Positions 1 to 64,000 of a stretch of DNA of 64,000 nt are shown here, in pieces. This DNA is from an uncultured Acidobacteriota bacterium. GTDB lineage: Bacteria; Acidobacteriota; Thermoanaerobaculia; UBA5066; DATFVB01. Location of the stretch: assembly GCA_963813155.1 (NCBI GenBank), contig CAWEYG010000003.1:928001-992000 (forward strand), in the 5' to 3' direction. A model generated the notes under the pieces. That model searched no databases. It saw nothing but the letters and a program-made list of their open reading frames with translations, and was not told the DNA's origin. Positions within the stretch are counted from its first letter, which is position 1; every line of letters begins with the position of its first letter. Both the position numbers and the translations under genes were made by a program.

Positions 1-1
1 G

Positions 2-106
2 TTCACGATCGATTTCCAGGCCTGCGACGATCGGCGCTGCCTCTCACCGTCGCGACTGGAGGTCGCGGTGCCCGTCCCCGTCTCCGCCCCGAAGCCGGCG
101 CGATGA
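2..106 (+). CDS. 3' end of a protein ending in a DsbD N-terminal-like domain (partial, runs off window)
   Basis: Frame 2 reads FTIDFQACDDRRCLSPSRLEV...*; QACDDxxC matches the DsbD-alpha motif also seen in the 44086 gene (YQPCNDKQCLAP). Confidence 0.6.
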   Translation, partial: FTIDFQACDDRRCLSPSRLEVAVPVPVSAPKPAR

Positions 107-133
107 ACGAGCGAACCTGATAGAATTCGTGGA

Positions 134-664
134 GTGAATCTTCCCCATCGGATCCAGGAGCTCCTCGCCGAGCTTGCCGTTCGCGTCGAGCGGCCCACTC
201 CGGAGTCGGTGCTGTTGCCGGTCGCGAAAGAGATGGAGCCCTACCTCGGCTGCGTCCAGTTCAGCACGGAGCGGTACATGCGCCACCCCGTTCTGCTGGC
301 GCCGGAGTGGGAGGTCATGCTCATCGCCTGGGAGACGGGGCAGAAGACGCCGATCCACGATCACCGCGGCGTGATGGGCTCCATGCTGGTTTTTTCCGGC
401 AGCCTCGTCGAAGAGGTCTTCGACACGCCGGAGGACAAGCCGGCCCTGGTCGAGCGCGCCGATCGCGCCGAGGGCGACGCGTGCCTCACGAGCCCGACGC
501 TGCTGCACCGCCTCTTCCCGCGACGCGGTCGCTCCCTCTCGCTCCACATCTACCGCCCGCCCCTGCGCGAAATGGGTATCTGGGAGCCGGAGGGAATGAC
601 CGAGATTCGGGCTTCCGGGTACGACGTGTCCGCCGAGGCGTTCTCGGAACGCCGGCGCGCCTAG
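134..664 (+). CDS. cysteine dioxygenase family (cupin) protein
   Basis: TPIHDH, LHRL and SLHIY motifs; TAGAAT 7 nt before the GTG start suggests a leaderless mRNA. Confidence 0.85.
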   Translation: MNLPHRIQELLAELAVRVERPTPESVLLPVAKEMEPYLGCVQFSTERYMRHPVLLAPEWEVMLIAWETGQKTPIHDHRGVMGSMLVFSGSLVEEVFDTPEDKPALVERADRAEGDACLTSPTLLHRLFPRRGRSLSLHIYRPPLREMGIWEPEGMTEIRASGYDVSAEAFSERRRA

Positions 665-677
665 CCCGGGCGCAACC

Positions 678-1436
678 TCAAGGTCCCTTTTTCCCGAGCC
701 CCTTCTCTCCGAGCAGCGACGAGCGCTCGGGCGTTGCCGCCCTGTGGAGACCGAACGCGTCGATCGCATGCTTTCGGATGTGCTCGATCGCCTCGGGAAT
801 GGAATCCGTCAGCAGGAGAAGGTTCAAGTCGTTCTCGTCAATCGTTTTCTCGGCGACCATGCCTTTCATCAGAACCACGAGCGGCGCCCAGTAAGCCTTC
901 TCCATCACGACGACCGGAAAAGACAGGATCTTCTTCGTCTGGATGAGGGTCAGCGCTTCGAACAGCTCGTCCAGGGTCCCGATGCCGCCCGGCATTACGA
1001 CGAACGCGTAGGAATATTTCACCATCATGACCTTACGGACATAGAAGTGATGAAAGGTGACCCAGCGGTCGAGGTACGCGTTGGGCGCCTGCTCTTTCGG
1101 CAGCTCGATGTTGCACCCGACGGATGGTCCGCCCGCTTCCTGTGCGCCACGGTTCGCGGCTTCCATGATCCCCGGGCCTCCTCCCGTGAGGACCGTGAAT
1201 CCGAGGCGAACGAGCGCGGCGCCCATTTCCCGCGCGACGCCGTAGTAGGGGTGGTCCTCGTGGAAACGGGCCGAGCCGAAGACGGTCACGCACGGACCGA
1301 CGAAATGGAGGGCTCGAAATCCCTTGATGAACTCGAGAGCGATTCGGATGACCGAAAAGAGCTCGAGTCCGCGGCGCCGAGGCCCCTGAAGGATTGCCTC
1401 CGGCCGGGGATGCTGGGGCTTGCCGAATCTGTCCAC
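678..1436 (-). CDS. LOG family (TIGR00730) nucleotide phosphoribohydrolase
   Basis: VFGSAR, TGGGPGIM, PGGIGTLDE motifs. Confidence 0.9.
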   Translation of the reverse strand: MDRFGKPQHPRPEAILQGPRRRGLELFSVIRIALEFIKGFRALHFVGPCVTVFGSARFHEDHPYYGVAREMGAALVRLGFTVLTGGGPGIMEAANRGAQEAGGPSVGCNIELPKEQAPNAYLDRWVTFHHFYVRKVMMVKYSYAFVVMPGGIGTLDELFEALTLIQTKKILSFPVVVMEKAYWAPLVVLMKGMVAEKTIDENDLNLLLLTDSIPEAIEHIRKHAIDAFGLHRAATPERSSLLGEKGLGKKGP

Positions 1437-1460
1437 GGTCGGATGATAATCTCCCCCTTC

Positions 1461-2393
1461 ATGCCGAATCCGGAAAACGCCGCAATCCTCTGCCGCGACC
1501 TCAAGAAGGCCTTCGGGTCCGTTCAGGCCGTCGCCGGCGTCGACCTGACGGTGGCGCCGGGCGAGTGCTTCGGCCTACTCGGCCCCAACGGCGCCGGCAA
1601 GACGACGACGATCGAGATCCTCGAGGGGCTCACGCGGCGGGACGGCGGGGACGTGGCGATCCTCGGCCTCCGGTGGGAGGACAACCCCGTCGCCATCCGC
1701 CGCCGGATCGGAGTCTCGCTTCAGGAATCGCGAACCACGGAAAAGCTCTCCGTTTTCGAGACGCTGCGCCTCTTTCGATCCTTCTACGATCGCGGGATCG
1801 ACCCGGAAGAGGCGATGCGCTTTCTTTCGCTCGAGGAGAAACGCGACACGTGGGTCGTCAAGCTCTCCGGGGGACAAAGGCAGAGGCTCGCGGTCGCCTG
1901 CGCGCTCGTGGGCGATCCGGAAGTCCTCTTTCTCGACGAGCCGACGACGGGTCTCGACCCGCAGAGCCGCCTTCAGTTGTGGGACCGCATCCAGGCCCTC
2001 AAGGACCGCGGCAAGACCGTGCTGCTGACGACACACTACATGGAAGAGGCCGAGCGTCTCTGCGAACGGGTCGCGATCATGGATCACGGAAAGATCATCG
2101 CGGAGGGAACGCCCCCGGAGCTCATCGGCCGGCTCCAGGCGTCGAATATCCTGGAGTTCTCCACCGAGCCCGCGATGGCGGAGGCCGACGTGCACGGGAT
2201 CGCGGGCGCCCGCGAGGCGCGCGCGCGCGACGCCGGGTGGCTCGTCTCGGTCGATTCCCTCGTCGAAGCGATTCCCTCGCTCTTTCCGATCCTCGACCGA
2301 GCGGGAACGCGGCTCGTCACGCTCTCGACCCACCGCGCGACGCTCGAGGACGTGTTCGTGAGCATGACGGGAAGGGAGTTGAGAGATGAGTAA
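1461..2393 (+). CDS. ABC-2 type exporter ATP-binding protein
   Basis: Walker A GPNGAGKTT, LSGGQ signature, LDEPT; ATG at 1461 (the longer ORF upstream is antisense to the LOG gene). Confidence 0.92.
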   Translation: MPNPENAAILCRDLKKAFGSVQAVAGVDLTVAPGECFGLLGPNGAGKTTTIEILEGLTRRDGGDVAILGLRWEDNPVAIRRRIGVSLQESRTTEKLSVFETLRLFRSFYDRGIDPEEAMRFLSLEEKRDTWVVKLSGGQRQRLAVACALVGDPEVLFLDEPTTGLDPQSRLQLWDRIQALKDRGKTVLLTTHYMEEAERLCERVAIMDHGKIIAEGTPPELIGRLQASNILEFSTEPAMAEADVHGIAGAREARARDAGWLVSVDSLVEAIPSLFPILDRAGTRLVTLSTHRATLEDVFVSMTGRELRDE

Positions 2394-3429
2394 CCGTCCC
2401 GCCTCTCCGCTCCTCGAGCTGACCCGCATCCGCCTCCTCGCGTTCTTCCGCGAGCCCGGCGCCGTGTTCTGGGTGTTCGTCTTCCCCGTCCTCATGGGCC
2501 TTGCCCTCGGTTTCGCGTTTCGCGAGAAACCGCCCGAGAGAATTCCCGTGGGAATCGAGGCGGGGTCGCTTTCTTCCGCCGCGATGGAGTCCGTTTCGAA
2601 AGACCCGGATCTCGCGGTCCAGCAGTTCCTCGACGAGACGGAGGCGCGCCGCGCGCTCACGTTCGGAAAGATCGCCCTGCTCGTCGAGCCGGGGAATCCG
2701 CTGCGATACCGCTACGACCCTACGCGTCCGGACGCCAGAACCGCCCGGCTCGCGCTCGACCGCGCCGTGCAGCGCGCCGCGGGCTCCCGCGATCCCGTCG
2801 CGACCGCGCCGGAGCTCGTGCGGGAGAAGGGCTCCCGCTACATCGATTTCCTCCTGCCCGGCATCCTCGGGTTGAACCTGATGGGCACGGGAATGTGGGG
2901 AATCGGCTTCTCGGTGCTCACTTCGCGAATCAAGAAGACGCTGAAGCTGCTCGCGGCGACGCCGATGAGCAAGCGCGACTACCTCGCGAGCCATCTCCTC
3001 GGCCGCATGGCCTTCCTCGCGTTCGAGGTGCCGCTCATTCTTCTCTTCGGCGTGCTCGTCTTCGGCGTGCCGATCCGCGGGTCTCTGCTGACCCTGGCGG
3101 CGGTCTGTGTCCTCGGCGCGATTTCGTTCTCCGGGATCGGCCTCCTGACGACGGCCCGGGCGACGACGCTCGAGACCGGATCGGGGCTCATGAACCTCGT
3201 CATGATTCCGATGTGGCTGCTCTCGGGTTCGTTCTTTTCCGCCGACCGGTTTCCCCGGGCGATTCAACCGTTCATCCAGGCCCTCCCCCTGACCGCCCTG
3301 AACAACGCGCTTCGGGCGATCATGCTCGAGGGTAGGGGAATCTCCGCGATCGCCGGAGAGTGCGCGATCCTCGCGGCGTGGGGCGTCGTCACGTTCGTCG
3401 TTGCGCTGAAGATCTTCCGCTGGCAATGA
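2386..3429 (+). CDS. ABC-2 type exporter permease
   Basis: Multiple TM segments, YIDFLLPG and LSGSFF motifs; overlaps the ATPase stop. Confidence 0.9.
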   Translation: MSNRPASPLLELTRIRLLAFFREPGAVFWVFVFPVLMGLALGFAFREKPPERIPVGIEAGSLSSAAMESVSKDPDLAVQQFLDETEARRALTFGKIALLVEPGNPLRYRYDPTRPDARTARLALDRAVQRAAGSRDPVATAPELVREKGSRYIDFLLPGILGLNLMGTGMWGIGFSVLTSRIKKTLKLLAATPMSKRDYLASHLLGRMAFLAFEVPLILLFGVLVFGVPIRGSLLTLAAVCVLGAISFSGIGLLTTARATTLETGSGLMNLVMIPMWLLSGSFFSADRFPRAIQPFIQALPLTALNNALRAIMLEGRGISAIAGECAILAAWGVVTFVVALKIFRWQ

Positions 3430-4439
3430 GCGCGCCCGAGACGCTCGTTCTCGATTCCGCGGCCGTGAAACAGCTGCTCCCGATGAACGAGTGCATCGAC
3501 GCGATGGAGGCCGCGTTCCGCGCGCTGGCGGAGGGCCGGGCTCTGCTTCCGCTGCGGTCGATCCTCTGGGCCCCCGACAAGGCGGGTGCGATCGGGCTCA
3601 TGCCCGGCTATCTCGGAACGACCGCGGGCGGCCTGCTCGGCCTGAAGGCGGTGACGGTCTTCCCCGGAAATCACGGGACGGAGCTGGACTCGCACCAGGG
3701 CGTCGTCCTGCTCTTCGAGGCGCGGAACGGGCGGCTCCTCGCCGTCGTGGACGCGACGCAGATCACCTCCGTTCGAACCGCCGCCGTGAGCGCGCTCGCG
3801 ACGAAGCTCCTCTCCCGGAAGGACGCGTCCGATCTCGCGATCTTCGGCTCCGGGACCCAGGCGCGCACCCATCTCGAGGCGATGCGCGCCGTGCGCGGCA
3901 TCCGGCGCATCCGCGTCTGGAGCCGCAATCCGGACAACGCCCGCGCATTCGCCGAGCGGGAGTCGCAGAGGCACGGAGTGAGGATCGAGACGGCCGAAAC
4001 GCCGAAAAAGGCGGCGCTCGGCGCCGACATCCTCTGCACGGTGACCTCCTCCCGCGAGCCGTTCCTGCGGGGCGAGTGGCTCTCTCCCGGCGCGCACGTG
4101 AACGCCGCCGGGTCGAGCGTCGCGACTTCCCGCGAGCTCGACTCTTCGGCTGTCGCAGGTGCGCGCTATTTCTGCGACCGGCGCGAATCGACGTACGCGG
4201 AGTCGGGGGACTTCCTGTTCGCGAAGCGCGAGGGCGCCGTGACCGACGAGCATGTCCTCGGCGAAATCGGCGAGCTGCTCACGGGTCGTTGCGAGGGAAG
4301 GACGTCGCCGCTGGACGTCACGCTTTTCAAGTCGCTCGGTCTCGCGATCGAAGATCTCGCGGCCGCCGGCCACGTCTACGAGAAGGCGCGAGCGAGCGGG
4401 GCGGGCACCGCTCTTCCGATCGGCGGCGCCCGGGAATGA
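3426..4439 (+). CDS. ornithine cyclodeaminase / mu-crystallin family protein
   Basis: GLKAVTVFPGN, TSVRTAA, GSGTQA, FKSLGLAIEDL; ATGA overlap with the permease. Confidence 0.9.
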   Translation: MSAPETLVLDSAAVKQLLPMNECIDAMEAAFRALAEGRALLPLRSILWAPDKAGAIGLMPGYLGTTAGGLLGLKAVTVFPGNHGTELDSHQGVVLLFEARNGRLLAVVDATQITSVRTAAVSALATKLLSRKDASDLAIFGSGTQARTHLEAMRAVRGIRRIRVWSRNPDNARAFAERESQRHGVRIETAETPKKAALGADILCTVTSSREPFLRGEWLSPGAHVNAAGSSVATSRELDSSAVAGARYFCDRRESTYAESGDFLFAKREGAVTDEHVLGEIGELLTGRCEGRTSPLDVTLFKSLGLAIEDLAAAGHVYEKARASGAGTALPIGGARE

Positions 4440-5405
4440 AACCCCTCGGCCCGATTCCCCTCGGGGAGATCCGGGCGGCGGCCGAAAGGATCCGGGGATT
4501 CGCCGTCCGAACGCCGGCCGTGCGCCTGAACGCCGACATCTCGGATCGAGACGTCGAGATCTACCTGAAGCTCGAAAACCTCCAGCCCATCGGGTCGTTC
4601 AAGATCCGGGGAGCCTCGAACGCGATGACACTCGCGCCGCGCGAGGCTCTGGCCCGAGGCGTCTACACCGCGAGCGCCGGCAACATGGCCCAGGGCGTCG
4701 CCTACGGCGCGCGGCGGCTCGGACGTCCCGTGCACGGTGATCGTTCCGGAGCACGCGCCCGAGGCGAAGCTCGCGGCGATCACCCGGCTCGGCGGAAAAA
4801 TCGAAAAACTCCCGTTCGACCGGTGGTGGCAGGTGCTCGTCGACCACGGGACTTCCGGCCGCAAAGAGTTCTTCGTGCATCCCGTCAGCGATCCCGCCGT
4901 GATCGCGGGAAACGGAACGATCGGGCTCGAAATTCTCGAAGACGTGCCGGACGCCGACACGATCCTCGTGCCGTACGGCGGCGGAGGGTTGAGCTGCGGA
5001 ATCGCGTCGGCCGTTCGCGCGTTGAAGCCCGACGTCCGCGTCTACGGCTGCGAGGTCGAGACGGCCGCGCCGCTTGCCGCTTCTCTCCCGGCCGGCGAGC
5101 CCCGGGATGTCTCCTACACGCCGAGCTTCGTCGACGGGATCGGGGCGCGCGGCCTTCTGGCCGAGATGTGGCCCCTCGTTCGCGAGCTCCTCTCCGGATC
5201 GATCGTCTCGAGCGTTTCGGACATTGCCGCGGCCGTGAAACTCGTGGCCGAGCGCAACCGAGTGATTGCCGAAGGCGCCGCCGGCGCGGCCGTCGCGGCG
5301 GCCCTGTCCGGAAAGGTCCCGGGAAGGAAGATCGTGTGCGTCGTCTCGGGAGGAAACATCGACTCCGCGAAGCTCGCGGACATCCTGAACGGAGAGATCC
5401 CCTAG
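4436..5405 (+). CDS. PLP-dependent threonine/serine dehydratase (frameshift near 4725, probably a sequencing error)
   Basis: KLENLQPIGSFKIRG and SAGNMAQG in one frame; PYGGGGL and SGGN in the next (4737..5405). Confidence 0.85.
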
Positions 5406-5412
5406 GGAGGGA

Positions 5413-5799
5413 TCAGCCGAACAGGACCCACCGTCCGCCGCCGGTCGCGATGACGACGAGGTTCATGACGACGAGCATCAGGTCGTAGTGCCAGCCGTTC
5501 CCCTTTTTGCCCCAGAAACCCGTGTGCCAGACGAAGATTTTCTTCTGGATCGCGCCGAGCATCACGAGGATCAGGCCGGCCGCCGCGAATTGAGAGAGCA
5601 CGCCGAACGCGACACCGAGGCTGCCCGCGAGCTCGGCGACGCCGAGAAACCGCGTGAAATTCGGGCTCATGCCAATGTTCTCGGCTCGTTTCACGGGATC
5701 GCTCGCGTGGCCCCATCCGCTCCAGCCGAACACGATCGCGATCATGAGCCGCAGCGCCAGGAGGGCAGCGTCGGCGCAGGCGGCCGGAAGGTGGATCAT
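5413..5799 (-). CDS. DoxX family membrane protein
   Basis: 128 aa with 3-4 TM segments; LALRL and AELAGSLG patterns. Confidence 0.8.
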   Translation of the reverse strand: MIHLPAACADAALLALRLMIAIVFGWSGWGHASDPVKRAENIGMSPNFTRFLGVAELAGSLGVAFGVLSQFAAAGLILVMLGAIQKKIFVWHTGFWGKKGNGWHYDLMLVVMNLVVIATGGGRWVLFG

Positions 5800-5808
5800 C
5801 GATCCAGT

Positions 5809-6723
5809 CTATCTCCCCTCGCCCGAACTCCCCTTGCGCTCCTCCAGCTCCTCGAGAGTCTTCGGCCAGTCGGCGCGCAGGAGCCGGGAGAGCGCGCGGT
5901 CGGCGAGCAGCCGCCCTCCGGTCTGACATTGCGGGCAATAGTTCGCCTCGTTCTCCGCGTACACGATTCGCTGGACGGGAGTTCCGCACGCGGGACACGG
6001 CTTTCCATACCGGCCATGGACCGCCATTCCCTCCCGAAACGCCGTGACCTTTTCCGGCAGGCTTCCGCCGGACTCGCGGCGCAGGCGGTCGGTCCACTGT
6101 TCGAGCGTTTGCCGCGCCGCGTCTCCGAGACGGCCGGCCTCCTCCGGCGAGAGCTTCGAGGTCAGCTTCAGGGGCGAGAGACGCGCGGCGTGGAGGATCT
6201 CGTCCGAATACGCGTTTCCGATCCCGGAAAAAAGACGCGGGTCGGTGAGCGCGCGCTTGAGCGTGTGGTTTTCCGAACGGAGCGCGGCCTCGAACTCCTT
6301 CGGAGTGGCGCCGAGCGGCTCGATCCCGCCGCGCGACAACGCGGCGAGGGACTCGCCTCCCGAGACGAGGTGAATCGACGCGCGCTTCTTCTGGCTCGCC
6401 TCCGTCAGGAGGAGCGTGCCGCGCTCGAAATCGAGCGCGGCCAGGTGGATCCGGCCGCCGATCTTCGCGCCGCGCGGCTTCCAATGGAAGCGGCCGGCGA
6501 TCATCAGGTGGACAACGAGGAAGAGATCCCCCTCCAGAGCGAACACGATCCGCTTCCCGAGCCTCGAGACGGACAGGATCTTCTTCCCTTCGGCGGACCC
6601 GATGGGAGGATCGAACGAACGCACGACGAACGGGCTCTTGATCCGGATTTTCTCGAGGATCTTCCCTGCGAGCATTTTGTCGAGGGTCTCGACGTAGACG
6701 ACGACGTCCGGCAACTCCGGCAT
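5809..6723 (-). CDS. Fpg/Nei family DNA glycosylase/AP lyase
   Basis: N-terminal MPELPDV, HLMIAG, GIGNAYSDE (H2TH), C-terminal CPAC...CPQCQ zinc finger. Confidence 0.92.
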   Translation of the reverse strand: MPELPDVVVYVETLDKMLAGKILEKIRIKSPFVVRSFDPPIGSAEGKKILSVSRLGKRIVFALEGDLFLVVHLMIAGRFHWKPRGAKIGGRIHLAALDFERGTLLLTEASQKKRASIHLVSGGESLAALSRGGIEPLGATPKEFEAALRSENHTLKRALTDPRLFSGIGNAYSDEILHAARLSPLKLTSKLSPEEAGRLGDAARQTLEQWTDRLRRESGGSLPEKVTAFREGMAVHGRYGKPCPACGTPVQRIVYAENEANYCPQCQTGGRLLADRALSRLLRADWPKTLEELEERKGSSGEGR

Positions 6724-6779
6724 GTGGAGAATGCTGTCACAAGAGAGCCTTGATGGAATAATCGAGTCATGGTGCGTCC

Positions 6780-7555
6780 ATGAGCCCCTGGCAAATCGGG
6801 ACGATGCTCGCTTCCGCGGCCGCGGCGGGAATGATGAACGCGATGGCGGGCGGCGGCACGATCCTGACGTTCCCGGTCCTCCTTCTTCTCGGCGAATCGG
6901 CGATCACCGCGAACGCGACCTCGACCGTCGCACTCCTGCCGGGAGCGGCCGCGAGCATGGCGGGTTACCGCCGCGAGGTCGCCGACCACCGCCGCTGGCT
7001 GAAGACGCTTCTCCTTCCGAGCCTCATCGGCGGCGCGATCGGCTCGGTGCTGCTGCTCCGGACGCCCGAGCATGCGTTCGAGAAAGCTCGCTCCGTTTCT
7101 CATCCTCTTCGCGACGCTGCTTTTCCTCGTCCAGGGAGTGATTTCCCGCTGGAGCCGGGCTCACCATCCCGAGCGGCCGTCGCGCGCGCGGTTCGTTGCG
7201 ATCTCGCTCGTGCAGTTCGGGGTCGCGATCTACGGCGGATACTTCGGCGCGGGGATCGGCATTCTGATGCTGGCGGCGCTGGGGTTCCTCGGGCTCTCCG
7301 ACATCCATGCGATGAACGGCCTCAAGAACTTCTTCGGCATGTGCGTCAACGCCGTCGCCGCGGCGCTACTTCATCTTTCGCGGCGCGGTCGACTGGCCCG
7401 CGGCTCTCCTCATGGCGGGCGCGGCGATCGCGGGAGGCTACGGCGGGGCGAGATTCGCCCGCCGGATCGGCCGCGATCGCGCGAGGAAGGCCGTCGTCGT
7501 CATCGGTTTCGCGATCACCGCGCTTCTGCTCCTTCGAAGAGGGCTATGGAAATAA
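6780..7555 (+). CDS. TauE/SafE (TSUP) family sulfite exporter (frameshifts near 7090 and 7370)
   Basis: NAMAGGG, ANATST and YGGYFGAGIG motifs spread over three frames; last frame ends ...LLLRRGLWK* at 7555. Confidence 0.8.
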
Positions 7556-7594
7556 CGACAGCGGCGATGGATCTCGAACGGAGGACGCCGGCCT

Positions 7595-8326
7595 TCAGTA
7601 TCCGAGCGCTCTGGGCACGAAGGTTCCCAGGAGATAGCCGCCGCCTCCGGTGAATGCTCCAACGGCGAGGACCTCGATCGCGCTTCGCACAAGGTTGATT
7701 TTTGCCAGCTGCCCTCGAACGCATCCAATGCCGGCCAGCACGAGAAAGGTCAATCCGACCGAGACGGGAAGGGCCGCGTGGACCGGAAGGAGAAAATACG
7801 GCAAGAGCGGGACGAGCGAGCCGATGAGATACGACGTGCCGATGGTGATCCCTTCGGCGATCTGAACGGTTTTCGGCTCGGAGTCGATCCCGAGCTCTTT
7901 TTCCATCATCGTCCTCGCAAAAGCGGTGGGACTCGCCTGAAGTTTTCCCGCGATCAGTTGGGCGTCTGCTTTTTGCACCCCTTCGTTCTCGAAAAGAAGC
8001 GCGAGCTCCTCCCGCTCGTATTCAGGATTTTCCCGGATGCTGCGGTGTTCTGCCTGGATTTCCGACTGCTGGACCTGCGCTTCGGCACGGTTCGAGAGAA
8101 ACTCGCCGGCTCCCATCGAGAGCGCCCCGGCGAACGCTTCCGCGAGGCCGGCGGCGATGACGGCCCGGATGCTCCCGGTGCCCCCCGCCATGGCACTGAC
8201 AACCCCGAGCGGGACCAATAACCCGTCCATTGAGCCGAAAACGAATTGCCGAATCCGGCCTCGACGTTCGACCCGAGCCCTTTCGCCGAGAATCTTTCTC
8301 TTCTCGGCGGCTGATATCTCCGCCAT
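7595..8326 (-). CDS. VIT1/CCC1 family iron/manganese transporter
   Basis: VFGSMDGL, AGALSMGAGEFLS, Glu-rich metal-binding region, GSLVPLLPY. Confidence 0.9.
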   Translation of the reverse strand: MAEISAAEKRKILGERARVERRGRIRQFVFGSMDGLLVPLGVVSAMAGGTGSIRAVIAAGLAEAFAGALSMGAGEFLSNRAEAQVQQSEIQAEHRSIRENPEYEREELALLFENEGVQKADAQLIAGKLQASPTAFARTMMEKELGIDSEPKTVQIAEGITIGTSYLIGSLVPLLPYFLLPVHAALPVSVGLTFLVLAGIGCVRGQLAKINLVRSAIEVLAVGAFTGGGGYLLGTFVPRALGY

Positions 8327-8379
8327 GTTCATCCCCCGTTCAAGACAGTCCATTTCACACCCGGCGCGGAAACGCGCCT

Positions 8380-8395
8380 CGATGTATTTGCATCA
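8380..8395 (+). promoter_or_regulatory. candidate regulator box CGATG-TATTTG-CATCA, followed by -10 TATGGT (8418-8423)
   Basis: Near-palindrome that recurs in island intergenic regions; 22 nt gap to the -10-like hexamer. Confidence 0.55.
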
Positions 8396-8442
8396 GGCAA
8401 GGGCAGGACGGCGTGGCTATGGTCGGAGGCGGAGGAAACGCC

Positions 8443-9702
8443 ATGATGTCAGCCGTCGAGCTCGAGATCGAGCTCTTTTGCCGCGGAATTCGCGTTCGTC
8501 TGGAGGATCTCCGGGGCGAGGACGCCCGCCGCATCGCGCGGACAAGAGCCGGCCTCGGCTCGGGTCTCGAGCTCGTGATCCCGAACCGGAAAAAGAAGAT
8601 ATGGGTCAACGTTCCCGTCGCCGAGCCGTTCGCCGGGAAATCGCCGTTCCTCCTGGTCACGACGGGGAAGGTCCCGTTCGTCCACGACGAGCGGAACGGA
8701 GCCGAGTATCCCGTCGAAATCCCTTCTGAGCCGGCCTGGTACTCGCGAAGCACTGCTTCCGGGGTCGAAATGAGCCGAATCGGCGTGCTACAGGGGAACT
8801 ATCTCGGCATTTACGTTTCCAACGCGTGCCTCTACTGGGCCTCGAGCCCTTCCCGCGCGTGCAAGTTCTGCACGACGGGAAGAAACCTCGGGGTCTCGGA
8901 ACAATCGCGAAAGAAGGTCGAAGACGTCGTCGAGGTGGCCCGAGCGGCTCGGAAAGAATCCGGCTCGATTTTCACCCACTTCAACACCGGCTACCACTAC
9001 GAAGAGGTCGACCGGCTCGAGCCCATCCACGGCCTCCGGCAGGCGGAACCGTTCGTTCGCGCCGTTCGTCGGGAGGTCGGTGGATTCATCGGAGTGCAGG
9101 CGCATCCGGTGCCCCGTCGCAAGTTCGGCGAGTATGACGCGTTGATCGAGGCCGGCACGGACCACTTCTCGTTCTGCTATGAATTCGAAGACCCGGAAAC
9201 GTTTGCGCGGCTGTGCCCCGGCAAGGCGCAGACCGTCGGCCAGAAGGGTTTCTTCGAAGCGATGGAGTACACGGCGGCCGCGCTCGGCCGCGGACGCGTG
9301 TCGGGGGAGATCATCGCGGGTCCCGAGTCGATCGACGCGACCAAGCGCGGCATCGACCGGATCGTCGACGCGGGAGCTTTCCCGACCGTCTGCATCTTCC
9401 GCCCGACGCTCGGGAGCGAAATGGAGAACGTTCCGCCGCCGGATCCCGAGGCGATGAAAGAAGTCTTCGCATACCTGTATTCCGCCTGCCGCCGCGCCGG
9501 ACTGCCGATCGGCATCCTCCCGATCGAAGTTTCCCTCGTCGTTCAGCCGGAGGAGGCCGTCGAGCTCGTCAAAGACGGATTTTCGACGCGAGTGTACGAG
9601 GCAAAGCTTTCGTTGATTCGGACCCTCGCGAAGCCCTACATCGCTTGGAAGACGAGGCTCCGCGCTGCGTCGAGCCCTCGAGCTAATTCCCCGGCCTCCT
9701 GA
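8443..9702 (+). CDS. radical SAM protein with expanded CX10CX2C motif (MSMEG_0568-like)
   Basis: CLYWASSPSRACKFC; RTRAGLGSG; CPGK; FRPTLGS; GGAGGA RBS before ATG 8443. Confidence 0.8.
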   Translation: MMSAVELEIELFCRGIRVRLEDLRGEDARRIARTRAGLGSGLELVIPNRKKKIWVNVPVAEPFAGKSPFLLVTTGKVPFVHDERNGAEYPVEIPSEPAWYSRSTASGVEMSRIGVLQGNYLGIYVSNACLYWASSPSRACKFCTTGRNLGVSEQSRKKVEDVVEVARAARKESGSIFTHFNTGYHYEEVDRLEPIHGLRQAEPFVRAVRREVGGFIGVQAHPVPRRKFGEYDALIEAGTDHFSFCYEFEDPETFARLCPGKAQTVGQKGFFEAMEYTAAALGRGRVSGEIIAGPESIDATKRGIDRIVDAGAFPTVCIFRPTLGSEMENVPPPDPEAMKEVFAYLYSACRRAGLPIGILPIEVSLVVQPEEAVELVKDGFSTRVYEAKLSLIRTLAKPYIAWKTRLRAASSPRANSPAS

Positions 9703-10132
9703 GCGTCCTCATGTAACGCACGACTTCCAGGATCTGGCGATCCGAAAGTGTGCGTCCGTACGGAGGCATAAGCGGAGAAAGGCCGATGCCGTTGCCACCG
9801 CGTCGGACCGCGTCCTCGAGCTGCTCGTCGAGGCGGCTCTTCTGGAACGCGGGGTCCGAGAGATCCTTTGGCTTCGGATCGAGGTTGAACGCATTGAAGC
9901 CGTCGCCCGCCCCGGTCTCGCCATGGCAGGTCTGGCAGTAGTAGGCAAAGACCATTTTCGCCAGCCGCAGCTCGTAGGAGGCCGAAGGGGCGGGGGATGG
10001 GGCCTCGGGGCTCTGCAGGTTGTTCGCGACGTTGGCAGCCACGTTTTTCGAGACCCGCGCGCCGACCGACCGCCGGCCGCATCCGGAGCCGGAAATCAGG
10101 ATGAGCGCGGCCGCGAGAAGTCGCGCCTTCAT
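9683..10132 (-). CDS. lipoprotein monoheme class I cytochrome c
   Basis: Signal peptide with lipobox GSGC, CQTCH, distal Met in LMPPY; overlaps the octaheme gene stop. Confidence 0.85.
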   Translation of the reverse strand: MKARLLAAALILISGSGCGRRSVGARVSKNVAANVANNLQSPEAPSPAPSASYELRLAKMVFAYYCQTCHGETGAGDGFNAFNLDPKPKDLSDPAFQKSRLDEQLEDAVRRGGNGIGLSPLMPPYGRTLSDRQILEVVRYMRTLRRPGN

Positions 10133-12132
10133 TTCGAAGCCTGCGCCGCGGCCGTCGGGGGAAGGCTCTCGAGGTACGACGTGATCCTCAGCGCGTCTGT
10201 GTCGGACAGGCCGTAGTTCGGGCAACGGACGTCGGCCCTCCAGCGTTGCGGCCCCTTCATCCAGTAGTAGACCCACCCCGGCCGGAGCCGCTTCGGGGTA
10301 TCCGTGAGAGGGGGTCCGACGTACCCGCCCGAAGCCCCGAGGATGTGGCAGCCCCGGCAACCGAGAGTGATGTAGAGACGCGATCCCTCGGAGGCGTCCG
10401 AGTCGCCCGCCGGCCGGCCGGCGAAGGGGTCCTCGGCGATCGCGGGATCGACGTAGAAATTCTGGATCGCGTCGGCGAGCAGCGCGGCCTGCTCGCGCGT
10501 GATCCGGAGCGACGGCATCCGTTCTTCGAGGATCGGGCGCAGCGTGTACGGCGCCGCGAGGTAGTCGACGAGCCACTCTCGTTTCACCTTGCTTCCCTCG
10601 AAGGTCAGAGGCGCCGTCGAGATGTCCTCGCCCCGGTCGCCAATCCGGTGGCAGGAGAGACAGCGGTAGCTTTCGACGAGCTTGCCGATCTGCCCGCCCG
10701 GGAGGAGGGCCGGCGCCGCCGTCGATTCCACGCGATAGCGTTCGGGAGGCGGCTCGGAGCCGAGCGAGAGAAGCGCCGTGACGACTGCGCGCGCATCCTC
10801 CGCATTCAAGCCGTAAGACGGCATCTTCAGACCCTGCGCGAAGGACCGGGGCGCGTCGATTTTCGCCGCGAGCCAGGCGGGAAGCGTCCTCGGAATGTCG
10901 GTTCGGCGCCCGAAGTCCAGGGACGAAGCCTTCTTGTCGCCAATCCCAGCGAGGTCCGGGCCGAACTTCTCGCCCCGGCCCGAAACCGACGGGTCATGGC
11001 ACGAGAGACATCCGGAAGTCCGAAAGACCTTCTCGCCCTTCTCGGCGAGAGTTTGATTGACCCGGATCGGCTCGAGGACGTTGGCCGGAGCTTCGAAATC
11101 GCGAAAGTCCTGCTCGAGGTAGGCCACGACATCGCGCGATTCGGCCTCGGAGAAGTTGAAGCGGGGCATCCGCGTCCTCGGATTGAACGCCTGGGGATTG
11201 CGGAGGAAGGCGAGCAGCCACCCGCGGGTCGCCGCGGTGGCGACGTGCGAGAGCTCCGGCGCCGCGCCCTTTCCTTTTCCTTCCACGGTATGGCAGGTGA
11301 TGCAGCGCGATTCGGAAAAGAGCTTCTTTCCGGCCGCGGGATCGCCCGGGGCCTCCTGTTCCGCGGCCCGAATCTGTCGCGCGAGCAGGTCGGGAGCGGC
11401 GAGACTGAACACATAGTGCGCCAGCTCCTCGACGCTGTCGCCCGCCAGATGGAAGTTCGGCATCGTGGCATTGGGATCGACGCCATGCGGGTCCCTGAGC
11501 CACTGGCGCAGCCAGATCCCTCCCGTTTTCATCGACTCCGCCGCGAGCGGCGGGGCTTCGGACACGAAATCTCCGTGACCGGGAACCGAGTGGCAGGCAT
11601 AGCAGCCCTTCCGGGCCATCAGCTCGCGGCCGCGGGAGAGGGTCGGCGCCTCCGGCACGGCCGCGGTGAAATGGCAACGGCCGCATCCTCCTTCGAGAAA
11701 GGAAAGGGGCAGCATCGGCGGCCCGGCGTCCCGCGCGGTCCCGTGGGCGTCCTCGAGATCGGTTGCGAGCCCCTGCCCTCCGTGGCACGACGTGCAGCCG
11801 AATCGGTCGAAATCTGCGGGCGTGTGGGCGGTTCGGGAATGAAAACCGTACGGTTCGGGAGCGCCGGCCAAGACCGCGTCGGCCGCCCCGAGGTGGCAGG
11901 TCGTGCACCTGTCCACGCGATCGTTGAAGTCGCGCAGCCAGAATTGCTGAATGGCCACCGGACGGCTCGAATACTCGCGCGCCGACTTGAGGTTTTTCGC
12001 CCGGGACGCCGCGAGCGCGAAATAACGGCGCTGAATCCCGCGATACGGCCGCAGGACGTTCTTGACCGGCGAGACCGCGAGGACCGCGAGGAAGATCACG
12101 CTGGTCGCGGCGAAGATTCGTCGGAGCGGCAC
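10129..12132 (-). CDS. membrane-anchored octaheme cytochrome c (Rieske/cytb-associated)
   Basis: N-terminal hydrophobic anchor; 8 CxxCH (CTTCH, CTSCH, CGRCH, CYACH, CITCH, CLSCH x2, CRGCH); repeated MP distal-ligand motifs. Confidence 0.9.
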   Translation of the reverse strand: MPLRRIFAATSVIFLAVLAVSPVKNVLRPYRGIQRRYFALAASRAKNLKSAREYSSRPVAIQQFWLRDFNDRVDRCTTCHLGAADAVLAGAPEPYGFHSRTAHTPADFDRFGCTSCHGGQGLATDLEDAHGTARDAGPPMLPLSFLEGGCGRCHFTAAVPEAPTLSRGRELMARKGCYACHSVPGHGDFVSEAPPLAAESMKTGGIWLRQWLRDPHGVDPNATMPNFHLAGDSVEELAHYVFSLAAPDLLARQIRAAEQEAPGDPAAGKKLFSESRCITCHTVEGKGKGAAPELSHVATAATRGWLLAFLRNPQAFNPRTRMPRFNFSEAESRDVVAYLEQDFRDFEAPANVLEPIRVNQTLAEKGEKVFRTSGCLSCHDPSVSGRGEKFGPDLAGIGDKKASSLDFGRRTDIPRTLPAWLAAKIDAPRSFAQGLKMPSYGLNAEDARAVVTALLSLGSEPPPERYRVESTAAPALLPGGQIGKLVESYRCLSCHRIGDRGEDISTAPLTFEGSKVKREWLVDYLAAPYTLRPILEERMPSLRITREQAALLADAIQNFYVDPAIAEDPFAGRPAGDSDASEGSRLYITLGCRGCHILGASGGYVGPPLTDTPKRLRPGWVYYWMKGPQRWRADVRCPNYGLSDTDALRITSYLESLPPTAAAQASK

Positions 12133-12141
12133 GTTTCCTCC

Positions 12142-12846
12142 CTAGAACCCGGTTCCCGCGTTCCAGGGCCAGACGAACGACCAGCCGGGGCCGCGAAAGA
12201 AAGTCCCGATGGCCGTGAGGATCGTGGCGATCATCACGAACCAGGTCATGATCCATTCGGGCAGCGTCACGCCCGAGAGAACGCGCCGGAGGCGGCCCCC
12301 CTGCTCCCCTCCGCGCGCGGCGAACATCGCGGCCGCGACGAGAACCGTGGGCACCACGACCGGCCAGCAACCTGAGGCTCCGAAGGCCACGACAAGTGCT
12401 CCGGTGGCGGCGACCAGCGCGATCGCCTGCTTCCTGCCTTTTCCAGCCCAGAGCGGGCCCGCCGTCAGGTTGATCCGGGCATAGGGAATGACGACGAGGG
12501 AGATCACGACGAGAGCCGGCAGCAGAACGCCGGCGACGATCGGCGGAAAATAGTGGAGAAGCTCCTGAAGTCCGAGAAAGTACCAGGGGGCCTTCGCGGG
12601 ATTCGGCGTCTCGAGCGGATTGGCGATTCCTTCCAGCGGCGCGTCGAACGCGAATGCCGCGACTGCTAGCGCGATTACCACGACCTGGAACAGGATGATC
12701 TCGCGAAGGATCAGGTGGGGAAAGGTCATCACGTATCGCTCGTCGTCCCGGCGGACGGCCGGCCGCATCTGCGGGTTCAGGAGCGCGACCCGGATCGGAA
12801 CGGCGAGCGGGTCGTTGGATTCGACGAGGTCGATCTCGCGGCTCAT
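12142..12846 (-). CDS. Rieske/cytb complex subunit IV (C-terminal half of split cytochrome b)
   Basis: [32 protein letters not shown] (PEWY-equivalent), FFRGPGW. Confidence 0.88.
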
Positions 12847-13628
12847 GGAAGATCCTCCTCTCGTAGCTCATCTTCCGGCGGGCCGCCGTCTTCTTCGGGG
12901 GGACCCTGCACCCCGCCGTCCTTGCGGACTCGCCAAACGTGAACCGAGACGAACAGGAGCAGCGCAACCGGAAGCACGACGCAGTGGAGGACGTAGAAGC
13001 GGAGCAGGGCGTTTTCCGACACGACGTTTCCGCCCAGCAGCAGGAAGCGAACCTTGTCGCCGATGAAAGGCGCCTGTTTCGCCATGTTCGTCCCGACCGA
13101 GACGCCCCAGAAGGCGAGCTGGTCCCACGGCAGGAGATAGCCCGTGTACGAGAGAAGAAGAGTCAGGATCAGGAGGACGACGCCGATGACCCAGTTGAAT
13201 TGGCGCGGCGGCCGATAGGCCCGGTGGTAGAAGACGCGGAGCATGTGGAGAATCGCCGCGAAGACCATCGCGTGCGCGGCCCATCGGTGGAGGTTTCTCA
13301 GGAAGAGCCCGTTGTCCACGACGTAGTGGAGCTCTTTCATGTCCTTGTAGGCCTGGGGAACGGAGGGATGATAGTAGAACATCAGCAGGACGCCCGTCGC
13401 GACGAGAATGGCCGAGCAGGCGAGCGCGATTCCCCCGAGCCAGTAGGTGTGCCGGAAGAGGAGGGTCTTTTCGCGGACCTTGACCGGATGAACGTGGAGA
13501 AACAGGTTCCCGAAGATGATGAGCGATCGGTTCAGGTTCGTGTCGGCTACGCCGTGCCGCACGATCGAGCGATAGACCGAAGTCTCGCGAATTCTGCGCC
13601 AGAGCATTTCCATCGTCGATTCCTTCAT
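12843..13628 (-). CDS. cytochrome b6-like N-terminal subunit of Rieske/cytb complex
   Basis: RNLHRWAAH...[18 protein letters not shown]-x14-H (b6-type spacing); ATG 13628 overlaps the Rieske stop. Confidence 0.92.
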
Positions 13629-14080
13629 GCTTTGAACAGCTTTCCGTGCGGAATCACGATGCTCGTGTCGACCAGGAGATTCCCCGCCGCGTCGGAAGTC
13701 ACCTCGAGCCAGGGAAGCGGACGGGGAGCGGGGCCGTGGGAGACGTTGCCCTCCAGATCGAAGCGGCTCCCGTGGCAGGGGCAGGCGATCGCTCCCTCGT
13801 CGGAAACGAATCGCGTAATGCAGCCGAGATGCGTGCAAACGGCGGAAAGGGCGTAGATCCCGCCCGGCCCCCCAATGACGTAGGCCTTCTGCTCCTTGTT
13901 GAAACGGACCGTGCCTTCCGGATAGTCGCCCGAGCCTCCCGCGCGAAACGTGGTCGGCGGTTCGAACAGGACCTTCGGCTTGAGGTAGTCGAGCGTCACC
14001 ACGCCGGAACCGAGCGCAGCCGCCGCGCAAGCGCCGACTCCGATGCGAGCGAGAAAGTCCCGCCGGCTCGACTCGTCCAT
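13625..14080 (-). CDS. Rieske [2Fe-2S] protein
   Basis: Tat motif SRRDFL, CTHLGC and [15 protein letters not shown]; alternative TTG start at 14116. Confidence 0.93.
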
Positions 14081-14108
14081 CTCGCGCAGATTCGGATCTC
14101 TCGCGCCG

Positions 14109-15938
14109 TCAGGCAACAGCGTCCCCCTTCCTCCCAAAACTCTGCATCGTGATCGTTCCGGCCGGACACCGGGCGGCGCACAGGCCGCAGCGAATGCAGA
14201 CGGTCTCGTCCTTCAGAAAAATCGCCCCCTCGCGCCGGCCCTCGATGACGATCGGCGCGATTTCGCGCGCGGCCGGCGACCCTCGCCGGATTAAGGCCTG
14301 CGGAAGGATCTCGATGCAGTTCTCCGGGCAGATGTCCTGGCATCCGCCGCAGAGGATGCATTCCGTTCCCTGGGAGGCGCTCTCTTCGAAGATCGTGTTC
14401 GTCCAGCAATGGAGGCAGCGGGAGCCCTCGAGCCGAGCCTGCTTCTCGGAAAAGCACTCCTCGACCTCCGCGATTCCGATCCGGCGGGCGATCGGCCGGG
14501 TCGGAGGCTTCTGGCGCGGGAGGCCCTCGAAATCCAGAGGTTTGGCATAGCGGCCATGGACGTCGATCTCGACCTCGATCTCGGGCTCGTTGCGCGGACG
14601 GCCGCGCAGGAATTCGTCGATCGACCGCGCCGCCTTCTTTCCGTCCGCGATCGCGTTGATCGCGATCCGGGGACCGAACGCCGCGTCGCCGCCGGTGTAC
14701 ACGCCCGGCGCCGTCGTCGCGAGCGTGTCGGGGTTCATCGTGATCCGGCCCCCTTTGATCGCAATACCGTCTTCCGGGCGGAGAAACGAGAAGTCACCCG
14801 TCTGGCCGATCGCCATGATCGCGGTATCGGCCTCCAAAACGGTTTCCGAACCCTCCAGAAATTGAGGTGAAAAACGGCCAGACTCGTCGAAAACCCGCGA
14901 GACCTTCCGGAATTCGATTCCCGTCAGGCCGGACGGTCCGCCGAGAAAACGGCTGGGCCCGAGCCGATGTCGGAAACGAATCCCCTCCGAGGAAGCCTCT
15001 TCGATCTCGTCGCCGGCGGCGGGCATCTCCGCCTCGGATTCGAGGCAGCAGACCGTCACCTCGCGGGCGCCGAACCGGACGGCGCTCCTGGCGACGTCGA
15101 GCGCCTGCACGATCGACAGATTGCGCTCCGTGTTGACCTGCTCCCCGGCCCGGGCCGCCGTGCGGGCGACGTCGAGGGCGACGTTGCCGCCGCCGATCAC
15201 GACGACGCGCCGGCCCATTTCGAGCTTGTAGCCGAGGTTGATGTTCAAGAGATAGTCGATCCCCCGGAGCACGCCGTCGAGTTCGACGCCCGGGATCGTC
15301 AGGTCCCGGCTCCGCATCGCCCCCACGCCGAGAAAGACGGACCGAAATCCCTGCGCCTGCAGGTCCGAGATCGTGAAGTCGGTCCCCAGTCTGGTGTTGG
15401 TCTTCAGCTCGACGCCCAGGGAAAGGATCGCGTTGATCTCGAGCTGGATGATCGCCCGCGGCAAGCGATACTCGGGCACGCCGAGGCGGAGCATGCCCCC
15501 GGCCACGGGAGCTCCTTCGAAGATCGTCACCGGATACCCCATGATCGCCAGGTCATGCGCGCACGCGAGGCCCGCCGGGCCCGATCCGATCACCGCGACT
15601 TTCTCCGCATAGCGGTCACGTCGGGCTCCGAAGATCTCCGTCAGTACCGAAAAGTCCATCATGCTTTCGACACCGAACTTTTCCGTGACGAAGCGCTTGA
15701 GGGCGCGGATCGAGATCGGAGCGTCGAGCTCCCCCCTTCGGCAGACGCTCTCGCAGGGCGCCGCGCAGATCCTTCCGCAGATCGAGGCGAGCGGGTTGGG
15801 CTTTCGAGCCACCGCGTAGGCTTCCCGGAACTTCCCCTGCGCGATCAGGGCCACATACTTCCCCGCTTCGGTGTGGACCGGGCAGGCCCACTTGCAGGGA
15901 AAGTTCCGTTCCAGCCATTCGACGTTGACGCCGGTCAC
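14109..15938 (-). CDS. GltD/NfnB-like FAD/NAD(P)-binding oxidoreductase with C-terminal 2x[4Fe-4S] ferredoxin domain
   Basis: PCKWACPVH, CGRICAAPCESVC, GSGPAG, GGMLRLGVPEYRLP, GGGNVA, RCLHC, CILCGGCQDICP, CIRCGLCAARCP; GTG at 15938. Confidence 0.9.
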   Translation of the reverse strand: MTGVNVEWLERNFPCKWACPVHTEAGKYVALIAQGKFREAYAVARKPNPLASICGRICAAPCESVCRRGELDAPISIRALKRFVTEKFGVESMMDFSVLTEIFGARRDRYAEKVAVIGSGPAGLACAHDLAIMGYPVTIFEGAPVAGGMLRLGVPEYRLPRAIIQLEINAILSLGVELKTNTRLGTDFTISDLQAQGFRSVFLGVGAMRSRDLTIPGVELDGVLRGIDYLLNINLGYKLEMGRRVVVIGGGNVALDVARTAARAGEQVNTERNLSIVQALDVARSAVRFGAREVTVCCLESEAEMPAAGDEIEEASSEGIRFRHRLGPSRFLGGPSGLTGIEFRKVSRVFDESGRFSPQFLEGSETVLEADTAIMAIGQTGDFSFLRPEDGIAIKGGRITMNPDTLATTAPGVYTGGDAAFGPRIAINAIADGKKAARSIDEFLRGRPRNEPEIEVEIDVHGRYAKPLDFEGLPRQKPPTRPIARRIGIAEVEECFSEKQARLEGSRCLHCWTNTIFEESASQGTECILCGGCQDICPENCIEILPQALIRRGSPAAREIAPIVIEGRREGAIFLKDETVCIRCGLCAARCPAGTITMQSFGRKGDAVA

Positions 15939-15949
15939 ACGATGTCCCG

Positions 15950-17299
15950 TCAGAACACGAATCTCGCCAGGACGTACAGGGTATTGTTGTCGCTCGCATT
16001 GCGCCCGGAACCGTCGTAATTCGTCTTCGCGCCGTTGAACTTCGTATAGACCGTGTACTGCGCGGCGAGCTGGCAGTTCTGAACCGGCCACCAGGATACG
16101 TTCGCGATGTAACCCGAGCTGTTCGGGCTGCCGGTCGCGCTTCCGCTGAGATCCGCCGGGGCGAAGAGAAGCGTGTCCGGAGTCCCGGTGACGTTGAACA
16201 AGCCGATTCCTGCCGAGTAGCGGTTCCCCAGATGGTAGTTGGCGCTGGCCGCCACCGAGCTCAGGTGGTGCTTCTCCCGATCGGCACCGCCCTGGTCGAA
16301 GCTCCCGGTCAGGGTCGAATTCTCGCGGATGTATGTCCCGCGCAGCGAGAGAACGTCCGTTCGGAACAGCGTTTGGTCGTATTGCGTGTCTGCTCCCCAA
16401 TCGGTGAACTCGTCCTCGGGGCCCGAGACGGAATTCGGGTTGGACTTCACGCGCATGCCGAAGCCTCCGACCTCCAGGAAATTGTTTCCCGCGATCGTCT
16501 GCTGCCACGCGACCCGCCAGTAGGGAGCGACACCGCGAATGTTGACGGCAAAGCCCTCGCCCGACGTCGGGGCAGGACTCCCCACGTGATCCGAGCGGTA
16601 GAGCGTTCCCGCGAGGTAGAGATGGTCATCCCACATCGCATAAGCACCGAGGCCCGCCACATCCTGGCCGAGACTCGCGATGATCGGAGCCGCTGTCGGG
16701 GTCGGTGCGGAGTCGCTCGCCATGAACGGATAGCCCCAGGCCGGTGTCGTGTTCCAGAGATCCTCGACGGTCGGATTGTTGTTGAGCGTCAAACCGTAAA
16801 CGAGCTCTTTGCCTCCCATCTTCGTCAAGTTGGCATAGCGCACGTCGCTATTGTCGATGCTGAAGTGATCGTCCTGCTTGGTGTAGGTCACCTGCACGAA
16901 GCTGCCAATGTGCGTCGTCCAGGCGCCGGAAAGAAAGAGCGAGATGTCCTGCGGGAATTCGACGTTCCCATTCTGCGTGCCGGGTTGAGTCTTGTTTGTG
17001 TGCGTGTAAGAGGTTTCCAACCACGCGGAAAGAGGAAGGGTCTTGAGCAGGTTGAGGCCGGCATGGGTTTCCTTCGGCTCGTTTACGACCGCTGGCGTCT
17101 CCTGGGCGCGGTCCGTGTAGCCCAGCAGCTTGAACCGCCGGCCAGCGCTGTTGAGCTCGGGAGGAGTGGTATGGCAGCCGTTACACGCAAGTCCCGTCTG
17201 TCGAGCGAAGCTCGGGACAGATTGCGCGGTCGAGCGAAACAAGACGGCGACGGCAAAGGACACGGCGACGACGAACAGGAACGAATAGCGGTTCTTCAT
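15950..17299 (-). CDS. cyc2: Cyc2-type monoheme cytochrome-porin fusion (outer membrane)
   Basis: Signal peptide, then SVPSFARQTGLACNGCHTTPPELNSAGRRFKLLGY, matching the Cyc2 signature (PxFARQT, CxxCH, PxL, GRxFK); beta-strand-rich remainder; C-terminal Phe. Confidence 0.88.
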   Translation of the reverse strand: MKNRYSFLFVVAVSFAVAVLFRSTAQSVPSFARQTGLACNGCHTTPPELNSAGRRFKLLGYTDRAQETPAVVNEPKETHAGLNLLKTLPLSAWLETSYTHTNKTQPGTQNGNVEFPQDISLFLSGAWTTHIGSFVQVTYTKQDDHFSIDNSDVRYANLTKMGGKELVYGLTLNNNPTVEDLWNTTPAWGYPFMASDSAPTPTAAPIIASLGQDVAGLGAYAMWDDHLYLAGTLYRSDHVGSPAPTSGEGFAVNIRGVAPYWRVAWQQTIAGNNFLEVGGFGMRVKSNPNSVSGPEDEFTDWGADTQYDQTLFRTDVLSLRGTYIRENSTLTGSFDQGGADREKHHLSSVAASANYHLGNRYSAGIGLFNVTGTPDTLLFAPADLSGSATGSPNSSGYIANVSWWPVQNCQLAAQYTVYTKFNGAKTNYDGSGRNASDNNTLYVLARFVF

Positions 17300-17301
17300 C
17301 T

Positions 17302-17877
17302 CTACCTCGCGATTTCAAAGTCCGCCGTCGTGGCGCCTTTCACCGTGACGGCCTTCTGGGTTCCTTTCGCTTTCGGATGCCAGACCTTGACCGTGTAAGC
17401 ACCATCGGGAACGTCGGCAATCCGGAACGAACCGTCCGCCTTTGTGACCGCAAAATACGGAGTCGGAACCGCTGCGACAAAGCCTTCCATCTCGGGATGG
17501 ACCTTGCAGAGGAGTGTGGCGACGCACTCTTTCTTGAACGTGTAGCTCTTGGTCTGCCCCTTGGGCCACGTGCCGAGATTGAACTTGTCGGCGCAGGCAT
17601 CCGGGGAGTACACGTTGTGCAGGACGGCGTCGGAATTGAGAAAATCCACGGTCGTTCCGACGAGCACTGGGACGACGTGCGGACTGAAGATCAGGTTCGC
17701 CTGGTCCATCTTCGCGTGAGCGGTCGGCGCGGGAAACGTCTTCCCCGACTCGACGGCGTAAACCACCGCGTCGGCGCTGTCGCGGGTCCCCTTCACCTTC
17801 ACTTTTCCCTGGATCTCACCCGCGAGAAGGGGTGCGCCAACGCTCAGAATCACTACTGCGATCAAATTATTCTTCAT
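17302..17877 (-). CDS. secreted cupredoxin-like protein with carboxypeptidase-regulatory-like domain
   Basis: Signal peptide; HNVYS...CKVHPEM gives type-1 Cu ligands His/Cys/His/Met; GAYTVKVWHP; AAGGAG RBS. Confidence 0.82.
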   Translation of the reverse strand: MKNNLIAVVILSVGAPLLAGEIQGKVKVKGTRDSADAVVYAVESGKTFPAPTAHAKMDQANLIFSPHVVPVLVGTTVDFLNSDAVLHNVYSPDACADKFNLGTWPKGQTKSYTFKKECVATLLCKVHPEMEGFVAAVPTPYFAVTKADGSFRIADVPDGAYTVKVWHPKAKGTQKAVTVKGATTADFEIAR

Positions 17878-17959
17878 TGAGACCAACTCCTTTCAACACC
17901 ACAGATTCTGTCGCCCCGGGAGGTCCGATCCCATCCCGCAAGCTCACCGAATTACGTAG

Positions 17960-18652
17960 TTAAACCTCACCAGGCAAGAGGATGCGTTTCTGGAACGCGA
18001 AGGCGACTGCCTCGGCCTTCGAGTGGAGCTCGAGCTTGTCGAGGATGTTCTGGATGTGGTTGCGTGCCGTCAGGTGCGAGATATGGAGCCGATCCGCGAT
18101 CTCGGGCGTTGCCCGGCCGGCCGCGAGCATGCCGAGCACTTCGACTTCACGGGCCGTGAGCTTCCGGGCACGAGCGTCGGGCGACTCCCGGACGACGGAG
18201 AGCATCGATCGCGGCGGTATGGCAGGTTCTTCCGAGTCCTTCGGCTCCCTCCGGTCGGAGAGCTGAGGTTGAAGGATATGAGCGAGATAGAAGCGATCGG
18301 GAGGCCCGGATCCGACATTGAGGATGCTCACGTCCGCGACGATGCTCGCGCCTCCCTTCGCTTGGAGAGTCAGGCCGAAATGTCGGACAGGCTCGCCGCG
18401 GAAGGCCATCTGCGTGACCGGACAGGTCTCGGCGCAGTAGCGGTTCCCGTGGACGTCGCTGCCCTCCAACATCCCGGCGCAGCTGGCCCCCAGGGCTTCC
18501 TCCTCGCTGTAACCGAAGAGGTGCTCTGCGCTGTGGTTCCAGAAAACGATCCGGTTGCGCCGGTCGGTGGCGAAAACGGGCTCGGGCGAATGCTCGAGCG
18601 CCGAGAAAAGAGCGGCGACGTCGCCCGGGAGCTGAGCGGTGCCGAACCTCAT
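17960..18652 (-). CDS. PAS domain + LuxR/NarL HTH transcriptional regulator
   Basis: IVFWNHSAEHLFGY (PAS), C-x14-C-x3-C, LTAREVEVL...IADRLHIS..TARNH. Confidence 0.9.
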   Translation of the reverse strand: MRFGTAQLPGDVAALFSALEHSPEPVFATDRRNRIVFWNHSAEHLFGYSEEEALGASCAGMLEGSDVHGNRYCAETCPVTQMAFRGEPVRHFGLTLQAKGGASIVADVSILNVGSGPPDRFYLAHILQPQLSDRREPKDSEEPAIPPRSMLSVVRESPDARARKLTAREVEVLGMLAAGRATPEIADRLHISHLTARNHIQNILDKLELHSKAEAVAFAFQKRILLPGEV

Positions 18653-19038
18653 CCGATTTTCGCGTTCTTGTTCAGGATCTCCCGGCAAAATCCTTCGAGC
18701 TCCTGATTCGTGAACTCGTTCCAGCCGTCGCAGGTGTCGTGCTCGCGCAGCTGTGCGTCGCAGGAGAGCGGAACGCGGTCCACGATCTGGCGCGCGAGCT
18801 GCCACTTGTTGGCGAGGTCCTCGATCTCCTCCCGGCTCGCCTTCGGGTTCCGGCGAGTGAGCCAGTCATGACGGTCGCGGAACTCCTCGTCCGAAAGGCG
18901 GCGAAATCCCCGGCAGAAGACGCCTTTCTCGGTCGCGACCTGACACATCGAGTGTTCGTCGTCCGTCATCGCGAGCAGGGTCTCGCGCAAGCGGCGAATC
19001 GCTTCGGCGCGCGATATCGAAGTTGTGATTGGCCCCAT
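18649..19038 (-). CDS. Cys/His-containing hypothetical protein coupled to the PAS-LuxR gene
   Basis: 129 aa ORF with GAGG RBS and ATGA overlap; HSMC, FCRGF, SCD, HDTCDGW. Confidence 0.7.
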   Translation of the reverse strand: MGPITTSISRAEAIRRLRETLLAMTDDEHSMCQVATEKGVFCRGFRRLSDEEFRDRHDWLTRRNPKASREEIEDLANKWQLARQIVDRVPLSCDAQLREHDTCDGWNEFTNQELEGFCREILNKNAKIG

Positions 19039-19107
19039 AAAAACCTCCTCGGCTCGAAGGAACGCTGTTCCCGTCTTCGATGATGCGAGAGGCCTGGCAC
19101 GGGGGCA

Positions 19108-19123
19108 TGATGTGAACTCATCA
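19108..19123. promoter_or_regulatory. perfect palindromic box TGATG-TGAACT-CATCA, with a second copy TGATGCGTTTGCAGGA at 19138-19153
   Basis: Lies in the divergent intergenic region between the Cys-rich/PAS-LuxR genes and the USP gene. Confidence 0.65.
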
Positions 19124-19187
19124 AATGTCTCCGAAACTGATGCGTTTGCAGGAGGCGCCCGCGATCGGATCGCGCGACGATCGCGTC

Positions 19188-20126
19188 ATGAACGAAGAAC
19201 CGAAAATCCGCGTATTGCTCCCCATGGTGCCGGAAGAGGCGACCGCCAACGTCGGTCGGCTCGTTCGCGCGTTTTTCCGCCCCGACCTGGCCGTGCTTCG
19301 GCCCTTCTACGCCGCGCGCCCGCTGCAGGCGGAAGTCTTCCTTCCCGAAGCGTCGGCGGCTCTGCCGGAGCTCTACCGTCTCGACCTCGAGGCAAGGCTG
19401 GCCGCCGGAGATCAGCTGAAGAAGGCGGTGGCTCCTCTGGCCGAGGCGGGCTACACGACGGAGCCGGACGTCGTCTCGGCAGCGCCGATCGAGGCGGTCA
19501 TGAACGAGATCGGGGCCTGGCGCGCCGATATGACCGTCCTCCGGACGAGCCGGGTCTCGCGGCAGGAAGGCCGAATCGGACACATGACGTCGAGCCTCGC
19601 GCGAAGCGCGAGCTGCCCCATTCTGACGTACCGCGACGTTCCCGAATCGTACCGGGTGAGAAGAGTCCTCATCGCGACGGATTTCTCGGAAAGCTCGCGG
19701 GCGAGCGCCGACTGGGGAATGGCCATGGCGGAACTGGCGCAGGCCGAAGCGCACCTGCTCTACGTCGTCGCGCGGCACGGAACGCGAAAGCTCGACTCCG
19801 CGCTCGTGCTCAGGGAAGGGACCGACGAAATCGCCCGCTGGAGGAAGCGGATAAATCCCGCGTTTCCCCGCCCGTTGACCGACGCCCACGTGATCTCGGC
19901 CGAATACCCGGCGGAGGGAATTCTGAACTTTGCGACGGATTCCGCGTTCGACCTGGTCGTTCTCGCCGGCACGGGCCGGACGGCCCTGGGCGGGATGCTC
20001 CTCGGCTCCAACGCCCGGGCAGTCGTCCGCTGGAGCGATCGCCCGGTGCTCCTTGTCCCCAATTCGAACCGTATTTCGGCAGCCTTGGTCCTCGGAAAGA
20101 TGCTCGTCGGTGTCTCGAGCCGCTGA
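19188..20126 (+). CDS. tandem universal stress protein (USP)
   Basis: RVLIATDFSESS, DLVVLAGTGR, LLGSNARAVVR..PVLLV; start could be further upstream (19125/19140). Confidence 0.88.
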   Translation: MNEEPKIRVLLPMVPEEATANVGRLVRAFFRPDLAVLRPFYAARPLQAEVFLPEASAALPELYRLDLEARLAAGDQLKKAVAPLAEAGYTTEPDVVSAAPIEAVMNEIGAWRADMTVLRTSRVSRQEGRIGHMTSSLARSASCPILTYRDVPESYRVRRVLIATDFSESSRASADWGMAMAELAQAEAHLLYVVARHGTRKLDSALVLREGTDEIARWRKRINPAFPRPLTDAHVISAEYPAEGILNFATDSAFDLVVLAGTGRTALGGMLLGSNARAVVRWSDRPVLLVPNSNRISAALVLGKMLVGVSSR

Positions 20127-20131
20127 GCCCC

Positions 20132-20147
20132 TAATTCATTCGCATCA
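20132..20147 (+). promoter_or_regulatory. candidate regulator box TAATT-CATTCG-CATCA
   Basis: Right half-site CATCA conserved; left half TAATT is the same as in the 34599 site. Confidence 0.4.
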
Positions 20148-20182
20148 TGACTCCGGGCAGCACGAGCGAGGAAGATCCCATT

Positions 20183-20707
20183 ATGAGAGCTCTTCGAATC
20201 GTTTCTCGTCTGGGACTCCTGGCACTCACCCTGAACGCCTGCTCGACGCTCCGGATCGCCGTGGATTACGACAAGTCGGTCGATTTCGCGAAATACCGGA
20301 CCTACAAATGGATCGAGAACGCGCCTCCGCCGGAAAACGCATTGGTGATGAAGAGATTCCGCGCGGTGATCGAGCACCGGCTGGTCGCGAAGGGCTTCAC
20401 GAAGTCCGATCGCCCGGATCTGCTGATCGCGCTTCAGACGCATCGAGCTCTGGAAACTGTCTTTCGAACCGATGTTGAGCGCTGGGGTTACGGACCGGGA
20501 TGGTGGAGGGGAAACATCGCCTTTACGCGGCCCGAACAGATCCCCGTCGGGACCCTCGTCCTCGATCTCGTCGACGCCCGCTCCAACGAGCTGGTCTGGC
20601 GGGGAGTCGCGCGTCGCCTGATCGATCCCGAGGCGTCCTCTGAAAAAAGAGACCGCCACGCTGAAGAAACGATCGATCGGCTCCTCGAGAACTTCCCGCC
20701 GCGATGA
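20183..20707 (+). CDS. DUF4136-type lipoprotein
   Basis: Lipobox LNAC; DYD..VDFAKYRTYKW; GTLVLDLVDARSNELVWRG. Confidence 0.85.
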   Translation: MRALRIVSRLGLLALTLNACSTLRIAVDYDKSVDFAKYRTYKWIENAPPPENALVMKRFRAVIEHRLVAKGFTKSDRPDLLIALQTHRALETVFRTDVERWGYGPGWWRGNIAFTRPEQIPVGTLVLDLVDARSNELVWRGVARRLIDPEASSEKRDRHAEETIDRLLENFPPR

Positions 20708-21027
20708 CGGTCGCCGTTCAGCCCTCGCGATGCTCAGTCGCCTTGATGAAAGCGGATCTGAACCCGGTGCACGCCAACATCCTCCTCGCCTGCCCTGGCT
20801 GCGGTCATTCGACCGGACTCCTCACGCTCCATCCCTCCTGGCGCTGCGCCCGATGCCGGGTGCACTGGCAATTGAAAATGTGCCGGCACTGCCACCGGCA
20901 TCTCGCGATGGGAGAGGACGGCCCCTTCTGTACGGACGGGCTCCGGCGCGGGACAGGCCGCGCGGCAACGGCTTCGCCCACCGCTCACGACAAGGTGTTG
21001 CAACAAGCTAAACGCTTGCGATCTTGA
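20704..21027 (+). CDS. small Cys-rich (zinc-ribbon-like) hypothetical protein
   Basis: CPGC, CARC, CRHC pairs; ATGA overlap with the upstream gene. Confidence 0.45.
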   Translation: MTVAVQPSRCSVALMKADLNPVHANILLACPGCGHSTGLLTLHPSWRCARCRVHWQLKMCRHCHRHLAMGEDGPFCTDGLRRGTGRAATASPTAHDKVLQQAKRLRS

Positions 21028-21061
21028 GAAAACTCAGTTTGACCCAGAAGGAGAGTTCGTC

Positions 21062-21454
21062 ATGAAAGGTTTTGTGGAAGACATCGAGAGTCTCGCTGTC
21101 ACAAACGGTGAGTTTCGCCGGGTGCTTTACACGGCAAAGCACTGCCAGCTCGTCCTCATGTCGCTAAAACCCAAGGAAGAGATCGGGGCGGAAGTCCACC
21201 ATCTCGACCAGTTCTTTCGCGTGGAGGAAGGAAGCGGTCAGGCGATTCTCGATGGCGTTCGGACGGCGATCCGAGCGGGCTTCGCGGTCGTCGTTCCGGC
21301 CGGAGCGAATCACAACATCATCAATACCGGCAGCGTTCCGCTGAAGCTCTACACGCTCTACGCGCGCCCAAATCATCGCGACGGCGTCGTCCACCATACG
21401 CGCGACGACGCGGAAGCCGACAACGAGCACTTCGACGGCAGGACCACAGAATAG
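21062..21454 (+). CDS. cupin domain protein
   Basis: FRRVLYT, EIGAEVH..DQFFRVEEG, VPAGANHNIIN; AGGAG RBS. Confidence 0.9.
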   Translation: MKGFVEDIESLAVTNGEFRRVLYTAKHCQLVLMSLKPKEEIGAEVHHLDQFFRVEEGSGQAILDGVRTAIRAGFAVVVPAGANHNIINTGSVPLKLYTLYARPNHRDGVVHHTRDDAEADNEHFDGRTTE

Positions 21455-21615
21455 AGAGCCAAATCGGGCGACCGCCTCCACGGCGGACCGCAGGAGGCGC
21501 AACCCACCGGGCGGCCGAGGACCGATCGATGCCCTGGGGTGTGAGACCGGCGAAGCTGTGAGAAATCGGTCGGTGGATCGCGGGCTCCCGCGAGGGGCGT
21601 CTCTTGCCGAACTCG

Positions 21616-22062
21616 TTAACGGGGAGAGCCCGATTTTCTCCGCGGTCCGCGCCCTTTCATGATCCACCTTTTCGATTTCGTGACCGGGCGCTCCGCGCCC
21701 TTACCGATCAACGTCAACAAATCGGTCGTCGTCACGATACCGACGAGCTTGCCGTTCTCAACGACCGGAAGGCTGCCGATCGATCGCCCTCGCATCAGGT
21801 TTGCGGCTTCCCGGAGCGTCGTTTCCTTTCGCGCGGTCACGACCGACGAGGTCATCACGTCGGCAACCGTCCGGTTCTTCCGATACTCGGGATCAGCGAA
21901 ACCGCCCATGTCGCGGTCGGAGAGAATCCCCACGATTTCCGAACCGCGTGTGACGACCAGATGGTGGATTCGACTCTGTGTCAGCCGGTTCCATGCCTGT
22001 TCCGCCGACATCCCGGCATCGACGGTCTCGACCTTCTTGTTCATGACCTCTTCGAGTCTCAT
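21616..22062 (-). CDS. CBS domain pair protein
   Basis: IHHLVV...GILSDRD and IGSLPVV...GIVTTTDL. Confidence 0.88.
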   Translation of the reverse strand: MRLEEVMNKKVETVDAGMSAEQAWNRLTQSRIHHLVVTRGSEIVGILSDRDMGGFADPEYRKNRTVADVMTSSVVTARKETTLREAANLMRGRSIGSLPVVENGKLVGIVTTTDLLTLIGKGAERPVTKSKRWIMKGRGPRRKSGSPR

Positions 22063-22155
22063 TCCTCGCGCTCCCTTCCGTATGGAATTCCCTGTATATT
22101 CAAAGACCTTGGAAACACATTCGGAATCGCCTTTCGAGAACAAGCGGGAGGCCCG

Positions 22156-22611
22156 GTGAGAGTCGAACAACTGATGCGAAAGCGGGTGGAAACAATCCGC
22201 GAGGACGGCTCGACCGAGGAAGCCCTGAAACGGATGCGCCTTCGCAAGCTCCGGCACCTCGTTGTCGTCCGAGAGGGTGAGGTCGTCGGGATCGTATCGG
22301 ACCGCGATCTTGCCGGCCTGCTCGTGGGAGACCTTCGACTGGACCGATCGATTTCGCAGGTCATGAGCCTTGGAGTCGCTGTCGTTGGACCGGAGACCAA
22401 GATCGAAGACGCCGCGCGTCTCATGCGTCGGCGAAAGATTGGCGCCTTGCCGGTCGTGTATGGTCGAAAACTCATCGGAATCCTCACTGCGTCTGACCTT
22501 CTTGAACTGTTGAGCCGCGTCATGACAAAGCCTCGTCAAAAACGACGCCCGCGGCATCATCCCAAGAGGTCTCGAGACTCCACAACTCGCCGCATCGCAG
22601 CGAAAAGATGA
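22156..22611 (+). CDS. CBS domain pair protein (divergent paralog)
   Basis: LRHLVV...GIVSDRD and IGALPVV...GILTASDL; GGAGG before the GTG. Confidence 0.85.
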   Translation: MRVEQLMRKRVETIREDGSTEEALKRMRLRKLRHLVVVREGEVVGIVSDRDLAGLLVGDLRLDRSISQVMSLGVAVVGPETKIEDAARLMRRRKIGALPVVYGRKLIGILTASDLLELLSRVMTKPRQKRRPRHHPKRSRDSTTRRIAAKR

Positions 22612-22659
22612 AAAAAGAGCGTGGCCGTCGCGGGGGCGACAGCCACGCGCCTGCCGGGC

Positions 22660-23340
22660 TCAGAAGTACGGCTCGATTCTGAGCCGATCGACGACCTGCT
22701 GCACTCCGGAAGCGTGTTGAACAGCTCCGAGAACGGCGTCCTTTTCCGGCCAGGAGTGAACCCTTCCCTCGAGGACCACCTTTCCGTCGTCGACGTCCGC
22801 GTCGATCCGATCCGCTTCGCGCTCGGCTCGGCGCTCGAGCGTGTCTTCGATCGCTTTCCGGAGCTTCACGGGATCCGCGCTCTTCCTCGCGACCGTGATG
22901 TTGTTGATCACGCCCCGAACGCCGAGAAGCCTCCGGACGGCGCTCTCGACCTCGTCGCGGTCGAAAAGAGACTCGACGCCTCCTTCGAGCGTCACCCATC
23001 CACTGGCGACGGTCGATCGGACCTTCGTGTCATCGACAAACGAGTCCCACTCGAGAGCGCGTCGGACCGCGAGAGCGATGTCCGGGTCAGTCCGAACGAG
23101 GCTCCCGGGGATCTGAACCTGGATGTCGTCGGCGACATCCAGCACGCCGCTCACCCGGTGCGCCGCCTGGCGCGCCGCGAGCTTCTTCGCGTAGCTGTCG
23201 ACGTTGCCTGTCAGGGCCACGATCCCGTTCTTGACGGACACACCGATCTCCGTTTGTTTGACTCTCGTGTCCCAACGCAACTCTGCCAGAACGTCCTGCT
23301 GAACTTGTGAATCGGTCCGAGTCATTGTCATGGTTGCCAT
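22660..23340 (-). CDS. triple BON domain protein
   Basis: Three repeats of V..G.V.L.G.V...AA..V.GV..V...I; AGGAGG RBS. Confidence 0.9.
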   Translation of the reverse strand: MATMTMTRTDSQVQQDVLAELRWDTRVKQTEIGVSVKNGIVALTGNVDSYAKKLAARQAAHRVSGVLDVADDIQVQIPGSLVRTDPDIALAVRRALEWDSFVDDTKVRSTVASGWVTLEGGVESLFDRDEVESAVRRLLGVRGVINNITVARKSADPVKLRKAIEDTLERRAEREADRIDADVDDGKVVLEGRVHSWPEKDAVLGAVQHASGVQQVVDRLRIEPYF

Positions 23341-23395
23341 ATCGGCCTCCTTTCGATTACGCCGCCAGTTTTCCCCCGTGCAAACCGGCTCACAA

Positions 23396-23411
23396 TGATG
23401 CAAACGCTTCA
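23396..23411 (-). promoter_or_regulatory. candidate regulator box TGAAG-CGTTTG-CATCA upstream of the BON gene
   Basis: One mismatch to TGATG-N6-CATCA; AAAACT -10-like hexamer 23 nt downstream. Confidence 0.6.
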
Positions 23412-23491
23412 ATTTCGCCATTTCGCAAATTCCACATCTGATGCAATTGGAGGATTGTTCATCGGCGGGTCGAGGCGGCATTCTCATCGTC

Positions 23492-24751
23492 ATGGAGTCG
23501 GTTCATGCCGCCAGGCCGGTCCGCGGGGCCGTTGGGGTTCACGACCTGGGGACTCTGTTCGACCTGGCTTTCCGGGCGCTTTTCCAGAACAAGATGCGAT
23601 CGGCGCTGACGATGCTCGGGATCATCATCGGCGTGGGTTGCGTCATCGCGATGATGGGGATCGGAGAAGGCGCCTCCCGATCGATTCAGTCGCAAATCAG
23701 TTCCCTGGGCTCGAATTTCATCATGCTCATGCCCGGAGCCTCGACTCAGGGGGGTGCCCGCATCTTCACGGGGCAATCGACGATTACGGAGGAGGATGCG
23801 GCGGCCATCCGGCAGGAATGTCCCTCGGTCGCCTACGTCTCCCCGACGGTTCGAGGCGCGGCGCAGCTGATCGCCGGAGAGACCAACTGGGGGACTCGCA
23901 TCCAGGGCGCCGGAGTCGAATGGCCTTACGTGCGCTCGTGGAACACCGTGAAGGGAGCGTTCTTCGCGGATTCCGACGTTCGCGCGGCGACGAAGGTCTG
24001 CGTGCTCGGGGCGACCGTCTCCGACAACCTCTTTCCGGACGCCGAGGCTGTCGAACAGATCGTTCGGATCAACCATGTTCCCTTCAAGGTCGTCGGCATC
24101 CTCGACCGGAAGGGAGCGACGATGATGGGCGACCAGGATGATGTGGTTATCGCTCCTTACACGACAGTCATGAAGCGGCTGACCGGGGCCACGAAACTCG
24201 ACATGATCTTTGTTTCCGCGGCATCGGCTAACCTCGTGGGGCAGGCGCAAAAGGAGATCGAAATCCTCCTGAGACAGCGGCATCACCTTGCGGCGGGTCA
24301 GGACTCCGATTTCACGATGCGGTCGCAGGAGGAGTTCGCACAGATGACCCAGGAATCCTCCCGGACTCTCTCGCTGCTGCTCGCGTGCTCCGCGGCGATC
24401 TCGTTGCTCGTCGGCGGCATCGGGATCATGAACATCATGCTCGTCGCCGTCAGCGAGCGGACGCACGAGATCGGTCTCCGCCGGGCTCTCGGAGCGCGCT
24501 CTCGACAGGTTCTCCTCCAGTTCCTGATCGAGGCGGTGACCCTTTCCGCGTTGGGAGGGATCGTCGGCGTCGCGCTCGGAATTGGCGCATCGCGAATCAT
24601 CGGGCGGCGGGGCGGCTTGCCGGTCGAGCTCAACGCCGCCGCAATTCTGGTGGCTTTCGGATTCTCGGCTGCCGTCGGGATTTTCTTCGGTTTCTATCCC
24701 GCCCGCAAAGCGTCGCGACTGAACCCCGTGGAAGCGCTGCGATACGAATGA
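23492..24751 (+). CDS. MacB/FtsX-like ABC transporter permease (no ATPase or adaptor adjacent)
   Basis: RSALTMLGIIIGV, GGIGIMNIMLVAVSERTHEIGLRRALGA, FGFYPARKASRLNPVEALRYE. Confidence 0.9.
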   Translation: MESVHAARPVRGAVGVHDLGTLFDLAFRALFQNKMRSALTMLGIIIGVGCVIAMMGIGEGASRSIQSQISSLGSNFIMLMPGASTQGGARIFTGQSTITEEDAAAIRQECPSVAYVSPTVRGAAQLIAGETNWGTRIQGAGVEWPYVRSWNTVKGAFFADSDVRAATKVCVLGATVSDNLFPDAEAVEQIVRINHVPFKVVGILDRKGATMMGDQDDVVIAPYTTVMKRLTGATKLDMIFVSAASANLVGQAQKEIEILLRQRHHLAAGQDSDFTMRSQEEFAQMTQESSRTLSLLLACSAAISLLVGGIGIMNIMLVAVSERTHEIGLRRALGARSRQVLLQFLIEAVTLSALGGIVGVALGIGASRIIGRRGGLPVELNAAAILVAFGFSAAVGIFFGFYPARKASRLNPVEALRYE

Positions 24752-24812
24752 CGGACCTCGCGGTCGAAACCTTCCGCCTGAGCCCAAATTTCCGCGAAAC
24801 GGAGGAGTGCCA

Positions 24813-25581
<769 letters not shown>

Positions 25582-25642
25582 TTCGAAAATGATGAATCTG
25601 AGGGATTCCTCCAACCGCGCCCGATGAGAAAGGGTGACGTCC

Positions 25643-25795
25643 ATGAATGACGCAAAGATTCGAGTTTTGCTTCCCCTGGTGCCCGAAGCGGCGTTCGCCG
25701 ACGTCAGTCGTCTCGCTCGGGCGTCGGCCGGCCCGAACGGAGTCCCGGCGGCTTCGATCCTGGAAAAGGCTAACGCCACCGCGATGACCCATTGA
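25643..25795 (+). pseudogene. truncated paralog of the USP gene at 19188
   Basis: MNDAKIRVLLPLVPEAAFADVSRLARA versus MNEEPKIRVLLPMVPEEATANVGRLVRA; stops after 50 codons. Confidence 0.65.
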
Positions 25796-25840
25796 GTCGA
25801 TGATCCGGTCGATGACCGGTCACCTGTTATGCTGAGCGCC

Positions 25841-26503
25841 ATGTCGTCCGCTGTCCACGAAGCGATCGATCTGCTCTCCAAGAGCGGCGAAGCCGCTTTT
25901 GCGATCGACTCCGGCGACCGGATCGTCTACTGGAACCGCGGCTGCGAGGAGCTTCTCGGCTTCGAACCGCAGAAGGTCCTGGGAAAGCACTGCTACGACG
26001 TCATGGGCGGTCGCGACGAGAACGGAAACGTCTATTGCTACCGAAACTGCCCCGTCGCCGACCAGGCGCGGAACGACCACTTGCCGGAAGTGCATCCCTT
26101 CCACCTGCTCGTCAAGGACAAGGCCGGGAAGGAAAAGCGGCTCGCCGTTTCGATGTTTTCCGTTCCGGCCGTCCGGCCGACCCTCTCCGCCGTCATTCAC
26201 GTCATCCGCGAGGAGGGATCCGCGCCTTCGCCGCTCGAGAAGAGCCTCGCGAAAGCCTCGGAGGGTATGCCCGCGCCCCGCTGGCCGTTGACGACCTCGG
26301 AAGGCCAGAAGGTCGAGCTGACCGCGCGCGAGAAGGAGATCCTTCGCTGCCTCGCGGAAGGCCTGTCGACTCCCGCGATCTCGGACCGGCTCTTCATCGC
26401 GCCAGTGACCGTTCGAAACCACGTCCAGAACCTCCTGCACAAGCTCGACGTCCACACGAAGCTCGCCGCGGTCGTCTTCGCCTACCGCAACCAGCTGATC
26501 TGA
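25841..26503 (+). CDS. PAS domain + LuxR/NarL HTH regulator (paralog of 17960..18652)
   Basis: IVYWNRGCEELLGF, C-x14-C-x3-C, LTAREKEIL...TVRNH; TG-n-TATGCT 7 nt before ATG 25841. Confidence 0.9.
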   Translation: MSSAVHEAIDLLSKSGEAAFAIDSGDRIVYWNRGCEELLGFEPQKVLGKHCYDVMGGRDENGNVYCYRNCPVADQARNDHLPEVHPFHLLVKDKAGKEKRLAVSMFSVPAVRPTLSAVIHVIREEGSAPSPLEKSLAKASEGMPAPRWPLTTSEGQKVELTAREKEILRCLAEGLSTPAISDRLFIAPVTVRNHVQNLLHKLDVHTKLAAVVFAYRNQLI

Positions 26504-26604
26504 CCACTGGCGAGGGCCGCCGAGCGGGTGACCGGCGGCGAATGCCTTCCGCCTGCCCGCTGGAGTGACACTGCCTCCTCTCGCTGCGAGATATTCTCGG
26601 CTCG

Positions 26605-28293
26605 GTGAATCCGACTCCCGGCCCAACGCCGGCATTTCTGCCGAAATCGTTCGTCGCCCTCCGGGGCTACTCGCGCCGTCAATTCCTGGCCGACCTTCAG
26701 GCGGGACTCGTCGTCGGCATCGTCGCGATCCCCCTCGCGCTCGCGTTCGCGATCGCTTCCGGAGTCTCCCCGGAGAAAGGTCTCGTCACGGCCGTCGTCG
26801 CCGGCTTCCTGATCTCGCTCCTCGGCGGAAGCCGGGTTCAGATCGGAGGCCCCACCGGAGCGTTCGTGGTGATCGTCTACGGCATCGTCCAGAAATACGG
26901 CGTGGACGGGCTCGCCGTCTGCACTCTCCTTGCGGGCATTCTGCTCGTCGCGATGGGGTTCGCCCGGTTCGGCGGGGCAATCAAGTTCATTCCCTATCCG
27001 GTCGTCACCGGATTCACGAGCGGCATCGCCGTCATCATTTTTTCTTCGGAAGTGAAGGACCTGTTCGGCCTCCGGATGGGGGCCGTTCCCTCGCCGTTTC
27101 TCGAGAAGTGGGCGGCATTCGGCAAGGCGTTCGCCTCGTTCTCCCCCGCCGCCGTAGGCGTTTCCACGGGATCGCTCGCGATCCTGATCTTCTGGCCGCG
27201 GATTTCGAAGAAGATTCCGGGACCGATCGTCGCGATTCTCGCCGCGACGGCCGCCGTCGCCGTATTCAAGATCCCGGTCGAGACGATCGGGTCGCGGTTC
27301 GGGGGGTTCCACGCGTCGATCCCGGCGCCGCGCTTTCCGCCCCTGAGCCTCTCGCGGGTGCGGGAGCTGTTTTCTCCCGCGGTGACCGTCGCCCTCCTCG
27401 CGGGGATCGAGTCGCTTCTCTCGGCCGTCGTCGCCGACGGCATGATCGGCAGCCGCCACAAGTCGAACCTGGAGCTCGTCGCGCAGGGCGTCGGGAACAT
27501 CGCGTCGTCGCTTTTCGGCGGCATACCGGCCGCGGGCGCAATCGCCCGCACCGCGACGAACGTCAAGAACGGGGGACGCACTCCCGTCGCCGGCATGATT
27601 CATTCGGCCACCCTGCTGTTCGTGCTTCTCCTCTTCGGCCGGTGGGCCAGTCTCATTCCGCTCGCGACGCTCGCCGCGGTCCTCGCGGTTGTCGCCTACC
27701 ACATGAGCGAATGGCGGTCCTTCGCGACTCTCCTGCGGACGCCGCGAAGCGATGTCCTGGTCCTGTTGACCACGTTCCTCCTGACCGTGCTCGTCGACCT
27801 CTCGGTCGCCGTGCAGGTGGGGGTCGTTCTCGCCGCCTTCCTTTTCATGAAGCGGATGGCCGACGTCACCAACGTCGGGGCGATTACCCGCGAGTTCGAG
27901 GAGTCGCCCGACGGCATGATGTCGGCGGACCCGGGCGGCGTCGCCCGGCGCACGATTCCCCCGGGAGTCGAGGTTTACGAGATCAACGGCCCTTTCTTCT
28001 TCGGAGCCGCCGACAAAATCAAAGACGTGCTCCAGTTCGTGGCAAAGAAACCGAAGGTCTTCATCCTCCGGCTGAGGAACGTTCCCGCCATCGACGCAAC
28101 CGGGATCCACGTGCTCGACGACCTGCATGAGAGCTTCGTGCGAAAGGGGATCGTGTTCCTGATCGCCGGCCTCCAGGCCCAGCCCTTCGCCGCGCTCGAC
28201 CGCGCGGGCCGGCTCGACCGGTACGGCCGCGAGAACCTCGCAGGCGACCTCGACGAAGCTCTTGAAAAGGCCAGGGCTTCCACCGCGAAATGA
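26605..28293 (+). CDS. SulP/SLC26 anion transporter with STAS domain
   Basis: DLQAGLVVGIVAIPLALAFA, GGPTGAF, ESLLS, GAIART, NGPFFFG, IDATG. Confidence 0.93.
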   Translation: MNPTPGPTPAFLPKSFVALRGYSRRQFLADLQAGLVVGIVAIPLALAFAIASGVSPEKGLVTAVVAGFLISLLGGSRVQIGGPTGAFVVIVYGIVQKYGVDGLAVCTLLAGILLVAMGFARFGGAIKFIPYPVVTGFTSGIAVIIFSSEVKDLFGLRMGAVPSPFLEKWAAFGKAFASFSPAAVGVSTGSLAILIFWPRISKKIPGPIVAILAATAAVAVFKIPVETIGSRFGGFHASIPAPRFPPLSLSRVRELFSPAVTVALLAGIESLLSAVVADGMIGSRHKSNLELVAQGVGNIASSLFGGIPAAGAIARTATNVKNGGRTPVAGMIHSATLLFVLLLFGRWASLIPLATLAAVLAVVAYHMSEWRSFATLLRTPRSDVLVLLTTFLLTVLVDLSVAVQVGVVLAAFLFMKRMADVTNVGAITREFEESPDGMMSADPGGVARRTIPPGVEVYEINGPFFFGAADKIKDVLQFVAKKPKVFILRLRNVPAIDATGIHVLDDLHESFVRKGIVFLIAGLQAQPFAALDRAGRLDRYGRENLAGDLDEALEKARASTAK

Positions 28294-28306
28294 ATCGTTT
28301 GCATCA
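28291..28306 (+). promoter_or_regulatory. candidate regulator box TGAAT-CGTTTG-CATCA, followed by extended -10 TGC-CACAAT
   Basis: 22 nt gap to CACAAT (28329-28334), the same spacing as at 8380. Confidence 0.6.
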
Positions 28307-28350
28307 GGGCGCGCTATGAGAGAATTGCCACAATCGCGAAGGAGGTTCCC

Positions 28351-28647
28351 ATGAACTCGACACGAAAGATGGCGGTGGCGTTTGCGGCGCTTTACGTCGC
28401 GCTCGCGCTGCTGCAGGGCCCGGCGTGGGGAAAGCCCCTCTGGGTGAAAAAAGTCAAGGACCTGGGCTATCCGGCGCAGAATTGCCTCTATTGCCACTCC
28501 GAAAAACTTCCGAAGAAGGATTCGTTCAAGCCGGATCAGTTGAACGACCGCGGAAAATGGCTCTTCGCGAAGAAGCAGGAGCTGAAGGCGAACGAAGTCG
28601 ACGTGGAATGGTTGAAGGACTATCCCGGAGGTAAGGAGCAGAAGTGA
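28351..28647 (+). CDS. small secreted monoheme cytochrome c
   Basis: Signal peptide, CLYCH, AGGAGG RBS. Confidence 0.8.
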   Translation: MNSTRKMAVAFAALYVALALLQGPAWGKPLWVKKVKDLGYPAQNCLYCHSEKLPKKDSFKPDQLNDRGKWLFAKKQELKANEVDVEWLKDYPGGKEQK

Positions 28648-29285
28648 GCCTGGGCGCGGTCCACCCCACCGGGTGGATTGGAACGTCCACGGAGTGGGCG
28701 CAAGGCCTCGGCATCGCGCTCGTTCTCATCGACCTCGGCCTTGCTCCTGGGAACGTGGATCGCTTCCCACCGTCGGGGGCTCACGTCGCATCTCAAGCAA
28801 AACCTCGTTCTGGGAATCGCGGTCCTTCCGATCGCCGTCGTCTTTCTCGGTTACTCGTACGGGCTCGAGAAATCCAAGAGCGTCGAAGCCTGCGGCGCTT
28901 GCCACGTGATGACCGCCTACGTCGCCGATCTCCGGATCCCGCGAGCGATTCGCTGGCCGCCACCCACTACAAGAACCGTTACATTCAGGAGAATCACTGC
29001 TATACCTGCCACAGCGATTACGGAATGTTCGGGACCGTGAAGGCCAAGTGGGAGGGGCTCGGGCATGTGGTCCATTACACGCTGCACGATTACAAGCTGC
29101 CGTTGAAGATCCATCATCCCTACTCGAACCTGCGTTGCCTCGGTTGCCACGGCGAGTCTCAAAAGTTTCTCGACCCGAAGAAGCATTCCGCCGAAGACCA
29201 GCGAAACCTGATCGCCGGCCAGATGTCCTGTCTCGACTGCCACGGCCCCGCTCATCCCAAGTTCGAGTTGAAGGCATCCCGATGA
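28644..29285 (+). CDS. NapC/NirT (CymA-like) membrane tetraheme cytochrome c (frameshifts near 28745 and 28938)
   Basis: N-terminal TM helices; SKSVEACGACHVM in one frame, then CYTCH, CLGCH, CLDCH. Confidence 0.75.
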   Translation: MSLGAVHPTGWIGTSTEWAQGLGIALVLIDLGLAPGNVDRFPPSGAHVASQAKPRSGNRGPSDRRRLSRLLVRAREIQERRSLRRLPRDDRLRRRSPDPASDSLAATHYKNRYIQENHCYTCHSDYGMFGTVKAKWEGLGHVVHYTLHDYKLPLKIHHPYSNLRCLGCHGESQKFLDPKKHSAEDQRNLIAGQMSCLDCHGPAHPKFELKASR

Positions 29286-29491
29286 CGGAAACTCCCCGTC
29301 CTTCCGCCCTCGATCGCGCGTCGATCGCTTTCACCGTCGCGGGGCTCCTCGTGTGTCTCGCTCTTCTCGTTCGCGAGACTCCCTATACCCTGACGGCGTT
29401 CATGTTCCTGGCGCAGCCGCTCATCGCCGTGGGGTTCCTGCTGTTCGTGGTTCGCGTCGTTCGCGACCTGCGCCGCAAAGACCTGATCTAG
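29282..29491 (+). CDS. small two-TM membrane protein
   Basis: 69 aa, two hydrophobic segments, ATGA overlap with the tetraheme gene. Confidence 0.6.
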   Translation: MTETPRPSALDRASIAFTVAGLLVCLALLVRETPYTLTAFMFLAQPLIAVGFLLFVVRVVRDLRRKDLI

Positions 29492-29517
29492 AGATTGCGT
29501 CCCCTGCACCGGGAGCC

Positions 29518-31456
29518 CTACTGGTGCCAGCGCAGGAAAATGCCGTAGCGGTTCGCGTCGTACGAACCGAGGCCGTTCTCCGCGGCCAGGGACTCCCGGT
29601 ACTTGTCCCGTCGCCACTCGGCGATGAACGACGCATTCTTCGTCACGTCGACCGAGGCGCGGATGCTCGCGCGGTCGATCTTGAACGGGAACGAACCGTC
29701 GTTCTCGGAACTGTCCGTACGCGCCGTCGATCGAGACGGGAGATAGCAGGAGCGAGAGGCCGCCCTCGAGGGAACGGCCGTCTTCCTTGTGAATCGAGCG
29801 GTCCGGGGCGAGGGTCTGAGGAACGACGAACAGGATCTTGCTGTCTGCCTGATATTTCTCGGCGGAAAGGTGCAGGCGAATGAACTTTGGCCGGCCACCC
29901 CTCGACGGTCCCCCCGTACTGGCGGATCCGGCCGTCGTAGCCGATCCCCGTCCTGTCGTTCGAGGCGTCGATCTGCTCGGCGGTCGCGCTCAGCTGGAAG
30001 ACCTGCTTCAGGCTCCACGCCGCGCGAAGGCGATACCGATCGCGGTCGAGGAAGTCCGTTCGAAGGACGGGTTCGTCGGCGCGCTCGCGGCGGTAATCGG
30101 CTCCGAGCGTCACGCCGCTCTGCGAAAAGGTCGCCCCGGCGTCGAGTGTCTTGATCTTTCGATGAAACGTCCCGCCCTGTCCGCCGGGAAGGACGATTTC
30201 CGACGGGTCTTCGTCGACGGTGACGTCCTGATTCGTCTGCGACCATCCGGCCCGCACCGCGAAGGGTCCGAATCGGCGAGCCTCGATCCTCGCGTCGAAC
30301 ACCTCGTCGGTCCGTTCGATCGCGGTGTCGGCCTGCAGGACCGAGAGAAGATTCTTCGGGTCCACGCCGCCGAACGTCACCGAGTCGAGATACAGGCTGG
30401 AGACGAGCGCGAAGCCGTCGAGCTCGGTGTGGTTCTTCGAGTAGCCGGCGATGAAGTCGATCCCTTCGGCGAGGTTCGCCTCGACCCGGCCGCTTCCCCG
30501 CCACATCGTGTTGCGGGCGCGGGCGGACGTCGTGTCGGAGAGGCCGCCGAAGAACCGGCTGATCTCGAACGACACGAGGTTTCCGGAGAGATCTTCCGCG
30601 GACGACGTGTCGGCCTCCGCCGCGGCATGGATGTACGAGCCGACGAGCTTGATTCGATCGCCGAGCCTTCCGGTTACGTACGCGCTCGTCACCGGCGTGT
30701 TCGCGTCGTCTTTCGTCGTTCGGTTGAAATCGTTCAGGGAAACGGGCACCCCGAGGACCGTTCCCGGGTCGTTGCCGTTCCCGGCCCCCGCCACGAGACC
30801 CTGGGTCTCGACTTCGTGGAGCTTCCTCCAGCCCTGGATGACCTGCCCCGAGATCGGCCCGGCGTCGAACGCCGCGCCGACCCGGAATTCCTCGTCCCGG
30901 TCGTCGAGCCGGTCGGTGAGACGGAACTCGTCCTCCCCGACATGGTAAGTGTTTCGGCCCGGCCCCTCGTCGCGGTTCCGCGTGTATCCGAGGATCGGCG
31001 TGATCACGGCGCCGGGGAACAGCCTCAACTCGACGTCGAGAACGTTGCGAGTCCGGCTGTACGTCTGTTCGCCCGGCACGATCCCGTCGCCGAGAAGCGG
31101 ATTCGCGAAACCGGGAAGAGCGCTGTAGAGCTCCGTTCGCCGATAGCTCAGTTGAAGGTCGTACTTGCCCGAGAGGCCCGAGCGGACGTTCAGCGACCCG
31201 GCCGGACCCGCGCCGAGGTCGCTCGCGTCGACGCGGAACGTGTCGAAGAATGAGGTCGGTCCGGGTGCGGTCACCAGGAAGGACCGCAGAAGGAATCCTT
31301 CTCGCTCGTTGATCTGGCTGCGGTACATCTGCTCGTTGCCGGAGACGTCGACGAAGCGGTATCCCATCTCGAGGTCGAGAGGAAGGGCCTGCGCGGAGAC
31401 AAAGCGTCCCGCGCGACCGCGACAGCGGCGGCGAAGAGGCGGCGGGCGTTCTTCAT
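29518..31456 (-). CDS. mtrB: MtrB/PioB-like outer-membrane beta-barrel (frameshifts near 31420, 29880, 29700)
   Basis: Follows the decaheme gene; GYRFVDVSGNEQMYRSQIN start; alternating beta-strand pattern; ends YGIFLRWHQ. Confidence 0.7.
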
Positions 31457-31466
31457 CTGTTCTCTC

Positions 31467-32402
31467 TCACTTCAGGAGCGTCGGCGACCGGTTCGAGCCG
31501 TGGATCGCCGTGTGGCAGGTCGTGCAGTTCTGGTATCGCGGCAGCAGGAGGTTGTGAAACGACGGCGGCTGCGATCCCAGCGTCGTCGCCGTCAGATTCG
31601 AGTGGCACTCGAGGCAGAGCTGGTCGACCCGGGCGCGGATCAGCTGCCGCGGGTTCGACGAGCCGTGCGGCTGATGACAGCTCATGCAGTCTCCGGCCAC
31701 GCCCGAGACGTGCTCGAAGACGAACGGTCCGCGTTTCTCCGCATGGCAGGACACGCACGGCAACTCGTCCGCCCGGGTGCGGCGGAGCGCCGACTCGCCG
31801 CGCTTTCCGTGCGGGTCGTGGCAGGAAGCGCAGTTCATTCCTCCCTCGAGGCGATGCGCGAACGGCTTGTCGCGGAACGACGCGGCCTGGCCCGGATGGC
31901 AGGAGGCGCAGAGAACGACCGATTCCTTCTTGAGAAGAGAGGCCGCCTTCGGTTCCGACGCGTGCAGGGAATGGCAGCTCAGGCAATTGACCGCCGCGGA
32001 GTTGGCGTGAACGCTGTTTCGGCGGGAGCGATGGTCCGTCGTCTGGTCGTGGCAGGTCAGGCAGAACGCCGCGCCGTCGGGACCGCGCATCGGGCGGGCA
32101 ACGGGCTTCTCGCCGGACGAGGCGACATGCTCCGCCGTCTCGCCGTGGCACGTCGCGCAGACGGCGTCTCCCGTGATCCCTTTCTTCGCGAGACTCAGAA
32201 GATGCCCGTGCGGATTCCGCGCAAAGACTTTCGCTTCGTCGTGGCAGTCGGCGCACGCGACCGTCTCCACTTTCGCCGGGGCCGGAGCTTCGACAGGGGG
32301 AGTCGGCTTGTCCGCCGCCTGCTCGGCTGCAAGCAGAGAAAGAGAGGCGGCGCCGAGTCCGAAGACCAGGAACGCCGCCAGGACTCCCCGATTGCTCTTC
32401 AT
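31467..32402 (-). CDS. mtrA: MtrA/DmsE family periplasmic decaheme cytochrome c
   Basis: Signal peptide; 10 CxxCH; CHAEKRGPFVFEH, CHQPHGS, CTTCHTAIHGSN signature. Confidence 0.88.
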   Translation of the reverse strand: MKSNRGVLAAFLVFGLGAASLSLLAAEQAADKPTPPVEAPAPAKVETVACADCHDEAKVFARNPHGHLLSLAKKGITGDAVCATCHGETAEHVASSGEKPVARPMRGPDGAAFCLTCHDQTTDHRSRRNSVHANSAAVNCLSCHSLHASEPKAASLLKKESVVLCASCHPGQAASFRDKPFAHRLEGGMNCASCHDPHGKRGESALRRTRADELPCVSCHAEKRGPFVFEHVSGVAGDCMSCHQPHGSSNPRQLIRARVDQLCLECHSNLTATTLGSQPPSFHNLLLPRYQNCTTCHTAIHGSNRSPTLLK

Positions 32403-32433
32403 TTCGCCCTCTTCGATCCGACGCGCCTCCGGA

Positions 32434-34546
32434 CTATCGAGCGTGGACCTTGTCGACCGCGAAGTCGTCGTCGGCCGCGTGGCACGACGCGCAGGACTTC
32501 GCCGAAGGGCGCGGTCATCACGAACGCGTGAGCCGCCGCTTCCTGGGTGTCGTGGCAACCCAGGCAGGCCGCCGCCGTCGTCTGCTGGGGCGTGTACCAC
32601 TCCTGCGGCGGAGGAGGAGTCTGAACCGCGAGGTTCGTCAGCGGCAGCGGGGGCGTGTACGTTCCCGCCAGGTGGCACTTCTGGCAATCGCGCAGATCAC
32701 CGGGAAAACGCACGTCGTTGAAGTTGTTCACGCTTCCGCCGAATCCGTAGATCGTGAAGTCCTTCGTGAGGTTCTCGCCCCGGTGAATGTGATGGATCAG
32801 CCGCTGGAACGAGATCGACTCGGGCGAGCCCTTGCCCGCCGGGCGCTGGGAGCCGTCGTTTGCGTTCGGATTGTGGCACGCGACGCACTCTTCGATCACG
32901 AAACGCTGGCCGCCATGGAGCGCGAGCCTGTCGTGGCAGACGTTGCATTTCGCGATGTCGACGACGGCGCGGCGGGGAACCGGGCTTGCGTCGGTCACCG
33001 GGAAATAGAAGATGGGATTGGTCGCGCCTTCGGTGACGGACGGATTCTGGTCCGAGTCGCCGACGTTGATCATCACGGTGCGACGGACGTCCATGCTCGC
33101 GAGCCATGTCCCGGAGGCGCTCTGCGGCAGAGCCTCTTTCAGCGTGTACGTGGCGATCGTTCCGTTGAAAGACGCGCCGTCGGCTCGCTCGCGGAACGGG
33201 GACGCGAGGCTGTAGTCGACCGTCGGGCCGCCGACGACGACGTTGACGTTCGAGCCGAGCGTCTTCGGATCGACGACGGTGCCGTCGTTGTTCGTGATCT
33301 TGAACGTGACCGTCGGCGTCTGGCCCGGCTGCGAGTTCGTGACGCTCAGGATCTGGGCGTTCAGCCCCTTGAGCTGAGTCGACTTGAGCGGAATCGTGTG
33401 GGCGCCGATGACGGATGCATCGAACTCGACCCCCTGGGGCTGATGGCACGTTGCGCACTTCGTGTCGTCGAGTTGAATCCCCCCCTTGTGATTCGCGCCG
33501 GTCACGAAATTCAGGTCGTCGTGGCACGAGCCGCACGCGGCGGCCCCGGGATACGTGTAGTAGTTCGGGCCCTGCGTGGCGGAAGCCACGTGGCACTTCG
33601 TGCAATTGCGGACGTCCTGGGGAAACTCGACAGTCGAGAAGTCGTTCACGCTCTGGCCGAACCCGATGATCTGGTACGGAGTGCCGGCCTGGACGCTCGG
33701 CAGGTTCGCGCCGTCGTGGATCTTGTGGATCAGGACCTTGAAGTCGACGGTGTTTCCCGTGTCCGGGTCGACGGTCTGGGGCTGGTGGCAAAGGACGCAG
33801 AGCTTGACGTCCTGGCGCGCTCCGCCGTGAGCCGAGAGCGGATCGTGGCAGCTGTTGCAGGCGGCGTTGTTCGTTTTGTCCCAGACGTCCGTGACGGCGG
33901 CGCTGTCCGGCCGAAAGTCGAATTCGACGTTCGCGTAGTAATTCTTGTCCAGGATCGCGGGGGTGACCAGGTCGCGCGTCGCGTAGATGCCGAGCGTCGT
34001 GGTCTTCGTCCGGTCGAAGCTCGCGGGAAGGGCCGTCTTGAATCGGTAGGTCGCGTGCCCGAGGCCGAGGTCGGTGAAGCCCGCGTTGCCGGCCGCGTCG
34101 GTGCCCGCCTGAATCGCGGTCACTCCCGGATGCGGGCTCGACGTCGGAGTCGTCACGGTTCGCGTCGTGTACGCGGTGTAGTGTCGTGTCGCCGGATCCC
34201 ACCACGCAAGAATGAAGCTCGGGCTGACGGCGCCCGGCGTGACATTTCCGAGGCGATCGAGCGGCTGGCCCTTGTCGTCGGTCAGCGAAAAGTCGACGAC
34301 GGGCCGGAGATCAGCCGGGATCGTGATGCTGTTGACCGTCACGTGGAGGCCGGGCCGTATGTATCCGATCTGGTCCTCGGACATGTAGAGCTCGGCATCG
34401 TTCGGGCTGTAGACCTTTCGCGCGTTGGCGGAGCCGCTCCTTCCGCCGAAAGTCGGGAGGTTGGGGTTCACCACGCCGAGGCGAACCGGAACAGCAATGC
34501 CGGCCGCCGAAACCCCGAGGAAGATGGCCCGTTTGAAAAAATGCAT
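32434..34546 (-). CDS. mtrC: OmcA/MtrC family decaheme cytochrome c (frameshift near 32505)
   Basis: 5+5 heme arrangement separated by beta-rich domains; CNSCHDPLSAHGG, LIHKIH, RRAVVDIAKCNVCH, LIHHIH; the 10th heme ESCASCH and stop at 32434 appear after a 1-nt correction. Confidence 0.85.
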
Positions 34547-34598
34547 GACCAACCTCCAAACCTGCCGCAAGTCTGCGCCGGACCCGCCCGGACAAGCA

Positions 34599-34614
34599 TG
34601 ATGCAATCGAATTA
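34599..34614 (-). promoter_or_regulatory. candidate regulator box TAATT-CGATTG-CATCA upstream of mtrC
   Basis: Conserved TTGCATCA half; CAGACT -10-like hexamer 23 nt downstream. Confidence 0.5.
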
Positions 34615-34756
34615 GTTGTTTGGGACCGGAGCGGGTCGCTCTGTCGCATTTATCCTACGCCCGATCTCACGGCTTTTGTTCGGATCGGTCCAGCGTCGGA
34701 CGGCCGTTTTCGCTCAAATCGCTTGAAACAATCGACCTCTCGTCCACCCGGGGTCG

Positions 34757-35893
34757 TCAGGCCCGCAGGCGAGACGGGAAATCGATCACTTTCGCGCCGA
34801 GGAGCCGCTTGATCGACCGGAGAGCGTCCAGCTCCGGGAGGGGCGAGATCCGCACGATATCGGCGATGCTGGATCGCCCGTCCATGCGCGAAACGACGAA
34901 CCCGTCCGCGGGGCTCAGCGACAGGCGCTCCAGCGCTTCGACACCGATCGCGACGACCGGCACGTCGCCCGGATGGATCGACTCGTAGATCTCTTTCTTG
35001 AGCCGATCCCCGGACCGGCCGAGCTCCTCGGACAGCCCCGGCAGATCCGGGCTCACCGCGTGCAGCCCTTCGAGGATTTGAACCGCCTTTCCCCAGTCGC
35101 CCCGCTGTCCCGCCGAGACGGCCTCCGCGAGATTCATCTCGAGCCGCTTCCGGCGGTTCGGCGCGGACGTGACATCGCTCGGCCGGGCGGCGCCGGCCGC
35201 GACGAGATTCCAGATGCTTTCCAGAATCGCGTACCGGCTGAAGGGCAGGCTCTCCATGACTTCTTCGACGTTTCGCTGGCCGTCGAGCAGAGGAAGAGAG
35301 TACCGCCCGATTCCCCGGCCGCCGTCGTTCGTGTCGGCCGGCGGAGGAGCTCCGGTCGGCTCGAAGATCGCGCCGGGGTGAATCCGGGTTCGGAGGGCGT
35401 TCCAGCCGTCGACCCGGCGCGTGCCTTCGAGGGCGATCGCGATGGGATCGATACTGATCGACACGAGCTTCGAAGCGGGAAACGCGACCTGTTCGAAATC
35501 GAACGAGCCCTCGTTCCAGAGGAAGATGTCGCAAACGATGTCGAAGGTCTTGTAGGTCAGAGTCGCGACCGCCAGTTCGCTCGTGATCTTCTCCACCATG
35601 ACGAGGATCGCGCCGACCATGATCCCCGTTTCCCGCTGGATCATCAGGGCCTTGTCGACGTCTTCCTCCGTGCAATGGCCGAGCCGAACCAGATATTTCC
35701 CGTAGTAGTCGCGCGGGTCGTTGGAAGCGCACGCGATGATCCGCCCGTCCTGGAGAAAAATCCTGCGCTCGGCGTTCTGGCTCGGATTTCGAGCGGTGAT
35801 GACCCCCGACCGGCGGGCAGTTCGCGCCCATTGAATCAGGTCGGCCATCGACATGCTCGAAAAGCTGCCGGAAAGCGATACGGCGCCGCTCAT
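34757..35893 (-). CDS. DUF4388 (PATAN-like) domain protein
   Basis: LSGSFSSMSMADLIQW...RSG, IFLQDGRI, FLWNEGSFDF; C-terminal FVVSRMDG. Confidence 0.8.
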   Translation of the reverse strand: MSGAVSLSGSFSSMSMADLIQWARTARRSGVITARNPSQNAERRIFLQDGRIIACASNDPRDYYGKYLVRLGHCTEEDVDKALMIQRETGIMVGAILVMVEKITSELAVATLTYKTFDIVCDIFLWNEGSFDFEQVAFPASKLVSISIDPIAIALEGTRRVDGWNALRTRIHPGAIFEPTGAPPPADTNDGGRGIGRYSLPLLDGQRNVEEVMESLPFSRYAILESIWNLVAAGAARPSDVTSAPNRRKRLEMNLAEAVSAGQRGDWGKAVQILEGLHAVSPDLPGLSEELGRSGDRLKKEIYESIHPGDVPVVAIGVEALERLSLSPADGFVVSRMDGRSSIADIVRISPLPELDALRSIKRLLGAKVIDFPSRLRA

Positions 35894-36645
35894 TTTCCGA
35901 GGCGTGCCAGCGGGCGAATTTCGATTCCCGCTTCCTGAAGCCGGGCCCGGATCGCCTTCGCGAACGACGCAGCGCCCGGAGTGTCGCCGTGCAGGCAGAT
36001 CGTCTGAACCCTGACGGAGAGACGCGCGCCGTTCGAAGCCCGTACGGACTCGTCGGCCACGAGAGAAAGCGCCTGCGCGGCCGCCTTTTCGGCCGAATCG
36101 AACACGGCGCCTTCGACTCCCCGGGAAGCGAGCGTCCCGTCTTCCAGGTAGAGCCGGTCGGCAAAACCCTCCCCCGCGACGCGCAACCCCATTCGGCGAG
36201 CCTCGTCGAGGAGAGGCGATCCCGCCTGGCCGACGACGATCCACGCCGGCTGCCGGCGCGCGACTGTCTCGAGGAAGCAGCGCGCGATGTCGCTCCGGCG
36301 ATTGGCCCCGTGGTAGAGCGCTCCGTGCGGCTTGATGTGCGAAAGAACGGCCCCCGTGTCCGAAGCCGCTTCGAGAAGCGAGTCGATCTGTTCGGAGATC
36401 GTCGCGGAGAGCTCTGCAAGCGTCAGCGGCATCTCCCGGCGGCCGAAGTTCTTCCGGTCGGGGAAACCGGGGTGGGCGCCGCACGCGACTCCGAGGCGCC
36501 TGGCCGCGGACAGGGTCGATCGCATCGTCTCCGGGCTGCCGGCATGCGCGCCACAGGCGACGTTGCACGACGTGAGAAAGGGAAGGAGCGCCTCGTCGTC
36601 GAACCCCTCCCCCAGGTCCGCGTTCAGATCGACTTCCCTTCTCAT
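35890..36645 (-). CDS. pxpA: 5-oxoprolinase subunit A (LamB/YcsF)
   Basis: DLNADLGEG, NVACGAHAG, HIKPHGALY, TICLHGD. Confidence 0.93.
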   Translation of the reverse strand: MRREVDLNADLGEGFDDEALLPFLTSCNVACGAHAGSPETMRSTLSAARRLGVACGAHPGFPDRKNFGRREMPLTLAELSATISEQIDSLLEAASDTGAVLSHIKPHGALYHGANRRSDIARCFLETVARRQPAWIVVGQAGSPLLDEARRMGLRVAGEGFADRLYLEDGTLASRGVEGAVFDSAEKAAAQALSLVADESVRASNGARLSVRVQTICLHGDTPGAASFAKAIRARLQEAGIEIRPLARLGK

Positions 36646-37592
36646 TCGGCGCTTCCTTCCAGGATCATTTCCCGTTCGCGCCGCGCCCGCAAGGCTTCCT
36701 CGAGCGTGACTTCCCGGAAGCGGACGACGCCGCCCGGCCGGAGCTGGCCGGCGATTCCCAGATCGGCGGAAATGACCCCGGCAATTCTCGCATAGCCGCC
36801 CGTGACAGGCCCTTCCGGCATGTGCACGATGGGCTCGCCTCCGGGAGGAACCTGAACGGCTCCAGCGACCGATCCCTCGGGAGCCATCTCCGGAAGCGCG
36901 TCCGATCCCCCGGCGACCGCTTCGACCGCCGCCGAAAGCCGCTCTCCCTCGAGGCGCAGGCCCATGCGGTTCGAGCGCGACGAAACCCGAAACTCCGCCT
37001 CGAAAAAGCGGCGGACCGCTTCCGGAGGAAAGCTCTCCCGCTGGGGCCCCGAAATCACCCGCAGCTCGGCCGGGGAGGTCGGGAGCGAGAACGACTCCAA
37101 ACCGCGCGGCCTCGCCGCCGGCCCCTCCAGGACGGCGATCGCGTCGTCTTTCTCGAGCCTGCGTCCCTTCCATCCGCCGAACCCGGCCGATAGGTGCGTC
37201 GATCGGCTGCCCAGGACCTCCGGGACATCGACGCCTCCCGCGAGCGCGAGGTAGGTTCGAAAGCCGGCTCGGGCAGCGCCGAACTCGAGAACGTCTCCCG
37301 CGGCAAGCTGCCCGGAAGAGGCCGGATCGAACACCGAACCGTTCCGGAGAACCGGCATGTCCGCTCCCGCGACGGCGATTCGGATTTCCTTCACGACCTC
37401 GAAGCGGGCTCCCGAGGCGGTCATCTCCAGAAGCGCGGCCCCTTCCGGGTTGCCGGCCCGGGCGTTCGCGAGGCGCGCCGAGTAAGGGTCCGCCGCGCCG
37501 GACGGAGCGATTCCCCACCGCCGGCAACGGGGCCTCCCGAGGTCCTGGACGGTCGTCAGCAGTCCCGCGTGGAGCACGCGAAGCGCGATCAC
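36642..37592 (-). CDS. pxpC: 5-oxoprolinase subunit C
   Basis: TTVQDLGR, LGSRST, SNRMGLRL, GAVQVPPGGEP, TGGY. Confidence 0.9.
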   Translation of the reverse strand: MIALRVLHAGLLTTVQDLGRPRCRRWGIAPSGAADPYSARLANARAGNPEGAALLEMTASGARFEVVKEIRIAVAGADMPVLRNGSVFDPASSGQLAAGDVLEFGAARAGFRTYLALAGGVDVPEVLGSRSTHLSAGFGGWKGRRLEKDDAIAVLEGPAARPRGLESFSLPTSPAELRVISGPQRESFPPEAVRRFFEAEFRVSSRSNRMGLRLEGERLSAAVEAVAGGSDALPEMAPEGSVAGAVQVPPGGEPIVHMPEGPVTGGYARIAGVISADLGIAGQLRPGGVVRFREVTLEEALRARREREMILEGSAE

Positions 37593-38317
37593 GGCCAGGC
37601 TCCGCCGTCCGCGAGCGCTCCGAATCGCCATTCCTCGATCGGAACGAACTTCACGCGGTCTCCGGCCCAGAGCCGCACCGGCGGATTTCGCGACGGCTCG
37701 AAAAGCGGCAGCGGAGTGCGGCCGATCAACCGCCAGCCCCCGGGCGTCGTCGAGGGGTAAATCCCGGTGTACGAGCCGCCGATCGCGACCGAGCCCCACG
37801 GAACGGACAGGCGAGGAGTCTCGAGACGGGGAGACGCGAGCGACTCCGGCAGGCCCGTCAGGTAAGCGAATCCGGGAGTGAAGCCGAGGAACGCGACCCG
37901 GTATTCCGCCGCGGAATGAACCTGCGCAAAATCTCCGGCGCCCATTCCCCTTGCCGCCGCGACTTCCTCGAGGTCGATCCCGGCGTTGGACCCGTAGCAG
38001 ACCGGAATCTCGTGCAGCCGCGGAGCGGGAAGCGCCGCGAAGTCGTTCTCCCAGAACCGCGCCAGGCGCAGGGCGGAGGACCGGTCGAACCGGAGCGGGT
38101 CGAAAACGACGAGCACGCTCCGGGCGCCGACGACGCACTCTTCGAAGCCGGGGAGCGGCGTCCGGTCGAGCCGTTCCGCGATCGATCTCGCCTTCCGGTT
38201 GGCGTCGAGGTCGGATGCGGCGGGCCAATCGAGGAGCAGCGCCCCGTCGCCGAGCGGGCGCGTTCGGCGTCCGTCCCGCGACGGCTCGGTGCTGGATTCG
38301 TCTTCGGACTTGCGCAT
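37589..38317 (-). CDS. pxpB: 5-oxoprolinase subunit B
   Basis: PLGDGALL, IPVCYG, FLGFTPGFAYL, YPSTTPGGWRLIGRT. Confidence 0.92.
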   Translation of the reverse strand: MRKSEDESSTEPSRDGRRTRPLGDGALLLDWPAASDLDANRKARSIAERLDRTPLPGFEECVVGARSVLVVFDPLRFDRSSALRLARFWENDFAALPAPRLHEIPVCYGSNAGIDLEEVAAARGMGAGDFAQVHSAAEYRVAFLGFTPGFAYLTGLPESLASPRLETPRLSVPWGSVAIGGSYTGIYPSTTPGGWRLIGRTPLPLFEPSRNPPVRLWAGDRVKFVPIEEWRFGALADGGAWP

Positions 38318-38363
38318 CTCGGGAAACCGGGACGCGAGTCTAGCAGGCCCTTCTGTCGGTGAT

Positions 38364-38906
38364 CTATCCGTGAGGAGGCGGGGGCGGAGGCGGGGACTCG
38401 AGCATCGGCGCGGGCCCCTCGGGAACGTTCGTCGGAGCCGGGCCCTCCGGGACGTTCGTCGGGGCGGGACCTTCGTACACCTTGCCCGAAGGAGGAAACG
38501 CGAACGTCCTGCCGACCCGGTAGTCGTTTGGCGACGCCGGATACGGTTCCCCGACTCCGGGTCGATAGGGGCTCTGTTTCAACAGCTCATCGGGTTTTCG
38601 ACGGCGCGCCGCGTGAAGTTGCTCCGCGACGACTTTCTGGTTCCGGGCAGCGGCGGCCGGAGAGGTCGGACCGAGCACGACGGCATCGCCCGGTTTTCCG
38701 GGCATCGCCGCCTGCCGAATCCGCGCGACGTCCGAAACCCGGATGCTCATCAAGGTTCCGTCCGCGGTCCGGAAGACGTACCGTCCGGATCGCTCGCCAG
38801 GCTTCGCCGCCGACCAGTACGTCACTCCCCCCTTCAGGTCGATTCGATAGGAAGCAGGAGAGGCGGGGAGGAGAAGGATCGCGATCAGACCCAGCATCGC
38901 CTTCAT
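38364..38906 (-). CDS. secreted hypothetical protein with Pro-rich repetitive tail
   Basis: Signal peptide MKAMLGLIAILLLPASPA; EGPAPTNVP repeats and poly-Pro. Confidence 0.65.
   Translation of the reverse strand: MKAMLGLIAILLLPASPASYRIDLKGGVTYWSAAKPGERSGRYVFRTADGTLMSIRVSDVARIRQAAMPGKPGDAVVLGPTSPAAAARNQKVVAEQLHAARRRKPDELLKQSPYRPGVGEPYPASPNDYRVGRTFAFPPSGKVYEGPAPTNVPEGPAPTNVPEGPAPMLESPPPPPPPHG
38406..38475 (-). repeat. 27-bp coding tandem repeat (EGPAPTNVP, about 2.5 copies)
   Basis: Visible in both DNA and protein. Confidence 0.7.
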
Positions 38907-38965
38907 GAAGTTTCCAACTCCTTGCCGGAGAAAGAAATTCCCCCGGGACGCCATAGAATGCCGCG

Positions 38966-41149
38966 GTGCCGCCGAAATCTTCTCTCCGGGCTTCCGCCTC
39001 GCCGGCGGGCCTGGGCCATACCAAGCCGAAACACTTCCGGGAAATGGCCCGGGTTGCCTGGGAAAACAGGGACCAGCTTCCCTACGCGTGGAGAATCCTC
39101 CGCCAGGGCACCTGCGACGGCTGCGCGCTCGGCACGTCCGGGATGACGGACTGGACGATTCCCGGAACGCACCTCTGCATGGTCCGGCTGGAGCTGATGC
39201 GAATCAACACGGCTCCCGCCCTCGACCCGAAGGTCCTTCGCGACGTCGGCCGGCTTTCCGCCCTCACCTCCCGCGAGCTGCGCGAGCTGGGCCGCCTGCC
39301 GAGCCCGATGATCCGGCGCGCGGGAGAACCGGGGTTTCGGGAGATCTCGTGGGAGGAGGCCTTCGACGCGGCGGCGGAGAAGATCCGAGCCGCCGACCCG
39401 GGGCGATTTGCCGTCTACCTGACCTCGCGCGGAATCCTGAACGAGCACTATTACGCCGCCCAGAAGGCCGCGCGGTTCCTCGGCACGAATCACGTCGACA
39501 ACTCTGCCCGGCTATGCCACGCGGCCTCGACCGCCGCGATGAAGAAGACGGTCGGGCACGGCGCGACGACGTGCAGCTATTCCGACTGGCTCGGGACCGA
39601 CCTCATCGTCTTCTTCGGAGCCAACGCGGCGAACAACCAGCCCGTGACGATGAAATACCTCGTCGAGGCGCGCCGCCGGGGGGCTCGCGTCGCGGTCGTC
39701 AATCCCTATCGGGAACCGGGACTGGATCGCTACTGGGTCCCCTCGGTTCCCGAGTCGGCGCTGTTCGGCACGAAGATGACCGACGAATGGTTTCCCGTCC
39801 ACACGGGCGGGGACCTGGCCTTCCTGCTGGGAGTCTTCCGGATCCTGTGCGAAGAGGAGTGGATCGACCGGGCATTCATCGAGAAGTCCACTACCGGCTT
39901 CGACGAGGCGCGCGCCGCCGCGCTCCGCGCGCCGTGGGACGCTCTCGAATCGGGCTCGGGAGCGACGCCCGCGGAGATGCGCCGATTCGCGGAAATGCTC
40001 CGCGACGCCCCAAACGCCGTGTTCGTCTGGTCGATGGGCCTGACCCAGCACGTGCACGGAACGCAGACGGTCGAAGCCCTCGTCAACGTCGGTCTCGCCC
40101 GCCACTACGTCGGCCGCGAGAACAACGGCCTCATGCCGATCCGCGGGCACTCCGGCGTGCAGGGAGGCGCCGAGGTCGGCTGCGTGCCGAACCTCGAGCC
40201 CGCGACCCGGGAGCGGTTCCGGCGCTCCTGGGGGTTCGAGCTGCCCGACTCGAAGGGATACTCGGCCGCGGAGCAGGTCGAAGCCGCGGCTCGCGGCGAC
40301 ATCGACGTCTTCTGGATCGTCGGCGGAAATTTTCTGGAGACGCTTCCCGACCCGGCCCGGACGCGAACAGCCCTCGAACGCGCGGGGACGCGTATCCACC
40401 ACGACGTCGTCCTCTCCCCGCAGATGCTCGTTCCCGCGCGGGAGACCGTTCTTCTCTTCCCCGCCACGACGCGGTACGAGTCGCCGGGCGGAGGGACCGA
40501 GACCTCGACCGAACGCCGGATCATTTTCTCGCCGGAAGTCGCGGGGCGGAGGATCGGCGGCGCGAAGCCGGAGTGGGAGGTCTTCGGCGAGGTTGCGCGG
40601 CGAGCTCGCCCCGGCGACGCGAACCTTCTTCGCATCGATTCGTCGGAGCAGCTTCGCGAGGAGATCTCGGCGGCTGTCCCTCTCTACGCGGGAATCGAAC
40701 GCCTGCGGCGAGCGGGAGACCAGTTCCAGTGGGGCGGTTCGCGGCTTTTTTCCGACGGGGTGTTCGCGACCTCCGACGGGAAGGCGAGATTCTCCGCTCT
40801 CGCCGTTCCCGCTCGCGAGCCCCGCCGCCCCTTCCGGCTCTCCACCCGGCGGGGAAAGCAGTTCAATTCGATGGTCCAGCGCGAAGTCGACCCCTTGAAT
40901 GGAGCCAAACGAAGCGACGTTCTGATCTGTCCCTCCGACGCGGCGTCGCTCGGGGTCCGCGAAGGCGAAGGCGTTCGCCTCGTCTCCGACACCGGCAACC
41001 TTCGGGCGACCGTCAAGATCGCCCCGATCAAGGACGGCAACCTCCAGGTCCACTGGCCCGAAGGGCTCGTCCTGCTGCCCGCGGATCGCATCGACCCCGA
41101 GTCTCTCGAGCCCGACTACAACACGACGGTCACCGTCGAAAAGGTGTGA
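38966..41149 (+). CDS. FdhF/YdeP family molybdopterin oxidoreductase
   Basis: CDGCALG, NSARLCH, PIRGHSGVQGG, STRRGKQFNSM; TAGAAT 6 nt before the GTG. Confidence 0.9.
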   Translation: MPPKSSLRASASPAGLGHTKPKHFREMARVAWENRDQLPYAWRILRQGTCDGCALGTSGMTDWTIPGTHLCMVRLELMRINTAPALDPKVLRDVGRLSALTSRELRELGRLPSPMIRRAGEPGFREISWEEAFDAAAEKIRAADPGRFAVYLTSRGILNEHYYAAQKAARFLGTNHVDNSARLCHAASTAAMKKTVGHGATTCSYSDWLGTDLIVFFGANAANNQPVTMKYLVEARRRGARVAVVNPYREPGLDRYWVPSVPESALFGTKMTDEWFPVHTGGDLAFLLGVFRILCEEEWIDRAFIEKSTTGFDEARAAALRAPWDALESGSGATPAEMRRFAEMLRDAPNAVFVWSMGLTQHVHGTQTVEALVNVGLARHYVGRENNGLMPIRGHSGVQGGAEVGCVPNLEPATRERFRRSWGFELPDSKGYSAAEQVEAAARGDIDVFWIVGGNFLETLPDPARTRTALERAGTRIHHDVVLSPQMLVPARETVLLFPATTRYESPGGGTETSTERRIIFSPEVAGRRIGGAKPEWEVFGEVARRARPGDANLLRIDSSEQLREEISAAVPLYAGIERLRRAGDQFQWGGSRLFSDGVFATSDGKARFSALAVPAREPRRPFRLSTRRGKQFNSMVQREVDPLNGAKRSDVLICPSDAASLGVREGEGVRLVSDTGNLRATVKIAPIKDGNLQVHWPEGLVLLPADRIDPESLEPDYNTTVTVEKV

Positions 41150-41174
41150 TGTACGATTCCAAAGGAGGAAGCGC

Positions 41175-41765
41175 ATGAGATTCATTCTCGGAGTCATCGT
41201 CGGCATCGGCGGTTTTCTCGCGGTCGGATACTTCGCCGCGACGAGCGGGCGCATCAGCGTCGCCGCGACGAACCACGGGGGAATCAACGACGCGATCGAT
41301 CACTGGCTCGGCGAGGTTTCCGATCGGTCGATCGAGAAGCACGCCCCGCAGAAGACCAATCCCTTCGCGAACGATCCCGCCGCGCTTGCCGTGGGCCTGT
41401 CTCACTACAAGGAAAACTGCCTCGATTGTCACGGGGCCCGGTCCCTCGACGGCGCGGAGTTCTCGAAGGGCCTCAACCCCGCTCCTCCGATGCTCGACAT
41501 GAAGGGGACCCAGAAGATGAGCGATGGCCAGCTGTTCTGGATCGTCTCGAACGGCATCCGGATGACGGGCATGCCGGCATTTTCCCCCACGCATTCCGAG
41601 GCCGAGATCTGGAAGATCGTGGCCTTCGTCCACCACCTCCCGCAATTGACCGACGCCGAGGTCGCGAAGCTCAAGCAGGGACGGGAAGAGCCGGAAGAAC
41701 ACCACAAGGAGGCGGGCGGCGCTGCCGGCGAAAACATCCATCCCGAGGGCGCGGCGCACTCCTAG
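41175..41765 (+). CDS. membrane-anchored monoheme cytochrome c
   Basis: N-terminal TM, CLDCH, GIRMTGMPAF. Confidence 0.88.
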   Translation: MRFILGVIVGIGGFLAVGYFAATSGRISVAATNHGGINDAIDHWLGEVSDRSIEKHAPQKTNPFANDPAALAVGLSHYKENCLDCHGARSLDGAEFSKGLNPAPPMLDMKGTQKMSDGQLFWIVSNGIRMTGMPAFSPTHSEAEIWKIVAFVHHLPQLTDAEVAKLKQGREEPEEHHKEAGGAAGENIHPEGAAHS

Positions 41766-41782
41766 CCCGTCGCGCGCACCCG

Positions 41783-42934
41783 ATGCCCGTCCCCTTCTCT
41801 CCCGAAGAGCTCCGCCGCTATTCCCGGCATCTCCTCATGCCCGAGGTCGGACTGGCCGGGCAGCAGAAGCTCCGGGCGGCGCGCGTGTTGTGCGTCGGAG
41901 CGGGAGGCCTCGGATCGCCGCTTGCGCTCTACCTCGCGGCGGCCGGCGTGGGAACGCTCGGAATGGTGGACTTCGATGTCGTTGAGGAATCCAACCTCCA
42001 CCGCCAGATTCTTTACGGCACGAGAGACGTCGGCCGCCGGAAGCTGCAGTCGGCGGAAGAAAGGATCCGTGACGCCAATCCGCACGTCCGCTTCGTCCCG
42101 TTCGAGCAAAGACTGACCTCGGCGAACGCGCTCGAGATCTTCCGCCAGTTCGACGTCGTTGCGGACGGCACCGACAACTTCCCCACCCGCTACCTCATCA
42201 ATGACGCCTGCGTGATGACGGGCAAGCCGAACGTCTACGCTTCGATCTATCGGTTCGAGGGGCAGGCGTCGGTCTTCGCCGCGCCCGGCGGGCCCTGCTA
42301 CCGCTGCCTCTACCCCGAGCCGCCGCCTCCCGGAATGGTTCCCTCGTGCGCGGAAGGAGGAGTCCTCGGGATCCTGCCCGGCCTGCTCGGCGTCATCCAG
42401 GCAACCGAGACCGTGAAGCTCGTCCTCGGCGCGGGCTCGTCGCTCGTCGGCCGCCTGCTGCTCGTCGACGCCCTCGGCATGAAGTTTCGCGAAGTCAGGC
42501 TCCGGAAAAACCCCGACTGCGTCGTCTGCGGGCCGAGCCCGTCCGTTCGCGAGCTCGTCGACTACGAGGCGTTCTGCGGTGTCTCGAACGTGGGAGCGGA
42601 GCGGGTCCCCGAGGGAGTGCCGTCGGTGAGCGTGGAGGATCTCAAGAAGGAGATCGATGGCGGCGAGAAGCTCGTCATCCTCGACGTGCGGGAGCCCCAC
42701 GAAATCGAAATCAGCTCGCTGCCCGGCTCAGTCAGAATCCCCCTCGGCTCGCTCCCGGAGAACCTGAACCGCCTTTCGACCGCGGACGAAATCGTCGTCC
42801 ACTGCCGCACGGGAGCGCGAAGCGCCCGCGCCGTCGAGCTCCTTCGGCAGTCGGGATTCCGGAAGGTCCGAAACCTCACGGGCGGAATCGACCGGTGGGC
42901 GCAGGCGATCGACCCGACGATGGCGAGGTATTGA
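41783..42934 (+). CDS. moeB: molybdopterin-synthase adenylyltransferase with rhodanese domain (MoeB/MoeZ)
   Basis: RYSRH, GAGGLG, SNLHRQ, CYRC, SCAEGGVLG, rhodanese HCRTGARS. Confidence 0.93.
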   Translation: MPVPFSPEELRRYSRHLLMPEVGLAGQQKLRAARVLCVGAGGLGSPLALYLAAAGVGTLGMVDFDVVEESNLHRQILYGTRDVGRRKLQSAEERIRDANPHVRFVPFEQRLTSANALEIFRQFDVVADGTDNFPTRYLINDACVMTGKPNVYASIYRFEGQASVFAAPGGPCYRCLYPEPPPPGMVPSCAEGGVLGILPGLLGVIQATETVKLVLGAGSSLVGRLLLVDALGMKFREVRLRKNPDCVVCGPSPSVRELVDYEAFCGVSNVGAERVPEGVPSVSVEDLKKEIDGGEKLVILDVREPHEIEISSLPGSVRIPLGSLPENLNRLSTADEIVVHCRTGARSARAVELLRQSGFRKVRNLTGGIDRWAQAIDPTMARY

Positions 42935-42941
42935 GCGCGCG

Positions 42942-43017
42942 TGGTGCCCAGGGACGGAATTGAACCGCCGACGCAGGGATTTTCAGTCCCTCGCTCTACC
43001 GACTGAGCTACCTGGGC
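42942..43017 (-). tRNA. tRNA-Phe (GAA)
   Basis: GCCCAGGTAGCTCAG...GGGA-CTGAAAA-TCCC...GGTTCAATT...GGGCACCA. Confidence 0.97.
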
Positions 43018-43168
43018 AAAGGCGCGAGCCGACAAGACTCCAGTCGCGAGGCGGGCAAAATAACAGAGGGGCATCCCCCCGTCAATCCGGGGTAAGCTTT
43101 CCGGGAATGCGCTCGACAGCCGAAACGTTTTGCAGCCTGACCGAAAACCGTCGTTCAGCGGAGGATTT

Positions 43169-44089
43169 TTGAAAACAACCACCATCGCCGCCGCTCTCAT
43201 CGCGGCCTCCTTCGCGGGCCCCGTGTTCGCGCAGAACGCCCCTCCCGCGCCGCAATCCGCCGCGCCGGCGCCGGCCGCCGCAACGATCGCGCCGCCGGGC
43301 GTTCCCGGCCGCGCGATCTGGGCGAAGACTTACGACGAAGCGCTTCAGCGCGCGAAGGACCAGGGAAAAGTCGTGTTCGTCGAGTTCGCCCAGAAAAAAT
43401 GCGGAAACTGCTTCCGGATGGATGGACTCCTCTATCCGTCCGTCAACTTCGAGATGGCGCTTCTCCGGATGGTGCCGGTCAAGCTCGACCTCGATGGCGT
43501 CGAAGCCGCGCCGCTCAAGAACCGGTATCAGATCAACCAGACGCCCGCGATTCTCGTCGTTTCGCCCGGAGGCGCTCTGATTTTTCGAATGGTCGGGTTC
43601 GACAGCGACCGAGCCTTCTACACTCACCTCCACAATTCGATGACCGACTGGGACCATCTGAACGTGAAGCTCATCCACGAGCCGGAAACGATCAACGACC
43701 CGAAAGCCGAGCTCCAGCTGGGAATGGAGCTGTTCCGGCGCTTCGATTCCGAAGAAGCAATCCCGCGTCTCCAACGCGCCGCTTCGCCGAAGGCCCCGGC
43801 CGCCACCCGGGAGGAAGCCCTCGCGTATCTCGCCTCGGCGCAGATGGAGCGCGAGCGCTTCGCGGAGGCGGGAGCCACGGTTGACACTCTCCTCAAGATC
43901 ACGAAAAACGCCGGACAGCGCGAGAAGGCCGAGCTCTTCCGGGCTCAGCTCGCGCTCGCCCAGGGCAAGCGCGACGAGGCGCGGCGGGAGTTTCAGGCTT
44001 TCCTGACCCGTCACCCCGAGAGCAAGCTCAAGGACCAGGCGAAGACGTACCTCGATCAGATGGGCTCCGATCAGCCGAAATCGGAATGA
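43169..44089 (+). CDS. secreted thioredoxin-fold protein with TPR-like C-terminus
   Basis: Signal peptide, CGNC, cis-Pro QTP, helical TPR-like tail; GGAGGA before the TTG. Confidence 0.75.
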   Translation: MKTTTIAAALIAASFAGPVFAQNAPPAPQSAAPAPAAATIAPPGVPGRAIWAKTYDEALQRAKDQGKVVFVEFAQKKCGNCFRMDGLLYPSVNFEMALLRMVPVKLDLDGVEAAPLKNRYQINQTPAILVVSPGGALIFRMVGFDSDRAFYTHLHNSMTDWDHLNVKLIHEPETINDPKAELQLGMELFRRFDSEEAIPRLQRAASPKAPAATREEALAYLASAQMERERFAEAGATVDTLLKITKNAGQREKAELFRAQLALAQGKRDEARREFQAFLTRHPESKLKDQAKTYLDQMGSDQPKSE

Positions 44090-45831
44090 AGACCCTCGCC
44101 GCCGCACTCCTGCTCGTCGGCGGATCGCTTTCCGCGCAGCCCGCGGCATCGCTCGTCGAAGTCCGGGCGTCCGTTTCGCCCGCCACCGTCGCCCCGGGCG
44201 GGACCTTCTCCCTCGTCGTCGCGGCGAATCTCCGCGCCGGGTGGCACGTGAATGCCCACCAGCCCTCGGAGGATTACCTGATCGCCACCAACGTGGCCCT
44301 CGAGCCGCCCGCCGGAATCACGTTTTCCGAGCTCCACTACCCTGCAGCGAAACAGGTGAAATTCTCGTTCGCCGAAAAGCCGCTCGCCGTCTACGAAGGC
44401 ACGATCACCGTTACCGGGCAGGGCGCGGTCACTTCGACTTCCGCGGCAGGGCCTCGCGAAATCGCCGGAACGTTTTCCTATCAACCCTGCAATGACAAGC
44501 AGTGCCTGGCCCCCGCCCGGGTGCCCTTCCGTGCCTCGATCTCCGTGGCCCCGGCCGCACGGAGAGGCGCGGGCGCAGGACCGACCTCGGCGTCCAGGCC
44601 CGCTGGACCCGGCGACGCGGCGAACGGCGGTGCGGATCTCGCGGCCGTGCTCTCGTCGAAAGGCCTCGCCCTGTTCTTCGCATTTCTCTTTTTGGGGGGA
44701 CTCGCGCTCAACCTGACGCCGTGCGTCTACCCGATCATTCCGATCACGATCGGGTTCTTCGGCGGGCAGTCGGCGGGGAAAGCGGGCCGGCCTTTCGGCC
44801 TCGCGTCGGTCTACGTCCTCGGAATGGCGCTGACGTATTCGGCGCTCGGCGTTGCGGCGGCGCTTTCGGGCAAGCTTTTTGGCTCAGCCCTTCAGTCGCC
44901 ATGGGTGCTCGCCGGAATCGCGGCCGTGCTCGTCGCCCTCTCGCTTTCCATGTTCGGCCTGTACGACATCAATCCGCCGCGCTTCCTGATGAACCGCGCG
45001 GGAGCGAAAACCGGAATCGGCGGCGCGTTCGGAATGGGATTGCTCGTCGGGGTCGTGGCGGCGCCCTGCCTGGGCCCTTTCGTTCTGGGCCTGCTGACGT
45101 TCGTCGCGGCAAGGCGCGATCCTCTTCTCGGATTCGCGATGTTTTTCGTTCTCTCTCTCGGCCTGGGCCTTCCGTACCTCTTCCTGGCGACGTTTTCCGG
45201 CGCGCTCGCGAAGCTTCCGAAAGCGGGCGCCTGGATGGTCGAGATCAAGAAGGTCTTCGGTTTCGTTCTTCTCGCGATGGCGGCGTATTTCCTCAAGACC
45301 GTTCTCCCGGAGCCGCTGCGGAGCTGGCTGCTTCCGGCGATTCTCGCGATCGGGGGGGCCTTCGTCCTCGTCGGCATTCTGAAGGCCCGAGTTCCCGGCG
45401 TCGCCCGCGCGGCCGTCGCGGGAAGCGGCATCGTTCTTCTCGCGGGGGCCGCGCATTTCACTCCCCGTCCCGCCGCCGGGGCGGCGCGTCTGGCTTTCCA
45501 GCCGTTTCACGCGAGCGCCGGAGCCGCCGGTGGCCGGCCGTCGATGATCGATTTCGCCGCCGACTGGTGCATTCCATGCCACGAGCTCGAGGACGTGACC
45601 TTCGCCGATCCGCGGGTACGCCAGGCTCTTTCCGGGATGACGCTCTACAAGGCCGACATGACGCGCGGCGACTCGCCCGAGGCGATCGACCTCTCCGGAC
45701 GCTTCGGAATCGTCGGCATGCCGACGATCGTTTTTCTCGACGCCGGCGGAAAAGAAGTCCCCGGTTCGCGCCTCGTCGGCTTCGAGCCTCCGGACCGGTT
45801 TCTCGAGCGCGTCGCGAAGCTGGGGTCCTGA
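44086..45831 (+). CDS. dsbD: thiol:disulfide interchange protein DsbD
   Basis: YQPCNDKQC, LTPCVYP, AAPCLGP, ADWCIPC. Confidence 0.92.
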   Translation: MKTLAAALLLVGGSLSAQPAASLVEVRASVSPATVAPGGTFSLVVAANLRAGWHVNAHQPSEDYLIATNVALEPPAGITFSELHYPAAKQVKFSFAEKPLAVYEGTITVTGQGAVTSTSAAGPREIAGTFSYQPCNDKQCLAPARVPFRASISVAPAARRGAGAGPTSASRPAGPGDAANGGADLAAVLSSKGLALFFAFLFLGGLALNLTPCVYPIIPITIGFFGGQSAGKAGRPFGLASVYVLGMALTYSALGVAAALSGKLFGSALQSPWVLAGIAAVLVALSLSMFGLYDINPPRFLMNRAGAKTGIGGAFGMGLLVGVVAAPCLGPFVLGLLTFVAARRDPLLGFAMFFVLSLGLGLPYLFLATFSGALAKLPKAGAWMVEIKKVFGFVLLAMAAYFLKTVLPEPLRSWLLPAILAIGGAFVLVGILKARVPGVARAAVAGSGIVLLAGAAHFTPRPAAGAARLAFQPFHASAGAAGGRPSMIDFAADWCIPCHELEDVTFADPRVRQALSGMTLYKADMTRGDSPEAIDLSGRFGIVGMPTIVFLDAGGKEVPGSRLVGFEPPDRFLERVAKLGS

Positions 45832-45849
45832 CCGGAACCTGGCAGCCTG

Positions 45850-46557
45850 CTAGACCTTTCCCAGCTTCTCGAGCGTCGCGCGGGCCGCCTGGCGCTGGGC
45901 CTCTTTCTTGGAGGGCCCGTACCCCTGAGCGAACGCCTCTCCGTTCCAGACGACCTGGATCAGAAACGTTTTTTCGTGGTCCGGCCCCGATTCCTCGACG
46001 ACGCGGTACTCGGGAAGCGGAAGGCCGAGCCGCTGAGCGGTTTCCTGGAGGGACGTCTTGTAATCCTGAAACGACAGATCCGCGAGGTTGATCGCGGCGA
46101 CGTCGGACTCGAACACGCGGGAGATGAAAGGGCCCACGGCGGGGAGGCCCCCGTCCAGATAGATGGCCGCGAAGATCGCCTCCATCGCGTCCGCGAGGAG
46201 CGAGTCCTTGCTCGACCCCCCGGATCGCGCTTCGCCGGAGCCGAGGCGCAGGAAGGTCCCGAGGTCGAGATCTTTCGCCTTCTGGGACAGCGTCGCGGCG
46301 GATACCAGGTGCGCCTTGATTTTCGAGAGCGATCCTTCCTGGAGCGCGGGAAAGCTCTTGAAGATCAGCTCCCCGATGACGAATCCCAGCACCGCATCCC
46401 CCAGGAATTCGAGAGTCTCGTTGTGCTGGACGCGCGGCGCGCGGTTCTCGTTCGCGTAGGACCGATGCGTCAGCGCCCGCATGAGCATCGCCGGATCGCG
46501 GAAGGTGTAGCCCAGACGCCGTTCGAGCGCGCTCCAGGGCTGGCGGGATGCGTTCAC
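45850..46557 (-). CDS. rnc: ribonuclease III
   Basis: [19 protein letters not shown], ds[11 protein letters not shown]...[10 protein letters not shown]. Confidence 0.95.
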
Positions 46558-49062
46558 GCGGACCTCTCCTCGCGCTCCAGAAGGGCACGGAGCTCCTCCG
46601 GCGGGATCGGACGACAGAAGAGAAACCCCTGCATTCCATCGCACCCGAGAGCCCGCAGAATCTCGCGCTGCTCCTCGGTTTCCACCCCCTCCGCGATCAC
46701 GCGAAGCCCGATCCCGTGCGCCAGATCGATCACCGCCCGCACGACCGCGCCGTCCTTTCGATCCGCGACCATCTCGCGAACGAAAGCCCGGTCGATCTTG
46801 AGCGTGTCGAGGGGAAATCGCTTCAGGTAACCCAGGGAAGAATAGCCCGTCCCGAAGTCATCCATCGTGATGCCGAGGCCGAGATTCTTGAGGCGCCGGA
46901 GAGTCGAAAGCACCTGCTCGGCATTGTCCATCGCGACGCTCTCGGTGATTTCGAGGTCCAGCAAGGAAGGATTGAGGCCCGCATCGTCCAGCGTCTCCGC
47001 GATCTGCGACACGAGCCCCTGCTGCTGAAACTGCCGCGCCGACAGGTTCACCGACATCCGGATGGAAGGAAGGCCCGCGTCGAGCCATTCCCGCAGCTGG
47101 CGGCACGCCGTTCGAAGAACCCAGGCTCCGATCGGAAGGATCAGGCCCGTCTCCTCCGCGAGAGGGATGAATTCCGAAGGCGGAGTGAGGCCGTCCGGCG
47201 ATCGCTTCCAGTAGATCAGAGCTTCCACTCCCTCGACCTTCGACGTCGCCAGATTGATCTGCGGCTGGTAGAGCAAGGTGAATTCGTCGTTGCGAAGCGC
47301 CGCTCGAACGTCATTCTCCAGCTTCATCCGGACCTGTGCCCGTTCGTTGAGCTCCCGCGTGTAGAGTTGATAATTGTCGCGGCCGCGCTCCTTGGCCCGG
47401 TACATCGCGATATCGGCGTTCCGCACGAGCGTCTCGGCGTCGTGACCGTCGAACGGATACAGGCTCACGCCGATGCTCGCGGTTATGAACAGCTCCTGCC
47501 CGCCGACCTCGAAAGATTTCTTGAAGCTGTTCAGAATTCGTTCCGCGATTCTGACCGCGTCGGCCACTTGCATCACGTTCGGGATCAGCAGAATGAACTC
47601 GTCGCCACCCAGCCGGGCGAGCGTGTCCCCTTCCCACAGCAGGGCCTGAATGCGCGCGGCGATCTCCCGCAGCAACTGATCGCCGATGGAGTGGCCGAGC
47701 GAGTCGTTGATGACCTTGAACCGGTCGAGGTCGACGAAAAAGACGGCCAGGCCCCCGCCGACCCGATGAGCCTGGGCGACGGACAGGGTCAGGCGATCCT
47801 GGAAGAGAAGGCGATTCGGGAGATCGGTCAGCGGATCGTGAAACGCGAGGTGCTTGATCTGCTCCTCGGCGCGCTTGCTCTCGATCGCGGCCGCGACATG
47901 CTGCGACACGAAAGTCAGCAGCTCCGTCTCCTTCTCCGTGAAGCGGGTCTTTTCGGTGTAGCTCTGGACGACGATCGCGCCGAACGTGCGCCCGCCGCTC
48001 CTCAGGGGCGCTCCCAGCCAGTCGATCGAAGGCGAGCCCACGGGCTCCACCTCGCCGCGAGCGAGCAGCTCGTCGAACACCTCCGGGGGCGCGAGGAGGG
48101 GCTGGCCCGTTCGGAGGACGAGCTCCGTCAGTCCCTTCTTGAGAGGCCGTCGGCGGGGGCTGCGCGTCGTGCTCGTCGACCAGATAGGGGAAGCTCAGCG
48201 TGCCCGCCGCGGCATCGTGAAGGGCGATGTAGAAGTTCCGGGCGTCCATGAGCTCCCCGACGATTCGGTGGACTGCGCCGTAGACCTCGCCGAGGTCGGT
48301 CGCTGCCGCCGTCTCCTCCGCAATGCGGTAGAGCGCCGACTGAAGTTTCTCGGACTTTCGGCGTTCGGTGACATCCAGGAGCGTGCCGACGACCGCGGGA
48401 CTTCCGCCGTACTCCATCAACGAGCAGAGGACCTCGACGTCGATTTCGGTTCCGTCGTTCCTTCGGCCGCGAAACGCGGAGTGAAGGCTTTCGGCGGAGC
48501 CGTCCACCTGATGGAGCAGGAACTCCGTCACCGCCGACCGGTCGCCCGGCGCCACGACCTCGGAAATGGGGCGAGCGGTCAGTTCCTCCGCGCTGAAGCC
48601 GAAGATTTCGGCCATCTTCGGGTTCGCGTACACGAACACGCCCTCGCGGGCGATGAAGACGCCCGACAACGATCCCTCGACGAGCGTCCTGTACTTGGAT
48701 TCCGCTTCGCGGAGCGCCGTCGTGTCGTGAACGATCGAATGAAGAACCGTCCGCCCCTCGAGATCGATCGGGCTCGAGTGCACCTCGATGTCGCGAATCT
48801 CCCCGGACGCGAGCCGATGCATGAAGTGGAAGGAGTTTCGCTGTTCCGCGACCGCCCGCCGGAGCTCCCGCTGGATCTCTTCGGGCGAGGCCGTGTTGAG
48901 ATGGCCGATCGATTTCGTCTTCAGCTCCTCGCGCGAATAGCCGTAATACTCGCAAGCGGCCGGGTTCGCGTCCAGGATGCGGCCGGTTTCGGGGTCGAGC
49001 AGCAGCTGCACGGCGCGGTTGCGCTCGAACATCTGCCGAAAGATGTCCGCCGGCCGGCTCAT
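46554..49062 (-). CDS. PAS-PAS-GAF-GGDEF-EAL signalling protein (frameshift near 48140)
   Basis: Two PAS domains and a GAF domain in one frame; intact GGDEF, EAL and DDFGTGYSS in the next. Confidence 0.88.
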
Positions 49063-49832
49063 CGTCGGACGAAGAGCCTCTCGAAGTTCGAGCTCGTCGC
49101 CGCCGCGACTTCTTCGAGCGCGGCCCCTTTCACCTCCGCGAGCTTTCGAGCCGTCTCGACGACGAAGGCGGGCTCGCACCGCTTTCCCCGGTGGGGAACG
49201 GGAGCCAGAAACGGAGCGTCGGTTTCGACGAGCATCTCGGACAGCGGGAGCCCGCGCGCGCTCTCCCGGATGTTCTCGGCGCCCTTGAACGTCAGCATCC
49301 CGGAGAACGAAATCCTGTAGCCGAGACCGATCGCCCGGAGGCCAAAATCCGAGTCCTCGGTGAACGAGTGGAAGACGCCCGCGTTCTCGCGCGGCCCGGA
49401 GGCTTCGAGAATCTCCAGCATCACGGCGCCGGACTCTCGGTTGTGGAGGAGCGCCGGCAGGGAGTGTTCCCGGGCGAACCCGAGCTGCGCCCGAAAACCG
49501 GCGAGCTGGGCCTCGCGCGCGGAGTGCTCGTAGTGAAAATCCAATCCGATCTCCCCGATCGCGACGGTCTTGCGCGAAGCGAGCAGACCCTCCAGAATCT
49601 TCAAATCGCGATCCGGATCGAACTCCGCGGTCTCGTGGGGATGGACGCCGACGGCCGCAAAGAGGCGATCGTCGCCTTCTGCGAGCTCCACCGCCCTCCT
49701 CGAGTCTTCCACGGTGGTTCCGGGGATCAGCACCCGGCCGACGCCGGCCTGTTCCGCGCGCGAGAGAACGTCGTGCAGCTCCGCGGGGGGCAGCATCTGG
49801 ACGTGGCCGTGCGAGTCGCAGAGCATTCCCAT
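49059..49832 (-). CDS. tatD: TatD family nuclease
   Basis: DSHGH, GVHPH, GEIGLD, HSF, ETDAPFL. Confidence 0.93.
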   Translation of the reverse strand: MGMLCDSHGHVQMLPPAELHDVLSRAEQAGVGRVLIPGTTVEDSRRAVELAEGDDRLFAAVGVHPHETAEFDPDRDLKILEGLLASRKTVAIGEIGLDFHYEHSAREAQLAGFRAQLGFAREHSLPALLHNRESGAVMLEILEASGPRENAGVFHSFTEDSDFGLRAIGLGYRISFSGMLTFKGAENIRESARGLPLSEMLVETDAPFLAPVPHRGKRCEPAFVVETARKLAEVKGAALEEVAAATSSNFERLFVRR

Positions 49833-49837
49833 CCGGC

Positions 49838-51752
49838 CTACTTGACCGCCGTTCCGGGAGGAACCTCCGACTCGGGCGCCAGGAGAACCGGTTCGCCGCT
49901 GTCGGGAAGCGAGGCGGCGAGGACCATCCCGTTGGATTGCTGCCCCATGAGAGTCGCGGGTTGGAGGTTCGCGACGATGATGACGGTCTTCCCGACGAGC
50001 TGTTCGGGCGAGTAGCGGGTCGCAATTCCGGCCACGATCTGGCGCCTCTCGCTGCCGAGATCGACCTCGAGGCGCATCAGTTTCTTCGATTTCGGCACCG
50101 GTTCCGCCGCCACGATCCGGGCCGTCCGGAGCTCGATCTTTCGAAACTCGTCGATCGTGATCTTCGAGGGGCTTTCCGGCTTCTCCTCCTGCTCCATCGT
50201 CAATCCTTCCTTCTTTTCGAAATATTCGTTGGGATCGGCCCGGGGAAAGAGGGGCGCGGCTTCCGGCAGCGGCTTCCCGGTGGGCAGCTGGCCCCAGTCC
50301 AACTCCGCACCGGCCGGCGGGGAACCCGCCCCGAGGGCGGCAAGGGCCTTCGGCGACATCGAGGGCAACGCCGGCGCGAGGGCCGCCGCAGCGATCCGCG
50401 CGCCTTCCGTGGAAGCGTACAGGATCTGCGCGAGGCGCGACGTGGCGCCTTCGAGGCGAGCCATTTTCCACGGCTGTTTCGACGCGAGATAGCCGTCGAC
50501 CGTCTTCAAGAGGGCCGCGACCGCTTCGAGACCGCGGGAAAACTCGAATCGTTCGAACGATTCGGAGAGAACGCGCACCGCCTCCTCCGCCGCCGGGCGG
50601 ATCTCGTCGCCGTCGCCAGCCTCGGGAGGAGTTCCACCGAACGAGTTCCGGCAGAGCTGCGCGACCCGCGAGACCGCGTTTCCCAGGCCGTTCGCGAGAT
50701 CGGCGTTGTAACGGTCGAGGAAGGCTTCGTCCGAGAAATTCGCATCCGCCCCGAAAACCATCTCGCGAAGGAGGAAATACCTCAACGCGTCGGGACCGAA
50801 TCGCGCGACCAGGGCGTCGGGCCGAACGACGTTTCCCGTCGTCTTCGACATCTTCCTTTCGTCGCGGAGCCACCAGCCGTGGACGCAGATCCGCGAAGGA
50901 AGCGGCAGTCCCGCCGAGAGCAGGAATGCGGGCCAGTACACCGAATGGAACCGCAGGATGTCCTTCCCGACGACGTGGATCCGCTCTGCCGGCGGGATCC
51001 GCCCAATAGCGGCGGTACTTCGAGTCGTCCGGGCCGCCGAACCCGAGCGCGGTGATGTAGTTCGCCAGAGCGTCGAGCCAGACGTAGACGACATGGCCCG
51101 GGTGGTTGGGAAACGGAATGCCCCACGACAGGTTCGTGCGCGAGACCGAAAGGTCTTTCAGGCCGGATTCGACGAACGAGCGCACCTCGTTGAAGCGGGA
51201 TTCCGGTGACACGAAATCCGGATGATCGCGGAAGTGAGCGAGCAACGCGTCCTGGTGGCGCGACAGGCGGAAAAACACGTTTTCCTCCGACTGCCACGCG
51301 CACGGGGTTCGATGGTCGGGGCAAAGCTTCCCGTCGACGAGCTCCTTTTCGGTGTAATACGTTTCGCACGCGGTGCAGTACCAGCCCTCGTGGCGCGCCG
51401 TGTAGAGGTCCCCGGCGGCCTCGACTCGCCGGATCAGCTCGAGAACGCCGAGCCGGTGCCTTTCTTCCGTCGTTCGGATGAAATCGTCGTTCGTGATCGA
51501 AAGCGTCTTCCACCAGTCGTGGTACCGCGAGACGACACGGTCCGCCAGCTCGAGCGGAGAGATGCCCCTCTCGGCGGCGGCGCGCTCGATTTTCTGGCCG
51601 TGCTCGTCGGTCCCGGTGAGAAAGTAGACGTCTTCCCCCCGGGCCCGGCGAAAACGCGCGACCGTGTCGGCCACGAGCGTCGTGTAGAGATGACCGACGT
51701 GAGGGAGGTCGTTCACATAGTAGATCGGCGTCGTGACGTAGTACTTTCCCAT
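49838..51752 (-). CDS. metG: methionine--tRNA ligase (frameshift near 50995)
   Basis: TTPIYYVN..HVGH, GTDEHG, GKDILRFH, KMSKT, C-terminal tRNA-binding domain. Confidence 0.95.
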
Positions 51753-51759
51753 CGGTAGG

Positions 51760-52440
51760 CTAGAGAACTCCCCGCTCCTTGAGCGAAACGCAGCCGGTCC
51801 GGCCGACGATCACGTGGTCGAGGAGCCGGATTCCGAGCGACTCCGCGGCCCGCCGGAGGCGCCGGGTGAATTCCACGTCTTCGGCCGACGGGGCCGGGTC
51901 TCCCGACGGGTGATTGTGGTACAAAATCACCGCCGCCGCATCTTCCAGCAGGGCGTTCTTGCAGATCTCGCGGGGCTCCACGAGCGCCCGGTCGAGCGTT
52001 CCGCGATAGCACTCCAGGTCTTTGATCAGCCGGTGCTTCGCGTCGAGGAGAAGGGCGCCCGTGCGCTCCTGAGTGTGGCGGCCGTGGTTGGCGGTCAGAT
52101 AGGACTCGACGACTTCCGGATTGGAAAATTTCAGCCGCTCGACCTTCTCGTTGGAGACGCGCTTCGCGAGCTCGAGGGCAGCCGCGAGCGTGACGGCCTG
52201 AACCGGGCCGAGCCGGTTCCCTTTGACGAGCTGGGGCACCGACAGCGTCGCGAGCCGGCCGACCCCGCCGGCCTCCGCGAGGATCGCCTGCGCGAGCGCG
52301 AGAGCGCCTTCGCCCTTCTTTCCGGTCCTCAACAGGATCGCGAGCAACTCCTCGGTCTTCAACGCCTCCGCCCCGAGCCGCGCCAGGCGCTCTCGCGGGC
52401 GCTCGTTCGAAGGAAGGTCCCGCAAAAGGGATGTCTTCAT
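51760..52440 (-). CDS. radC: RadC/JAB domain protein
   Basis: RPRERL, ELLAILLRTG, HNHPSGDPAPSAED, LLDH. Confidence 0.93.
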   Translation of the reverse strand: MKTSLLRDLPSNERPRERLARLGAEALKTEELLAILLRTGKKGEGALALAQAILAEAGGVGRLATLSVPQLVKGNRLGPVQAVTLAAALELAKRVSNEKVERLKFSNPEVVESYLTANHGRHTQERTGALLLDAKHRLIKDLECYRGTLDRALVEPREICKNALLEDAAAVILYHNHPSGDPAPSAEDVEFTRRLRRAAESLGIRLLDHVIVGRTGCVSLKERGVL

Positions 52441-53552
52441 CGAGCGAGCTCGCGGTACAGGTCTTCGATCCGGCGGAGACGAACGTCCGAGGAGAAGCCG
52501 GCCTCGACGCGCTTCCGGGCGGCCTGGGCGAGCCGCCGGCTCCGTTCACGGTCCGTCGCGATCGCGACGATCGCCCGGGCAACCGCCTCGGGATCCCGGA
52601 CCGGAACGAGAAGGCCCGACTCCTGGTCCACGACGAGCTCGGGGTTGCCGCCCGCGGCGGTCGCGATCACCGGCTTCTCGAGCGCCATCGCTTCGCGAAT
52701 GGTCCCCGTGACACCGAGCCCTTCATAGGACAGGTCGATTGCCGCGTCGGCCGCCATCAGGACGTCCGGCATGTCATAGCGGAAACCGACCGGCAGAACC
52801 GCGTCGCCGACTCCCCGGCTCGCCGCATAGTCGGCGACTTCCTTTTTCTGTTCTTCGCTCTTGCATGCCACGATCGCCGTCCTCAACCGGGGCACCGACT
52901 TCCGGGCGATGGCTGTCGCTTCGACGAGGTGTTTCCACCCTTTCCATTCGCGGGCGCCGACCTGAACGAGCAGAAACTCTTCCGGGCCGATCCCCCACTC
53001 GGCGCGCACCTTTCCGCGGTCGAGGCGGGCGGGATCGAAAACCGCGGGATCGACCCCCGCGTAGATGACCCTCACCTGGCCGGCCCTCAGCCTGCCGGAC
53101 TGGACGATGACCCTCTTGATGTCCTCGCACACCGTGACAACCGCGCCGAGCCGCACATGGAACTTGATGCGATTGAAGGCATCGAGCGGGAACGACACTC
53201 CGCGGTTGACGACGATCGCGGGACGGCGCGGCCCGAGAAACGTCGCCTCGAGCGCAATCGAGTGCGCGATTCCCTTGTGGACGTGAACGACCTCCACCTC
53301 TCGTTCGCGATAGACCCGCGCCAGTCGGAGCGCCGAACCGACGTCGAACTCGTTGCGCATCGGAAGCGCCAGAAAGTCGACGCCCGCCGCCCGGCACCTG
53401 TCGCGGATCTGCCCGTCTCCGCGGGAAACCACCGCGACCCGGTGCCCGCGCCGGCTCAGGTTCTCGGCGAGCTGAAACATCTGCACGACCGAGCCCGTGT
53501 TGAAATGTCCCTTCTCGAGGACCTGAAGGACCGAGAGCGGCCGGAAGCTCAT
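52437..53552 (-). CDS. glycosyltransferase family 4
   Basis: EGLGVTGTIREAMALEKPVIATAAGGNPE; own ATG at 53552. Confidence 0.85.
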   Translation of the reverse strand: MSFRPLSVLQVLEKGHFNTGSVVQMFQLAENLSRRGHRVAVVSRGDGQIRDRCRAAGVDFLALPMRNEFDVGSALRLARVYREREVEVVHVHKGIAHSIALEATFLGPRRPAIVVNRGVSFPLDAFNRIKFHVRLGAVVTVCEDIKRVIVQSGRLRAGQVRVIYAGVDPAVFDPARLDRGKVRAEWGIGPEEFLLVQVGAREWKGWKHLVEATAIARKSVPRLRTAIVACKSEEQKKEVADYAASRGVGDAVLPVGFRYDMPDVLMAADAAIDLSYEGLGVTGTIREAMALEKPVIATAAGGNPELVVDQESGLLVPVRDPEAVARAIVAIATDRERSRRLAQAARKRVEAGFSSDVRLRRIEDLYRELAR

Positions 53553-53561
53553 CGGAGAGAA

Positions 53562-54590
53562 CTCAACGGTGACGACGATCTTTCCATGCTGCTTGCCGGA
53601 TTCCATGCGTTCGAACGCCTGGCGGACCGATTCGACCGGCAGGACCGAATCCACCCGCGGGCGCAGCCGGCCCGCGAACACGGCGGAAAGAAGCGACCGG
53701 AACTCGCGATCGTTCGCCATCGTCGAGCCCAGGATCGAGATCTGATTCCAGAAGATCAGCCGGATTTCTTCCTTCGGGTTCGGCCCGGAGGTCGCTCCGC
53801 AGGTCACGATGCGCCCTCCCCTGGCCACGCTCCTCAAAGATATCATCCAGGTGGAGTCGCCCACGGTGTCGACCACGACGTCGCATCCTCGCTTTTGCGT
53901 GGTCCCGGAGACCGCTTTGCGGACGTCTTCGTCCCGATAGTTCCATGCCTGTTCCGCGCCGGCCGCGCGGGCCGCCGCGAGCTTTTCCGGCTCGGACGAC
54001 GTCACGAAGACGCGGGCGCCCGCGAGCAGCGCGATTTCGAGCGCGGCCCAGGCGACGCCCCCGCCGATCCCGTGAATCAGGACGGTCTCGCCCGGGCGCA
54101 GGACCGCCCGGCCGATGAGCATCCTCCAGGCGGTCTGGTAGGCGAGGGGAAACGCGGCCGCCTGCTCGAACGACATCGAGTCGGGAATCCGAAAGACGTT
54201 GCGAGCGGGCAGCGCGACCCGTTCCGCGAAGGTCCCCGCGACGTGCTCGCCCAGGAGCCTGTATTTCACGCACAGGCTCTGCTCTCCGCCGCGGCAGAAT
54301 TCGCAGGCGTTGCAATAGAGCCCGGGCTGAATCAGGACCCGGTCGCCGACCTGCAGAGATTCGACGTCCGGGCCGAGCGACTCGACCACGCCGGCGCCGT
54401 CCGAGCCCGGAATGTGCGGCAGCGCGATCGGAACGTTCGGAAGACCGTCGCGAACGAAGATATCGAGATGATTCATCGCCGCGGCGCGGATCCGGACGAC
54501 CGCGTCCCCCGGGCCGGGCCGGGGATCGGGCCGTTCGCCGATTCGCAGCACTTCGTTGCCGCCGTGAGAGTCGAAGTAAACGGCTTTCAT
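53562..54590 (-). CDS. zinc-binding (MDR) dehydrogenase; stop codon probably lost by a 1-nt error
   Basis: NHLD, PGSDGAG, CNACEFC...C structural Zn site, ILGSTM, GKIVV terminus. Confidence 0.85.
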
Positions 54591-54612
54591 GCTTTCCCTT
54601 TCCGTTCGGCCA

Positions 54613-56181
54613 TCAGTTCAAGTAGCCGAGGGACTTGAGCTTCCGCAGGTATTCCCGCCCCGAAGCCGATTCCTCCGCCGCGGGTTCGCGCGAGGTCCGG
54701 GTCCCGAAGGTGGGAACCCGGCGTTCCTCGAGCGCTCCGGCCGCGAAGAGACCGGAAAGCGGAGAGCCCTCGAGGTCGCGCGCCGGCGGAATCCCGAGGC
54801 GCGCGAGAATGGTCGGGGCGAGATCCTCGGCGCGAGCCGGCGTTCGCGACGAGCCGGTCGCCGCCGAATCGACGAACGCGGCGGCCCCCTCATCTCCCGC
54901 CCGGCCGGCATCCACGATGATCCAGAGACTCTCCTCGCCCGCCTTCGCCCTCTGCATCTCCTCCTGCACGAATCGGCGCGCGCCGTCGGAGAGACCTTCG
55001 CGATCGATGTCGGCCCCGGGCAGGTAGATCGCCGAAAGCAGCGGCCGGACCCGGAGCCGCGCCTCGCGCAGCCGGGCGACCGCATATTCGTCGACTTCCG
55101 CGCCCGAGCGCGCCCGTGCGGCGATCTCGGAGTTGTCGACGACTTCAGCGCCCGCAACTTTTTCGGAAGCCCACCAGTTCACCGCCGAGGTCGCGATTCC
55201 GCAGCGGTTAGCGACCTCCCAGAACGCGTAGGCGCGGCGTTCCGCGCCGGAGACCGGAAGGCGGCCGGCGACGCCCGCCCAGCGCAGCGGGCCCCGAAAG
55301 GCCCACCCGGTGAACAACGGCGGGCGAACGGCCGTCGTTCCGAGCAGCGACGCGCGTTCGAATGCCGCCACGCCGTGCCTCGAGGGAGAGACTCCGGTCG
55401 CAATCGTGCTCCAGATCTCAGGCGGAGGACCGGTCCGGCGCCGCCAGGAGACCGAAGGAGCGCCCGGAGCCAGGAGCGCGAGAGATTGAGGTGCGACGCC
55501 GTCGAGACCAACGACGAGGAGCGGAATTCGCCGTTGAGACACCGTCACGTTCGGAAACCGCGCCTCCCCGCTCCCTCTCCACGCGGACATCGAGGAAGCC
55601 GCGAGCACCAGGATCAGCGCGATGACCGAGCCGCGGCGGAACGCCGGCCGGTCCGGAAGAGAAACGTGGCGCCGCAGCGTCAACGACAGCGACGTCGCGC
55701 GAGCCGCCCGCGCGAAATAGAACGCGGTGATACAAACCGGAATGAGGGCGAGGACGGGATGACCCCGGCCCCCCGCGGGAAGTCGGCGCACGCCGACGGC
55801 ATAGAACGCGAAGACGAGCGCCGCCGCCGCCGCCCCCGCGAGCGCCGCCGTGCGATTCGGACGTTCCGGAGCGCGGACCGCTCGGGAAAGGAGATAGAGC
55901 GCCGCGCCCGCGGCGGCGGCGGGAAGAAGCTCGACCGCAAAGAGAACCGCGAAGAGCAGAAATACTCCGGCGGCCGGCGCGGCGGCGCCCCGCGACGCGA
56001 CGGCGGCAGCCGAAGCCGTCGCCAGGGCCACGGCGCCGGAAACGACGGTCGGAGCGATCGCGCCCGACGCGCGTGGCGCGGTGAAGATCGCCCGTTCGAG
56101 GCCCGCGTCGAGGTAGCCCTGCGAACGAAGCCTTTCGCGAACCTTCTCGAGCGTCGGGGAAGGAGCGTTTTCGGCGCTCAT
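54613..56181 (-). CDS. membrane protein with alkaline phosphatase/sulfatase-like C-terminal domain
   Basis: TM cluster, VVGLDG, WSTIATG, DLAPTIL, LKSLGYL terminus. Confidence 0.75.
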   Translation of the reverse strand: MSAENAPSPTLEKVRERLRSQGYLDAGLERAIFTAPRASGAIAPTVVSGAVALATASAAAVASRGAAAPAAGVFLLFAVLFAVELLPAAAAGAALYLLSRAVRAPERPNRTAALAGAAAAALVFAFYAVGVRRLPAGGRGHPVLALIPVCITAFYFARAARATSLSLTLRRHVSLPDRPAFRRGSVIALILVLAASSMSAWRGSGEARFPNVTVSQRRIPLLVVGLDGVAPQSLALLAPGAPSVSWRRRTGPPPEIWSTIATGVSPSRHGVAAFERASLLGTTAVRPPLFTGWAFRGPLRWAGVAGRLPVSGAERRAYAFWEVANRCGIATSAVNWWASEKVAGAEVVDNSEIAARARSGAEVDEYAVARLREARLRVRPLLSAIYLPGADIDREGLSDGARRFVQEEMQRAKAGEESLWIIVDAGRAGDEGAAAFVDSAATGSSRTPARAEDLAPTILARLGIPPARDLEGSPLSGLFAAGALEERRVPTFGTRTSREPAAEESASGREYLRKLKSLGYLN

Positions 56182-57069
56182 GATCGGCGGTCCCGCAGCG
56201 CGTACGCGAGGTCGGCGAGCGGACCGGCGCGGCGCCCGAGAGGCGAGACGGCGGCCGCCGACGCTTCCGTGAGCTCTCCCGGCGATCGTTCGGGCGATGT
56301 CGGGGCCGAGGATTTTCGCGAAATTCGCCCGATGCCCCTCTCCGCGCGCTTTCTTTCCCGTCCGGGCCTGGTCTCCCTCGACCTCGAGGAGGTCGTCGAC
56401 GATCTGAAACGCAAGGCCGAGGTTCTTCGCGTATCGGGTCATCGCCTCGATCTCTTCCTCCGACGCGCGCGCCGCGATCGCTCCTCCGCGCGCCGCCGCC
56501 ACGAAGAGCTCGCCCGTCTTGAGAGCATGGATTCGCTCGAGCTCGTCGAGCCCGGCGCGCAGAGGGTCCGACGAGAGGTCCGCGTCCTGCCCGCGGCAGC
56601 AGCCCTTTTCGCCCGAAGCCCGCGCGAGCTCGGCGACGAGGCGCGACCGAATTCGCGGAGGCAAGCCGGGGGCCGCGGCGAGAATCTCGAACGCTCGATT
56701 GATCAGCGAAATTGCCGCGAGGATCGCCGTCGACTCGCCGAACTGCCGGTGGAGCGCCGGGGCCCCGCGCCGCACGGAGCCGTCGTCCATGGACGGAAGG
56801 TCGTCGAAGACGAGCGACGCCGCATGGACCGCCTCGATCGCGACCCCCAGATCGAGCAGGGGCTCTTCGGGCCCGCGAAAGAGAAGGCCGGACGCGACGG
56901 CGACGAGCGCTCGAATCCTCTTGCCGGAGGAGAGGAGAGCCCCTCGCATCGCCTGAGAAAGCCGCGAGTCGTCCCCCGGGAGCGACGCGGCCAATCTTTG
57001 GTCGAGAGCAGGACGAAACCGGTTCGAGAATCTCTCGAAGGAATGGGCCGGCTTCCGGACTGGGGTCAA
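56178..57069 (-). CDS. ispA: polyprenyl diphosphate synthase (frameshift near 56270)
   Basis: GKRIR, DDLPSMDD...RRG, GQDADL, KTG, FQIVDDLL; start approximate. Confidence 0.85.
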
Positions 57070-57407
57070 GCTCCGAAGCTGGCGACGGCTTCCGATTCGA
57101 CTTCGTACACGTCGAAAACGGTGATCAACTGGGTCACGGTGAGGACGTCCTGGATCTTCGGCGGCAGGTGGAGAAGACGCAACTTTCCGCCCTTGTTCGT
57201 CACCGTGGTGTAGCAGCCGACCAGTTCGCCGATTCCGGAAGAGTCGATAGCGGTCACTTCCTTCATTTCGACGAGAATGTTGGTCTTTCCCGATTCGAGG
57301 AGCTTCGTGATCGTGTCCCGGAGTTGAATATCGCCCGAACCGATCGTGATCTTGCCCTTCAACTCGATGATCGCCACGTTTCCCGAATCCCTCAAGTTCG
57401 CCTTCAT
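57066..57407 (-). CDS. anti-sigma factor antagonist (STAS)
   Basis: IDSSGIGELV phosphoacceptor motif; GGAGG RBS. Confidence 0.92.
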   Translation of the reverse strand: MKANLRDSGNVAIIELKGKITIGSGDIQLRDTITKLLESGKTNILVEMKEVTAIDSSGIGELVGCYTTVTNKGGKLRLLHLPPKIQDVLTVTQLITVFDVYEVESEAVASFGA

Positions 57408-57421
57408 TCCTGGGCCTCCTC

Positions 57422-57859
57422 TTAATCCTGTCCGGCGGCAACCAATTTCTTTTCGAGCACGACCTGGGTGCCGCCGAGCGAGAAATCGTATCGTACATCG
57501 TCCATGAACGTCTTCATGTAGAAAATGCCCCGTCCCGAAGTCTTCAGGCGATTCTCCGGCGCGAGCGGATCAGCCACATCGTCCGGCCGGAAGCCCTGGC
57601 CTTCGTCCCCGATCCGCATCCGAAAAACGTCGCCATCGACCTCCATCGTGATCGAGACCCTTTTCTCGGCATCTCCCGCGTTTCCGTGCTTGATCGCGTT
57701 CGCCATGCCTTCCCGCAACGCCATCGAGATCGCGTGCGTCGTGTCGGCGGAAAGCTTCCACGGCTTCAGGATGTGGTCGCAGATGTACTGCGCGAGCTCG
57801 ATGTTGTCGAACGAGCTCGCGATCGAGAGGGTCACGGGAGGAACTTGCTGCGTTTTCAT
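57422..57859 (-). CDS. anti-sigma factor / Ser kinase (RsbW-like HATPase)
   Basis: EGMANAIKHGN, DEGQGF, GRGIFYMKTFMD. Confidence 0.9.
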   Translation of the reverse strand: MKTQQVPPVTLSIASSFDNIELAQYICDHILKPWKLSADTTHAISMALREGMANAIKHGNAGDAEKRVSITMEVDGDVFRMRIGDEGQGFRPDDVADPLAPENRLKTSGRGIFYMKTFMDDVRYDFSLGGTQVVLEKKLVAAGQD

Positions 57860-57907
57860 TTCCTTGATTTCGCACGAAAGATACTCGATATGCGAGAATG
57901 CGGCAAG

Positions 57908-59068
57908 ATGGCAGGTGGCGGGTTTCGCCGGGTCCGGTGGACCGGGCTCGTGGTGCTCCTGGCCGCCTGGGCGGCCGCGGCGGAGGAATCCCCGAAGCTG
58001 GAATTGGCCCAAAAAACGGTCGAAAAGGTCCGCGGGCGCCAGTTCAAGCGTCCCGTTCCGGCCGAAGAAATCGACGCGGCGAGGCTCCGATCCGATCTCG
58101 CAAAAAAGTTCGACGAGGGCCTCGCGACGGACAGCGAAGCCTACTTCCGCTCCCTCGCCGCGCTGGGGGCGATCTCCGACGGGGACCTCGTCAACCTCCG
58201 GGACCGCCTCCTCGATTTCTACGGGTCCCAGGTCCTCGCCTTCTACGACCCCTCGGTCGGGAAATTCTTCATCTCCCGGTCGGGCCGGGAGAGGCTCTCG
58301 GGCTTCGGAGACTCCGAAGAGACCCTTCTCCTCACGCACGAGCTGACACACGCTCTTCAGGACCAGACGCTCTCCCTCGACCGGCGGATGCGAGCTCTGC
58401 GAGACGACGGCGACGCGGCGCTCGCTCTCCAGAGCCTGCTCGAGGGAGAGGCGACGGAGGTCATGATCGAGGGCGCCGTCGGCGAAATCCCGGATGCGGA
58501 AGAGGGAATCGAGGCGGCGCTCGCGCCCCTCCTGACCGCGGGACTGGCCGACCTCGATCCGGAAGCGAAGAACGTCCCCGAGTTCTTCACCCAGCAGCTC
58601 TTTTTCCCGTACAGCGACGGCACGGCCTACGTCCGCGCGTTCAAGAAACGCGGCGGGTGGAAAGCGATCGACCGGCTCTGGATCGAACCGCCGGGTTCGA
58701 CGGCGGAGATTCTCCATCCGGGATCGAAGATCGCCGCCGCCGCGAATCTCCTGCCCGAGCGTCTCGCCGCCCCTCCCGGCGCCACGCTCGCGTACCGGGA
58801 CACTCTCGGCGAGTGGACCCTCCGTTTTCTCCTGCGCCGCGCCGGGGCCCCCGACCCGGACAAGCTGGCCGCCGCGTGGCGGGGAGATCGGTTCGCGTTC
58901 TTCCGGAAGGGAGACCGGGTCGTCTACGCCGGGAGGATTCGGACGACGGACGCTTCCTCGGCGGCAACGATCCTCGCCGCCTGGGTGAAGGTTTCTCCCG
59001 GCTCGCGAGGCGTCGTTCGCGGCAGCGACCTCGTCGTCTTCACGGGCTACGAACAACCGCCGATCTGA
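57908..59068 (+). CDS. secreted putative zinc metallopeptidase-like protein
   Basis: Signal peptide; AFYDP, HELTHALQDQ, LLEGEAT, FPYSDG, STAEILHP. Confidence 0.75.
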   Translation: MAGGGFRRVRWTGLVVLLAAWAAAAEESPKLELAQKTVEKVRGRQFKRPVPAEEIDAARLRSDLAKKFDEGLATDSEAYFRSLAALGAISDGDLVNLRDRLLDFYGSQVLAFYDPSVGKFFISRSGRERLSGFGDSEETLLLTHELTHALQDQTLSLDRRMRALRDDGDAALALQSLLEGEATEVMIEGAVGEIPDAEEGIEAALAPLLTAGLADLDPEAKNVPEFFTQQLFFPYSDGTAYVRAFKKRGGWKAIDRLWIEPPGSTAEILHPGSKIAAAANLLPERLAAPPGATLAYRDTLGEWTLRFLLRRAGAPDPDKLAAAWRGDRFAFFRKGDRVVYAGRIRTTDASSAATILAAWVKVSPGSRGVVRGSDLVVFTGYEQPPI

Positions 59069-59174
59069 CCCGAGGGCTCGCCCCCCTCACCCGGCGCGCT
59101 CGTGGCGCGCCACCCTCGCGCTGACACTGCCTCAAAGGCTGCCCGCGGGGAGAGGGAAATCGGACGGAGAGCTC

Positions 59175-59955
59175 TTAGAGTCCGAGCGCGAACGGTATCA
59201 GGACGAAGATCTCGAACGCGTCGAAGGCTCCGTGCGCGACGACGGCCGGCAGGACGTTTCGATACAACTCGAACGTCAGCGCGAGCACCGAAGCGAGGAT
59301 GAAGATGCCCACGAGCAGAAGCGGCTGCCCGTACACGCCGTGCGCGAGCGTGAAGAAGATCGTGGCGCCGACCGCGCCGATCCGCGGTTGCAGGAACGAC
59401 CGAAAGAACGCCTCTTCGAAAACCATCGCCGAGACGACGATCGCGATCTTGAAGGCGACGGGCAGCGCCAGGATCCACGGGATCACGGGCGAGATCTCCG
59501 GCTTCGCCGCCGCTCCCCCGTGCGTGCCGATCGCAAGCTGGAGCACGAGCATTCCCGCGATCGAAACTCCCCAGGCGAAAGCGGCGATGGGAAATCCGAT
59601 CAGCAGGAGCCGCACCGGCCGGTCGGTTCGAATCGCGAGAAAATCGACCAGCGGCCCTGCGGCCCGACAGAAAGTAGTAGACGACCAGGAAAACGAGGAA
59701 GACGGCGTGGAGCGCGAAAGCCGAAGCGAGCGACAACTCCTTCGGCGTCGCCGGACGCCCGGACAAACCCACGGAGAACGGAGCGACCACGCAAACCAGC
59801 AGAACCAGCACCAGGAGGAAGATCGCGGCGTGCCTTCGAGCGGGGGTCGGGAACGCGTCGCGGTCGAATCCGCCCCGCCGGAGCCCCCGGGTGAGAAAGA
59901 CCGTCACGGAGAGCACTCCGATCAGGAACAGGATCCCGAAAACGGCGAGATTCAC
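59175..59955 (-). CDS. CPBP (Abi/CAAX) intramembrane metalloprotease (frameshift near 59650)
   Basis: EEAFFR, FTLAH, AHGAFD. Confidence 0.82.
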
Positions 59956-60110
59956 GCGCGCAGCAGTTGGGAGGCTCGCGCCGAGAGATCGGTCGCGATC
60001 AAGATGTCCGCCGATTCGCTTTTTGCCACTTCGACGCGCAGATTACCACGACTGGATCGAGGTCCCCGCCGGGACCGAATCGCGCTCCGTTTGTTAGAAT
60101 CGTCGCATTC

Positions 60111-60185
60111 GGGCGGTTAGCTCAGCGGTAGAGCGCCTGCTTTACACGCAGGATGTCGCAGGTTCGAATCCTGCACCGCCTACCA
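60111..60185 (+). tRNA. tRNA-Val (TAC)
   Basis: GGGCGGTTAGCTCAG...CCTGC-TTTACAC-GCAGG...GGTTCGAATCC...CCA; TAGAAT at 60095. Confidence 0.97.
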
Positions 60186-60220
60186 ATCTATCGTACTGGC
60201 GTCGGCCGCCGGGAAACGCT

Positions 60221-61546
60221 TCATCTCTGGCCGTGCGGCGGAGGCGGCTCCTTGTCCTTCTTGGGAGGCGGTTGCTTTCCCTTGCCGGGAGGAGGCCCTC
60301 CATGCGAGCCGCCCGCGGAGGAATGCCCGGCGTCGGCGCCGGAATGCGCCGCGTTCCCAGACGCGGCGCCGTGCTGCACCGGAGCGTCGCGAACGACCTC
60401 CCGCGGGGGAGGAGCCTGCGCCGCCTCGTGGTGCGGAGGCGGGGGCGGGGGCTCGTGATGCTGCAGCGCCTTGTGTTCCTGAGGCGCGGCCTTGTGTTCC
60501 TGCTGCACCGTCTCATGCTGCTGCACGGCCTTGTGCTCCGGCGGCGTCTTGTGTTCCTGCTGCACCGTCTCGTGCTGCTGCACGGCTTTGTGTTCCTGAG
60601 GTGCGGCTTTGTATTCCTGCGCGGTCTCATGTTGCCGAGGCGCCGTCTTGTGCTCCAGCGGCGCCGTCGCGTGTTGCTCGTGGACGGTCCGTTTCTCGGT
60701 CCCGGCGGGGTGCTGTTCGATCTTCGCTCCGCCCCCTGCCCGCGCTCCGCCGGCCGCGGCTCCCCCGTTCTTCGACACCGCGTGAAACTGCCGCGATCGA
60801 TCCGTCGCGGGGGCGATCACTCCGAGCCTGCTCCCCTTCTGCGCGCCCCCGGCCAAAATCGACGTCGGGCTGACTCGCGCCACGGACACGTTCTGATGCG
60901 GGATACGGGTGTGGGCCACCTGTTCGATCCGCTGGACCGACGGTCCGCGGTTCACGAGGAAACCGCCGGACACGCCGAAATTCGTCGTCCTTTGCCGGCT
61001 CTGCTGAAAGACTTCGGCGTTTCTCGTCCGGGGAATTCGGGCCGACGAAATCTCCACGCCGACGAACCGATTCGTCGGGACGAAGACGTAGTTCGTCTGC
61101 GAAACGACGATCGCGGACCCGGAGTACCCGGAATACGACATGTTGATCGAGGGAGGAATCGGCGCCCAGCCCACATAGCTGTCGCCGTAGCACCAGGTCA
61201 CCCAGGCGGGCGCCCAGACGGTCCCGGGAATCCAGACCCATCCGTAGCCAGACTCCCACACCCACGTTCCGTAGTGGTAGGGCATGCCTCCCCACCGATC
61301 GTGAGACACCCAGGTCCAGCCGTAGTCCGTGTAAGCCCATTCGCCGACGGTGTACGGCTGCCAGTCCGAAGAAACTTCGGATGGCCTCCAGCAGGTGCCG
61401 TAGGAAGGCACGTCGACCCAGGATCCGTACGGATCCAGATCGTTCTGGAACATGGAAATGCTCACCGAGACGCCCGCGTCGGCGCGAGCCGACAACAGCG
61501 CAACGACAGCCACCACGAGAATGGATCGAGTCAAAATGCTCTTCAT
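60221..61546 (-). CDS. secreted DUF6600-type protein with repetitive Q/H/E/K tail
   Basis: Signal peptide; LDPYGSW, WQPY..GEW, PYHYGTW, WAPAWV. Confidence 0.8.
   Translation of the reverse strand: MKSILTRSILVVAVVALLSARADAGVSVSISMFQNDLDPYGSWVDVPSYGTCWRPSEVSSDWQPYTVGEWAYTDYGWTWVSHDRWGGMPYHYGTWVWESGYGWVWIPGTVWAPAWVTWCYGDSYVGWAPIPPSINMSYSGYSGSAIVVSQTNYVFVPTNRFVGVEISSARIPRTRNAEVFQQSRQRTTNFGVSGGFLVNRGPSVQRIEQVAHTRIPHQNVSVARVSPTSILAGGAQKGSRLGVIAPATDRSRQFHAVSKNGGAAAGGARAGGGAKIEQHPAGTEKRTVHEQHATAPLEHKTAPRQHETAQEYKAAPQEHKAVQQHETVQQEHKTPPEHKAVQQHETVQQEHKAAPQEHKALQHHEPPPPPPHHEAAQAPPPREVVRDAPVQHGAASGNAAHSGADAGHSSAGGSHGGPPPGKGKQPPPKKDKEPPPPHGQR
60450..60685 (-). repeat. degenerate ~21-bp coding tandem repeat (QEHKAAP / QQHETV)
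   Basis: Repeating ttgtgttcctg and tgctgctgcac units. Confidence 0.75.
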
Positions 61547-61613
61547 GACAGTCCCTCGAGAAGGCTGGTCAGCAACAAGTGTGCCATGAGAGACGCCGCA
61601 GAACGAGAATCGC

Positions 61614-61642
61614 TTGACCTGCGTCCCCCGGTCGCATATCGT
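61614..61642 (+). promoter_or_regulatory. sigma70-type promoter of tRNA-Asp
   Basis: TTGACC-17 nt-TATCGT. Confidence 0.7.
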
Positions 61643-61655
61643 TCCCTTTCTTCGC

Positions 61656-61733
61656 GGGGCTGTAGTTCAGTTTGGTTAGAACGCCGGCCTGTCACGCCGG
61701 AGGTCGCGGGTTCGAACCCCGTCGGCCCCGCCA
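61656..61733 (+). tRNA. tRNA-Asp (GTC)
   Basis: GGGGCTGTAGTTCAG...CCGGC-CTGTCAC-GCCGG...GGTTCGAACCC...GCCA. Confidence 0.97.
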
Positions 61734-61884
61734 GTTCGACTCGCTACGCTTCGTGAATCGGCGCTTCGCGCCGACGAACTGGCGCATCTAATCTGGGGGA
61801 AGAATCCGCCAGACCCCCTCCCGATGTTGCGAGTTCTTTTCGGCGAGCGAGGAACTGCCGGGCGCCGCCACGGGCCGAGCGAAC

Positions 61885-63933
61885 TCAGGCGGCCCCGGTC
61901 TCGAGCTTCGTGAGCGCCTCGTCGGTCGCCAGCAGGATCAGCCGGTCGCCGCGCTGGAGCCGGTCCGTCGCCGAAGGAACGAACCGGCGTTCGAGCCCGT
62001 CGCGCCCGAGACGCTTGACCGCGAGGATCGTCACCCCGAACCGGCTCCGAAAATTCGCCTCGGACACGGTGCGCCCGTAGTACTCGGGCGGCACGTCGAT
62101 TTGCGACAACCGGTGCCGCTCGGGCAGCTCGAAGTAATCCACCTCGCGGCCGCCCTCGCCCCCGTGGCCGATCTTCGCGAACAGCCGGCTCTGCCGAAGG
62201 GCCTCGCGCTCGAAGGCCCCGAGCAGGTCGCGGCGCGTCACCATGCCCAGGAACTTTCTCTCCTTTTCCGAGGAAACGACCGGCAGCCAGCCGAGATCGC
62301 GGAGCCAGAGCTTTTCGTTGACCGACGAGAGCGGCTCCTCGGGCGTCACGAAGGGAATCTCGCGGACGAGGTCGCCCGCGATCACGAGATGCGAGAGCGC
62401 CGGGTCGGAGAGCTCCGGGTCGCCGAGAACATCCTTCAAATCGTGCAGGTCGATGACCCCCAGCAGGTTGCCTCCCGAGTCACCGACGAAGAGATAGAAG
62501 GCCCGCGTCTCCAAAAACGTTCGGACGATTTCCGGCAGCGGGACCGTCTGAGGGATCAGGTGAATGTCGGTTCGCATGATCTCCTTGACGCGCATGCTCG
62601 CGAGCGCTGTCGACTCCGGCGTCTCGCTCCACTCCACGCCCGATTCGCGGAGCTCCTCGACGTAGACCGATTCCTTCTCGAACACCTTCGCTCCGGAGAT
62701 GGCCAGGATCGAGACGATCATCATCGGGAGCACGACGTTTCCATCCTGCGTGAGCTCGAACATCATCACGATCGCGAGAAACGGCGCGCGGGTCGTGCCC
62801 GCCAGCATCCCCCCCATCCCGAGAAGCGCGTAGGCGGACACGGGCGCCGAGACGTGCGGGAAGAGCGTTTCCACGACGATCGCGACGGAACCGCCCAACG
62901 CCGCGCCGACCATCAACGCAGGCGTGAACACGCCGCCGACCCCTCCCGAGCCGATCGTGAGCGCCGTCGCCAGAATTTTGCACGCAAAAATCGCGACGAA
63001 GAACCAGAGGATGGGTTTCATCGCGAGGAGATGATTGGTCCCTTCGAAACCGTTCCCCCAGACCTCCGGAAAGGCGAAGGCGAGCCCTCCGACGCCGAGC
63101 CCGCCGAGAGCCATCCTCCACTCGTCCCGCCAGCCCAGCCGGAGAAACATCTTCTTCGAGAATCGAAGCGTTCTCATGAACAGGACCGAACCGAGCCCGG
63201 CCAGAAGCCCGACGGCAATGTACGGAACGGTCTCGCGCACGGACCCGATCTCGAAGGTCGGCATCCGGTACAGCGGCTCGTTCCCCAGGACGGCGCGGGT
63301 CAGCAGAGCCGACACGAAAGCGGAAACGATCGCGGGGCCGAACACCGCCATCGTGAACGACCCGATGACGAGCTCCACGACGAACAGCGTCGCGGAAAAC
63401 GGCGTGTTGTACGCGCCGGCGACGCCGGCGGCCATCCCGCACGCGACGAGCACGCGGGCCCGCTCCGGCGAGACCTGGACGGCGCGCGCCACGACGGAGG
63501 AAAACGCCGCGCCCATCTGGATGATCGGGCCCTCGCGCCCTTCCGAGCCTCCGGTCGAGATCACGAGAGCCGAAGAAGCCGTTCGCGCGAGCGATTGCCG
63601 AAATCGAACCGTGCGGCGGCCCACGGCCACGACCTCCATGATCTGCGCGATTCCCATGGTTCCCCCGGTCCGCACGAAGACGCGGGCGATGACGCCGCCG
63701 GCCAGGCCCCCAAGAGTCGGGATCAGGAGCCGGGCGAGGTAAGGAAGGGCCGCGGCTCCTCGGACGATGTCGGACGTGCCCGTGAGGCGCTCCGTGAGCG
63801 CCTGCGTGAACCAGCGAAACACAATCGCGCCGGCGGCCCCGAGGACTCCCACGAGGACCGCCAGCGCCAGAAACTGCGTGTTCGGATCCCGCCAGAAAAG
63901 CCGGGCGAAACGGATCCGGCTACTCGTCCCCAC
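61885..63933 (-). CDS. ClC family chloride channel/antiporter with CBS pair and TrkA-C domain
   Basis: GREGP, GVFTP, FELT, two CBS domains, GVTILAVKR...GDRL. Confidence 0.92.
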   Translation of the reverse strand: MGTSSRIRFARLFWRDPNTQFLALAVLVGVLGAAGAIVFRWFTQALTERLTGTSDIVRGAAALPYLARLLIPTLGGLAGGVIARVFVRTGGTMGIAQIMEVVAVGRRTVRFRQSLARTASSALVISTGGSEGREGPIIQMGAAFSSVVARAVQVSPERARVLVACGMAAGVAGAYNTPFSATLFVVELVIGSFTMAVFGPAIVSAFVSALLTRAVLGNEPLYRMPTFEIGSVRETVPYIAVGLLAGLGSVLFMRTLRFSKKMFLRLGWRDEWRMALGGLGVGGLAFAFPEVWGNGFEGTNHLLAMKPILWFFVAIFACKILATALTIGSGGVGGVFTPALMVGAALGGSVAIVVETLFPHVSAPVSAYALLGMGGMLAGTTRAPFLAIVMMFELTQDGNVVLPMMIVSILAISGAKVFEKESVYVEELRESGVEWSETPESTALASMRVKEIMRTDIHLIPQTVPLPEIVRTFLETRAFYLFVGDSGGNLLGVIDLHDLKDVLGDPELSDPALSHLVIAGDLVREIPFVTPEEPLSSVNEKLWLRDLGWLPVVSSEKERKFLGMVTRRDLLGAFEREALRQSRLFAKIGHGGEGGREVDYFELPERHRLSQIDVPPEYYGRTVSEANFRSRFGVTILAVKRLGRDGLERRFVPSATDRLQRGDRLILLATDEALTKLETGAA

Positions 63934-64000
63934 TCTCCTCCTCCTCCTCGTCTTCCCCGGCGAAGAAGTAGGTATCTCCGCATCGCTGGCCGCAGAAGTC
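63920..64000 (-). CDS. 3' end of a small Cys-containing acidic protein (partial)
   Basis: DFCGQRCGDTYFFAGEDEEEEESGDE*; overlaps the ClC start. Confidence 0.4.
   Translation of the reverse strand, partial: DFCGQRCGDTYFFAGEDEEEEESGDE

Follow-up and report, generated by a model that had tools for sequence, protein, structure and literature searches.

A compact cluster of eight genes

In the 64-kb stretch of DNA analysed here (the window), the minus strand carries eight co-oriented genes between positions 9683 and 17877, with spacers of at most 28 nt and three ATGA overlaps. An ORF check of the window returned all eight of the tightly packed genes that a sequence-only reading had placed there. 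The upstream regulator and then the cluster, in gene order, are as follows.

17960..18805, minus strand: PAS + LuxR-type one-component regulator (Pfam PAS, GerE), ending 83 nt upstream of the cluster
17302..17877, minus strand: cupredoxin, 191 aa (ATG 17877, stop 17302)
15950..17299, minus strand: Cyc2-like cytochrome-porin, 449 aa (ATG 17299, stop 15950), after a 2-nt spacer
14109..15938, minus strand: GltD/NfnB-like flavo-FeS protein (flavoprotein), 609 aa (GTG 15938, stop 14109), after an 11-nt spacer
13625..14080, minus strand: Rieske protein, 151 aa (ATG 14080, stop 13625), after a 28-nt spacer
12843..13628, minus strand: cytochrome b6-type protein, 261 aa (ATG 13628, stop 12843), ATGA overlap with the Rieske gene
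12142..12846, minus strand: subunit IV-like protein, 234 aa (ATG 12846, stop 12142), ATGA overlap with the cytochrome b6 gene
10129..12132, minus strand: octaheme c, 667 aa (GTG 12132, stop 10129), after a 9-nt spacer
9683..10132, minus strand: putative monoheme lipoprotein c, 149 aa (ATG 10132, stop 9683), ATGA overlap with the octaheme c gene

The GTG start of the octaheme c gene is preceded by GGGAGG, and an alternative Rieske start at TTG 14137 would overlap the flavoprotein gene. The spacing suggests that the eight genes are co-transcribed, while a scan of the cluster for consensus promoters and terminators found sites no more frequent than in shuffled sequence. The PAS-LuxR protein is a candidate regulator of the cluster: in the three closest relatives (L003, L009 and L045) a homologue (53-59% identity) immediately precedes the cluster, and none occupies this position in the remaining 77 of the 80 loci compared below. 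The neighbours of the cluster are of stress or low-oxygen type (USP, CBS, BON and PAS-LuxR, by Pfam), and an MtrC/OmcA-family decaheme cluster is also encoded within the window.

Properties of the encoded proteins

Pfam and NCBIfam domain calls, together with CXXCH counts, upheld all eight of the earlier gene identifications. The Cyc2-like protein has a hydrophobic N-terminal signal and a single CXXCH, at residue 39, with PSFARQT before it and a PEL that begins four residues past it. The published description of the family asks for PXFAR[Q/K][T/Y] upstream and PXL four residues downstream of CXXCH, and for a length of at least 365 aa (PMC8406198). Although no Pfam, NCBIfam or PDB sequence match was found, the protein matches 2623 cluster representatives at E<=1e-3, and its AF2 model (pLDDT 91) has 16 strands and resembles 16-strand porins, OprP and OprO among them. 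Its motifs, length and modelled fold identify it as a predicted fused monoheme cytochrome-porin of the outer membrane, belonging to the Cyc2 family, with which it shares the signal peptide, the single near-N-terminal CXXCH, both flanking motifs, the minimum length and the OprO/OprP-like 16-strand porin. It departs from the family in the first motif residue, which is Ser and not the Ala seen in 80/80 relatives, and in the distance from the end of this motif to CXXCH, which is three residues here and five as stated for the family. Moreover, conservation of the porin is unusually high (a median identity of 60% over 52 distant loci, above every other cluster gene), whereas the family porin is described as poorly conserved (PMC8406198), and its genomic partner is a Rieske/cytochrome b/flavoprotein complex rather than an oxidase operon.

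The 191-aa product is a periplasmic type-1 copper protein with an N-terminal signal peptide, in which the copper domain (Pfam Copper-bind, residues 54-134, 24.2 bits against a cut-off of 21.2) is nested within a CarboxypepD_reg-like beta-sandwich (CarboxypepD_reg at residues 139-188). Its AF2 model (pLDDT 93) matches the folds of amicyanin, plastocyanin and the cupredoxin 5fc9 with target-normalised TM of 0.72-0.82. The copper ligands H87, C124, H127 and M130 are invariant in 55/55 cupredoxin sequences, as well as in a 47-row alignment that includes remote copies beside cyc2. A rusticyanin identity was ruled out, the weak matches being of amicyanin/plastocyanin type instead.

The 609-aa product, an iron-sulfur flavoprotein of GltD/NfnB-like type that is predicted to be cytoplasmic and to bind FAD and NAD(P), has an additional ferredoxin domain (2x[4Fe-4S]) at its C-terminus. 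It contains Fer4_20 (13-88), Pyr_redox_2 (113-433) and Fer4_7 (527-594) domains and 21 Cys, carries neither a signal peptide nor a hydrophobic segment, and has as closest PDB relatives 9bov, NfnA 9n5u, 8oh5, NfnI 5jca and GltD. Its top NCBIfam model, NF009410, scored 438.6 bits, under the cut-off of 516.

The Rieske protein (Pfam Rieske, 45.5 bits) has a TAT signal (TIGR01409) and a membrane anchor, and its top PDB matches are 9rk4 (Kuste4569, E 3.6e-21) and 9rk3 (Kustd1480, E 2.7e-17). Ser105 and the ligands of the [2Fe-2S] cluster do not vary across 58/58 sequences. The potential-raising Ser of CPCHGS is present as in Kuste4569 and Kustd1480, and Phe occupies the Tyr position as in Kustd1480, for which a Rieske potential of +335 mV is reported (PMC12954380). 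The 261-aa product is assigned as a cytochrome b6-type four-helix cytochrome b (Pfam Cytochrome_B, 148 bits; best PDB matches cytochromes b6, E 4.7e-42; NCBIfam ExtP 263.1 bits, under the cut-off of 290), and its four heme-ligand His are invariant in 59/59 sequences. The position of b6 Cys35, the heme cn residue, is occupied by Trp in the window and by Tyr in 53/59 and Trp in 5/59 sequences, never by Cys. The subunit IV-like protein (Pfam Cytochrom_B_C, 25.7 bits; NCBIfam ExtQ 54.5 bits, under the cut-off of 150) is longer than b6f subunit IV, with extra hydrophobic segments, and its quinol-site motif is APWY in 57/57 sequences.

The 667-aa product, with eight CXXCH and a hydrophobic N-terminal anchor, is a predicted membrane-anchored periplasmic octaheme cytochrome c, in which an N-terminal section with four hemes precedes four class-I cytochrome c domains (Pfam Cytochrom_C, 131 bits, along with Cytochrome_CBB3 and weak matches to multiheme families; NCBIfam ExtS 74.4 bits, under the cut-off of 100). 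All eight CXXCH are kept in 52/53 homologues of relatives, and in two loci (L049 and L067) the protein is in frame with subunit IV with no intervening stop. The last gene probably encodes a small monoheme class-I cytochrome c and putative lipoprotein of 149 aa, given its one CXXCH (Pfam Cytochrome_CBB3, 40.3 bits) and a signal-like N-terminus that terminates in Cys; its match to the Leptospirillum cytochrome 579 model is weak (30.7 bits, cut-off 280).

Conservation of the linkage and related systems

Synteny was assessed in the best 80 cyc2 loci from genomes, those most similar to the window Cyc2 and mostly from Terriglobia MAGs, so that the rates given here hold for one clade only. Record titles assign 74 of the 80 loci to Acidobacteriota, and the carrier lineages are, presumably, overwhelmingly organoheterotrophs. 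The absence of synteny from every relative had been named beforehand as grounds for refutation; 55 of the 80 loci clearly have the flavoprotein, Rieske, cytochrome b, subunit IV and octaheme c genes adjoining cyc2 and co-oriented with it. The combined system is common in Acidobacteriota, many of them from soil, and is not peculiar to the window. A literature search found no paper describing the combination of Cyc2 with the Rieske/cytochrome b/flavoprotein set, in agreement with the initial impression that it was not a described system. The linked set occurs in at least three gene orders, with cyc2 first, second or last, which argues for selection on the linkage and not for descent alone. In seven further loci, cyc2 lies with a monoheme c and a simple Rieske/cytochrome bc complex, indicating a recurrent association of Cyc2 with quinol-oxidising complexes; together with a full-length locus (L034) in which the set is present without the flavoprotein, these loci indicate that the flavoprotein is not obligatory for the link to Cyc2. 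A cupredoxin-type gene is present in 60 of the 80 loci and is the only partner of cyc2 in seven, while cyc2 stands alone in another seven (four with a short flank). Crp/FNR-family regulators adjoin the related clusters in L043 and L072. A scan of 130 flanking ORFs in relatives found no heme-copper oxidase gene, and no oxidase gene is linked to the cluster in the window, thus no other sink for a periplasmic branch is encoded adjacent.

The likeness to anammox Rieske/cytochrome b clusters, proposed from the sequence alone, was borne out by the Rieske protein, whose nearest solved Rieske structures are 9rk4 and 9rk3 and which has the CPCHGS Ser in common with them. The Kuenenia stuttgartiensis complexes Kustd1480-1485 and Kuste4569-4574 are described as joining Rieske/cytochrome b to a putative NAD(P) oxidoreductase subunit, and the quinol bifurcation to NAD(P)H proposed for both is unproven there too (PMC12954380). 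According to that account, they share with the window the Rieske protein, a b6-like four-helix cytochrome b, a subunit IV-like protein, a hexa- or octaheme cytochrome c replacing cytochrome f and the putative NAD(P) oxidoreductase, the flavoproteins being likened by description (PMC12954380). In contrast, the HAO-like octaheme partner is absent here, the proposed high-potential branch leads to a cupredoxin and the Cyc2 of the outer membrane and not to nitrogen-oxide chemistry, the host, an acidobacterium, has an ordinary cell plan, and the b6 heme-cn Cys is missing whereas the reported Kuenenia models include heme cN (PMC12954380).

The rus/petI system of Acidithiobacillus ferrooxidans (Cyc2, rusticyanin, CycA1, bc1, NDH-1) likewise has Cyc2, a periplasmic cupredoxin, c-type cytochromes and a Rieske/cytochrome b complex leading to the quinone pool, but in separate operons and not in one cluster. 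Its NAD+ reduction needs complex I, where the window has the flavoprotein in place of that step, and its cupredoxin is rusticyanin, unlike the amicyanin/plastocyanin-like, CarboxypepD_reg-nested protein found here. A porin and a Rieske/cytochrome b module in one cluster already have a published precedent in extHIJKLMNOPQS of Geobacter sulfurreducens, described as a single conserved cluster of an OprP-like porin, periplasmic cytochromes and Rieske/split cytochrome b, whose parts include the porin ExtI, multiheme cytochromes, the Rieske ExtO, the cytochrome b ExtP, the membrane protein ExtQ and the lipoprotein cytochrome ExtS (PMC5877670). Among NCBIfam models, ExtP, ExtQ and ExtS score best or nearly best against the window cytochrome b, subunit IV and octaheme c, all under their cut-offs, whereas ExtI is heme-free and no NCBIfam model matches the Cyc2-like protein. 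The Geobacter cluster as described contains 10- and 12-heme cytochromes but neither a flavoprotein nor a cupredoxin (PMC5877670). By description, Nitrospina gracilis and 'Ca. Methylomirabilis oxyfera' have a comparable operon, in which a Rieske protein and b6 plus subunit IV are accompanied by an atypical octaheme c as sole c-type subunit; no flavoprotein, cupredoxin or Cyc2 is described there (PMC3578206).

Proposed route and direction of electron flow

Altogether, the cluster probably couples iron chemistry at the cell surface to the pools of quinone and NAD(P), in one direction or the other. The sequence shows what the parts are and where they lie; from it we infer their physical assembly, co-transcription and direction of flow, and tentatively favor, at somewhat short of an even chance, menaquinol bifurcation in which one electron would leave via Cyc2 to soluble Fe(III) and the other would reach NAD(P)+. 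On this reading the genes would encode a b6f-like Rieske/cytochrome b complex of the type described from anammox bacteria, with a core of Rieske, four-helix cytochrome b6 and subunit IV, a membrane-anchored octaheme c standing in for cytochrome f on the periplasmic side and the FAD/NAD(P) iron-sulfur flavoprotein on the cytoplasmic side, the set being completed by the small lipoprotein cytochrome c, the periplasmic blue copper protein and outer-membrane Cyc2. Menaquinol would be oxidised at the periplasm-side quinol site, where the two electrons would part. The high-potential electron may pass from Rieske to octaheme c, to the monoheme c or cupredoxin, and to the Cyc2 heme, which would hand it to a dissolved extracellular oxidant, most likely Fe(III), a strong and soluble oxidant in the acidic soil and peat habitats of relatives; the low-potential electron would cross the membrane through two b hemes to the iron-sulfur clusters of the flavoprotein, FAD and NAD(P)+. 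If true, the complex would act as a quinol:extracellular-acceptor oxidoreductase, with a strongly downhill outer leg driving NAD(P)H formation independently of complex I.

An electron at the Rieske cluster, at about +300 mV, cannot proceed to NAD(P)+, whose potential is -320 mV. Making NAD(P)H would require quinol oxidation with the periplasmic branch as sink, and electrons would therefore go outward to Cyc2. The sequence-only reading of a complete wire from the outer surface to NAD(P)H is thus only partly right: both the surface and NAD(P) ends are encoded, but the periplasmic and cytoplasmic branches meet at the quinol site and are not in series. As in the established bc/b6f mechanism, the Rieske/c-type and b-heme/N-side branches of Rieske/cytochrome b complexes are described as both beginning at the Qp site (PMC12954380).

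The predicted topology fits this scheme (no signal on the flavoprotein, TAT signal on Rieske, anchored octaheme c, signal peptides on cupredoxin and Cyc2), and the invariance of the cupredoxin ligands even in remote copies beside cyc2 counts for it. Bifurcation may gain from the nearness of the Rieske protein to the two Kuenenia complexes, whereas a clear route from heme bN to the first iron-sulfur cluster is lacking because the heme-cn Cys is absent, and a heterotroph's need for quinol-derived NAD(P)H is not obvious. Outward flow finds analogues in the chain from the quinone pool through bc1, cytochrome c and rusticyanin to Cyc2 that has been proposed as the Fe(III) reductase of Acidithiobacillus, and in the Fe(III) reduction under low oxygen reported for heterotrophic Acidobacteriaceae (Acidobacterium capsulatum, Acidicapsa spp.) (PMC8790237). 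The Geobacter ext cluster, reported to be more abundant with Fe(III) and containing the nearest named family of the window cytochrome b, points the same way (PMC5877670), as do the decaheme cluster and the stress/low-oxygen-type neighbours. Against it, Cyc2 as an Fe(III) reductase is described as a proposal only (PMC8790237).

A strong rival, which we judge only somewhat less likely, is inward flow, in which Cyc2 would oxidise dissolved Fe(II), the cupredoxin and small cytochrome c would carry most electrons to a terminal oxidase encoded elsewhere, and a share would enter the Rieske/cytochrome b complex run backwards, where a Rieske electron and an NAD(P)H electron arriving via the b hemes would jointly reduce quinone, or where, as in the petI complex of Acidithiobacillus, the Q cycle would be run in reverse by proton-motive force. 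The biochemically tested Cyc2s (Acidithiobacillus, Leptospirillum Cyt572, Mariprofundus) were all assayed as Fe(II) oxidases (PMC8406198), the characterised proteins are reported to oxidise Fe(II) without exception (PMC8406198, PMC7029218), and the textbook uphill branch of Acidithiobacillus runs from Cyc2 through cupredoxin and cytochrome c to bc1 (PMC13741234, PMC8790237). The weak resemblance of the last gene to cytochrome 579 also agrees with this direction, and the low-oxygen-type neighbours would suit microaerobic Fe(II) oxidation as well. However, with the flavoprotein on the N side, a complex running backwards would consume NAD(P)H, leaving no reducing power for a lithotroph, and passage from Rieske to NAD(P)+ is impossible without quinol chemistry; nor do the lack of a linked oxidase gene and the predominantly Acidobacteriota, presumably organoheterotrophic, carriers favor it.

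It is improbable, in our estimation, that the complex oxidises NAD(P)H, passing electrons from NAD(P)H or reduced ferredoxin through the flavoprotein and b hemes to N-side quinone or to the periplasmic cytochromes and Cyc2, as an overflow valve for excess reducing power when oxygen is scarce. GltD/NfnB-type modules are reversible with NAD(P)H in solved relatives, the absent heme cn Cys and the altered APWY motif would permit non-canonical chemistry, and the flanking stress/low-oxygen-type genes, the PAS regulator and the Crp/FNR-family regulators by related clusters are in keeping with such a role. Yet a simple NAD(P)H:cytochrome c wire would not need Rieske or a conserved Qp-type subunit IV motif, and NAD(P)H-to-quinone flow was judged wasteful compared with complex I by the Kuenenia authors (PMC12954380). 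Least probable of all, Cyc2 and the cupredoxin would form an independent pair (for metal detoxification, copper/iron handling or redox sensing, for example) kept beside the complex without a common electron path, as the loci with cyc2 alone or with only a cupredoxin-type gene, its variable position and the function called uncertain in divergent parts of the Cyc2 tree by the family's authors (PMC8406198) might suggest; but re-linkage of cyc2 to Rieske/cytochrome b in three gene orders and two complex types is hard to explain without functional coupling, and the linked periplasmic proteins are one-electron carriers throughout.

Architecture of the cluster and the proteins it encodes

The genes that join cyc2 to a Rieske/cytochrome b complex lie consecutively on the minus strand within positions 9683-17877, and the description of these eight genes in the sequence-only reading proved right in all details once the minus strand had been read from 9600 to 18100 and each frame translated.

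Genes of the cluster, from the first to the last on their strand
ATG 17877 to stop 17302, minus strand: cupredoxin, 191 aa, first gene
ATG 17299 to stop 15950, minus strand: Cyc2-type cytochrome-porin, 449 aa, 2-nt spacer after the cupredoxin gene
GTG 15938 to stop 14109, minus strand: flavoprotein, 609 aa, 11-nt spacer after the cytochrome-porin gene
ATG 14080 to stop 13625, minus strand: Rieske protein, 151 aa, 28-nt spacer after the flavoprotein gene
ATG 13628 to stop 12843, minus strand: cytochrome b, 261 aa, ATGA overlap with the Rieske gene
ATG 12846 to stop 12142, minus strand: subunit IV, 234 aa, ATGA overlap with the cytochrome b gene
GTG 12132 to stop 10129, minus strand: octahaem cytochrome c, 667 aa, start 9 nt after GGGAGG
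ATG 10132 to stop 9683, minus strand: monohaem cytochrome c, 149 aa, ATGA overlap with the octahaem c gene

With an alternative upstream TTG start, the Rieske gene would also overlap the flavoprotein gene. Because a consensus scan for promoters and terminators (9300-18300) did no better than on shuffled sequence (2 promoter-like and 8 terminator-like sites versus 0.7 and 7.4) and was thus uninformative, it is the gene spacing that suggests a single transcript. The envelope-spanning layout fits the hydropathy and motif counts of the cluster proteins, with signal-like N-termini by hydropathy in the cupredoxin and the cytochrome-porin, N-terminal anchors in the Rieske protein and octahaem c, a polytopic cytochrome b and a subunit IV that is polytopic by hydropathy, and a flavoprotein without signal or membrane segment.

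Each part of the cluster is of a known kind: a cytochrome-porin of the Cyc2 family, a cupredoxin of type 1, a Rieske/cytochrome b complex similar to those of anammox bacteria and equipped with an NAD(P) flavoprotein, and an octahaem cytochrome c. Since curated models and solved structures gave no match for the cytochrome-porin (none in Pfam or NCBIfam, and no PDB sequence match at E ≤ 10), its membership was judged by the published criteria of the Cyc2 family (Keffer et al., 2021; PMC8406198). The protein carries a hydrophobic N-terminal segment at residues 7-25, a signal by hydropathy only, followed by its sole CXXCH at residue 39, in keeping with the signal peptide and single N-terminal CXXCH of Cyc2. 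The sequence PSFARQT at residues 29-35 agrees with the screening form PXFAR[Q/K][T/Y] of the upstream motif, given in full as AXPXFAR[Q/K][T/Y] in the available text of the same paper (PMC8406198), and three residues separate it from the Cys, versus the 5 residues to CXXCH stated there, although the counting convention of the paper may differ. Where the full motif begins with Ala, the window has Ser, while the relatives keep Ala throughout (80/80), a conservation of the upstream motif that is circular because the genome scan yielding these loci was seeded with the Cyc2 motif. The PXL motif, which was absent from the scan pattern, is found as P47-E48-L49 four residues after CXXCH (His43), with P47 in 78/81 sequences and E48 and L49 each in 81/81, and the length of 449 aa exceeds the minimum of 365 aa.

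Structure prediction provided further evidence for a porin, as the AF2 model (pLDDT 91, pTM 0.87) shows 16 long strands between residues 90 and 448, and its Foldseek matches are porins of 16 strands, among them OprP (2o4v) and OprO (4rjw), which the Cyc2 authors name as templates (PMC8406198). The protein atlas returned unnamed "cytochrome c family" clusters only, and the members of the sequence clusters bear the names "cytochrome C" or "hypothetical protein", in a family that amounted to 6079 matches among 8000 scored candidates and to 2623 cluster representatives at E ≤ 1e-3. It has been reported that Leptospirillum Cyt572 originated from a dense network cluster made up of homologues from Acidobacteria and Nitrospira (PMC10654088), and because of this origin a placement of the window Cyc2-like protein towards Cyc2 cluster 3 may serve as a lead. 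The function of divergent Cyc2 branches is called uncertain by the authors of the family (PMC8406198).

The cupredoxin combines a Pfam Copper-bind domain above cut-off with a CarboxypepD_reg-like domain, and its confident predicted model (pLDDT 93) together with the His, Cys, His and Met ligands identifies a type-1 (blue) copper protein, the ligands H87, C124, H127 and M130 being invariant in the alignments of the relatives. Fold searches returned plastocyanin and amicyanin at target-normalised TM scores of 0.72-0.82, as well as pseudoazurin and the Nitrosopumilus cupredoxin 5fc9; 5fc9, amicyanins and plastocyanins were the best matches by PDB sequence and fold, and NCBIfam gave weak amicyanin and halocyanin matches only. 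An identity as rusticyanin was rejected, none being present among the PDB sequence matches at E ≤ 1 or the 50 fold matches listed.

The Rieske protein, with a Rieske domain and a TAT signal (Pfam, NCBIfam), is related to the Rieske subunits of two Rieske/cytochrome b complexes with NAD(P) oxidoreductase from the anammox bacterium Kuenenia stuttgartiensis, since its top two matches among 79 PDB sequences at E ≤ 0.001 were 9rk4 (E 3.6e-21) and 9rk3 (E 2.7e-17), which correspond to Kuste4569 and Kustd1480, respectively (PMC12954380). The serine of CPCHGS is shared with the Kuenenia pair (58/58 of the relatives' Rieske sequences) and the Tyr position is occupied by Phe as in Kustd1480 (57/58), for which a potential of +335 mV has been measured (PMC12954380). 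Cytochrome b is a four-helix, b6-type protein with a separate subunit IV (Pfam Cytochrome_B and Cytochrom_B_C, respectively), its best PDB matches are cytochromes b6, and the four histidines that ligate two bis-His haems align with those of b6 and are invariant in 59/59 sequences. The quinol-site motif of subunit IV reads APWY in 57/57 sequences. The ligand of haem cN has no counterpart in this alignment, as the position of b6 Cys35, which we take to be the haem cn ligand, is Trp63 in the window; of the 59 sequences, 53 have Tyr there and 5 have Trp, with one gap and no Cys. Published Kuenenia models do show haem cN on the N side (PMC12954380), and they also include an additional haem b that sits between a pair of N-terminal histidines in the cytochrome b dimer; in the N-terminal stretch ahead of the first helix, His45 was observed in 58/59 cytochrome b sequences, with a gap in the remaining one. 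This histidine is a candidate ligand for a haem or cluster that would bridge haem bN and the first [4Fe-4S] cluster.

In place of cytochrome f, the cluster encodes a cytochrome c with 8 CXXCH motifs, a number kept in 52/53 homologues, and both this octahaem c and the monohaem c contain class-I cytochrome c domains (Pfam, NCBIfam). Subunit IV and octahaem c share one frame without a stop in two loci (L049:6304-9057 and L067:5255-8008), either by natural gene fusion or by a lost stop, which hints that the two may be physically joined subunits. The flavoprotein comprises Fer4_20, Pyr_redox_2 and a C-terminal 4Fe-4S dicluster domain (Pfam), has 21 Cys, and is nearest among solved structures to GltD/NfnB-type modules (9bov, NfnA 9n5u, 8oh5, NfnI and GltD). 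This FAD/NAD(P)-binding iron-sulfur gene is kept in 55/80 loci, and the attachment of its product on the N side is putative; a complex prediction of cytochrome b, subunit IV and flavoprotein residues 445-609, run without controls, scored 0.13 and 0.23 versus a mark of 0.32 and gives no verdict.

Conservation among relatives and comparison with known systems

A scan of species-representative genomes with a 50-sequence Cyc2 alignment confirmed at least 587 stretches, from which the best 80 loci (L001 to L080) were kept, distributed among Acidobacteriota (74), Binatia (2) and Dormiibacterota, Limnocylindrales, Gammaproteobacteria and Verrucomicrobiia (one each). Granulicella, Terracidiphilus and Acidobacterium are among the genera given for the metagenome-assembled genomes. 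The linkage of cyc2 to the respiratory genes, on which the sequence-only reading depended, recurs in these relatives: tblastn of the eight window proteins located flavoprotein, Rieske, cytochrome b, subunit IV and octahaem c genes beside cyc2 in 55/80 loci (best 80 of at least 587), and all detected genes share the strand of cyc2 in 80/80. A mere co-location of the genes is one of the lesser explanations. These rates apply to one clade, because the 80 loci are those most like the window Cyc2, in which a side observation is an identity of 52-68% over the whole porin, far above the porin conservation reported for the family. Gene order in the 55 full loci was cyc2-cupredoxin-flavoprotein and onwards in 39, with cyc2 after the last gene in 15 and cyc2-monohaem c-flavoprotein and onwards in 1 (Binatia); the window order, with the cupredoxin before cyc2, was found in 0/80 loci.

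Among the remaining 25 loci, 3 are cut by a contig end yet consistent with the set, L034 is without the flavoprotein only, 7 have only cyc2 and a cupredoxin-type gene, and 7 have cyc2 alone, 4 of these with short flanks. In a second conserved context, present in 7 loci (L056, L066, L071, L072, L076, L077 and L079; e.g., L072:8995-13915), cyc2 is followed by genes for a monohaem c, another type of Rieske protein and a cytochrome b that is fused with subunit IV and carries a cytochrome c at its C-terminus, without flavoprotein or cupredoxin; in L072, a Crp/FNR-type regulator lies upstream of cyc2. In L053, L058, L061, L062, L064 and L065 (e.g., L061:9878-14657), the only cluster gene to follow cyc2 encodes a distant cupredoxin/CarboxypepD_reg protein (25-30% identity) in which the four copper ligands are all retained, so that Cyc2 together with the cupredoxin seems to be the minimal conserved pair. 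The next gene in L061 is that of a PAS-GAF sigma-54 activator, and universal stress proteins are encoded to either side.

Among the genes of the cluster, cyc2 shows the highest conservation in the 52 distant full loci (median identity 60%); the medians of the others are 58% for cytochrome b, 52% for the flavoprotein, 48% for the cupredoxin, 45% for subunit IV, 43% for the Rieske protein, 35% for octahaem c and 30% for monohaem c. In the nearest loci (L003, L009 and L045), the Rieske/cytochrome b genes are 62-84% identical to those of the window. A separate history of the window cyc2 was considered, as its identity to these three loci is below that of the other genes, and was dropped because a quick tree joins it with L003 and L009 (support 0.998), the cyc2 of L045 falling elsewhere.

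Considering known systems, the Kuenenia complexes contain a b6-like cytochrome b, subunit IV, hexa-/octahaem c and a putative NAD(P) oxidoreductase (PMC12954380), with counterparts in the window cluster, putative in the case of the NAD(P) oxidoreductase, and the octahaem c is of the kind described for the operons of Nitrospina and Methylomirabilis. In Geobacter sulfurreducens, an OprP-like porin, cytochromes and the ExtOPQ Rieske/cytochrome b module occur in one cluster, for which a higher abundance with Fe(III) is reported (PMC5877670). The window proteins fall below the Geobacter ExtOPQS equivalogs (NCBIfam NF040969, NF040970 and NF040971), scoring 263.1 versus a cut-off of 290 for the cytochrome b ExtP, 54.5 versus 150 for the membrane protein ExtQ and 74.4 versus 100 for the lipoprotein cytochrome ExtS, although these are nonetheless the nearest named families. 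The union of these known parts in one cluster was not found in print: full-text search turned up no paper on cyc2 adjoining a Rieske/cytochrome b/flavoprotein cluster, subscription journals being outside its scope, as were the supplementary Cyc2 trees published by Keffer et al. and by McAllister et al., where these sequences may appear. Full-text search likewise returned no paper on Cyc2 with Terriglobia and, on Cyc2 with Acidobacteriaceae, only a review that does not link them.

Genomic surroundings of the cluster

The flanks of the cluster are heterogeneous among relatives. The first PAS-LuxR regulator is the only window neighbour that recurs, in L003, L009 and L045 only, and the other neighbours are without counterpart in the 80 loci, save a weak universal-stress-protein match in L061.

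Neighbouring features in the window
8230-9702, plus strand: radical-SAM protein, variant (NF045502, 163 bits), converging on the operon 3' end
17960-18805, minus strand: PAS-LuxR regulator, ending 83 nt upstream of the operon on the same strand
19125-20126, plus strand: tandem universal stress protein
22660-23493, minus strand: triple-BON protein
25829-26503, plus strand: second PAS-LuxR regulator, adjoining the SulP/STAS transporter
26605-28293, plus strand: SulP/STAS transporter
29643-31367, minus strand: 574-aa protein without family match
31467-32687, minus strand: MtrA-like reading frame with 10 CXXCH
32399-34606, minus strand: OmcA/MtrC-family decahaem cytochrome (TIGR03507, 472 bits versus cut-off 209)
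38966-41149, plus strand: FdhF/YdeP-family molybdoenzyme (TIGR01701, 620 bits)
42942-43017: tRNA-Phe (GAA)
44086-45831, plus strand: DsbD-type thiol:disulfide transporter, of use in cytochrome c maturation
60111-60185: tRNA-Val (TAC)
61656-61733: tRNA-Asp (GTC)

The sensor and stress genes around the operon (17960-26503) also include genes for a DUF4136 protein, a cupin and a CBS-pair protein. An MtrCAB-like extracellular electron-transfer cluster was observed about 12 kb from the operon (29643-34606, minus strand), of which the 574-aa protein may be the barrel. Rfam returned nothing over the window beyond the three tRNA genes.

Direction of electron flow and its implications

In Rieske/cytochrome b complexes, the c-type and b-haem branches both begin at the periplasm-side quinol site, and an electron at the high-potential Rieske centre is unable to go on to -320 mV. 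The proposal that the operon forms a wire from the outer surface to NAD(P)H was therefore not borne out in its simple form, since both branches originate from quinol. The Kuenenia complexes have been suggested to form NAD(P)H by bifurcating the electrons of quinol (PMC12954380). If the flavoprotein of the window cluster forms NAD(P)H, quinol would have to be the donor and the periplasmic branch the electron sink, and because this branch would end in Cyc2, electrons would exit the cell. For these reasons, and considering the published and window context, an outward, bifurcating flow is the reading that we tentatively favour.

Outward flow is plausible given this context, which comprises published work, the Geobacter cluster included, the MtrC/OmcA-type decahaem gene of the window with the two reading frames beside it, and the neighbouring USP, CBS, BON and PAS-LuxR genes. 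In Acidithiobacillus, Fe(III) respiration has been proposed to run from quinone through bc1, cytochrome c and rusticyanin to Cyc2, and isolates of the Acidobacteriaceae reduce Fe(III) when oxygen is low (PMC8790237). The main rival, inward Fe(II) oxidation, has in its favour that this is the activity of every Cyc2 tested, according to the available text of the family's authors (PMC8406198), but the flavoprotein-bearing complex running backward would use up NAD(P)H instead of making it, and no oxidase gene is linked to the cluster, with no haem-copper oxidase subunit among the 130 flanking ORFs scanned (of 192); we consider this rival somewhat unlikely. An overflow valve that would oxidise NAD(P)H is given a lesser place.

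Under the outward, bifurcating reading, a more specific proposal is that quinol bifurcation would have as its high-potential leg the Fe(III)/Fe(II) couple outside the cell, accessed via Cyc2 and a dedicated cupredoxin, with the low-potential leg leading to NAD(P)H on the bound flavoprotein, and that this arrangement would be widespread in soil and peat Acidobacteria. Taken as a whole, this proposal is doubtful and should be read as unlikely. If true, the NAD(P)H-forming mechanism proposed for Rieske/cytochrome b complexes would have a second home outside anammox bacteria, reducing power could be obtained past complex I, and Cyc2 would gain its first physiological role as electron exit.

The cluster itself is common and conserved across a phylum that dominates soils ecologically, and iron oxidisers are called in metagenomes by Cyc2 more often than by any other marker gene. 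In this phylum, a well-conserved Cyc2 clade of abundant soil and peat Acidobacteria is hard-wired to a quinol-oxidising complex, and if electrons exit via Cyc2, many "iron-oxidiser" calls from acidic soils would concern iron reducers or redox-balancing heterotrophs. Moreover, the cluster offers a second lineage, possibly cultivable, for the unproven idea of quinol bifurcation to NAD(P)H on flavoprotein-bound Rieske/cytochrome b complexes, so far tied to slow-growing anammox enrichments, and it would link peatland iron cycling and carbon turnover via a defined gene set.

Two further observations were made in the flanks of the relatives. A phage-type integrase or IS110 transposase flanks the cluster in four loci (L008:6512-7732, L041:362-1108, L042:8012-9244 and L020:19617-20654), and a [NiFe]-hydrogenase large-subunit fragment with a maturation protease lies directly upstream of the cluster in another (L048:8459-9769), which may point to mobility and to an electron donor at the quinone level, respectively.

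Follow-up and report, generated by a model that had tools for sequence, protein, structure and literature searches.

Do two conduits for extracellular electron transfer that are encoded side by side form one system, and do they then work together or in turn? The question is raised by a 64-kb stretch of an Acidobacteriota metagenome-assembled genome (MAG) labelled Thermoanaerobaculia (the window, hereafter); the whole 3.8-Mb MAG, with an estimated contamination of 3.76%, was searched as well. An island at 7.6–34.6 kb of the window carries module A, in which a Cyc2-family haem-porin and a cupredoxin are joined by an octahaem cytochrome and by a Rieske/cytochrome b complex of the anammox type with an NAD(P) flavoprotein, and module B (mtrC-mtrA-mtrB with a monohaem and a NapC/NirT tetrahaem cytochrome). 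This DNA had been described in an earlier note as holding putative metal-oxidizing and metal-reducing machineries in one island, read there as a switch between taking up and donating electrons. The observation as a whole is confirmed as real, while the interpretation is partly supported. The features of the island are as follows.

7595-8353, minus: VIT1-family iron/manganese transporter (PF01988, 197.2 bits), first gene of the inserted 11.5-kb block
8380-8397: motif site (PWM 18.1) before the radical SAM gene
8443-9702, plus: radical SAM protein (NF045502, 163 bits; cut-off 125)
9683-10132, minus: monohaem cytochrome c, probable lipoprotein (start MKARLL...SGC; PF13442, 38.4 bits; 1 CxxCH), weakly matching cytochrome 579 (NF033864, 28 bits; cut-off 280)
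10129-12132, minus: octahaem cytochrome c with N-terminal membrane helix (8 CxxCH)
12142-12846, minus: cytochrome b C-terminal or subunit IV-like protein (PF00032, 25.7 bits; NF040970 ExtQ, 54.5 bits, below cut-off)
12843-13630, start approximate, minus: b6-type cytochrome b (PF00033, 147 bits; NF040969 ExtP, 261.5 bits; cut-off 290)
13625-14137, minus: Rieske [2Fe-2S] protein (PF00355, 45.1 bits)
14109-15929, minus: GltD-like NAD(P)-binding Fe-S flavoprotein (PF07992, 98.9 bits; PF14691, 64.3 bits; Fer4 domains; NF009410, 436.8 bits; cut-off 516)
15950-17299, minus: Cyc2-family fused monohaem cytochrome-porin, 449 aa (1 CxxCH)
17302-17886, minus: cupredoxin with a CarboxypepD_reg-like domain (PF00127, 24.2 bits; PF13620, 30.8 bits)
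17960-18805, minus: PAS-LuxR regulator 1 (PF00989, 43.4 bits; PF00196, 60.7 bits), true start probably further inside the ORF
18649-19038, minus: orf129, 129 aa, no family, first gene after motif site 19106-19123
19106-19123, minus: motif site (PWM 17.5, 9th genome-wide), a weaker site before the orf129/PAS-LuxR1/Cyc2 operon
19138-19155, plus: motif site (PWM 18.7, 7th genome-wide) before USP, divergent from the preceding one
19188-20126, start approximate, plus: tandem universal stress protein, USP (PF00582, 97.4 bits)
20132-25839: variable segment of 5.7 kb (DUF4136, Cys-rich ORF, cupin, CBS, BON, MacB permease, SDR)
20132-20149, plus: motif site in the variable segment
23394-23411, minus: motif site in the variable segment
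25829-26503, plus: PAS-LuxR regulator 2, paralogue of regulator 1 (PF00196, 61.6 bits)
26605-28293, plus: SulP/DauA-type anion transporter (PF00916, 276.6 bits)
28291-28308, plus: motif site (PWM 30.8) before the monohaem/tetrahaem unit, conserved in G001 and G004
28351-28647, plus: secreted monohaem cytochrome, 98 aa (1 CxxCH)
28644-29285, plus: NapC/NirT-family tetrahaem cytochrome, CymA-like (1 + 3 CxxCH over frames)
29521-c.31457, minus: mtrB, 26-strand barrel gene without haem, three frame breaks
31467-32402, minus: mtrA, periplasmic decahaem cytochrome (TIGR03508, 201.8 bits; cut-off 192.2; 10 CxxCH)
32434-34546, minus: mtrC, OmcA/MtrC decahaem cytochrome (TIGR03507, 472.1 bits; cut-off 209.3; 9 CxxCH in frame and 1 beyond the frame break)
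34597-34614, minus: motif site (PWM 31.0, the best of the genome), ~50 nt upstream of the mtrC start and conserved at that gene in G001, G004 and G005

Gene calls and CxxCH counts bear out the claim that both conduits lie within 25 kb, and each machinery is a true member of its structural family. The count of more than 35 CxxCH motifs given in the earlier note is barely true: 35 fall in seven credible cytochrome genes (frame breaks read through), a doubtful Cys-rich ORF (20704-21027) would make 36, and real genes of the window beyond the island hold only two. The VIT1 gene that it had placed at the edge of the island is present, but lies 1.3 kb beyond the start then assigned to the island, past the radical SAM gene.

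The Cyc2-like protein (SVPSFARQT..C39NGCH43..P47EL) has a signal sequence and a single CXXCH, as described for Cyc2 of Acidithiobacillus ferrooxidans, Mariprofundus Cyc2PV-1 and Leptospirillum Cyt572 (PMC8406198). It also has the AXPXFAR[Q/K][T/Y] motif, the PXL element and the 16-strand OprO/OprP-like porin given there for known Cyc2 proteins (Keffer et al. 2021), at a length of 449 aa; in its AF2 model (pLDDT 88.6) 16 strands are seen, and the structural matches include OprO and OprP. Unlike known Cyc2, it matched no Pfam or NCBIfam model, and its identity of 60–70% across Acidobacteriota is unusually high for a porin. Cyc2 homologues of Acidobacteria have been linked to Cyt572 (PMC10654088), which lies in the cluster whose function Keffer et al. 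call the most uncertain (PMC8406198).

Module A and cyc2 move together as one unit: near cyc2 in 80 loci we found the cupredoxin in 66, the octahaem cytochrome in 49, subunit IV in 48 and the flavoprotein in 45. The partner of Cyc2 in the operon is a Rieske/b/NAD(P) complex, not a cytochrome oxidase. The best two of 82 PDB matches of the Rieske protein, 9rk4 (E 4.8e-21) and 9rk3 (E 3.6e-17), are Kuste4569 and Kustd1480, precisely the two solved Kuenenia Rieske proteins. The complexes of Kuenenia stuttgartiensis (Kuste4569-4574 and Kustd1480-1485), as described in PMC12954380, likewise combine a b6-type cytochrome b and a subunit IV-like protein with a multihaem cytochrome c replacing cytochrome f and a cytoplasmic Fe-S NAD(P) oxidoreductase; unlike there, neither an anammoxosome nor an HAO-like subunit is present here. 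Since this complex is encoded with a haem-porin and a cupredoxin, extracellular iron would take the place of nitrite as its high-potential partner.

The same genes recall the A. ferrooxidans rus/petI system as described in PMC8790237 and PMC10654088: a Cyc2 in the outer membrane, a blue copper protein in the periplasm, c-type cytochromes and a bc-type complex linking to NAD(P)H. Unlike in that system, all genes here are in one operon, NAD(P) would be reached via a subunit of the bc-type complex and not via NDH-1, and the host comes from soil (run X1) with no indication of an acid habitat. The oxidase-linked version of the rus-type layout sits elsewhere in the genome, where a second Cyc2 paralogue adjoins a dihaem cytochrome and COX1.

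Module B has the gene order mtrC-mtrA-mtrB of Shewanella MtrCAB (6R2Q) and of Group 5 Acidobacteriia MtrCAB (Baker et al. 2022, PMC8805035). It resembles the Shewanella system also in its two decahaem cytochromes scoring above NCBIfam cut-offs and in its barrel, which has 26 strands in AF2 and MtrB as its best structural match (6r2q_B, TM 0.65). Unlike its Shewanella and Group 5 counterparts, the barrel escapes Pfam, NCBIfam and PDB sequence searches, and the N-terminus of MtrC shows no lipobox cysteine. As in Group 5, a tetrahaem cytochrome is encoded next to mtrB; here it is a NapC/NirT protein with a membrane helix (PF03264, 39.5 and 37.1 bits for its orthologues), whereas in the Group 5 clusters, which belong to another class, Baker et al. 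describe a predicted periplasmic tetrahaem protein and report no inner-membrane quinol oxidoreductase nearby. The orthologue of the 98-aa monohaem cytochrome directly follows mtrB in G058 (L020).

The shared upstream motif noticed earlier is present and far rarer than chance. It is an 18-nt imperfect palindrome of the type TGAT-N8-ATCA, located 33–65 nt ahead of the starts of mtrC, the monohaem/tetrahaem unit, USP, the radical SAM gene, the orf129/PAS-LuxR1/Cyc2 operon, two units of the variable segment and ccmE. The island holds seven of the nine best PWM sites of the genome (four of its seven sites were in the PWM training set), and three of the five best non-training sites are in the window; the best site outside the island is the one before ccmE. 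The motif is conserved, recurring across G001, G004, G005 and G058 ahead of mtrC, the monohaem gene, USP and the radical SAM gene. No site above 16.5 was detected in 400 kb of G004 loci taken at even spacing, nor before the Cyc2 operon of G007 (L019) or directly before cyc2 in G004. We take it to be a putative operator or promoter shared by one regulon. Judging from the neighbourhood, its probable readers are the PAS-LuxR paralogues, which would respond to oxygen or redox state. USP and PAS-LuxR2 are syntenic in G001 and G004. In 4 of the 80 loci a PAS-LuxR regulator precedes the Cyc2 operon.

We lean towards reading the locus as a mosaic extracellular-electron-transfer island, in which an mtrCAB core and an inserted Cyc2 block would share one motif regulon. 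The core consists of mtrCAB, the small monohaem cytochrome, the NapC/NirT-type tetrahaem cytochrome as candidate quinol dehydrogenase, a PAS-LuxR regulator and the stress protein; the 11.5-kb block brings module A, its monohaem cytochrome, a second PAS-LuxR, the radical SAM enzyme and VIT1. Both conduits would be turned on at the same time as cytochrome maturation. MtrCAB may serve solid or large substrates via the tetrahaem cytochrome and the quinone pool, and Cyc2 may serve dissolved iron via the cupredoxin and c-type cytochromes leading into the Rieske/b complex, which would link quinol, the high-potential partner and NAD(P).

Sequence does not fix the direction in which electrons flow through each conduit, and the assignment of uptake to Cyc2 and export to Mtr is not supported. 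Both conduit types are reported to work in either direction (PMC8790237, PMC10734462): Cyc2 with rusticyanin has been proposed as a terminal Fe(III) reductase fed by bc1 (PMC8790237), the Cyc2/bc chain of A. ferrooxidans is thought to be usable both ways (PMC8790237, PMC10654088) and Mtr homologues can run inward (PMC10734462).

Among the alternatives we regard as unlikely the switch proposed in the earlier note, with Cyc2 taking electrons from Fe(II) under microoxic conditions, MtrCAB with the CymA-like protein donating them to Fe(III) in anoxia, and a single circuit changing over between the two. Both conduits and the shared motif are indeed there, the regulators have PAS domains, and a Rhodoferax isolate is described as performing both reactions (PMC8552755). 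Aerobic Fe(II) oxidation is conceivable, given three haem-copper oxidase loci in the genome and the rus-like second Cyc2 locus beside COX1. However, similar motif positions before all units argue for the same response, not opposite ones, and thus suggest co-expression rather than alternation. Published work also argues against it: the Fe(III)-reducing chain with Cyc2 just cited, Cyc2 and Mto/MtrC retained together in the same direction for different Fe(II) substrates (PMC10734462), the functional uncertainty of distant Cyc2 homologues noted by Keffer et al. (PMC8406198) and the lack of cyc2 in that Rhodoferax strain (PMC8552755).

Module B contains six frame breaks, located in the CymA-like gene (c.28736, c.28950), mtrB (c.31413, c.29881, c.29708) and mtrC (c.32501). 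They could mean that the three genes are pseudogenes in this strain and that the Cyc2 module alone is functional, a reading that we find doubtful. It would account for breaks confined to 28.7–32.5 kb (6 in 5.6 kb of coding sequence) and absent over about 8 kb of module A, where the octahaem cytochrome (69% to its L019 orthologue) and the flavoprotein each keep one frame throughout. The density also far exceeds the genome-wide rate (21 frame-change junctions per 79,632 aligned aa, ~1 per 11 kb, locally clustered), and the indels sit outside long homopolymers. On the other hand, break clusters occur elsewhere in the assembly (four junctions in 2.7 kb in C3, three in 2 kb in C1), and TauE, CcmF and COX1 are broken likewise. 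At five of the six sites the indels are missing from contigs of X1, X3 and X4: one base is dropped at 28736 in all three and at 32497 in X3 and X4, while in X1 at exactly 32497 the change was seen in 0 of 6.15 depth. An intact MtrB, P0272, is 99.2%, 100% and 90% identical to the three frames (the 90% stretch spans the breaks) and differs from the longest one at 4 of 510 residues, which implies recent purifying selection. Given the contigs, the ~99%-identical intact MtrB and the indel-prone assembly, the frame breaks are most likely long-read consensus errors.

How the modules came together can be read from related genomes. G001 has the order Fpg-TauE-USP-PAS-LuxR2-SulP-monohaem...mtrBAC, without the block (VIT1, radical SAM, module A) between TauE and USP, and G004 lacks it at this position too; judged by these gene orders, the co-location here arises from an 11.5-kb insertion. 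While mtrCAB is near-universal in the order, the pairing with Cyc2 recurs but is weakly conserved, in only 2 of 12 Cyc2-bearing genomes; in nine of the 11 others cyc2 and mtr are on separate contigs, and in G004 they are 1.28 Mb apart. These facts would also fit a mobile block that landed by the mtr locus by chance, leaving two independent, separately controlled modules, as would the autonomy of the module A operon in many Terriglobia (79 of 80 loci have no nearby Mtr genes) and the presence of one PAS-LuxR gene per module. We nevertheless judge mere juxtaposition improbable. The radical SAM gene of the block bears the mtr-type motif in three genomes, adjoining cyc2 in G004 and G058, and G058 unites on one strand cyc2-cupredoxin-dihaem-mtrC-mtrA-mtrB-monohaem-tetrahaem behind a 32.1-bit site. 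At the block ends we saw neither an integrase or transposase nor a tRNA gene; the only tRNA genes of the window are at 42.9, 60.1 and 61.7 kb.

Monohaem porin and decahaem porin-cytochrome conduits also occur in one genome in Gallionellaceae such as Sideroxydans ES-1, and seven Gallionellaceae MAGs have MtrC in addition (PMC10734462). Unlike in that family, of another phylum, the conduits here are adjacent and share a cis-motif, and in G058 they form a single co-directional cluster; our literature search found no paper on cyc2-mtrCAB adjacency.

The chimera that the earlier note had named as a risk, a contig fusing two organisms or two remote loci, is highly improbable even for a MAG with some contamination and with three gaps among the listed, longest X1 pieces (18877-19067, 26093-27039, 28854-29377), as short-read X1 contigs tile the region at 97–99.7% identity with even depth (about 5–11) over both modules, GC is uniform (0.61–0.68), the mtr-side gene order is that of G001 and G004, and the records of Cyc2 (P0001, 99.3% identical) and intact MtrB (P0272) each give 16,778 nt as their longest contig. 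The modules are truly adjacent in the population.

In further support of the adjacency, one X1 contig runs directly from 20131 to 25840, bridging USP and PAS-LuxR2; the 5.7-kb variable segment is skipped by X1 and X3 contigs and absent from G001. This segment, the six frame breaks and the Rieske/cytochrome b/NAD(P) module had no place in the earlier note. Next to the segment, PAS-LuxR2 shows a 171-nt inverted match, 70% complementary, to PAS-LuxR1.

The island at 9683..34546 is built of parts of known kinds, and the overall observation of the earlier note, a Cyc2 locus beside an Mtr locus, is confirmed and extended. Because the window is 65% G+C, genes were picked by third-position G+C; they were named by Pfam and NCBIfam. 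The first half of the island, module A, has the following layout:

19038 down to 9683, minus strand: module A, whole span
genes 1-3, minus strand: 129-aa ORF; PAS-LuxR regulator (PAS-LuxR1); cupredoxin
genes 4-5, minus strand: 449-aa protein with one CxxCH; GltD-like NAD(P)/Fe-S flavoprotein
genes 6-8, minus strand: Rieske protein; b6-type cytochrome b; subunit IV-like protein
genes 9-10, minus strand: octahaem cytochrome; monohaem lipoprotein

The 449-aa protein had no Pfam or NCBIfam match. In the sections of Keffer et al. (PMC8406198) used here, Cyc2 is defined by a signal peptide, one CXXCH, the motif AXPXFAR[Q/K][T/Y] (unique to Cyc2 and ahead of the haem site), PXL four residues past the haem site, and an OprO/OprP-like porin of 16 strands, the length being 365 aa or more. 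Our protein has the signal sequence MKNRYSFLFVVAVSFAVAVLFRSTAQS ahead of the haem domain (a helix at residues 4-20 in the AF2 model) and a haem region that reads SVPSFARQT-GLA-CNGCH-TTP-PEL. C39-N-G-C-H43 is the sole CxxCH within the 449 aa and is invariant among 51 aligned homologues. The stretch S27-V-P-S-F-A-R-Q-T35 fits the Cyc2 motif at eight of nine positions (the consensus of the 51 diverse homologues, AVPSFARQT, at all nine), and PXL is found as P47-E-L49, starting at the fourth residue past H43. The AF2 model, built on the alignment of the 51 homologues, shows 16 strands, with a small haem domain at the N-terminus (pLDDT 88.6, pTM 0.85); its Foldseek matches are 16-strand porins, among them OprO (4rjw, TMq 0.50) and OprP (2o4v, TMq 0.49). 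By the criteria of Keffer et al. the predicted protein is thus a member of the Cyc2 family, a large one with 2,623 representatives (50% identity, E<=0.001), 404 of which reach 1e-30. The confidence to be placed in a putative iron oxidase function depends on placement among the Cyc2 clusters: Acidobacteria homologues have been tied to Cyt572 (PMC10654088, in the part consulted), and the cluster containing Cyt572 is the one whose function Keffer et al. call most uncertain (PMC8406198, same sections).

The Rieske protein of module A (PF00355, 45 bits) had as the best two of its 82 PDB matches 9rk4 (E 4.8e-21) and 9rk3 (E 3.6e-17), the Kuenenia Rieske proteins Kuste4569 and Kustd1480 (PMC12954380, in the portion available). 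Cytochrome b is split over adjoining genes, b6-type (PF00033, 147.4 bits) and subunit IV-like (PF00032, 25.7 bits), and directly downstream, in place of cytochrome f, stands the 667-aa octahaem cytochrome (8 CxxCH). The flavoprotein of the cluster carries PF07992, PF14691 and Fer4 domains and scored 436.8 bits on NF009410, below the cut-off of 516. As far as that portion of PMC12954380 goes, the Kuste4569 and Kustd1480 complexes share the unusual composition of this cluster, read here from genes alone, and their proposed role is electron bifurcation from quinol, towards NAD(P)+ on one side and an acceptor of high potential on the other; a single complex making or using NAD(P)H is only a proposal even in Kuenenia.

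Judged from its gene neighbourhoods, module A is a conserved putative operon. With the Cyc2 protein as query, 80 loci were retrieved, mostly from Terriglobia MAGs and many of them cut by contig ends, and their neighbours were surveyed:

Genes found beside the Cyc2 gene
cupredoxin: 66 of 80 loci
octahaem cytochrome: 49 of 80 loci
subunit IV-like protein: 48 of 80 loci
flavoprotein: 45 of 80 loci
cytochrome b: 30 of 80 loci
monohaem cytochrome: 21 of 80 loci

The cupredoxin gene lies ahead of cyc2 in the window (15950-17886) and directly after it in 10 of the 12 loci listed. A radical SAM gene, present at only two of the 80 Cyc2 loci overall, neighbours cyc2 in three of the order's genomes (window 8443-9702, L105:c.17476-18530 and L020:7862-9133), always behind the 18-nt motif treated below.

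The second half of the island, module B, comprises the following genes:

from 28351, plus strand: start of module B, 98-aa monohaem cytochrome and NapC/NirT-like tetrahaem cytochrome
29521-31457, minus strand: mtrB (barrel gene), contiguous with mtrA
31467-32402, minus strand: mtrA, contiguous with mtrC and mtrB
32434-34546, minus strand: mtrC; all three mtr genes converge on the monohaem and tetrahaem genes

MtrC scored 472.1 bits on TIGR03507 (cut-off 209.3) and 166.6 bits on PF22113; nine CxxCH are in frame and a tenth (CASCH) lies past a frame break, while MtrC of two relatives, G001 and G002, has ten in a single frame. MtrA (311 aa, 10 CxxCH) reached 201.8 bits on TIGR03508 against a cut-off of 192.2. 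Pfam and NCBIfam both contain MtrB/PioB models. The mtrB gene of the window matched no family of either library (E up to 0.01), intact orthologues matched no Pfam family in G001 (E up to 0.01) or in G058 (E up to 0.05), and MtrB had no PDB sequence match at E up to 1. We used as a stand-in the near-identical intact protein P0272 (645 aa), which is 99.2% identical to the longest of the three mtrB frames of the window and 100% and 90% to the others (the last stretch spans breaks). Its AF2 model (46 homologues, pLDDT 79.4) is a 26-strand barrel; at least 500 Foldseek matches were compared, and the closest was the B chain of the Mtr complex from Shewanella, 6r2q_B (E 9.1e-14, TM 0.65/0.65), clear of the second-best family, OprC, at 0.47. 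Because of the gene order, the two decahaem partners and the MtrB-like fold of the modelled barrel, the three genes are assigned to an MtrCAB system.

The window copy of the tetrahaem gene is broken and for this reason falls below the NapC/NirT cut-off (21.3 against 24.1 bits); the intact orthologue from the unpublished genome G002 scored 39.5 bits, and that from L020, the G058 locus, 37.1 bits. CGACH follows LVLGIAVLPIAVVFLGYSYGL in one frame, and CYTCH, CLGCH and CLDCH are in another; counted across frames, the product has four CXXCH and, at its N-terminus, a membrane helix, and the orthologues have four CXXCH in a single frame. The gap between the tetrahaem/monohaem genes and mtrB is variable: ~235 nt in the window, ~9 kb in G001 (L099:8400-17300), and in G002 (L103:1145-3682) a 2.5-kb P-type ATPase gene is placed there.

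Both conduits named in the earlier note are thus present, Cyc2 by its defining features and MtrCAB by the two decahaem families and the barrel fold. Its count of more than 35 CxxCH came to 35 in seven cytochrome genes, read through frame breaks, and the VIT1 gene that it placed at the edge exists (7595-8353) just outside the island.

Read against the intact genes of G001 and of the unpublished G002, not all open frames of module B are intact in the window. There is one break in mtrC (an extra base near 32501) and three in mtrB (extra bases near 29881 and 29708, and one base missing near 31413, in the signal peptide), and the tetrahaem gene has two frame changes. Short-read contigs (Logan) of the soil run X1, 97-99.7% identical to the window, have exactly one base dropped or added at 28736, 29704, 29883 and 31412; among the matches listed, X1 has no base change at exactly 32497, a neighbouring position being possible, and contigs of runs X3 and X4 drop one base there. 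X2-X4 hold small shares only, and the cover of X2 is sparse. In a genome-wide control (315 ORFs from 24 G004 loci, 205 with orthologue-like matches by tblastn-fast), 21 frame-change junctions were counted in 79,632 aligned residues, clustered in places, and TauE, CcmF and one COX1 are split elsewhere in the assembly. Given these junctions, the other split genes and the near-identical contigs free of the indels, the breaks in module B are probably long-read consensus errors. Their density speaks against this reading, with six breaks in module B and none in module A. A homopolymer cause of the indels was not supported. Other likely frame errors, each of a single base, are TauE over two ORFs (window 6780-7653), an SDR with no match past residue 208 (24807-25592), a PALP enzyme lacking its N-terminus (4737-5405), the split CcmF (G000:C1:638609-641429) and the split COX1 (C3:61461-62550).

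The earlier note had named mis-assembly between the two loci as a risk. Contigs of X1 tile both modules at even depth, and one of them links 20131 to 25840, leaving out 5.7 kb scarcely covered by X1; the join holds in these data. P0001, a protein 99.3% identical to the Cyc2 of the window, and P0272 have the same listed length of longest contig (16,778 nt), which would fit their lying on a single record that lacks the 5.7-kb segment. This segment (window 20132-25839) encodes DUF4136, a Cys-rich ORF, cupin, CBS, BON, MacB permease and SDR; it is skipped by X1 and X3 contigs, is absent from G001, and has one motif copy at its left edge and a second ahead of the BON gene.

In G001, of the same genus, the gene order is Fpg-TauE-USP-PAS-LuxR2-SulP-monohaem...mtrB-mtrA-mtrC, where PAS-LuxR2 is the regulator paralogue beside the mtr locus; G004 has the same genes in slightly different order. 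Module A is absent from this site in G004 and in G001 (the latter only 78% complete), and the window therefore carries an 11.5-kb insertion beside an ancestral mtr locus, holding VIT1, the radical SAM gene, module A, PAS-LuxR1 and orf129.

An MtrA homologue occurs in 37 of 41 sampled genomes of the order. A Cyc2 orthologue (E up to 1e-100) occurs in 12 of 175, all 12 of which also have MtrA; none was found in G002. The co-location for which the earlier note proposed a survey recurs, though in only two of the 12 Cyc2-bearing genomes, this one and G058. In G004 cyc2 and mtrA are 1.28 Mb apart, and in the other nine they are on separate contigs, several of the assemblies being fragmented. In G058 (L020) the order cyc2-cupredoxin-dihaem-mtrC-mtrA-mtrB-monohaem-tetrahaem runs on one strand within 9.5 kb.

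The shared motif was spotted by eye in intergenic regions; a repeat search of the island returned nothing beyond chance repeats and the match between the two PAS-LuxR paralogues. The pattern T[GA]A[TA][TG]C-NN-T[TC]GCATCA has five matches in the 3.8-Mb genome, four of them inside the window. A PWM trained on eight sites (four in the window, four in relatives) and run over both strands put seven island sites among the nine best, and only nine sites score 17.5 or more, which bears out the claim of a shared upstream element. The best non-training site (26.7) is 33 nt ahead of ccmE, between ccmC and ccmF; three of the five best non-training sites are inside the window:

score 18.7: ahead of USP
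score 18.1: ahead of the radical SAM gene
score 17.5: ahead of the orf129/PAS-LuxR1/cupredoxin/Cyc2 operon

Among relatives, sites precede mtrC (G001, G004, G005), the monohaem gene (G001, G004), USP (G004) and the radical SAM gene beside cyc2 (G004, G058), and G058 has a 32.1-bit site ~690 nt upstream of cyc2. A general promoter element was rejected, as the G004 control loci (400 kb, evenly spaced) contain no site that scores above 16.5 and the whole genome only nine at 17.5 or more. A sigma-54 promoter was also rejected: by inspection only ~2 nt separate TGATTC and TTGCA, and the sigma-54 element, TGGCAC-N5-TTGC, has a spacing of 5. The ends of the motif form an imperfect palindrome, TGAT-N8-ATCA. 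These comparisons give good support to a conserved cis-element belonging to a putative Mtr/cytochrome regulon, one that extends into the inserted block. As for the Cyc2 operon itself, the element is strongly linked to it in G058 and weakly in the window, and in G007 and G004 no link was seen. From their position, the neighbouring PAS-LuxR paralogues are candidate readers of the motif.

The earlier note had joined Cyc2 uptake and Mtr donation in a switch under one circuit. This switch has only partial support: parts, adjacency and motif are borne out, and the literature, in the parts consulted, does not let direction be deduced from names. For anaerobic A. ferrooxidans, a chain of Cyc2, rusticyanin and bc1 has been proposed to reduce Fe(III) (PMC8790237). 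Mtr homologues carry electrons inward, and in Gallionellaceae Cyc2 and Mto/MtrC may be retained to serve different Fe(II) substrates (both PMC10734462). A Rhodoferax isolate that oxidises and reduces iron has mtrABC and no cyc2 (PMC8552755). The present genome has three haem-copper oxidase loci. We also considered, and think improbable, that Cyc2 and MtrCAB form the two ends of a single co-regulated circuit with a quinol-bifurcating Rieske/b complex. A redox signal through PAS-LuxR would turn on both conduits and cytochrome maturation together, MtrCAB would exchange electrons with solids, and extracellular iron would be the high-potential partner of the complex. The handling of iron at the cell surface would be a direct driver of NAD(P)H formation; in reverse, iron oxidation would feed the quinone pool. 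If true, this would be extracellular-iron-coupled electron bifurcation, a form undescribed for any organism.

Acidobacteriota are abundant in soil and peat, but what they contribute to the iron cycle is poorly understood. In the open-access main texts searched, which yielded surveys and reviews, neither the cyc2-mtrCAB adjacency nor a Cyc2-Rieske/b operon in Acidobacteria was described; the adjacency, the one-strand cluster of G058 and the shared motif including ccmE appear to be undescribed there. The rare conserved motif and its candidate PAS-LuxR regulators offer a compact, testable regulon that would connect MtrCAB, a candidate quinol dehydrogenase and cytochrome maturation with the surroundings of the Cyc2 operon. 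Two further handles are the natural single cluster of the one relative with cyc2 and mtrCAB co-directional, and the possible link from surface iron to NAD(P) through a gene cluster that combines a Cyc2 porin with an NAD(P)-linked Rieske/b complex. For surveys of iron genes, the locus cautions against reading 'Cyc2 = oxidation, Mtr = reduction' from gene names.

The CcmE behind the motif (G000:C1:638275-638667; L127:2275-2667) ends in ...LLVKCPSKYQ, whose cysteine stands at the site of the haem-binding histidine motif, as in the CXXXY variant of CcmE found in some anaerobes and archaea. Downstream of the island are a molybdopterin oxidoreductase with a monohaem cytochrome c (window 38966-41765) and a thioredoxin-TPR protein with DsbD (43130-45831). 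The genome has a second Cyc2-family gene ~870 kb before the window:

G000:C3:58366-62676 (L130:6366-10676): second Cyc2-family gene, 439 aa

It reads GIPAFARKT..CTSCH..PVL, with a CarboxypepD_reg-domain protein ahead and a dihaem cytochrome c and the frame-broken COX1 after it, a layout that resembles the rus operon.

Follow-up and report, generated by a model that had tools for sequence, protein, structure and literature searches.

We found eight open reading frames, all on the minus strand of the 64-kb window (the whole stretch of DNA that was analyzed, from a soil-type Acidobacteriota genome), with coordinates that reproduce the gene order given in a first-pass annotation. That annotation missed a PAS-LuxR gene (18652-17960), which lies upstream of the cluster on the same strand. 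From upstream to downstream, the features are:

17960..18652, minus strand, PAS-LuxR transcriptional regulator (Pfam PAS and GerE)
17931..17948, minus strand, upstream element, a candidate promoter or regulator site common to LuxR-linked loci and spotted by eye
17302..17877, minus strand, periplasmic two-domain cupredoxin, 191 aa (copper ligands, AF2 fold)
15950..17299, minus strand, Cyc2-family monohaem cytochrome-barrel fusion, 449 aa (motif and AlphaFold2 barrel)
14109..15938, minus strand, FAD/[4Fe-4S] oxidoreductase of the GltD/NfnB/DsrL family, 609 aa, GTG start (Pfam Fer4_20, Pyr_redox_2, Fer4_7)
13625..14080, minus strand, Tat-exported Rieske [2Fe-2S] protein, Ser/Phe type, 151 aa (Pfam Rieske, Tat signal)
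12843..13628, minus strand, four-helix, b6-like cytochrome b, 261 aa (profile matches, conserved haem ligands)
12142..12846, minus strand, subunit IV, 234 aa (Pfam Cytochrom_B_C, APWY motif)
10129..12132, minus strand, membrane-anchored octahaem cytochrome c, 667 aa (8 CxxCH)
9683..10132, minus strand, lipoprotein-like monohaem class I cytochrome c, 149 aa (CxxCH, Met122)

The intergenic gaps from the cupredoxin to the monohaem cytochrome are 2, 11, 28, -4, -4, 9 and -4 nt, a range (-4 to 28 nt) that bears out the earlier description of genes overlapping or less than 30 nt apart. Gene order and gaps make the eight genes a candidate operon. Terminator-like sites show no excess (11, versus 8.6 ± 2.8 by chance), and a sigma-70-like site at 17896-17869 was rejected as promoter because it overlaps the cupredoxin start. 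Pfam and NCBIfam models back every gene label except Cyc2.

For Cyc2, no Pfam or NCBIfam model and no PDB sequence matched, and matches in the Atlas were limited to unnamed cytochrome clusters. The family motif AXPXFAR[Q/K][T/Y] (Keffer 2021) appears in the window as PxFARQT, with Ser replacing the first Ala, and the pattern, with F or Y allowed, recurs at 76 of 80 related loci. The 449-aa protein (Keffer 2021 minimum, 365 aa) has an N-terminal hydrophobic helix, with a signal peptide judged by eye, a single CxxCH at 39-43 with PxL downstream, and a C-terminal Phe. Keffer 2021 defines Cyc2 further by a 16-strand beta-barrel resembling OprO/OprP: the AlphaFold2 model is a 16-strand barrel (pLDDT 75, but <50 in the haem region) whose Foldseek matches are porins, with a best query TM-score of 0.52 to OprP/OprO. 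On the strength of the motif and the modeled barrel, the protein is a member of the Cyc2 family. Full-length relatives (31-38%) occur in Burkholderiaceae, Acidiphilium and on an Acidithiobacillus plasmid, suggesting cluster 2 if these taxa have the cluster membership that we presume; no reference Cyc2 was among the close, mostly unnamed relatives returned by the protein search. In the Fe(III) reducer Acidiphilium cryptum JF-5, a full-length homologue is carried on a plasmid. Type D Cyc2-like proteins can be aligned with the window Cyc2 over the first 78 columns only, and barrel homology between them is unsupported. All three Cyc2 proteins that PMC8406198 describes as biochemically tested are Fe(II) oxidases, and the role of cyc2 in Acidobacteria has been called unclear (PMC8446621).

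The cupredoxin has the His...Cys-x2-His-x2-Met site of type 1 copper proteins (H87, C124, H127, M130; ligands invariant, 49/49 and 58/58) on a modeled cupredoxin fold that matches amicyanin and plastocyanin (AF2 pLDDT 93), and is thus predicted to bind copper as a type 1 protein. Its second domain is a CarboxypepD_reg-like sandwich. We rejected rusticyanin as its identity: the PDB sequence and fold matches listed were amicyanin, plastocyanin, pseudoazurin and a Nitrosopumilus cupredoxin, with rusticyanin not among them. In the same genome, cupredoxin paralogues adjoin aa3 and cbb3 oxidase genes, and a second cupredoxin-Cyc2-like pair lies ahead of the cbb3-type oxidase genes.

A b6-like cytochrome b, subunit IV, a Rieske protein, multihaem c and an NAD(P) oxidoreductase are encoded in one cluster, which is the anammox-type gene set, and the Rieske protein finds its best PDB counterparts in Kuenenia 9rk4 and 9rk3, in line with the earlier comparison with anammox clusters. 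The quinol-site motif APWY of subunit IV and the Rieske residues S105 and F107 are each present in 45/45, placing the complex in the APWY clade, which PMC4122944 defines by that motif with a Mid+ to high potential Rieske protein. The Ser/Phe type predicts a fairly high Rieske potential here. As judged from these residues and from its cytochrome b, which falls in subfamily G as described in PMC5600118, the core is an anammox-type Rieske/cytochrome b complex with its own flavoprotein. Cytochrome b retains the four haem b histidines and a conserved His45, with Trp replacing the haem cN cysteine: CxGG reads WLGG in the window, and Cys is absent from all flavoprotein-linked cytochromes b compared (71/71 and 18/18). 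Among flavoprotein-free relatives, the cN cysteine is missing in 6/9 and His45 is kept in 8/9, so neither feature marks the flavoprotein link, and His45 was rejected as such a marker. Loss of haem cN may follow gene transfer, as PMC5600118 suggests; its predicted absence here is a difference from Kuenenia, not from subfamily G overall.

The flavoprotein is cytoplasmic, and its PDB relatives are NfnA/NfnI/GltD. It shares with GltD, NfnB and DsrL the FAD and NAD(P) Rossmann folds and an N-terminal two-cluster domain, and with DsrL a C-terminal 2x[4Fe-4S] domain, as these proteins are described in PMC7596348. Unlike them, it has Lys in place of Glu at the proximal cluster, appears from the alignment to draw two distal-cluster ligands from its C-terminal part, and has no NfnA, GltB or DsrAB partner in the operon. 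This Lys81 (71/71) would be the equivalent of the Kuenenia Lys at the FAD-proximal cluster (three Cys + Lys). An acidic xLE/xIE replaces YRR, also in 71/71; in the NfnB/DsrL-2 type, YRR binds the 2'-phosphate of NADP (PMC7596348), so the flavoprotein is probably specific for NAD(H) rather than NADP(H). The octahaem cytochrome begins with three haems at its N-terminus and continues with five class I domains (8 CxxCH in 43/45 orthologues; Met224/322/437/539 conserved). The monohaem cytochrome keeps CxxCH and Met122 in 46/46 and is probably a lipoprotein, with a lipobox-like stretch in only 31/64 by a rough pattern.

It is instructive to compare the core with the Kuenenia stuttgartiensis complexes Kustd1480-1485/Kuste4569-4574, as described in PMC12954380. 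Both combine a four-helix cytochrome b, subunit IV and a Ser-type Rieske protein with a multihaem c that replaces cytochrome f/c1 and, on the cytoplasmic side, an FAD/4x[4Fe-4S] oxidoreductase whose FAD-proximal cluster has a Lys; the N-terminal His and C-terminal Arg/Lys also resemble residues proposed there to hold an interface haem. In contrast to Kuenenia, whose models keep haem cN, the Acidobacteriota cytochrome b has no cN cysteine, the cluster has no HAO-like octahaem, and Cyc2 in the outer membrane, a cupredoxin and a monohaem cytochrome are the terminal partners, in a heterotroph-like Acidobacteriota genome with complex I. With the Acidithiobacillus Cyc2-rusticyanin-CycA1-bc1 (petI) chain (PMC8406198, PMC8790237, PMC13741234), the cluster shares, from the descriptions given there, a monohaem cytochrome fused to a porin and bearing the family motif, a neighboring blue copper protein and a link to a Rieske/cytochrome b complex. 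It differs from that chain in its copper protein, which resembles amicyanin, carries an additional domain and is not rusticyanin, and in its complex, which belongs to the operon itself, is of the b6-like APWY kind and comes with an NAD flavoprotein of its own; the operon includes no oxidase. As the first-pass annotation had supposed, no description of Cyc2/cupredoxin combined with an anammox-type complex was found in the literature searched.

Cyc2 and the cupredoxin, which that annotation had joined to the Rieske/cytochrome b genes, proved syntenic with them in two classes of Acidobacteriota. The set with the flavoprotein occurs in at least 21 of 301 sampled Acidobacteriota genomes, and among the 29 closest cytochrome b relatives in these 301 genomes, 24 keep a Cyc2-like gene and cupredoxin. 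The Cyc2-like genes of these 24 loci belong to four divergent Cyc2 lineages, and Cyc2 occupies three different positions within the cluster among related loci. Seen from Cyc2, the core is present at 46 of 80 loci; among the 50 with full flanks, the core is absent from 13 and incomplete in 2, and four loci (L112, L139, L150, L151) combine Cyc2 and the Rieske complex without the flavoprotein. The same core is joined to NosZ in all 10 of the nosZ-adjacent loci fetched, to cbb3-type CcoN/CcoO in 5 loci, and to an NxrA/NarG-like (nitrate/nitrite) molybdoenzyme in 3. NosZ and haem-copper oxidases are electron sinks, implying that the core runs forward in those loci; NXR-type enzymes can act as electron donors.

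The PAS-LuxR gene lies immediately upstream of the cluster in 19 related loci and is probably its activator; its cysteines C58, C73 and C77, conserved in 5/5 aligned, may have a sensing role. A Crp/Fnr-type palindrome occurs upstream in 42 of 70 loci, compared with a mean of 8 in shuffles, while the canonical FNR box fits less well (23/70 versus 8); upstream of the cluster in the window, neither element was found. A Cys-rich Fnr-like regulator gene is present in 10 related loci.

The first-pass annotation had read the operon as a single wire from the outer surface to NAD(P)H. Synteny supports its claim that both halves belong together, but the linear path from metal to NAD(P)H finds no support. 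In Rieske/cytochrome b complexes, the quinol site is where the Rieske and haem b arms join, and the two arms either both carry electrons away from quinol or both carry them towards quinone (PMC12954380); a linear path from Fe(II) to NAD+ would fit neither case. How, then, might the two halves work together? From what we observe directly, namely gene content, conservation, cofactor motifs and module swaps, we infer complex formation, NAD specificity, bifurcation, low-oxygen induction, direction and substrate as follows. The evidence suggests that electrons exit the cell through Cyc2 rather than enter, and we judge the chances to be about evenly balanced that this is a low-oxygen, quinol-bifurcating operon that sends one electron to NAD+ and one out through Cyc2 to a high-potential extracellular acceptor. 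Menaquinol would be oxidized at the APWY site under low oxygen. The low-potential electron would pass through the haems b, possibly a dimer-interface haem held by His45, the four [4Fe-4S] clusters and FAD to NAD+, which would take it in place of a second quinone; the high-potential electron would pass from Rieske to the octahaem, then by the cupredoxin and/or the monohaem cytochrome to Cyc2. In this scheme Cyc2 would serve as the terminal reductase of a module that can be swapped, passing electrons to an acceptor such as Mn oxide, the Fe(III) of acid soil, or Fe(III) that is dissolved or chelated.

Outward flow is supported by the other partners of the core (NosZ, cbb3 oxidase, molybdoenzyme), which are mostly sinks, and by the Cyc2 slot, which has been filled repeatedly, by four divergent lineages, across the tree of the core. 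It also gains from the Cyc2 homologue in A. cryptum JF-5, and from MtrC- and MtrA-like decahaem genes 12 kb from the cluster together with the lack of a RuBisCO match in the genome (90.8% complete). Bifurcation is supported by the Kuenenia homologues (Rieske potentials +303/+335 mV), for which NAD(P)+ reduction by this route is still only a proposal (PMC12954380), and by the conserved Lys at the FAD-proximal cluster. The main obstacle named in PMC12954380 is the quinone-reducing site, and the absence of the cN cysteine fits loss of that site, although the occurrence of cN loss and His45 in flavoprotein-free relatives counts against reading them as marks of the flavoprotein link. The Crp/Fnr-type palindromes and Cys-rich Fnr-like regulators favor a low-oxygen respiratory operon, but control by low oxygen would suit microaerobic Fe(II) oxidation just as well. 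According to PMC8790237, a quinol-bc1-rusticyanin-Cyc2 route has been proposed for Fe(III) reduction by Acidithiobacillus, and low-oxygen Fe(III) reduction occurs in some Acidobacteria. Against outward flow stand the three Fe(II)-oxidizing Cyc2 proteins and the Cyc2 loci without core or flavoprotein; the uptake-like pair ahead of the cbb3 genes indicates that this cupredoxin family can serve inward flow, and possible donation by NXR-type enzymes weakens the pattern of sinks. The forward energetics are tight: with menaquinone and acceptor potentials that we take as assumed values, the sum comes to only +36 mV if the haem sits at 208 mV and to -172 mV if the acceptor lies near 0 mV, before membrane potential.

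If Cyc2 instead oxidizes Fe(II), as its tested relatives do, it would feed a periplasmic cupredoxin/cytochrome pool leading to aa3/cbb3, the Rieske complex would feed the same pool while making NADH, and the shared operon would serve microoxic mixotrophic iron oxidation. Two aa3-type oxidases and one of the cbb3 type are encoded in the genome, with cupredoxin paralogues beside their genes, and Cyc2 and cupredoxin do occur without the core. We nevertheless regard this arrangement as unlikely: Fe(II)-derived electrons and the Rieske arm would be in competition for one acceptor, which would weaken the drive for bifurcation, the Cyc2 operons examined encode no oxidase, and the arrangement leaves unexplained why Cyc2 fills the slot of NosZ/CcoNO in sister operons. 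Confurcation, in which an Fe(II) electron arriving by Cyc2, cupredoxin, octahaem and Rieske joins an NADH electron from the flavoprotein to reduce menaquinone, driven by NADH and proton-motive force, is the thermodynamic mirror of the forward reaction, and reverse operation has been proposed for APWY complexes, with Geobacter p-cresol as an example. It seems improbable, since it would spend NADH and membrane potential that complex I would conserve, a cost that leads PMC12954380 to dismiss, for Kuenenia, a reduction of quinone driven by NAD(P)H, and it is inapplicable to the NosZ- and cbb3-linked versions of the core.

An outward wire without bifurcation would run from NADH through the flavoprotein, then the haems b, quinone or Rieske, to the octahaem, Cyc2 and extracellular Fe(III), serving redox balance or metal mobilization with little energy conservation. 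Every step is downhill, DsrL-type relatives operate in both directions according to PMC7596348, and low-oxygen regulation would suit it; yet it would dissipate membrane potential, and the invariant quinol-site motif and Rieske Ser are what one expects if bifurcation is kept, so we give it as little credence as confurcation. We find hardly credible the scheme of the first-pass annotation, in which electrons from Fe(II) climb by way of the complex to NAD(P)+, bypassing complex I. All the needed carriers are co-encoded, and Acidithiobacillus has an uphill Cyc2-rusticyanin-bc1 branch (PMC8790237). That branch, however, stops at quinone and needs complex I. Here, the complex is a fork where quinol binds, and complex I subunits are encoded in the genome, in which no RuBisCO match was found; the electron would have to climb ~0.5-0.6 V towards the negative side against the membrane potential, and the scheme is workable only alongside a second, reverse-running bc complex.

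The quinol-bifurcating reading can be extended, tentatively and with more doubt than confidence, to a widespread soil machine with Cyc2 as its terminal reductase, in which extracellular reduction of high-potential metal drives NAD+ reduction from quinol by a complex that no longer has its quinone-reducing site, and the core is a plug-in platform for Cyc2, NosZ, cbb3 or a nitrate/nitrite molybdoenzyme. The gene cyc2 is used as a marker of iron oxidation, and its conserved context here suggests that in abundant soil bacteria the protein may be a reductase; if so, much of what is called cyc2 in soil metagenomes would be a sign of iron reduction instead of oxidation, and a bifurcating core looped with complex I would raise the proton yield per electron. 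The locus also bears on whether quinol bifurcation in Rieske/cytochrome b complexes can drive the reduction of NAD(P)+, a case made until now for anammox bacteria, which grow slowly: a variant without the haem cN cysteine in ordinary heterotroph-like lineages may make bifurcation easier to test.

A porin, multihaem cytochromes, a Rieske protein and a split cytochrome b are also found in one cluster in Geobacter extHIJKLMNOPQS, as described in PMC5877670. Identity with the Ext operon was rejected: the cytochrome b scores best to ExtP, with 263 bits against a curated cut-off of 290, ExtQ (55 < 150) and ExtS (74 < 100) also fall short, and the other Ext models (ExtH, ExtI, ExtKL, ExtM, ExtN) gave no match at the cluster. 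In the account of PMC5877670, ExtI is porin-like rather than a haem-porin fusion, a cupredoxin and an NAD flavoprotein are not among the components listed, the multihaem set is a different one and a rhodanese is included; the Ext components are more abundant on Fe(III).

The eight co-oriented genes of the cluster (cupredoxin, Cyc2, flavoprotein, Rieske protein, cytochrome b, subunit IV, octahaem cytochrome and monohaem cytochrome) occupy 17877 to 9683 of the - strand and follow the order stated in the first-pass annotation; the overlaps or spacings under 30 nt that it claimed are also present (2, 11, 28, -4, -4, 9 and -4 nt). Their G+C and third-position G+C are like those of the genome, with the first two genes slightly lower, and a PAS-LuxR gene (Pfam) stands ahead of them. 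The source genome (3.8 Mb) encodes three NuoD-like proteins and one NuoF of complex I, two aa3-type oxidases and one cbb3-type oxidase; at its completeness of 90.8%, no match was found for bd oxidase or for RuBisCO, by which alone carbon fixation was judged.

The inner half belongs with the Kuenenia complexes, which have the same kind of core and are known but poorly understood: the best solved relatives of the Rieske protein are two Kuenenia proteins of NAD(P)-oxidoreductase-bearing complexes. All 45 sequences have the Rieske Ser/Phe signature and, in subunit IV, APWY; passages of PMC4122944 assign the former to a 'Mid+' class (about 260 mV) and define the APWY clade by the latter. Cytochrome b keeps all four haem b histidines and has Trp at the position of the b6 haem cN cysteine. 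This cysteine is absent from all 71 flavoprotein-linked cytochromes b (window and one duplicated genome included) and from 18 further ones, while nine flavoprotein-free relatives have it in 3 cases and lack it in 6, one more locus at a contig edge being excluded. The GltD/NfnB/DsrL-like flavoprotein has ligands for four clusters and, in 71/71 sequences, a Lys at the FAD-proximal cluster, presumably equivalent to the Lys described in the Kuenenia oxidoreductase. Because an acidic xLE/xIE (71/71) replaces the YRR of NADP-specific relatives, a specificity rule stated in a passage of PMC7596348, the cofactor is probably NAD(H). Four methionines of the octahaem protein are conserved, and 43 of 45 orthologues have all eight CxxCH motifs. 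One locus (L112, 10001-16366) has lost the flavoprotein gene from its operon, and its cytochrome b is the only one among those examined without His45.

In the outer half, the 449-aa Cyc2 has the features that define the family in a passage of PMC8406198: the motif (with Ser replacing the first Ala), a single CxxCH, PxL and a length of >365 aa. Its AlphaFold2 model is a 16-strand barrel (mean pLDDT 75; <50 for residues 20-49, including the haem motif) that resembles porins in structure searches (TMq 0.52 to OprP/OprO). Among the 169 loci matched, the closest named relatives are uncultured Acidobacteriota, including Thermoanaerobaculia and Terriglobia. Full-length relatives at 31-38% identity occur in 15 plasmid records, including Acidiphilium cryptum JF-5 and one Acidithiobacillus ferrooxidans plasmid. 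Plasmids of A. cryptum JF-5 and A. ferrooxidans YQ-N3 share a matching pair annotated as hypothetical, a Cyc2-like gene and a c-type cytochrome (L155 and L156, both 7890-10186), beside transposase and U32 peptidase genes. The 191-aa cupredoxin has a predicted type 1 copper site, invariant in 58/58 sequences, and a predicted fold with an amicyanin/plastocyanin-like domain and a second beta-sandwich; identity with rusticyanin was rejected, the fold being closest to amicyanin/plastocyanin.

The linkage of cyc2 with flavoprotein, Rieske and cytochrome b genes recurs widely. Among the best 80 of 169 Cyc2 loci, 46 have the core genes (flavoprotein, Rieske, cytochrome b, multihaem) on the same strand, with a cupredoxin in 46/46; Cyc2 comes first in 36 and at the end in 10, and in the window it is the second gene. 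The core is partial in 6 and absent in 28 (15 of these on short contigs); for the 50 of these 80 with long flanks the figures are 35 with the core, 2 with part and 13 with none. A close Cyc2 occurs in 12 of 301 Acidobacteriota genomes. Starting from cytochrome b in the same 301, all 29 best matches (E<1e-85, window included) were examined: 24 have a Cyc2-like gene and a cupredoxin in the operon, 21 of them also the flavoprotein. Of the other five, G011 is cut by a contig break, two carry a molybdoenzyme, one shows no partner, and in one the Cyc2-like gene lies on the opposite strand. These counts include related genomes, which are non-independent samples, and the unpublished genomes G002 and G008 enter genome tallies only. 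The 24 Cyc2-like genes form four lineages (6, 12, 2 and 4 genomes) that are interleaved on the core tree (FastTree, 48 rows, midpoint root, L043 left out). Loci L120-L124 have cytochromes b with 76-79% identity to that of the window, and their Cyc2 shares with the window's only the N-terminal 130-160 residues, at 22-27% identity. In profile comparisons, type B is a full-length homologue of the window type (probability 98.9, 370 columns) and type D aligns across 78 columns only. The Cyc2 slot has thus been swapped yet retained, which argues for a function rather than hitch-hiking, and the operon is very probably a functional unit.

The first-pass annotation knew of no described precedent, and within the literature searched this stands: no description of Cyc2 and cupredoxin in one operon with such a complex was found in the text of the open-access papers searched, nor any such operon in passages of PMC13741234, PMC10654088, PMC8446621, PMC7029218 and PMC6344600. 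A passage of PMC5600118 reports oxidoreductase neighbours of subfamily G cytochrome b 'in many other cases', and the text of its supplements contains neither 'porin' nor 'cupredoxin'. A known Geobacter cluster also pairs a porin with Rieske/cytochrome b (passage of PMC5877670), and a quinol-bc1-rusticyanin-Cyc2 path to Fe(III) has been proposed for Acidithiobacillus (passage of PMC8790237). The cluster is a real, conserved joining of two known systems in an apparently undescribed combination.

The same core is found with other terminal modules. Among 28 nosZ-bearing genomes, 12 have nosZ at a distance of up to about 4 kb from one of the cytochrome b matches listed; all 10 loci examined (L158-L167) have flavoprotein, Rieske, fused cytochrome b and pentahaem genes directly upstream of clade II nosZ (NosZ called above the curated cut-off in 8 and by BLAST in two; L159 frameshifted). 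Ten further loci, hand-picked among mid-ranked cytochrome b matches, comprise five with cbb3-type CcoN/CcoO, one with an NxrA/NarG-like enzyme, two with no terminal module seen and two with no flavoprotein. The five (L169, L170, L171, L173 and L174) have Rieske, cytochrome b, heptahaem, CcoN, CcoO, small protein and flavoprotein in one operon, with CcoN/CcoO scores strong yet below cut-off in the two scanned. In L126, L131 and L177 the core is followed by an NxrA-like molybdoenzyme (about 1150 aa), nearest to Kuenenia NxrA in L126/L131, and its Fe-S subunit. Loci L145 (5531-10236), L146 (8091-12784) and L147 (8107-12708) show a second architecture: Cyc2 is directly followed by a Rieske gene and a cytochrome b of ~900 aa that carries four fused c haems, and neither a flavoprotein nor a cupredoxin was matched.

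NosZ and haem-copper oxidases only accept electrons, and therefore the core runs forward in its NosZ- and cbb3-linked versions; by analogy, Cyc2 would be an electron exit. Because both arms join at the quinol site, the options would be quinol to NAD+ plus an acceptor, or NADH plus a donor to quinone, and the wire of the first-pass annotation, read as running inward from Fe(II) to NAD(P)H, would fail on this topology. The computed forward energy sum, with assumed menaquinone and acceptor potentials, is +36 mV at 208 mV, +163 mV at 335 mV and -172 mV at 0 mV, so that only high-potential acceptors would suffice. Quinol would then be oxidised at the quinol site, with electrons passing to NAD+ and, via Cyc2, to a high-potential acceptor. 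Forward running has been proposed for the Kuenenia complex (passage of PMC12954380). Against outflow, Cyc2 proteins tested so far oxidise Fe(II) (passage of PMC8406198), and APWY has been read as a sign of reverse running (passage of PMC4122944). Also against it, a second locus of the same genome (L039, 8367-14585; G000:C3:58366-64584) places a cupredoxin-like gene, a divergent Cyc2-like gene and a dihaem cytochrome before cbb3-type ccoN/ccoO (ccoN split across two frames, possibly an assembly error), and looks like an uptake-to-oxygen module. We consider the case for outward, bifurcating operation to be evenly balanced.

A TGTGA-N6-TCACA palindrome (<=2 mismatches) lies upstream in 42/70 loci (20 base shuffles: mean 8, maximum 14) and in none of 19 LuxR-linked loci, nor in the window; 10 loci carry a gene of the Crp/Fnr family whose product has N-terminal cysteines. 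These features suggest induction at low oxygen, which is compatible with either direction of flow.

Other features of the window
8230-9702, +: radical SAM gene, convergent with the operon end, weakly MSMEG_0568-like
18649-19038, -: 129-aa protein without family
19125-23493: universal stress protein (tandem), CBS-domain and BON-domain genes, adjoining the operon
25829-26503: second PAS-LuxR paralogue, near the MtrC-/MtrA-like genes
28351-29285: small cytochromes, near the same genes
29643-34606, -: whole MtrC-/MtrA-like set, whose last gene, frameshifted near its end, probably encodes an MtrB-like barrel
31467-34606, -: two decahaem genes scoring above cut-off, one of the OmcA/MtrC family and one of the DmsE/MtrA family

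The universal stress protein/CBS/BON set is frequent in low-oxygen regulons. The radical SAM and 129-aa protein genes were found again near cyc2 in L031, L033 and L041. Elsewhere in the window's own genome (G000) are a second APWY-like Rieske/cytochrome b/octahaem cluster (G000:C5:240449-246639), with the cN cysteine kept and no flavoprotein match, and, at G000:C1:423247-434058, an ACIII-like cluster accompanied by an aa3-type oxidase.
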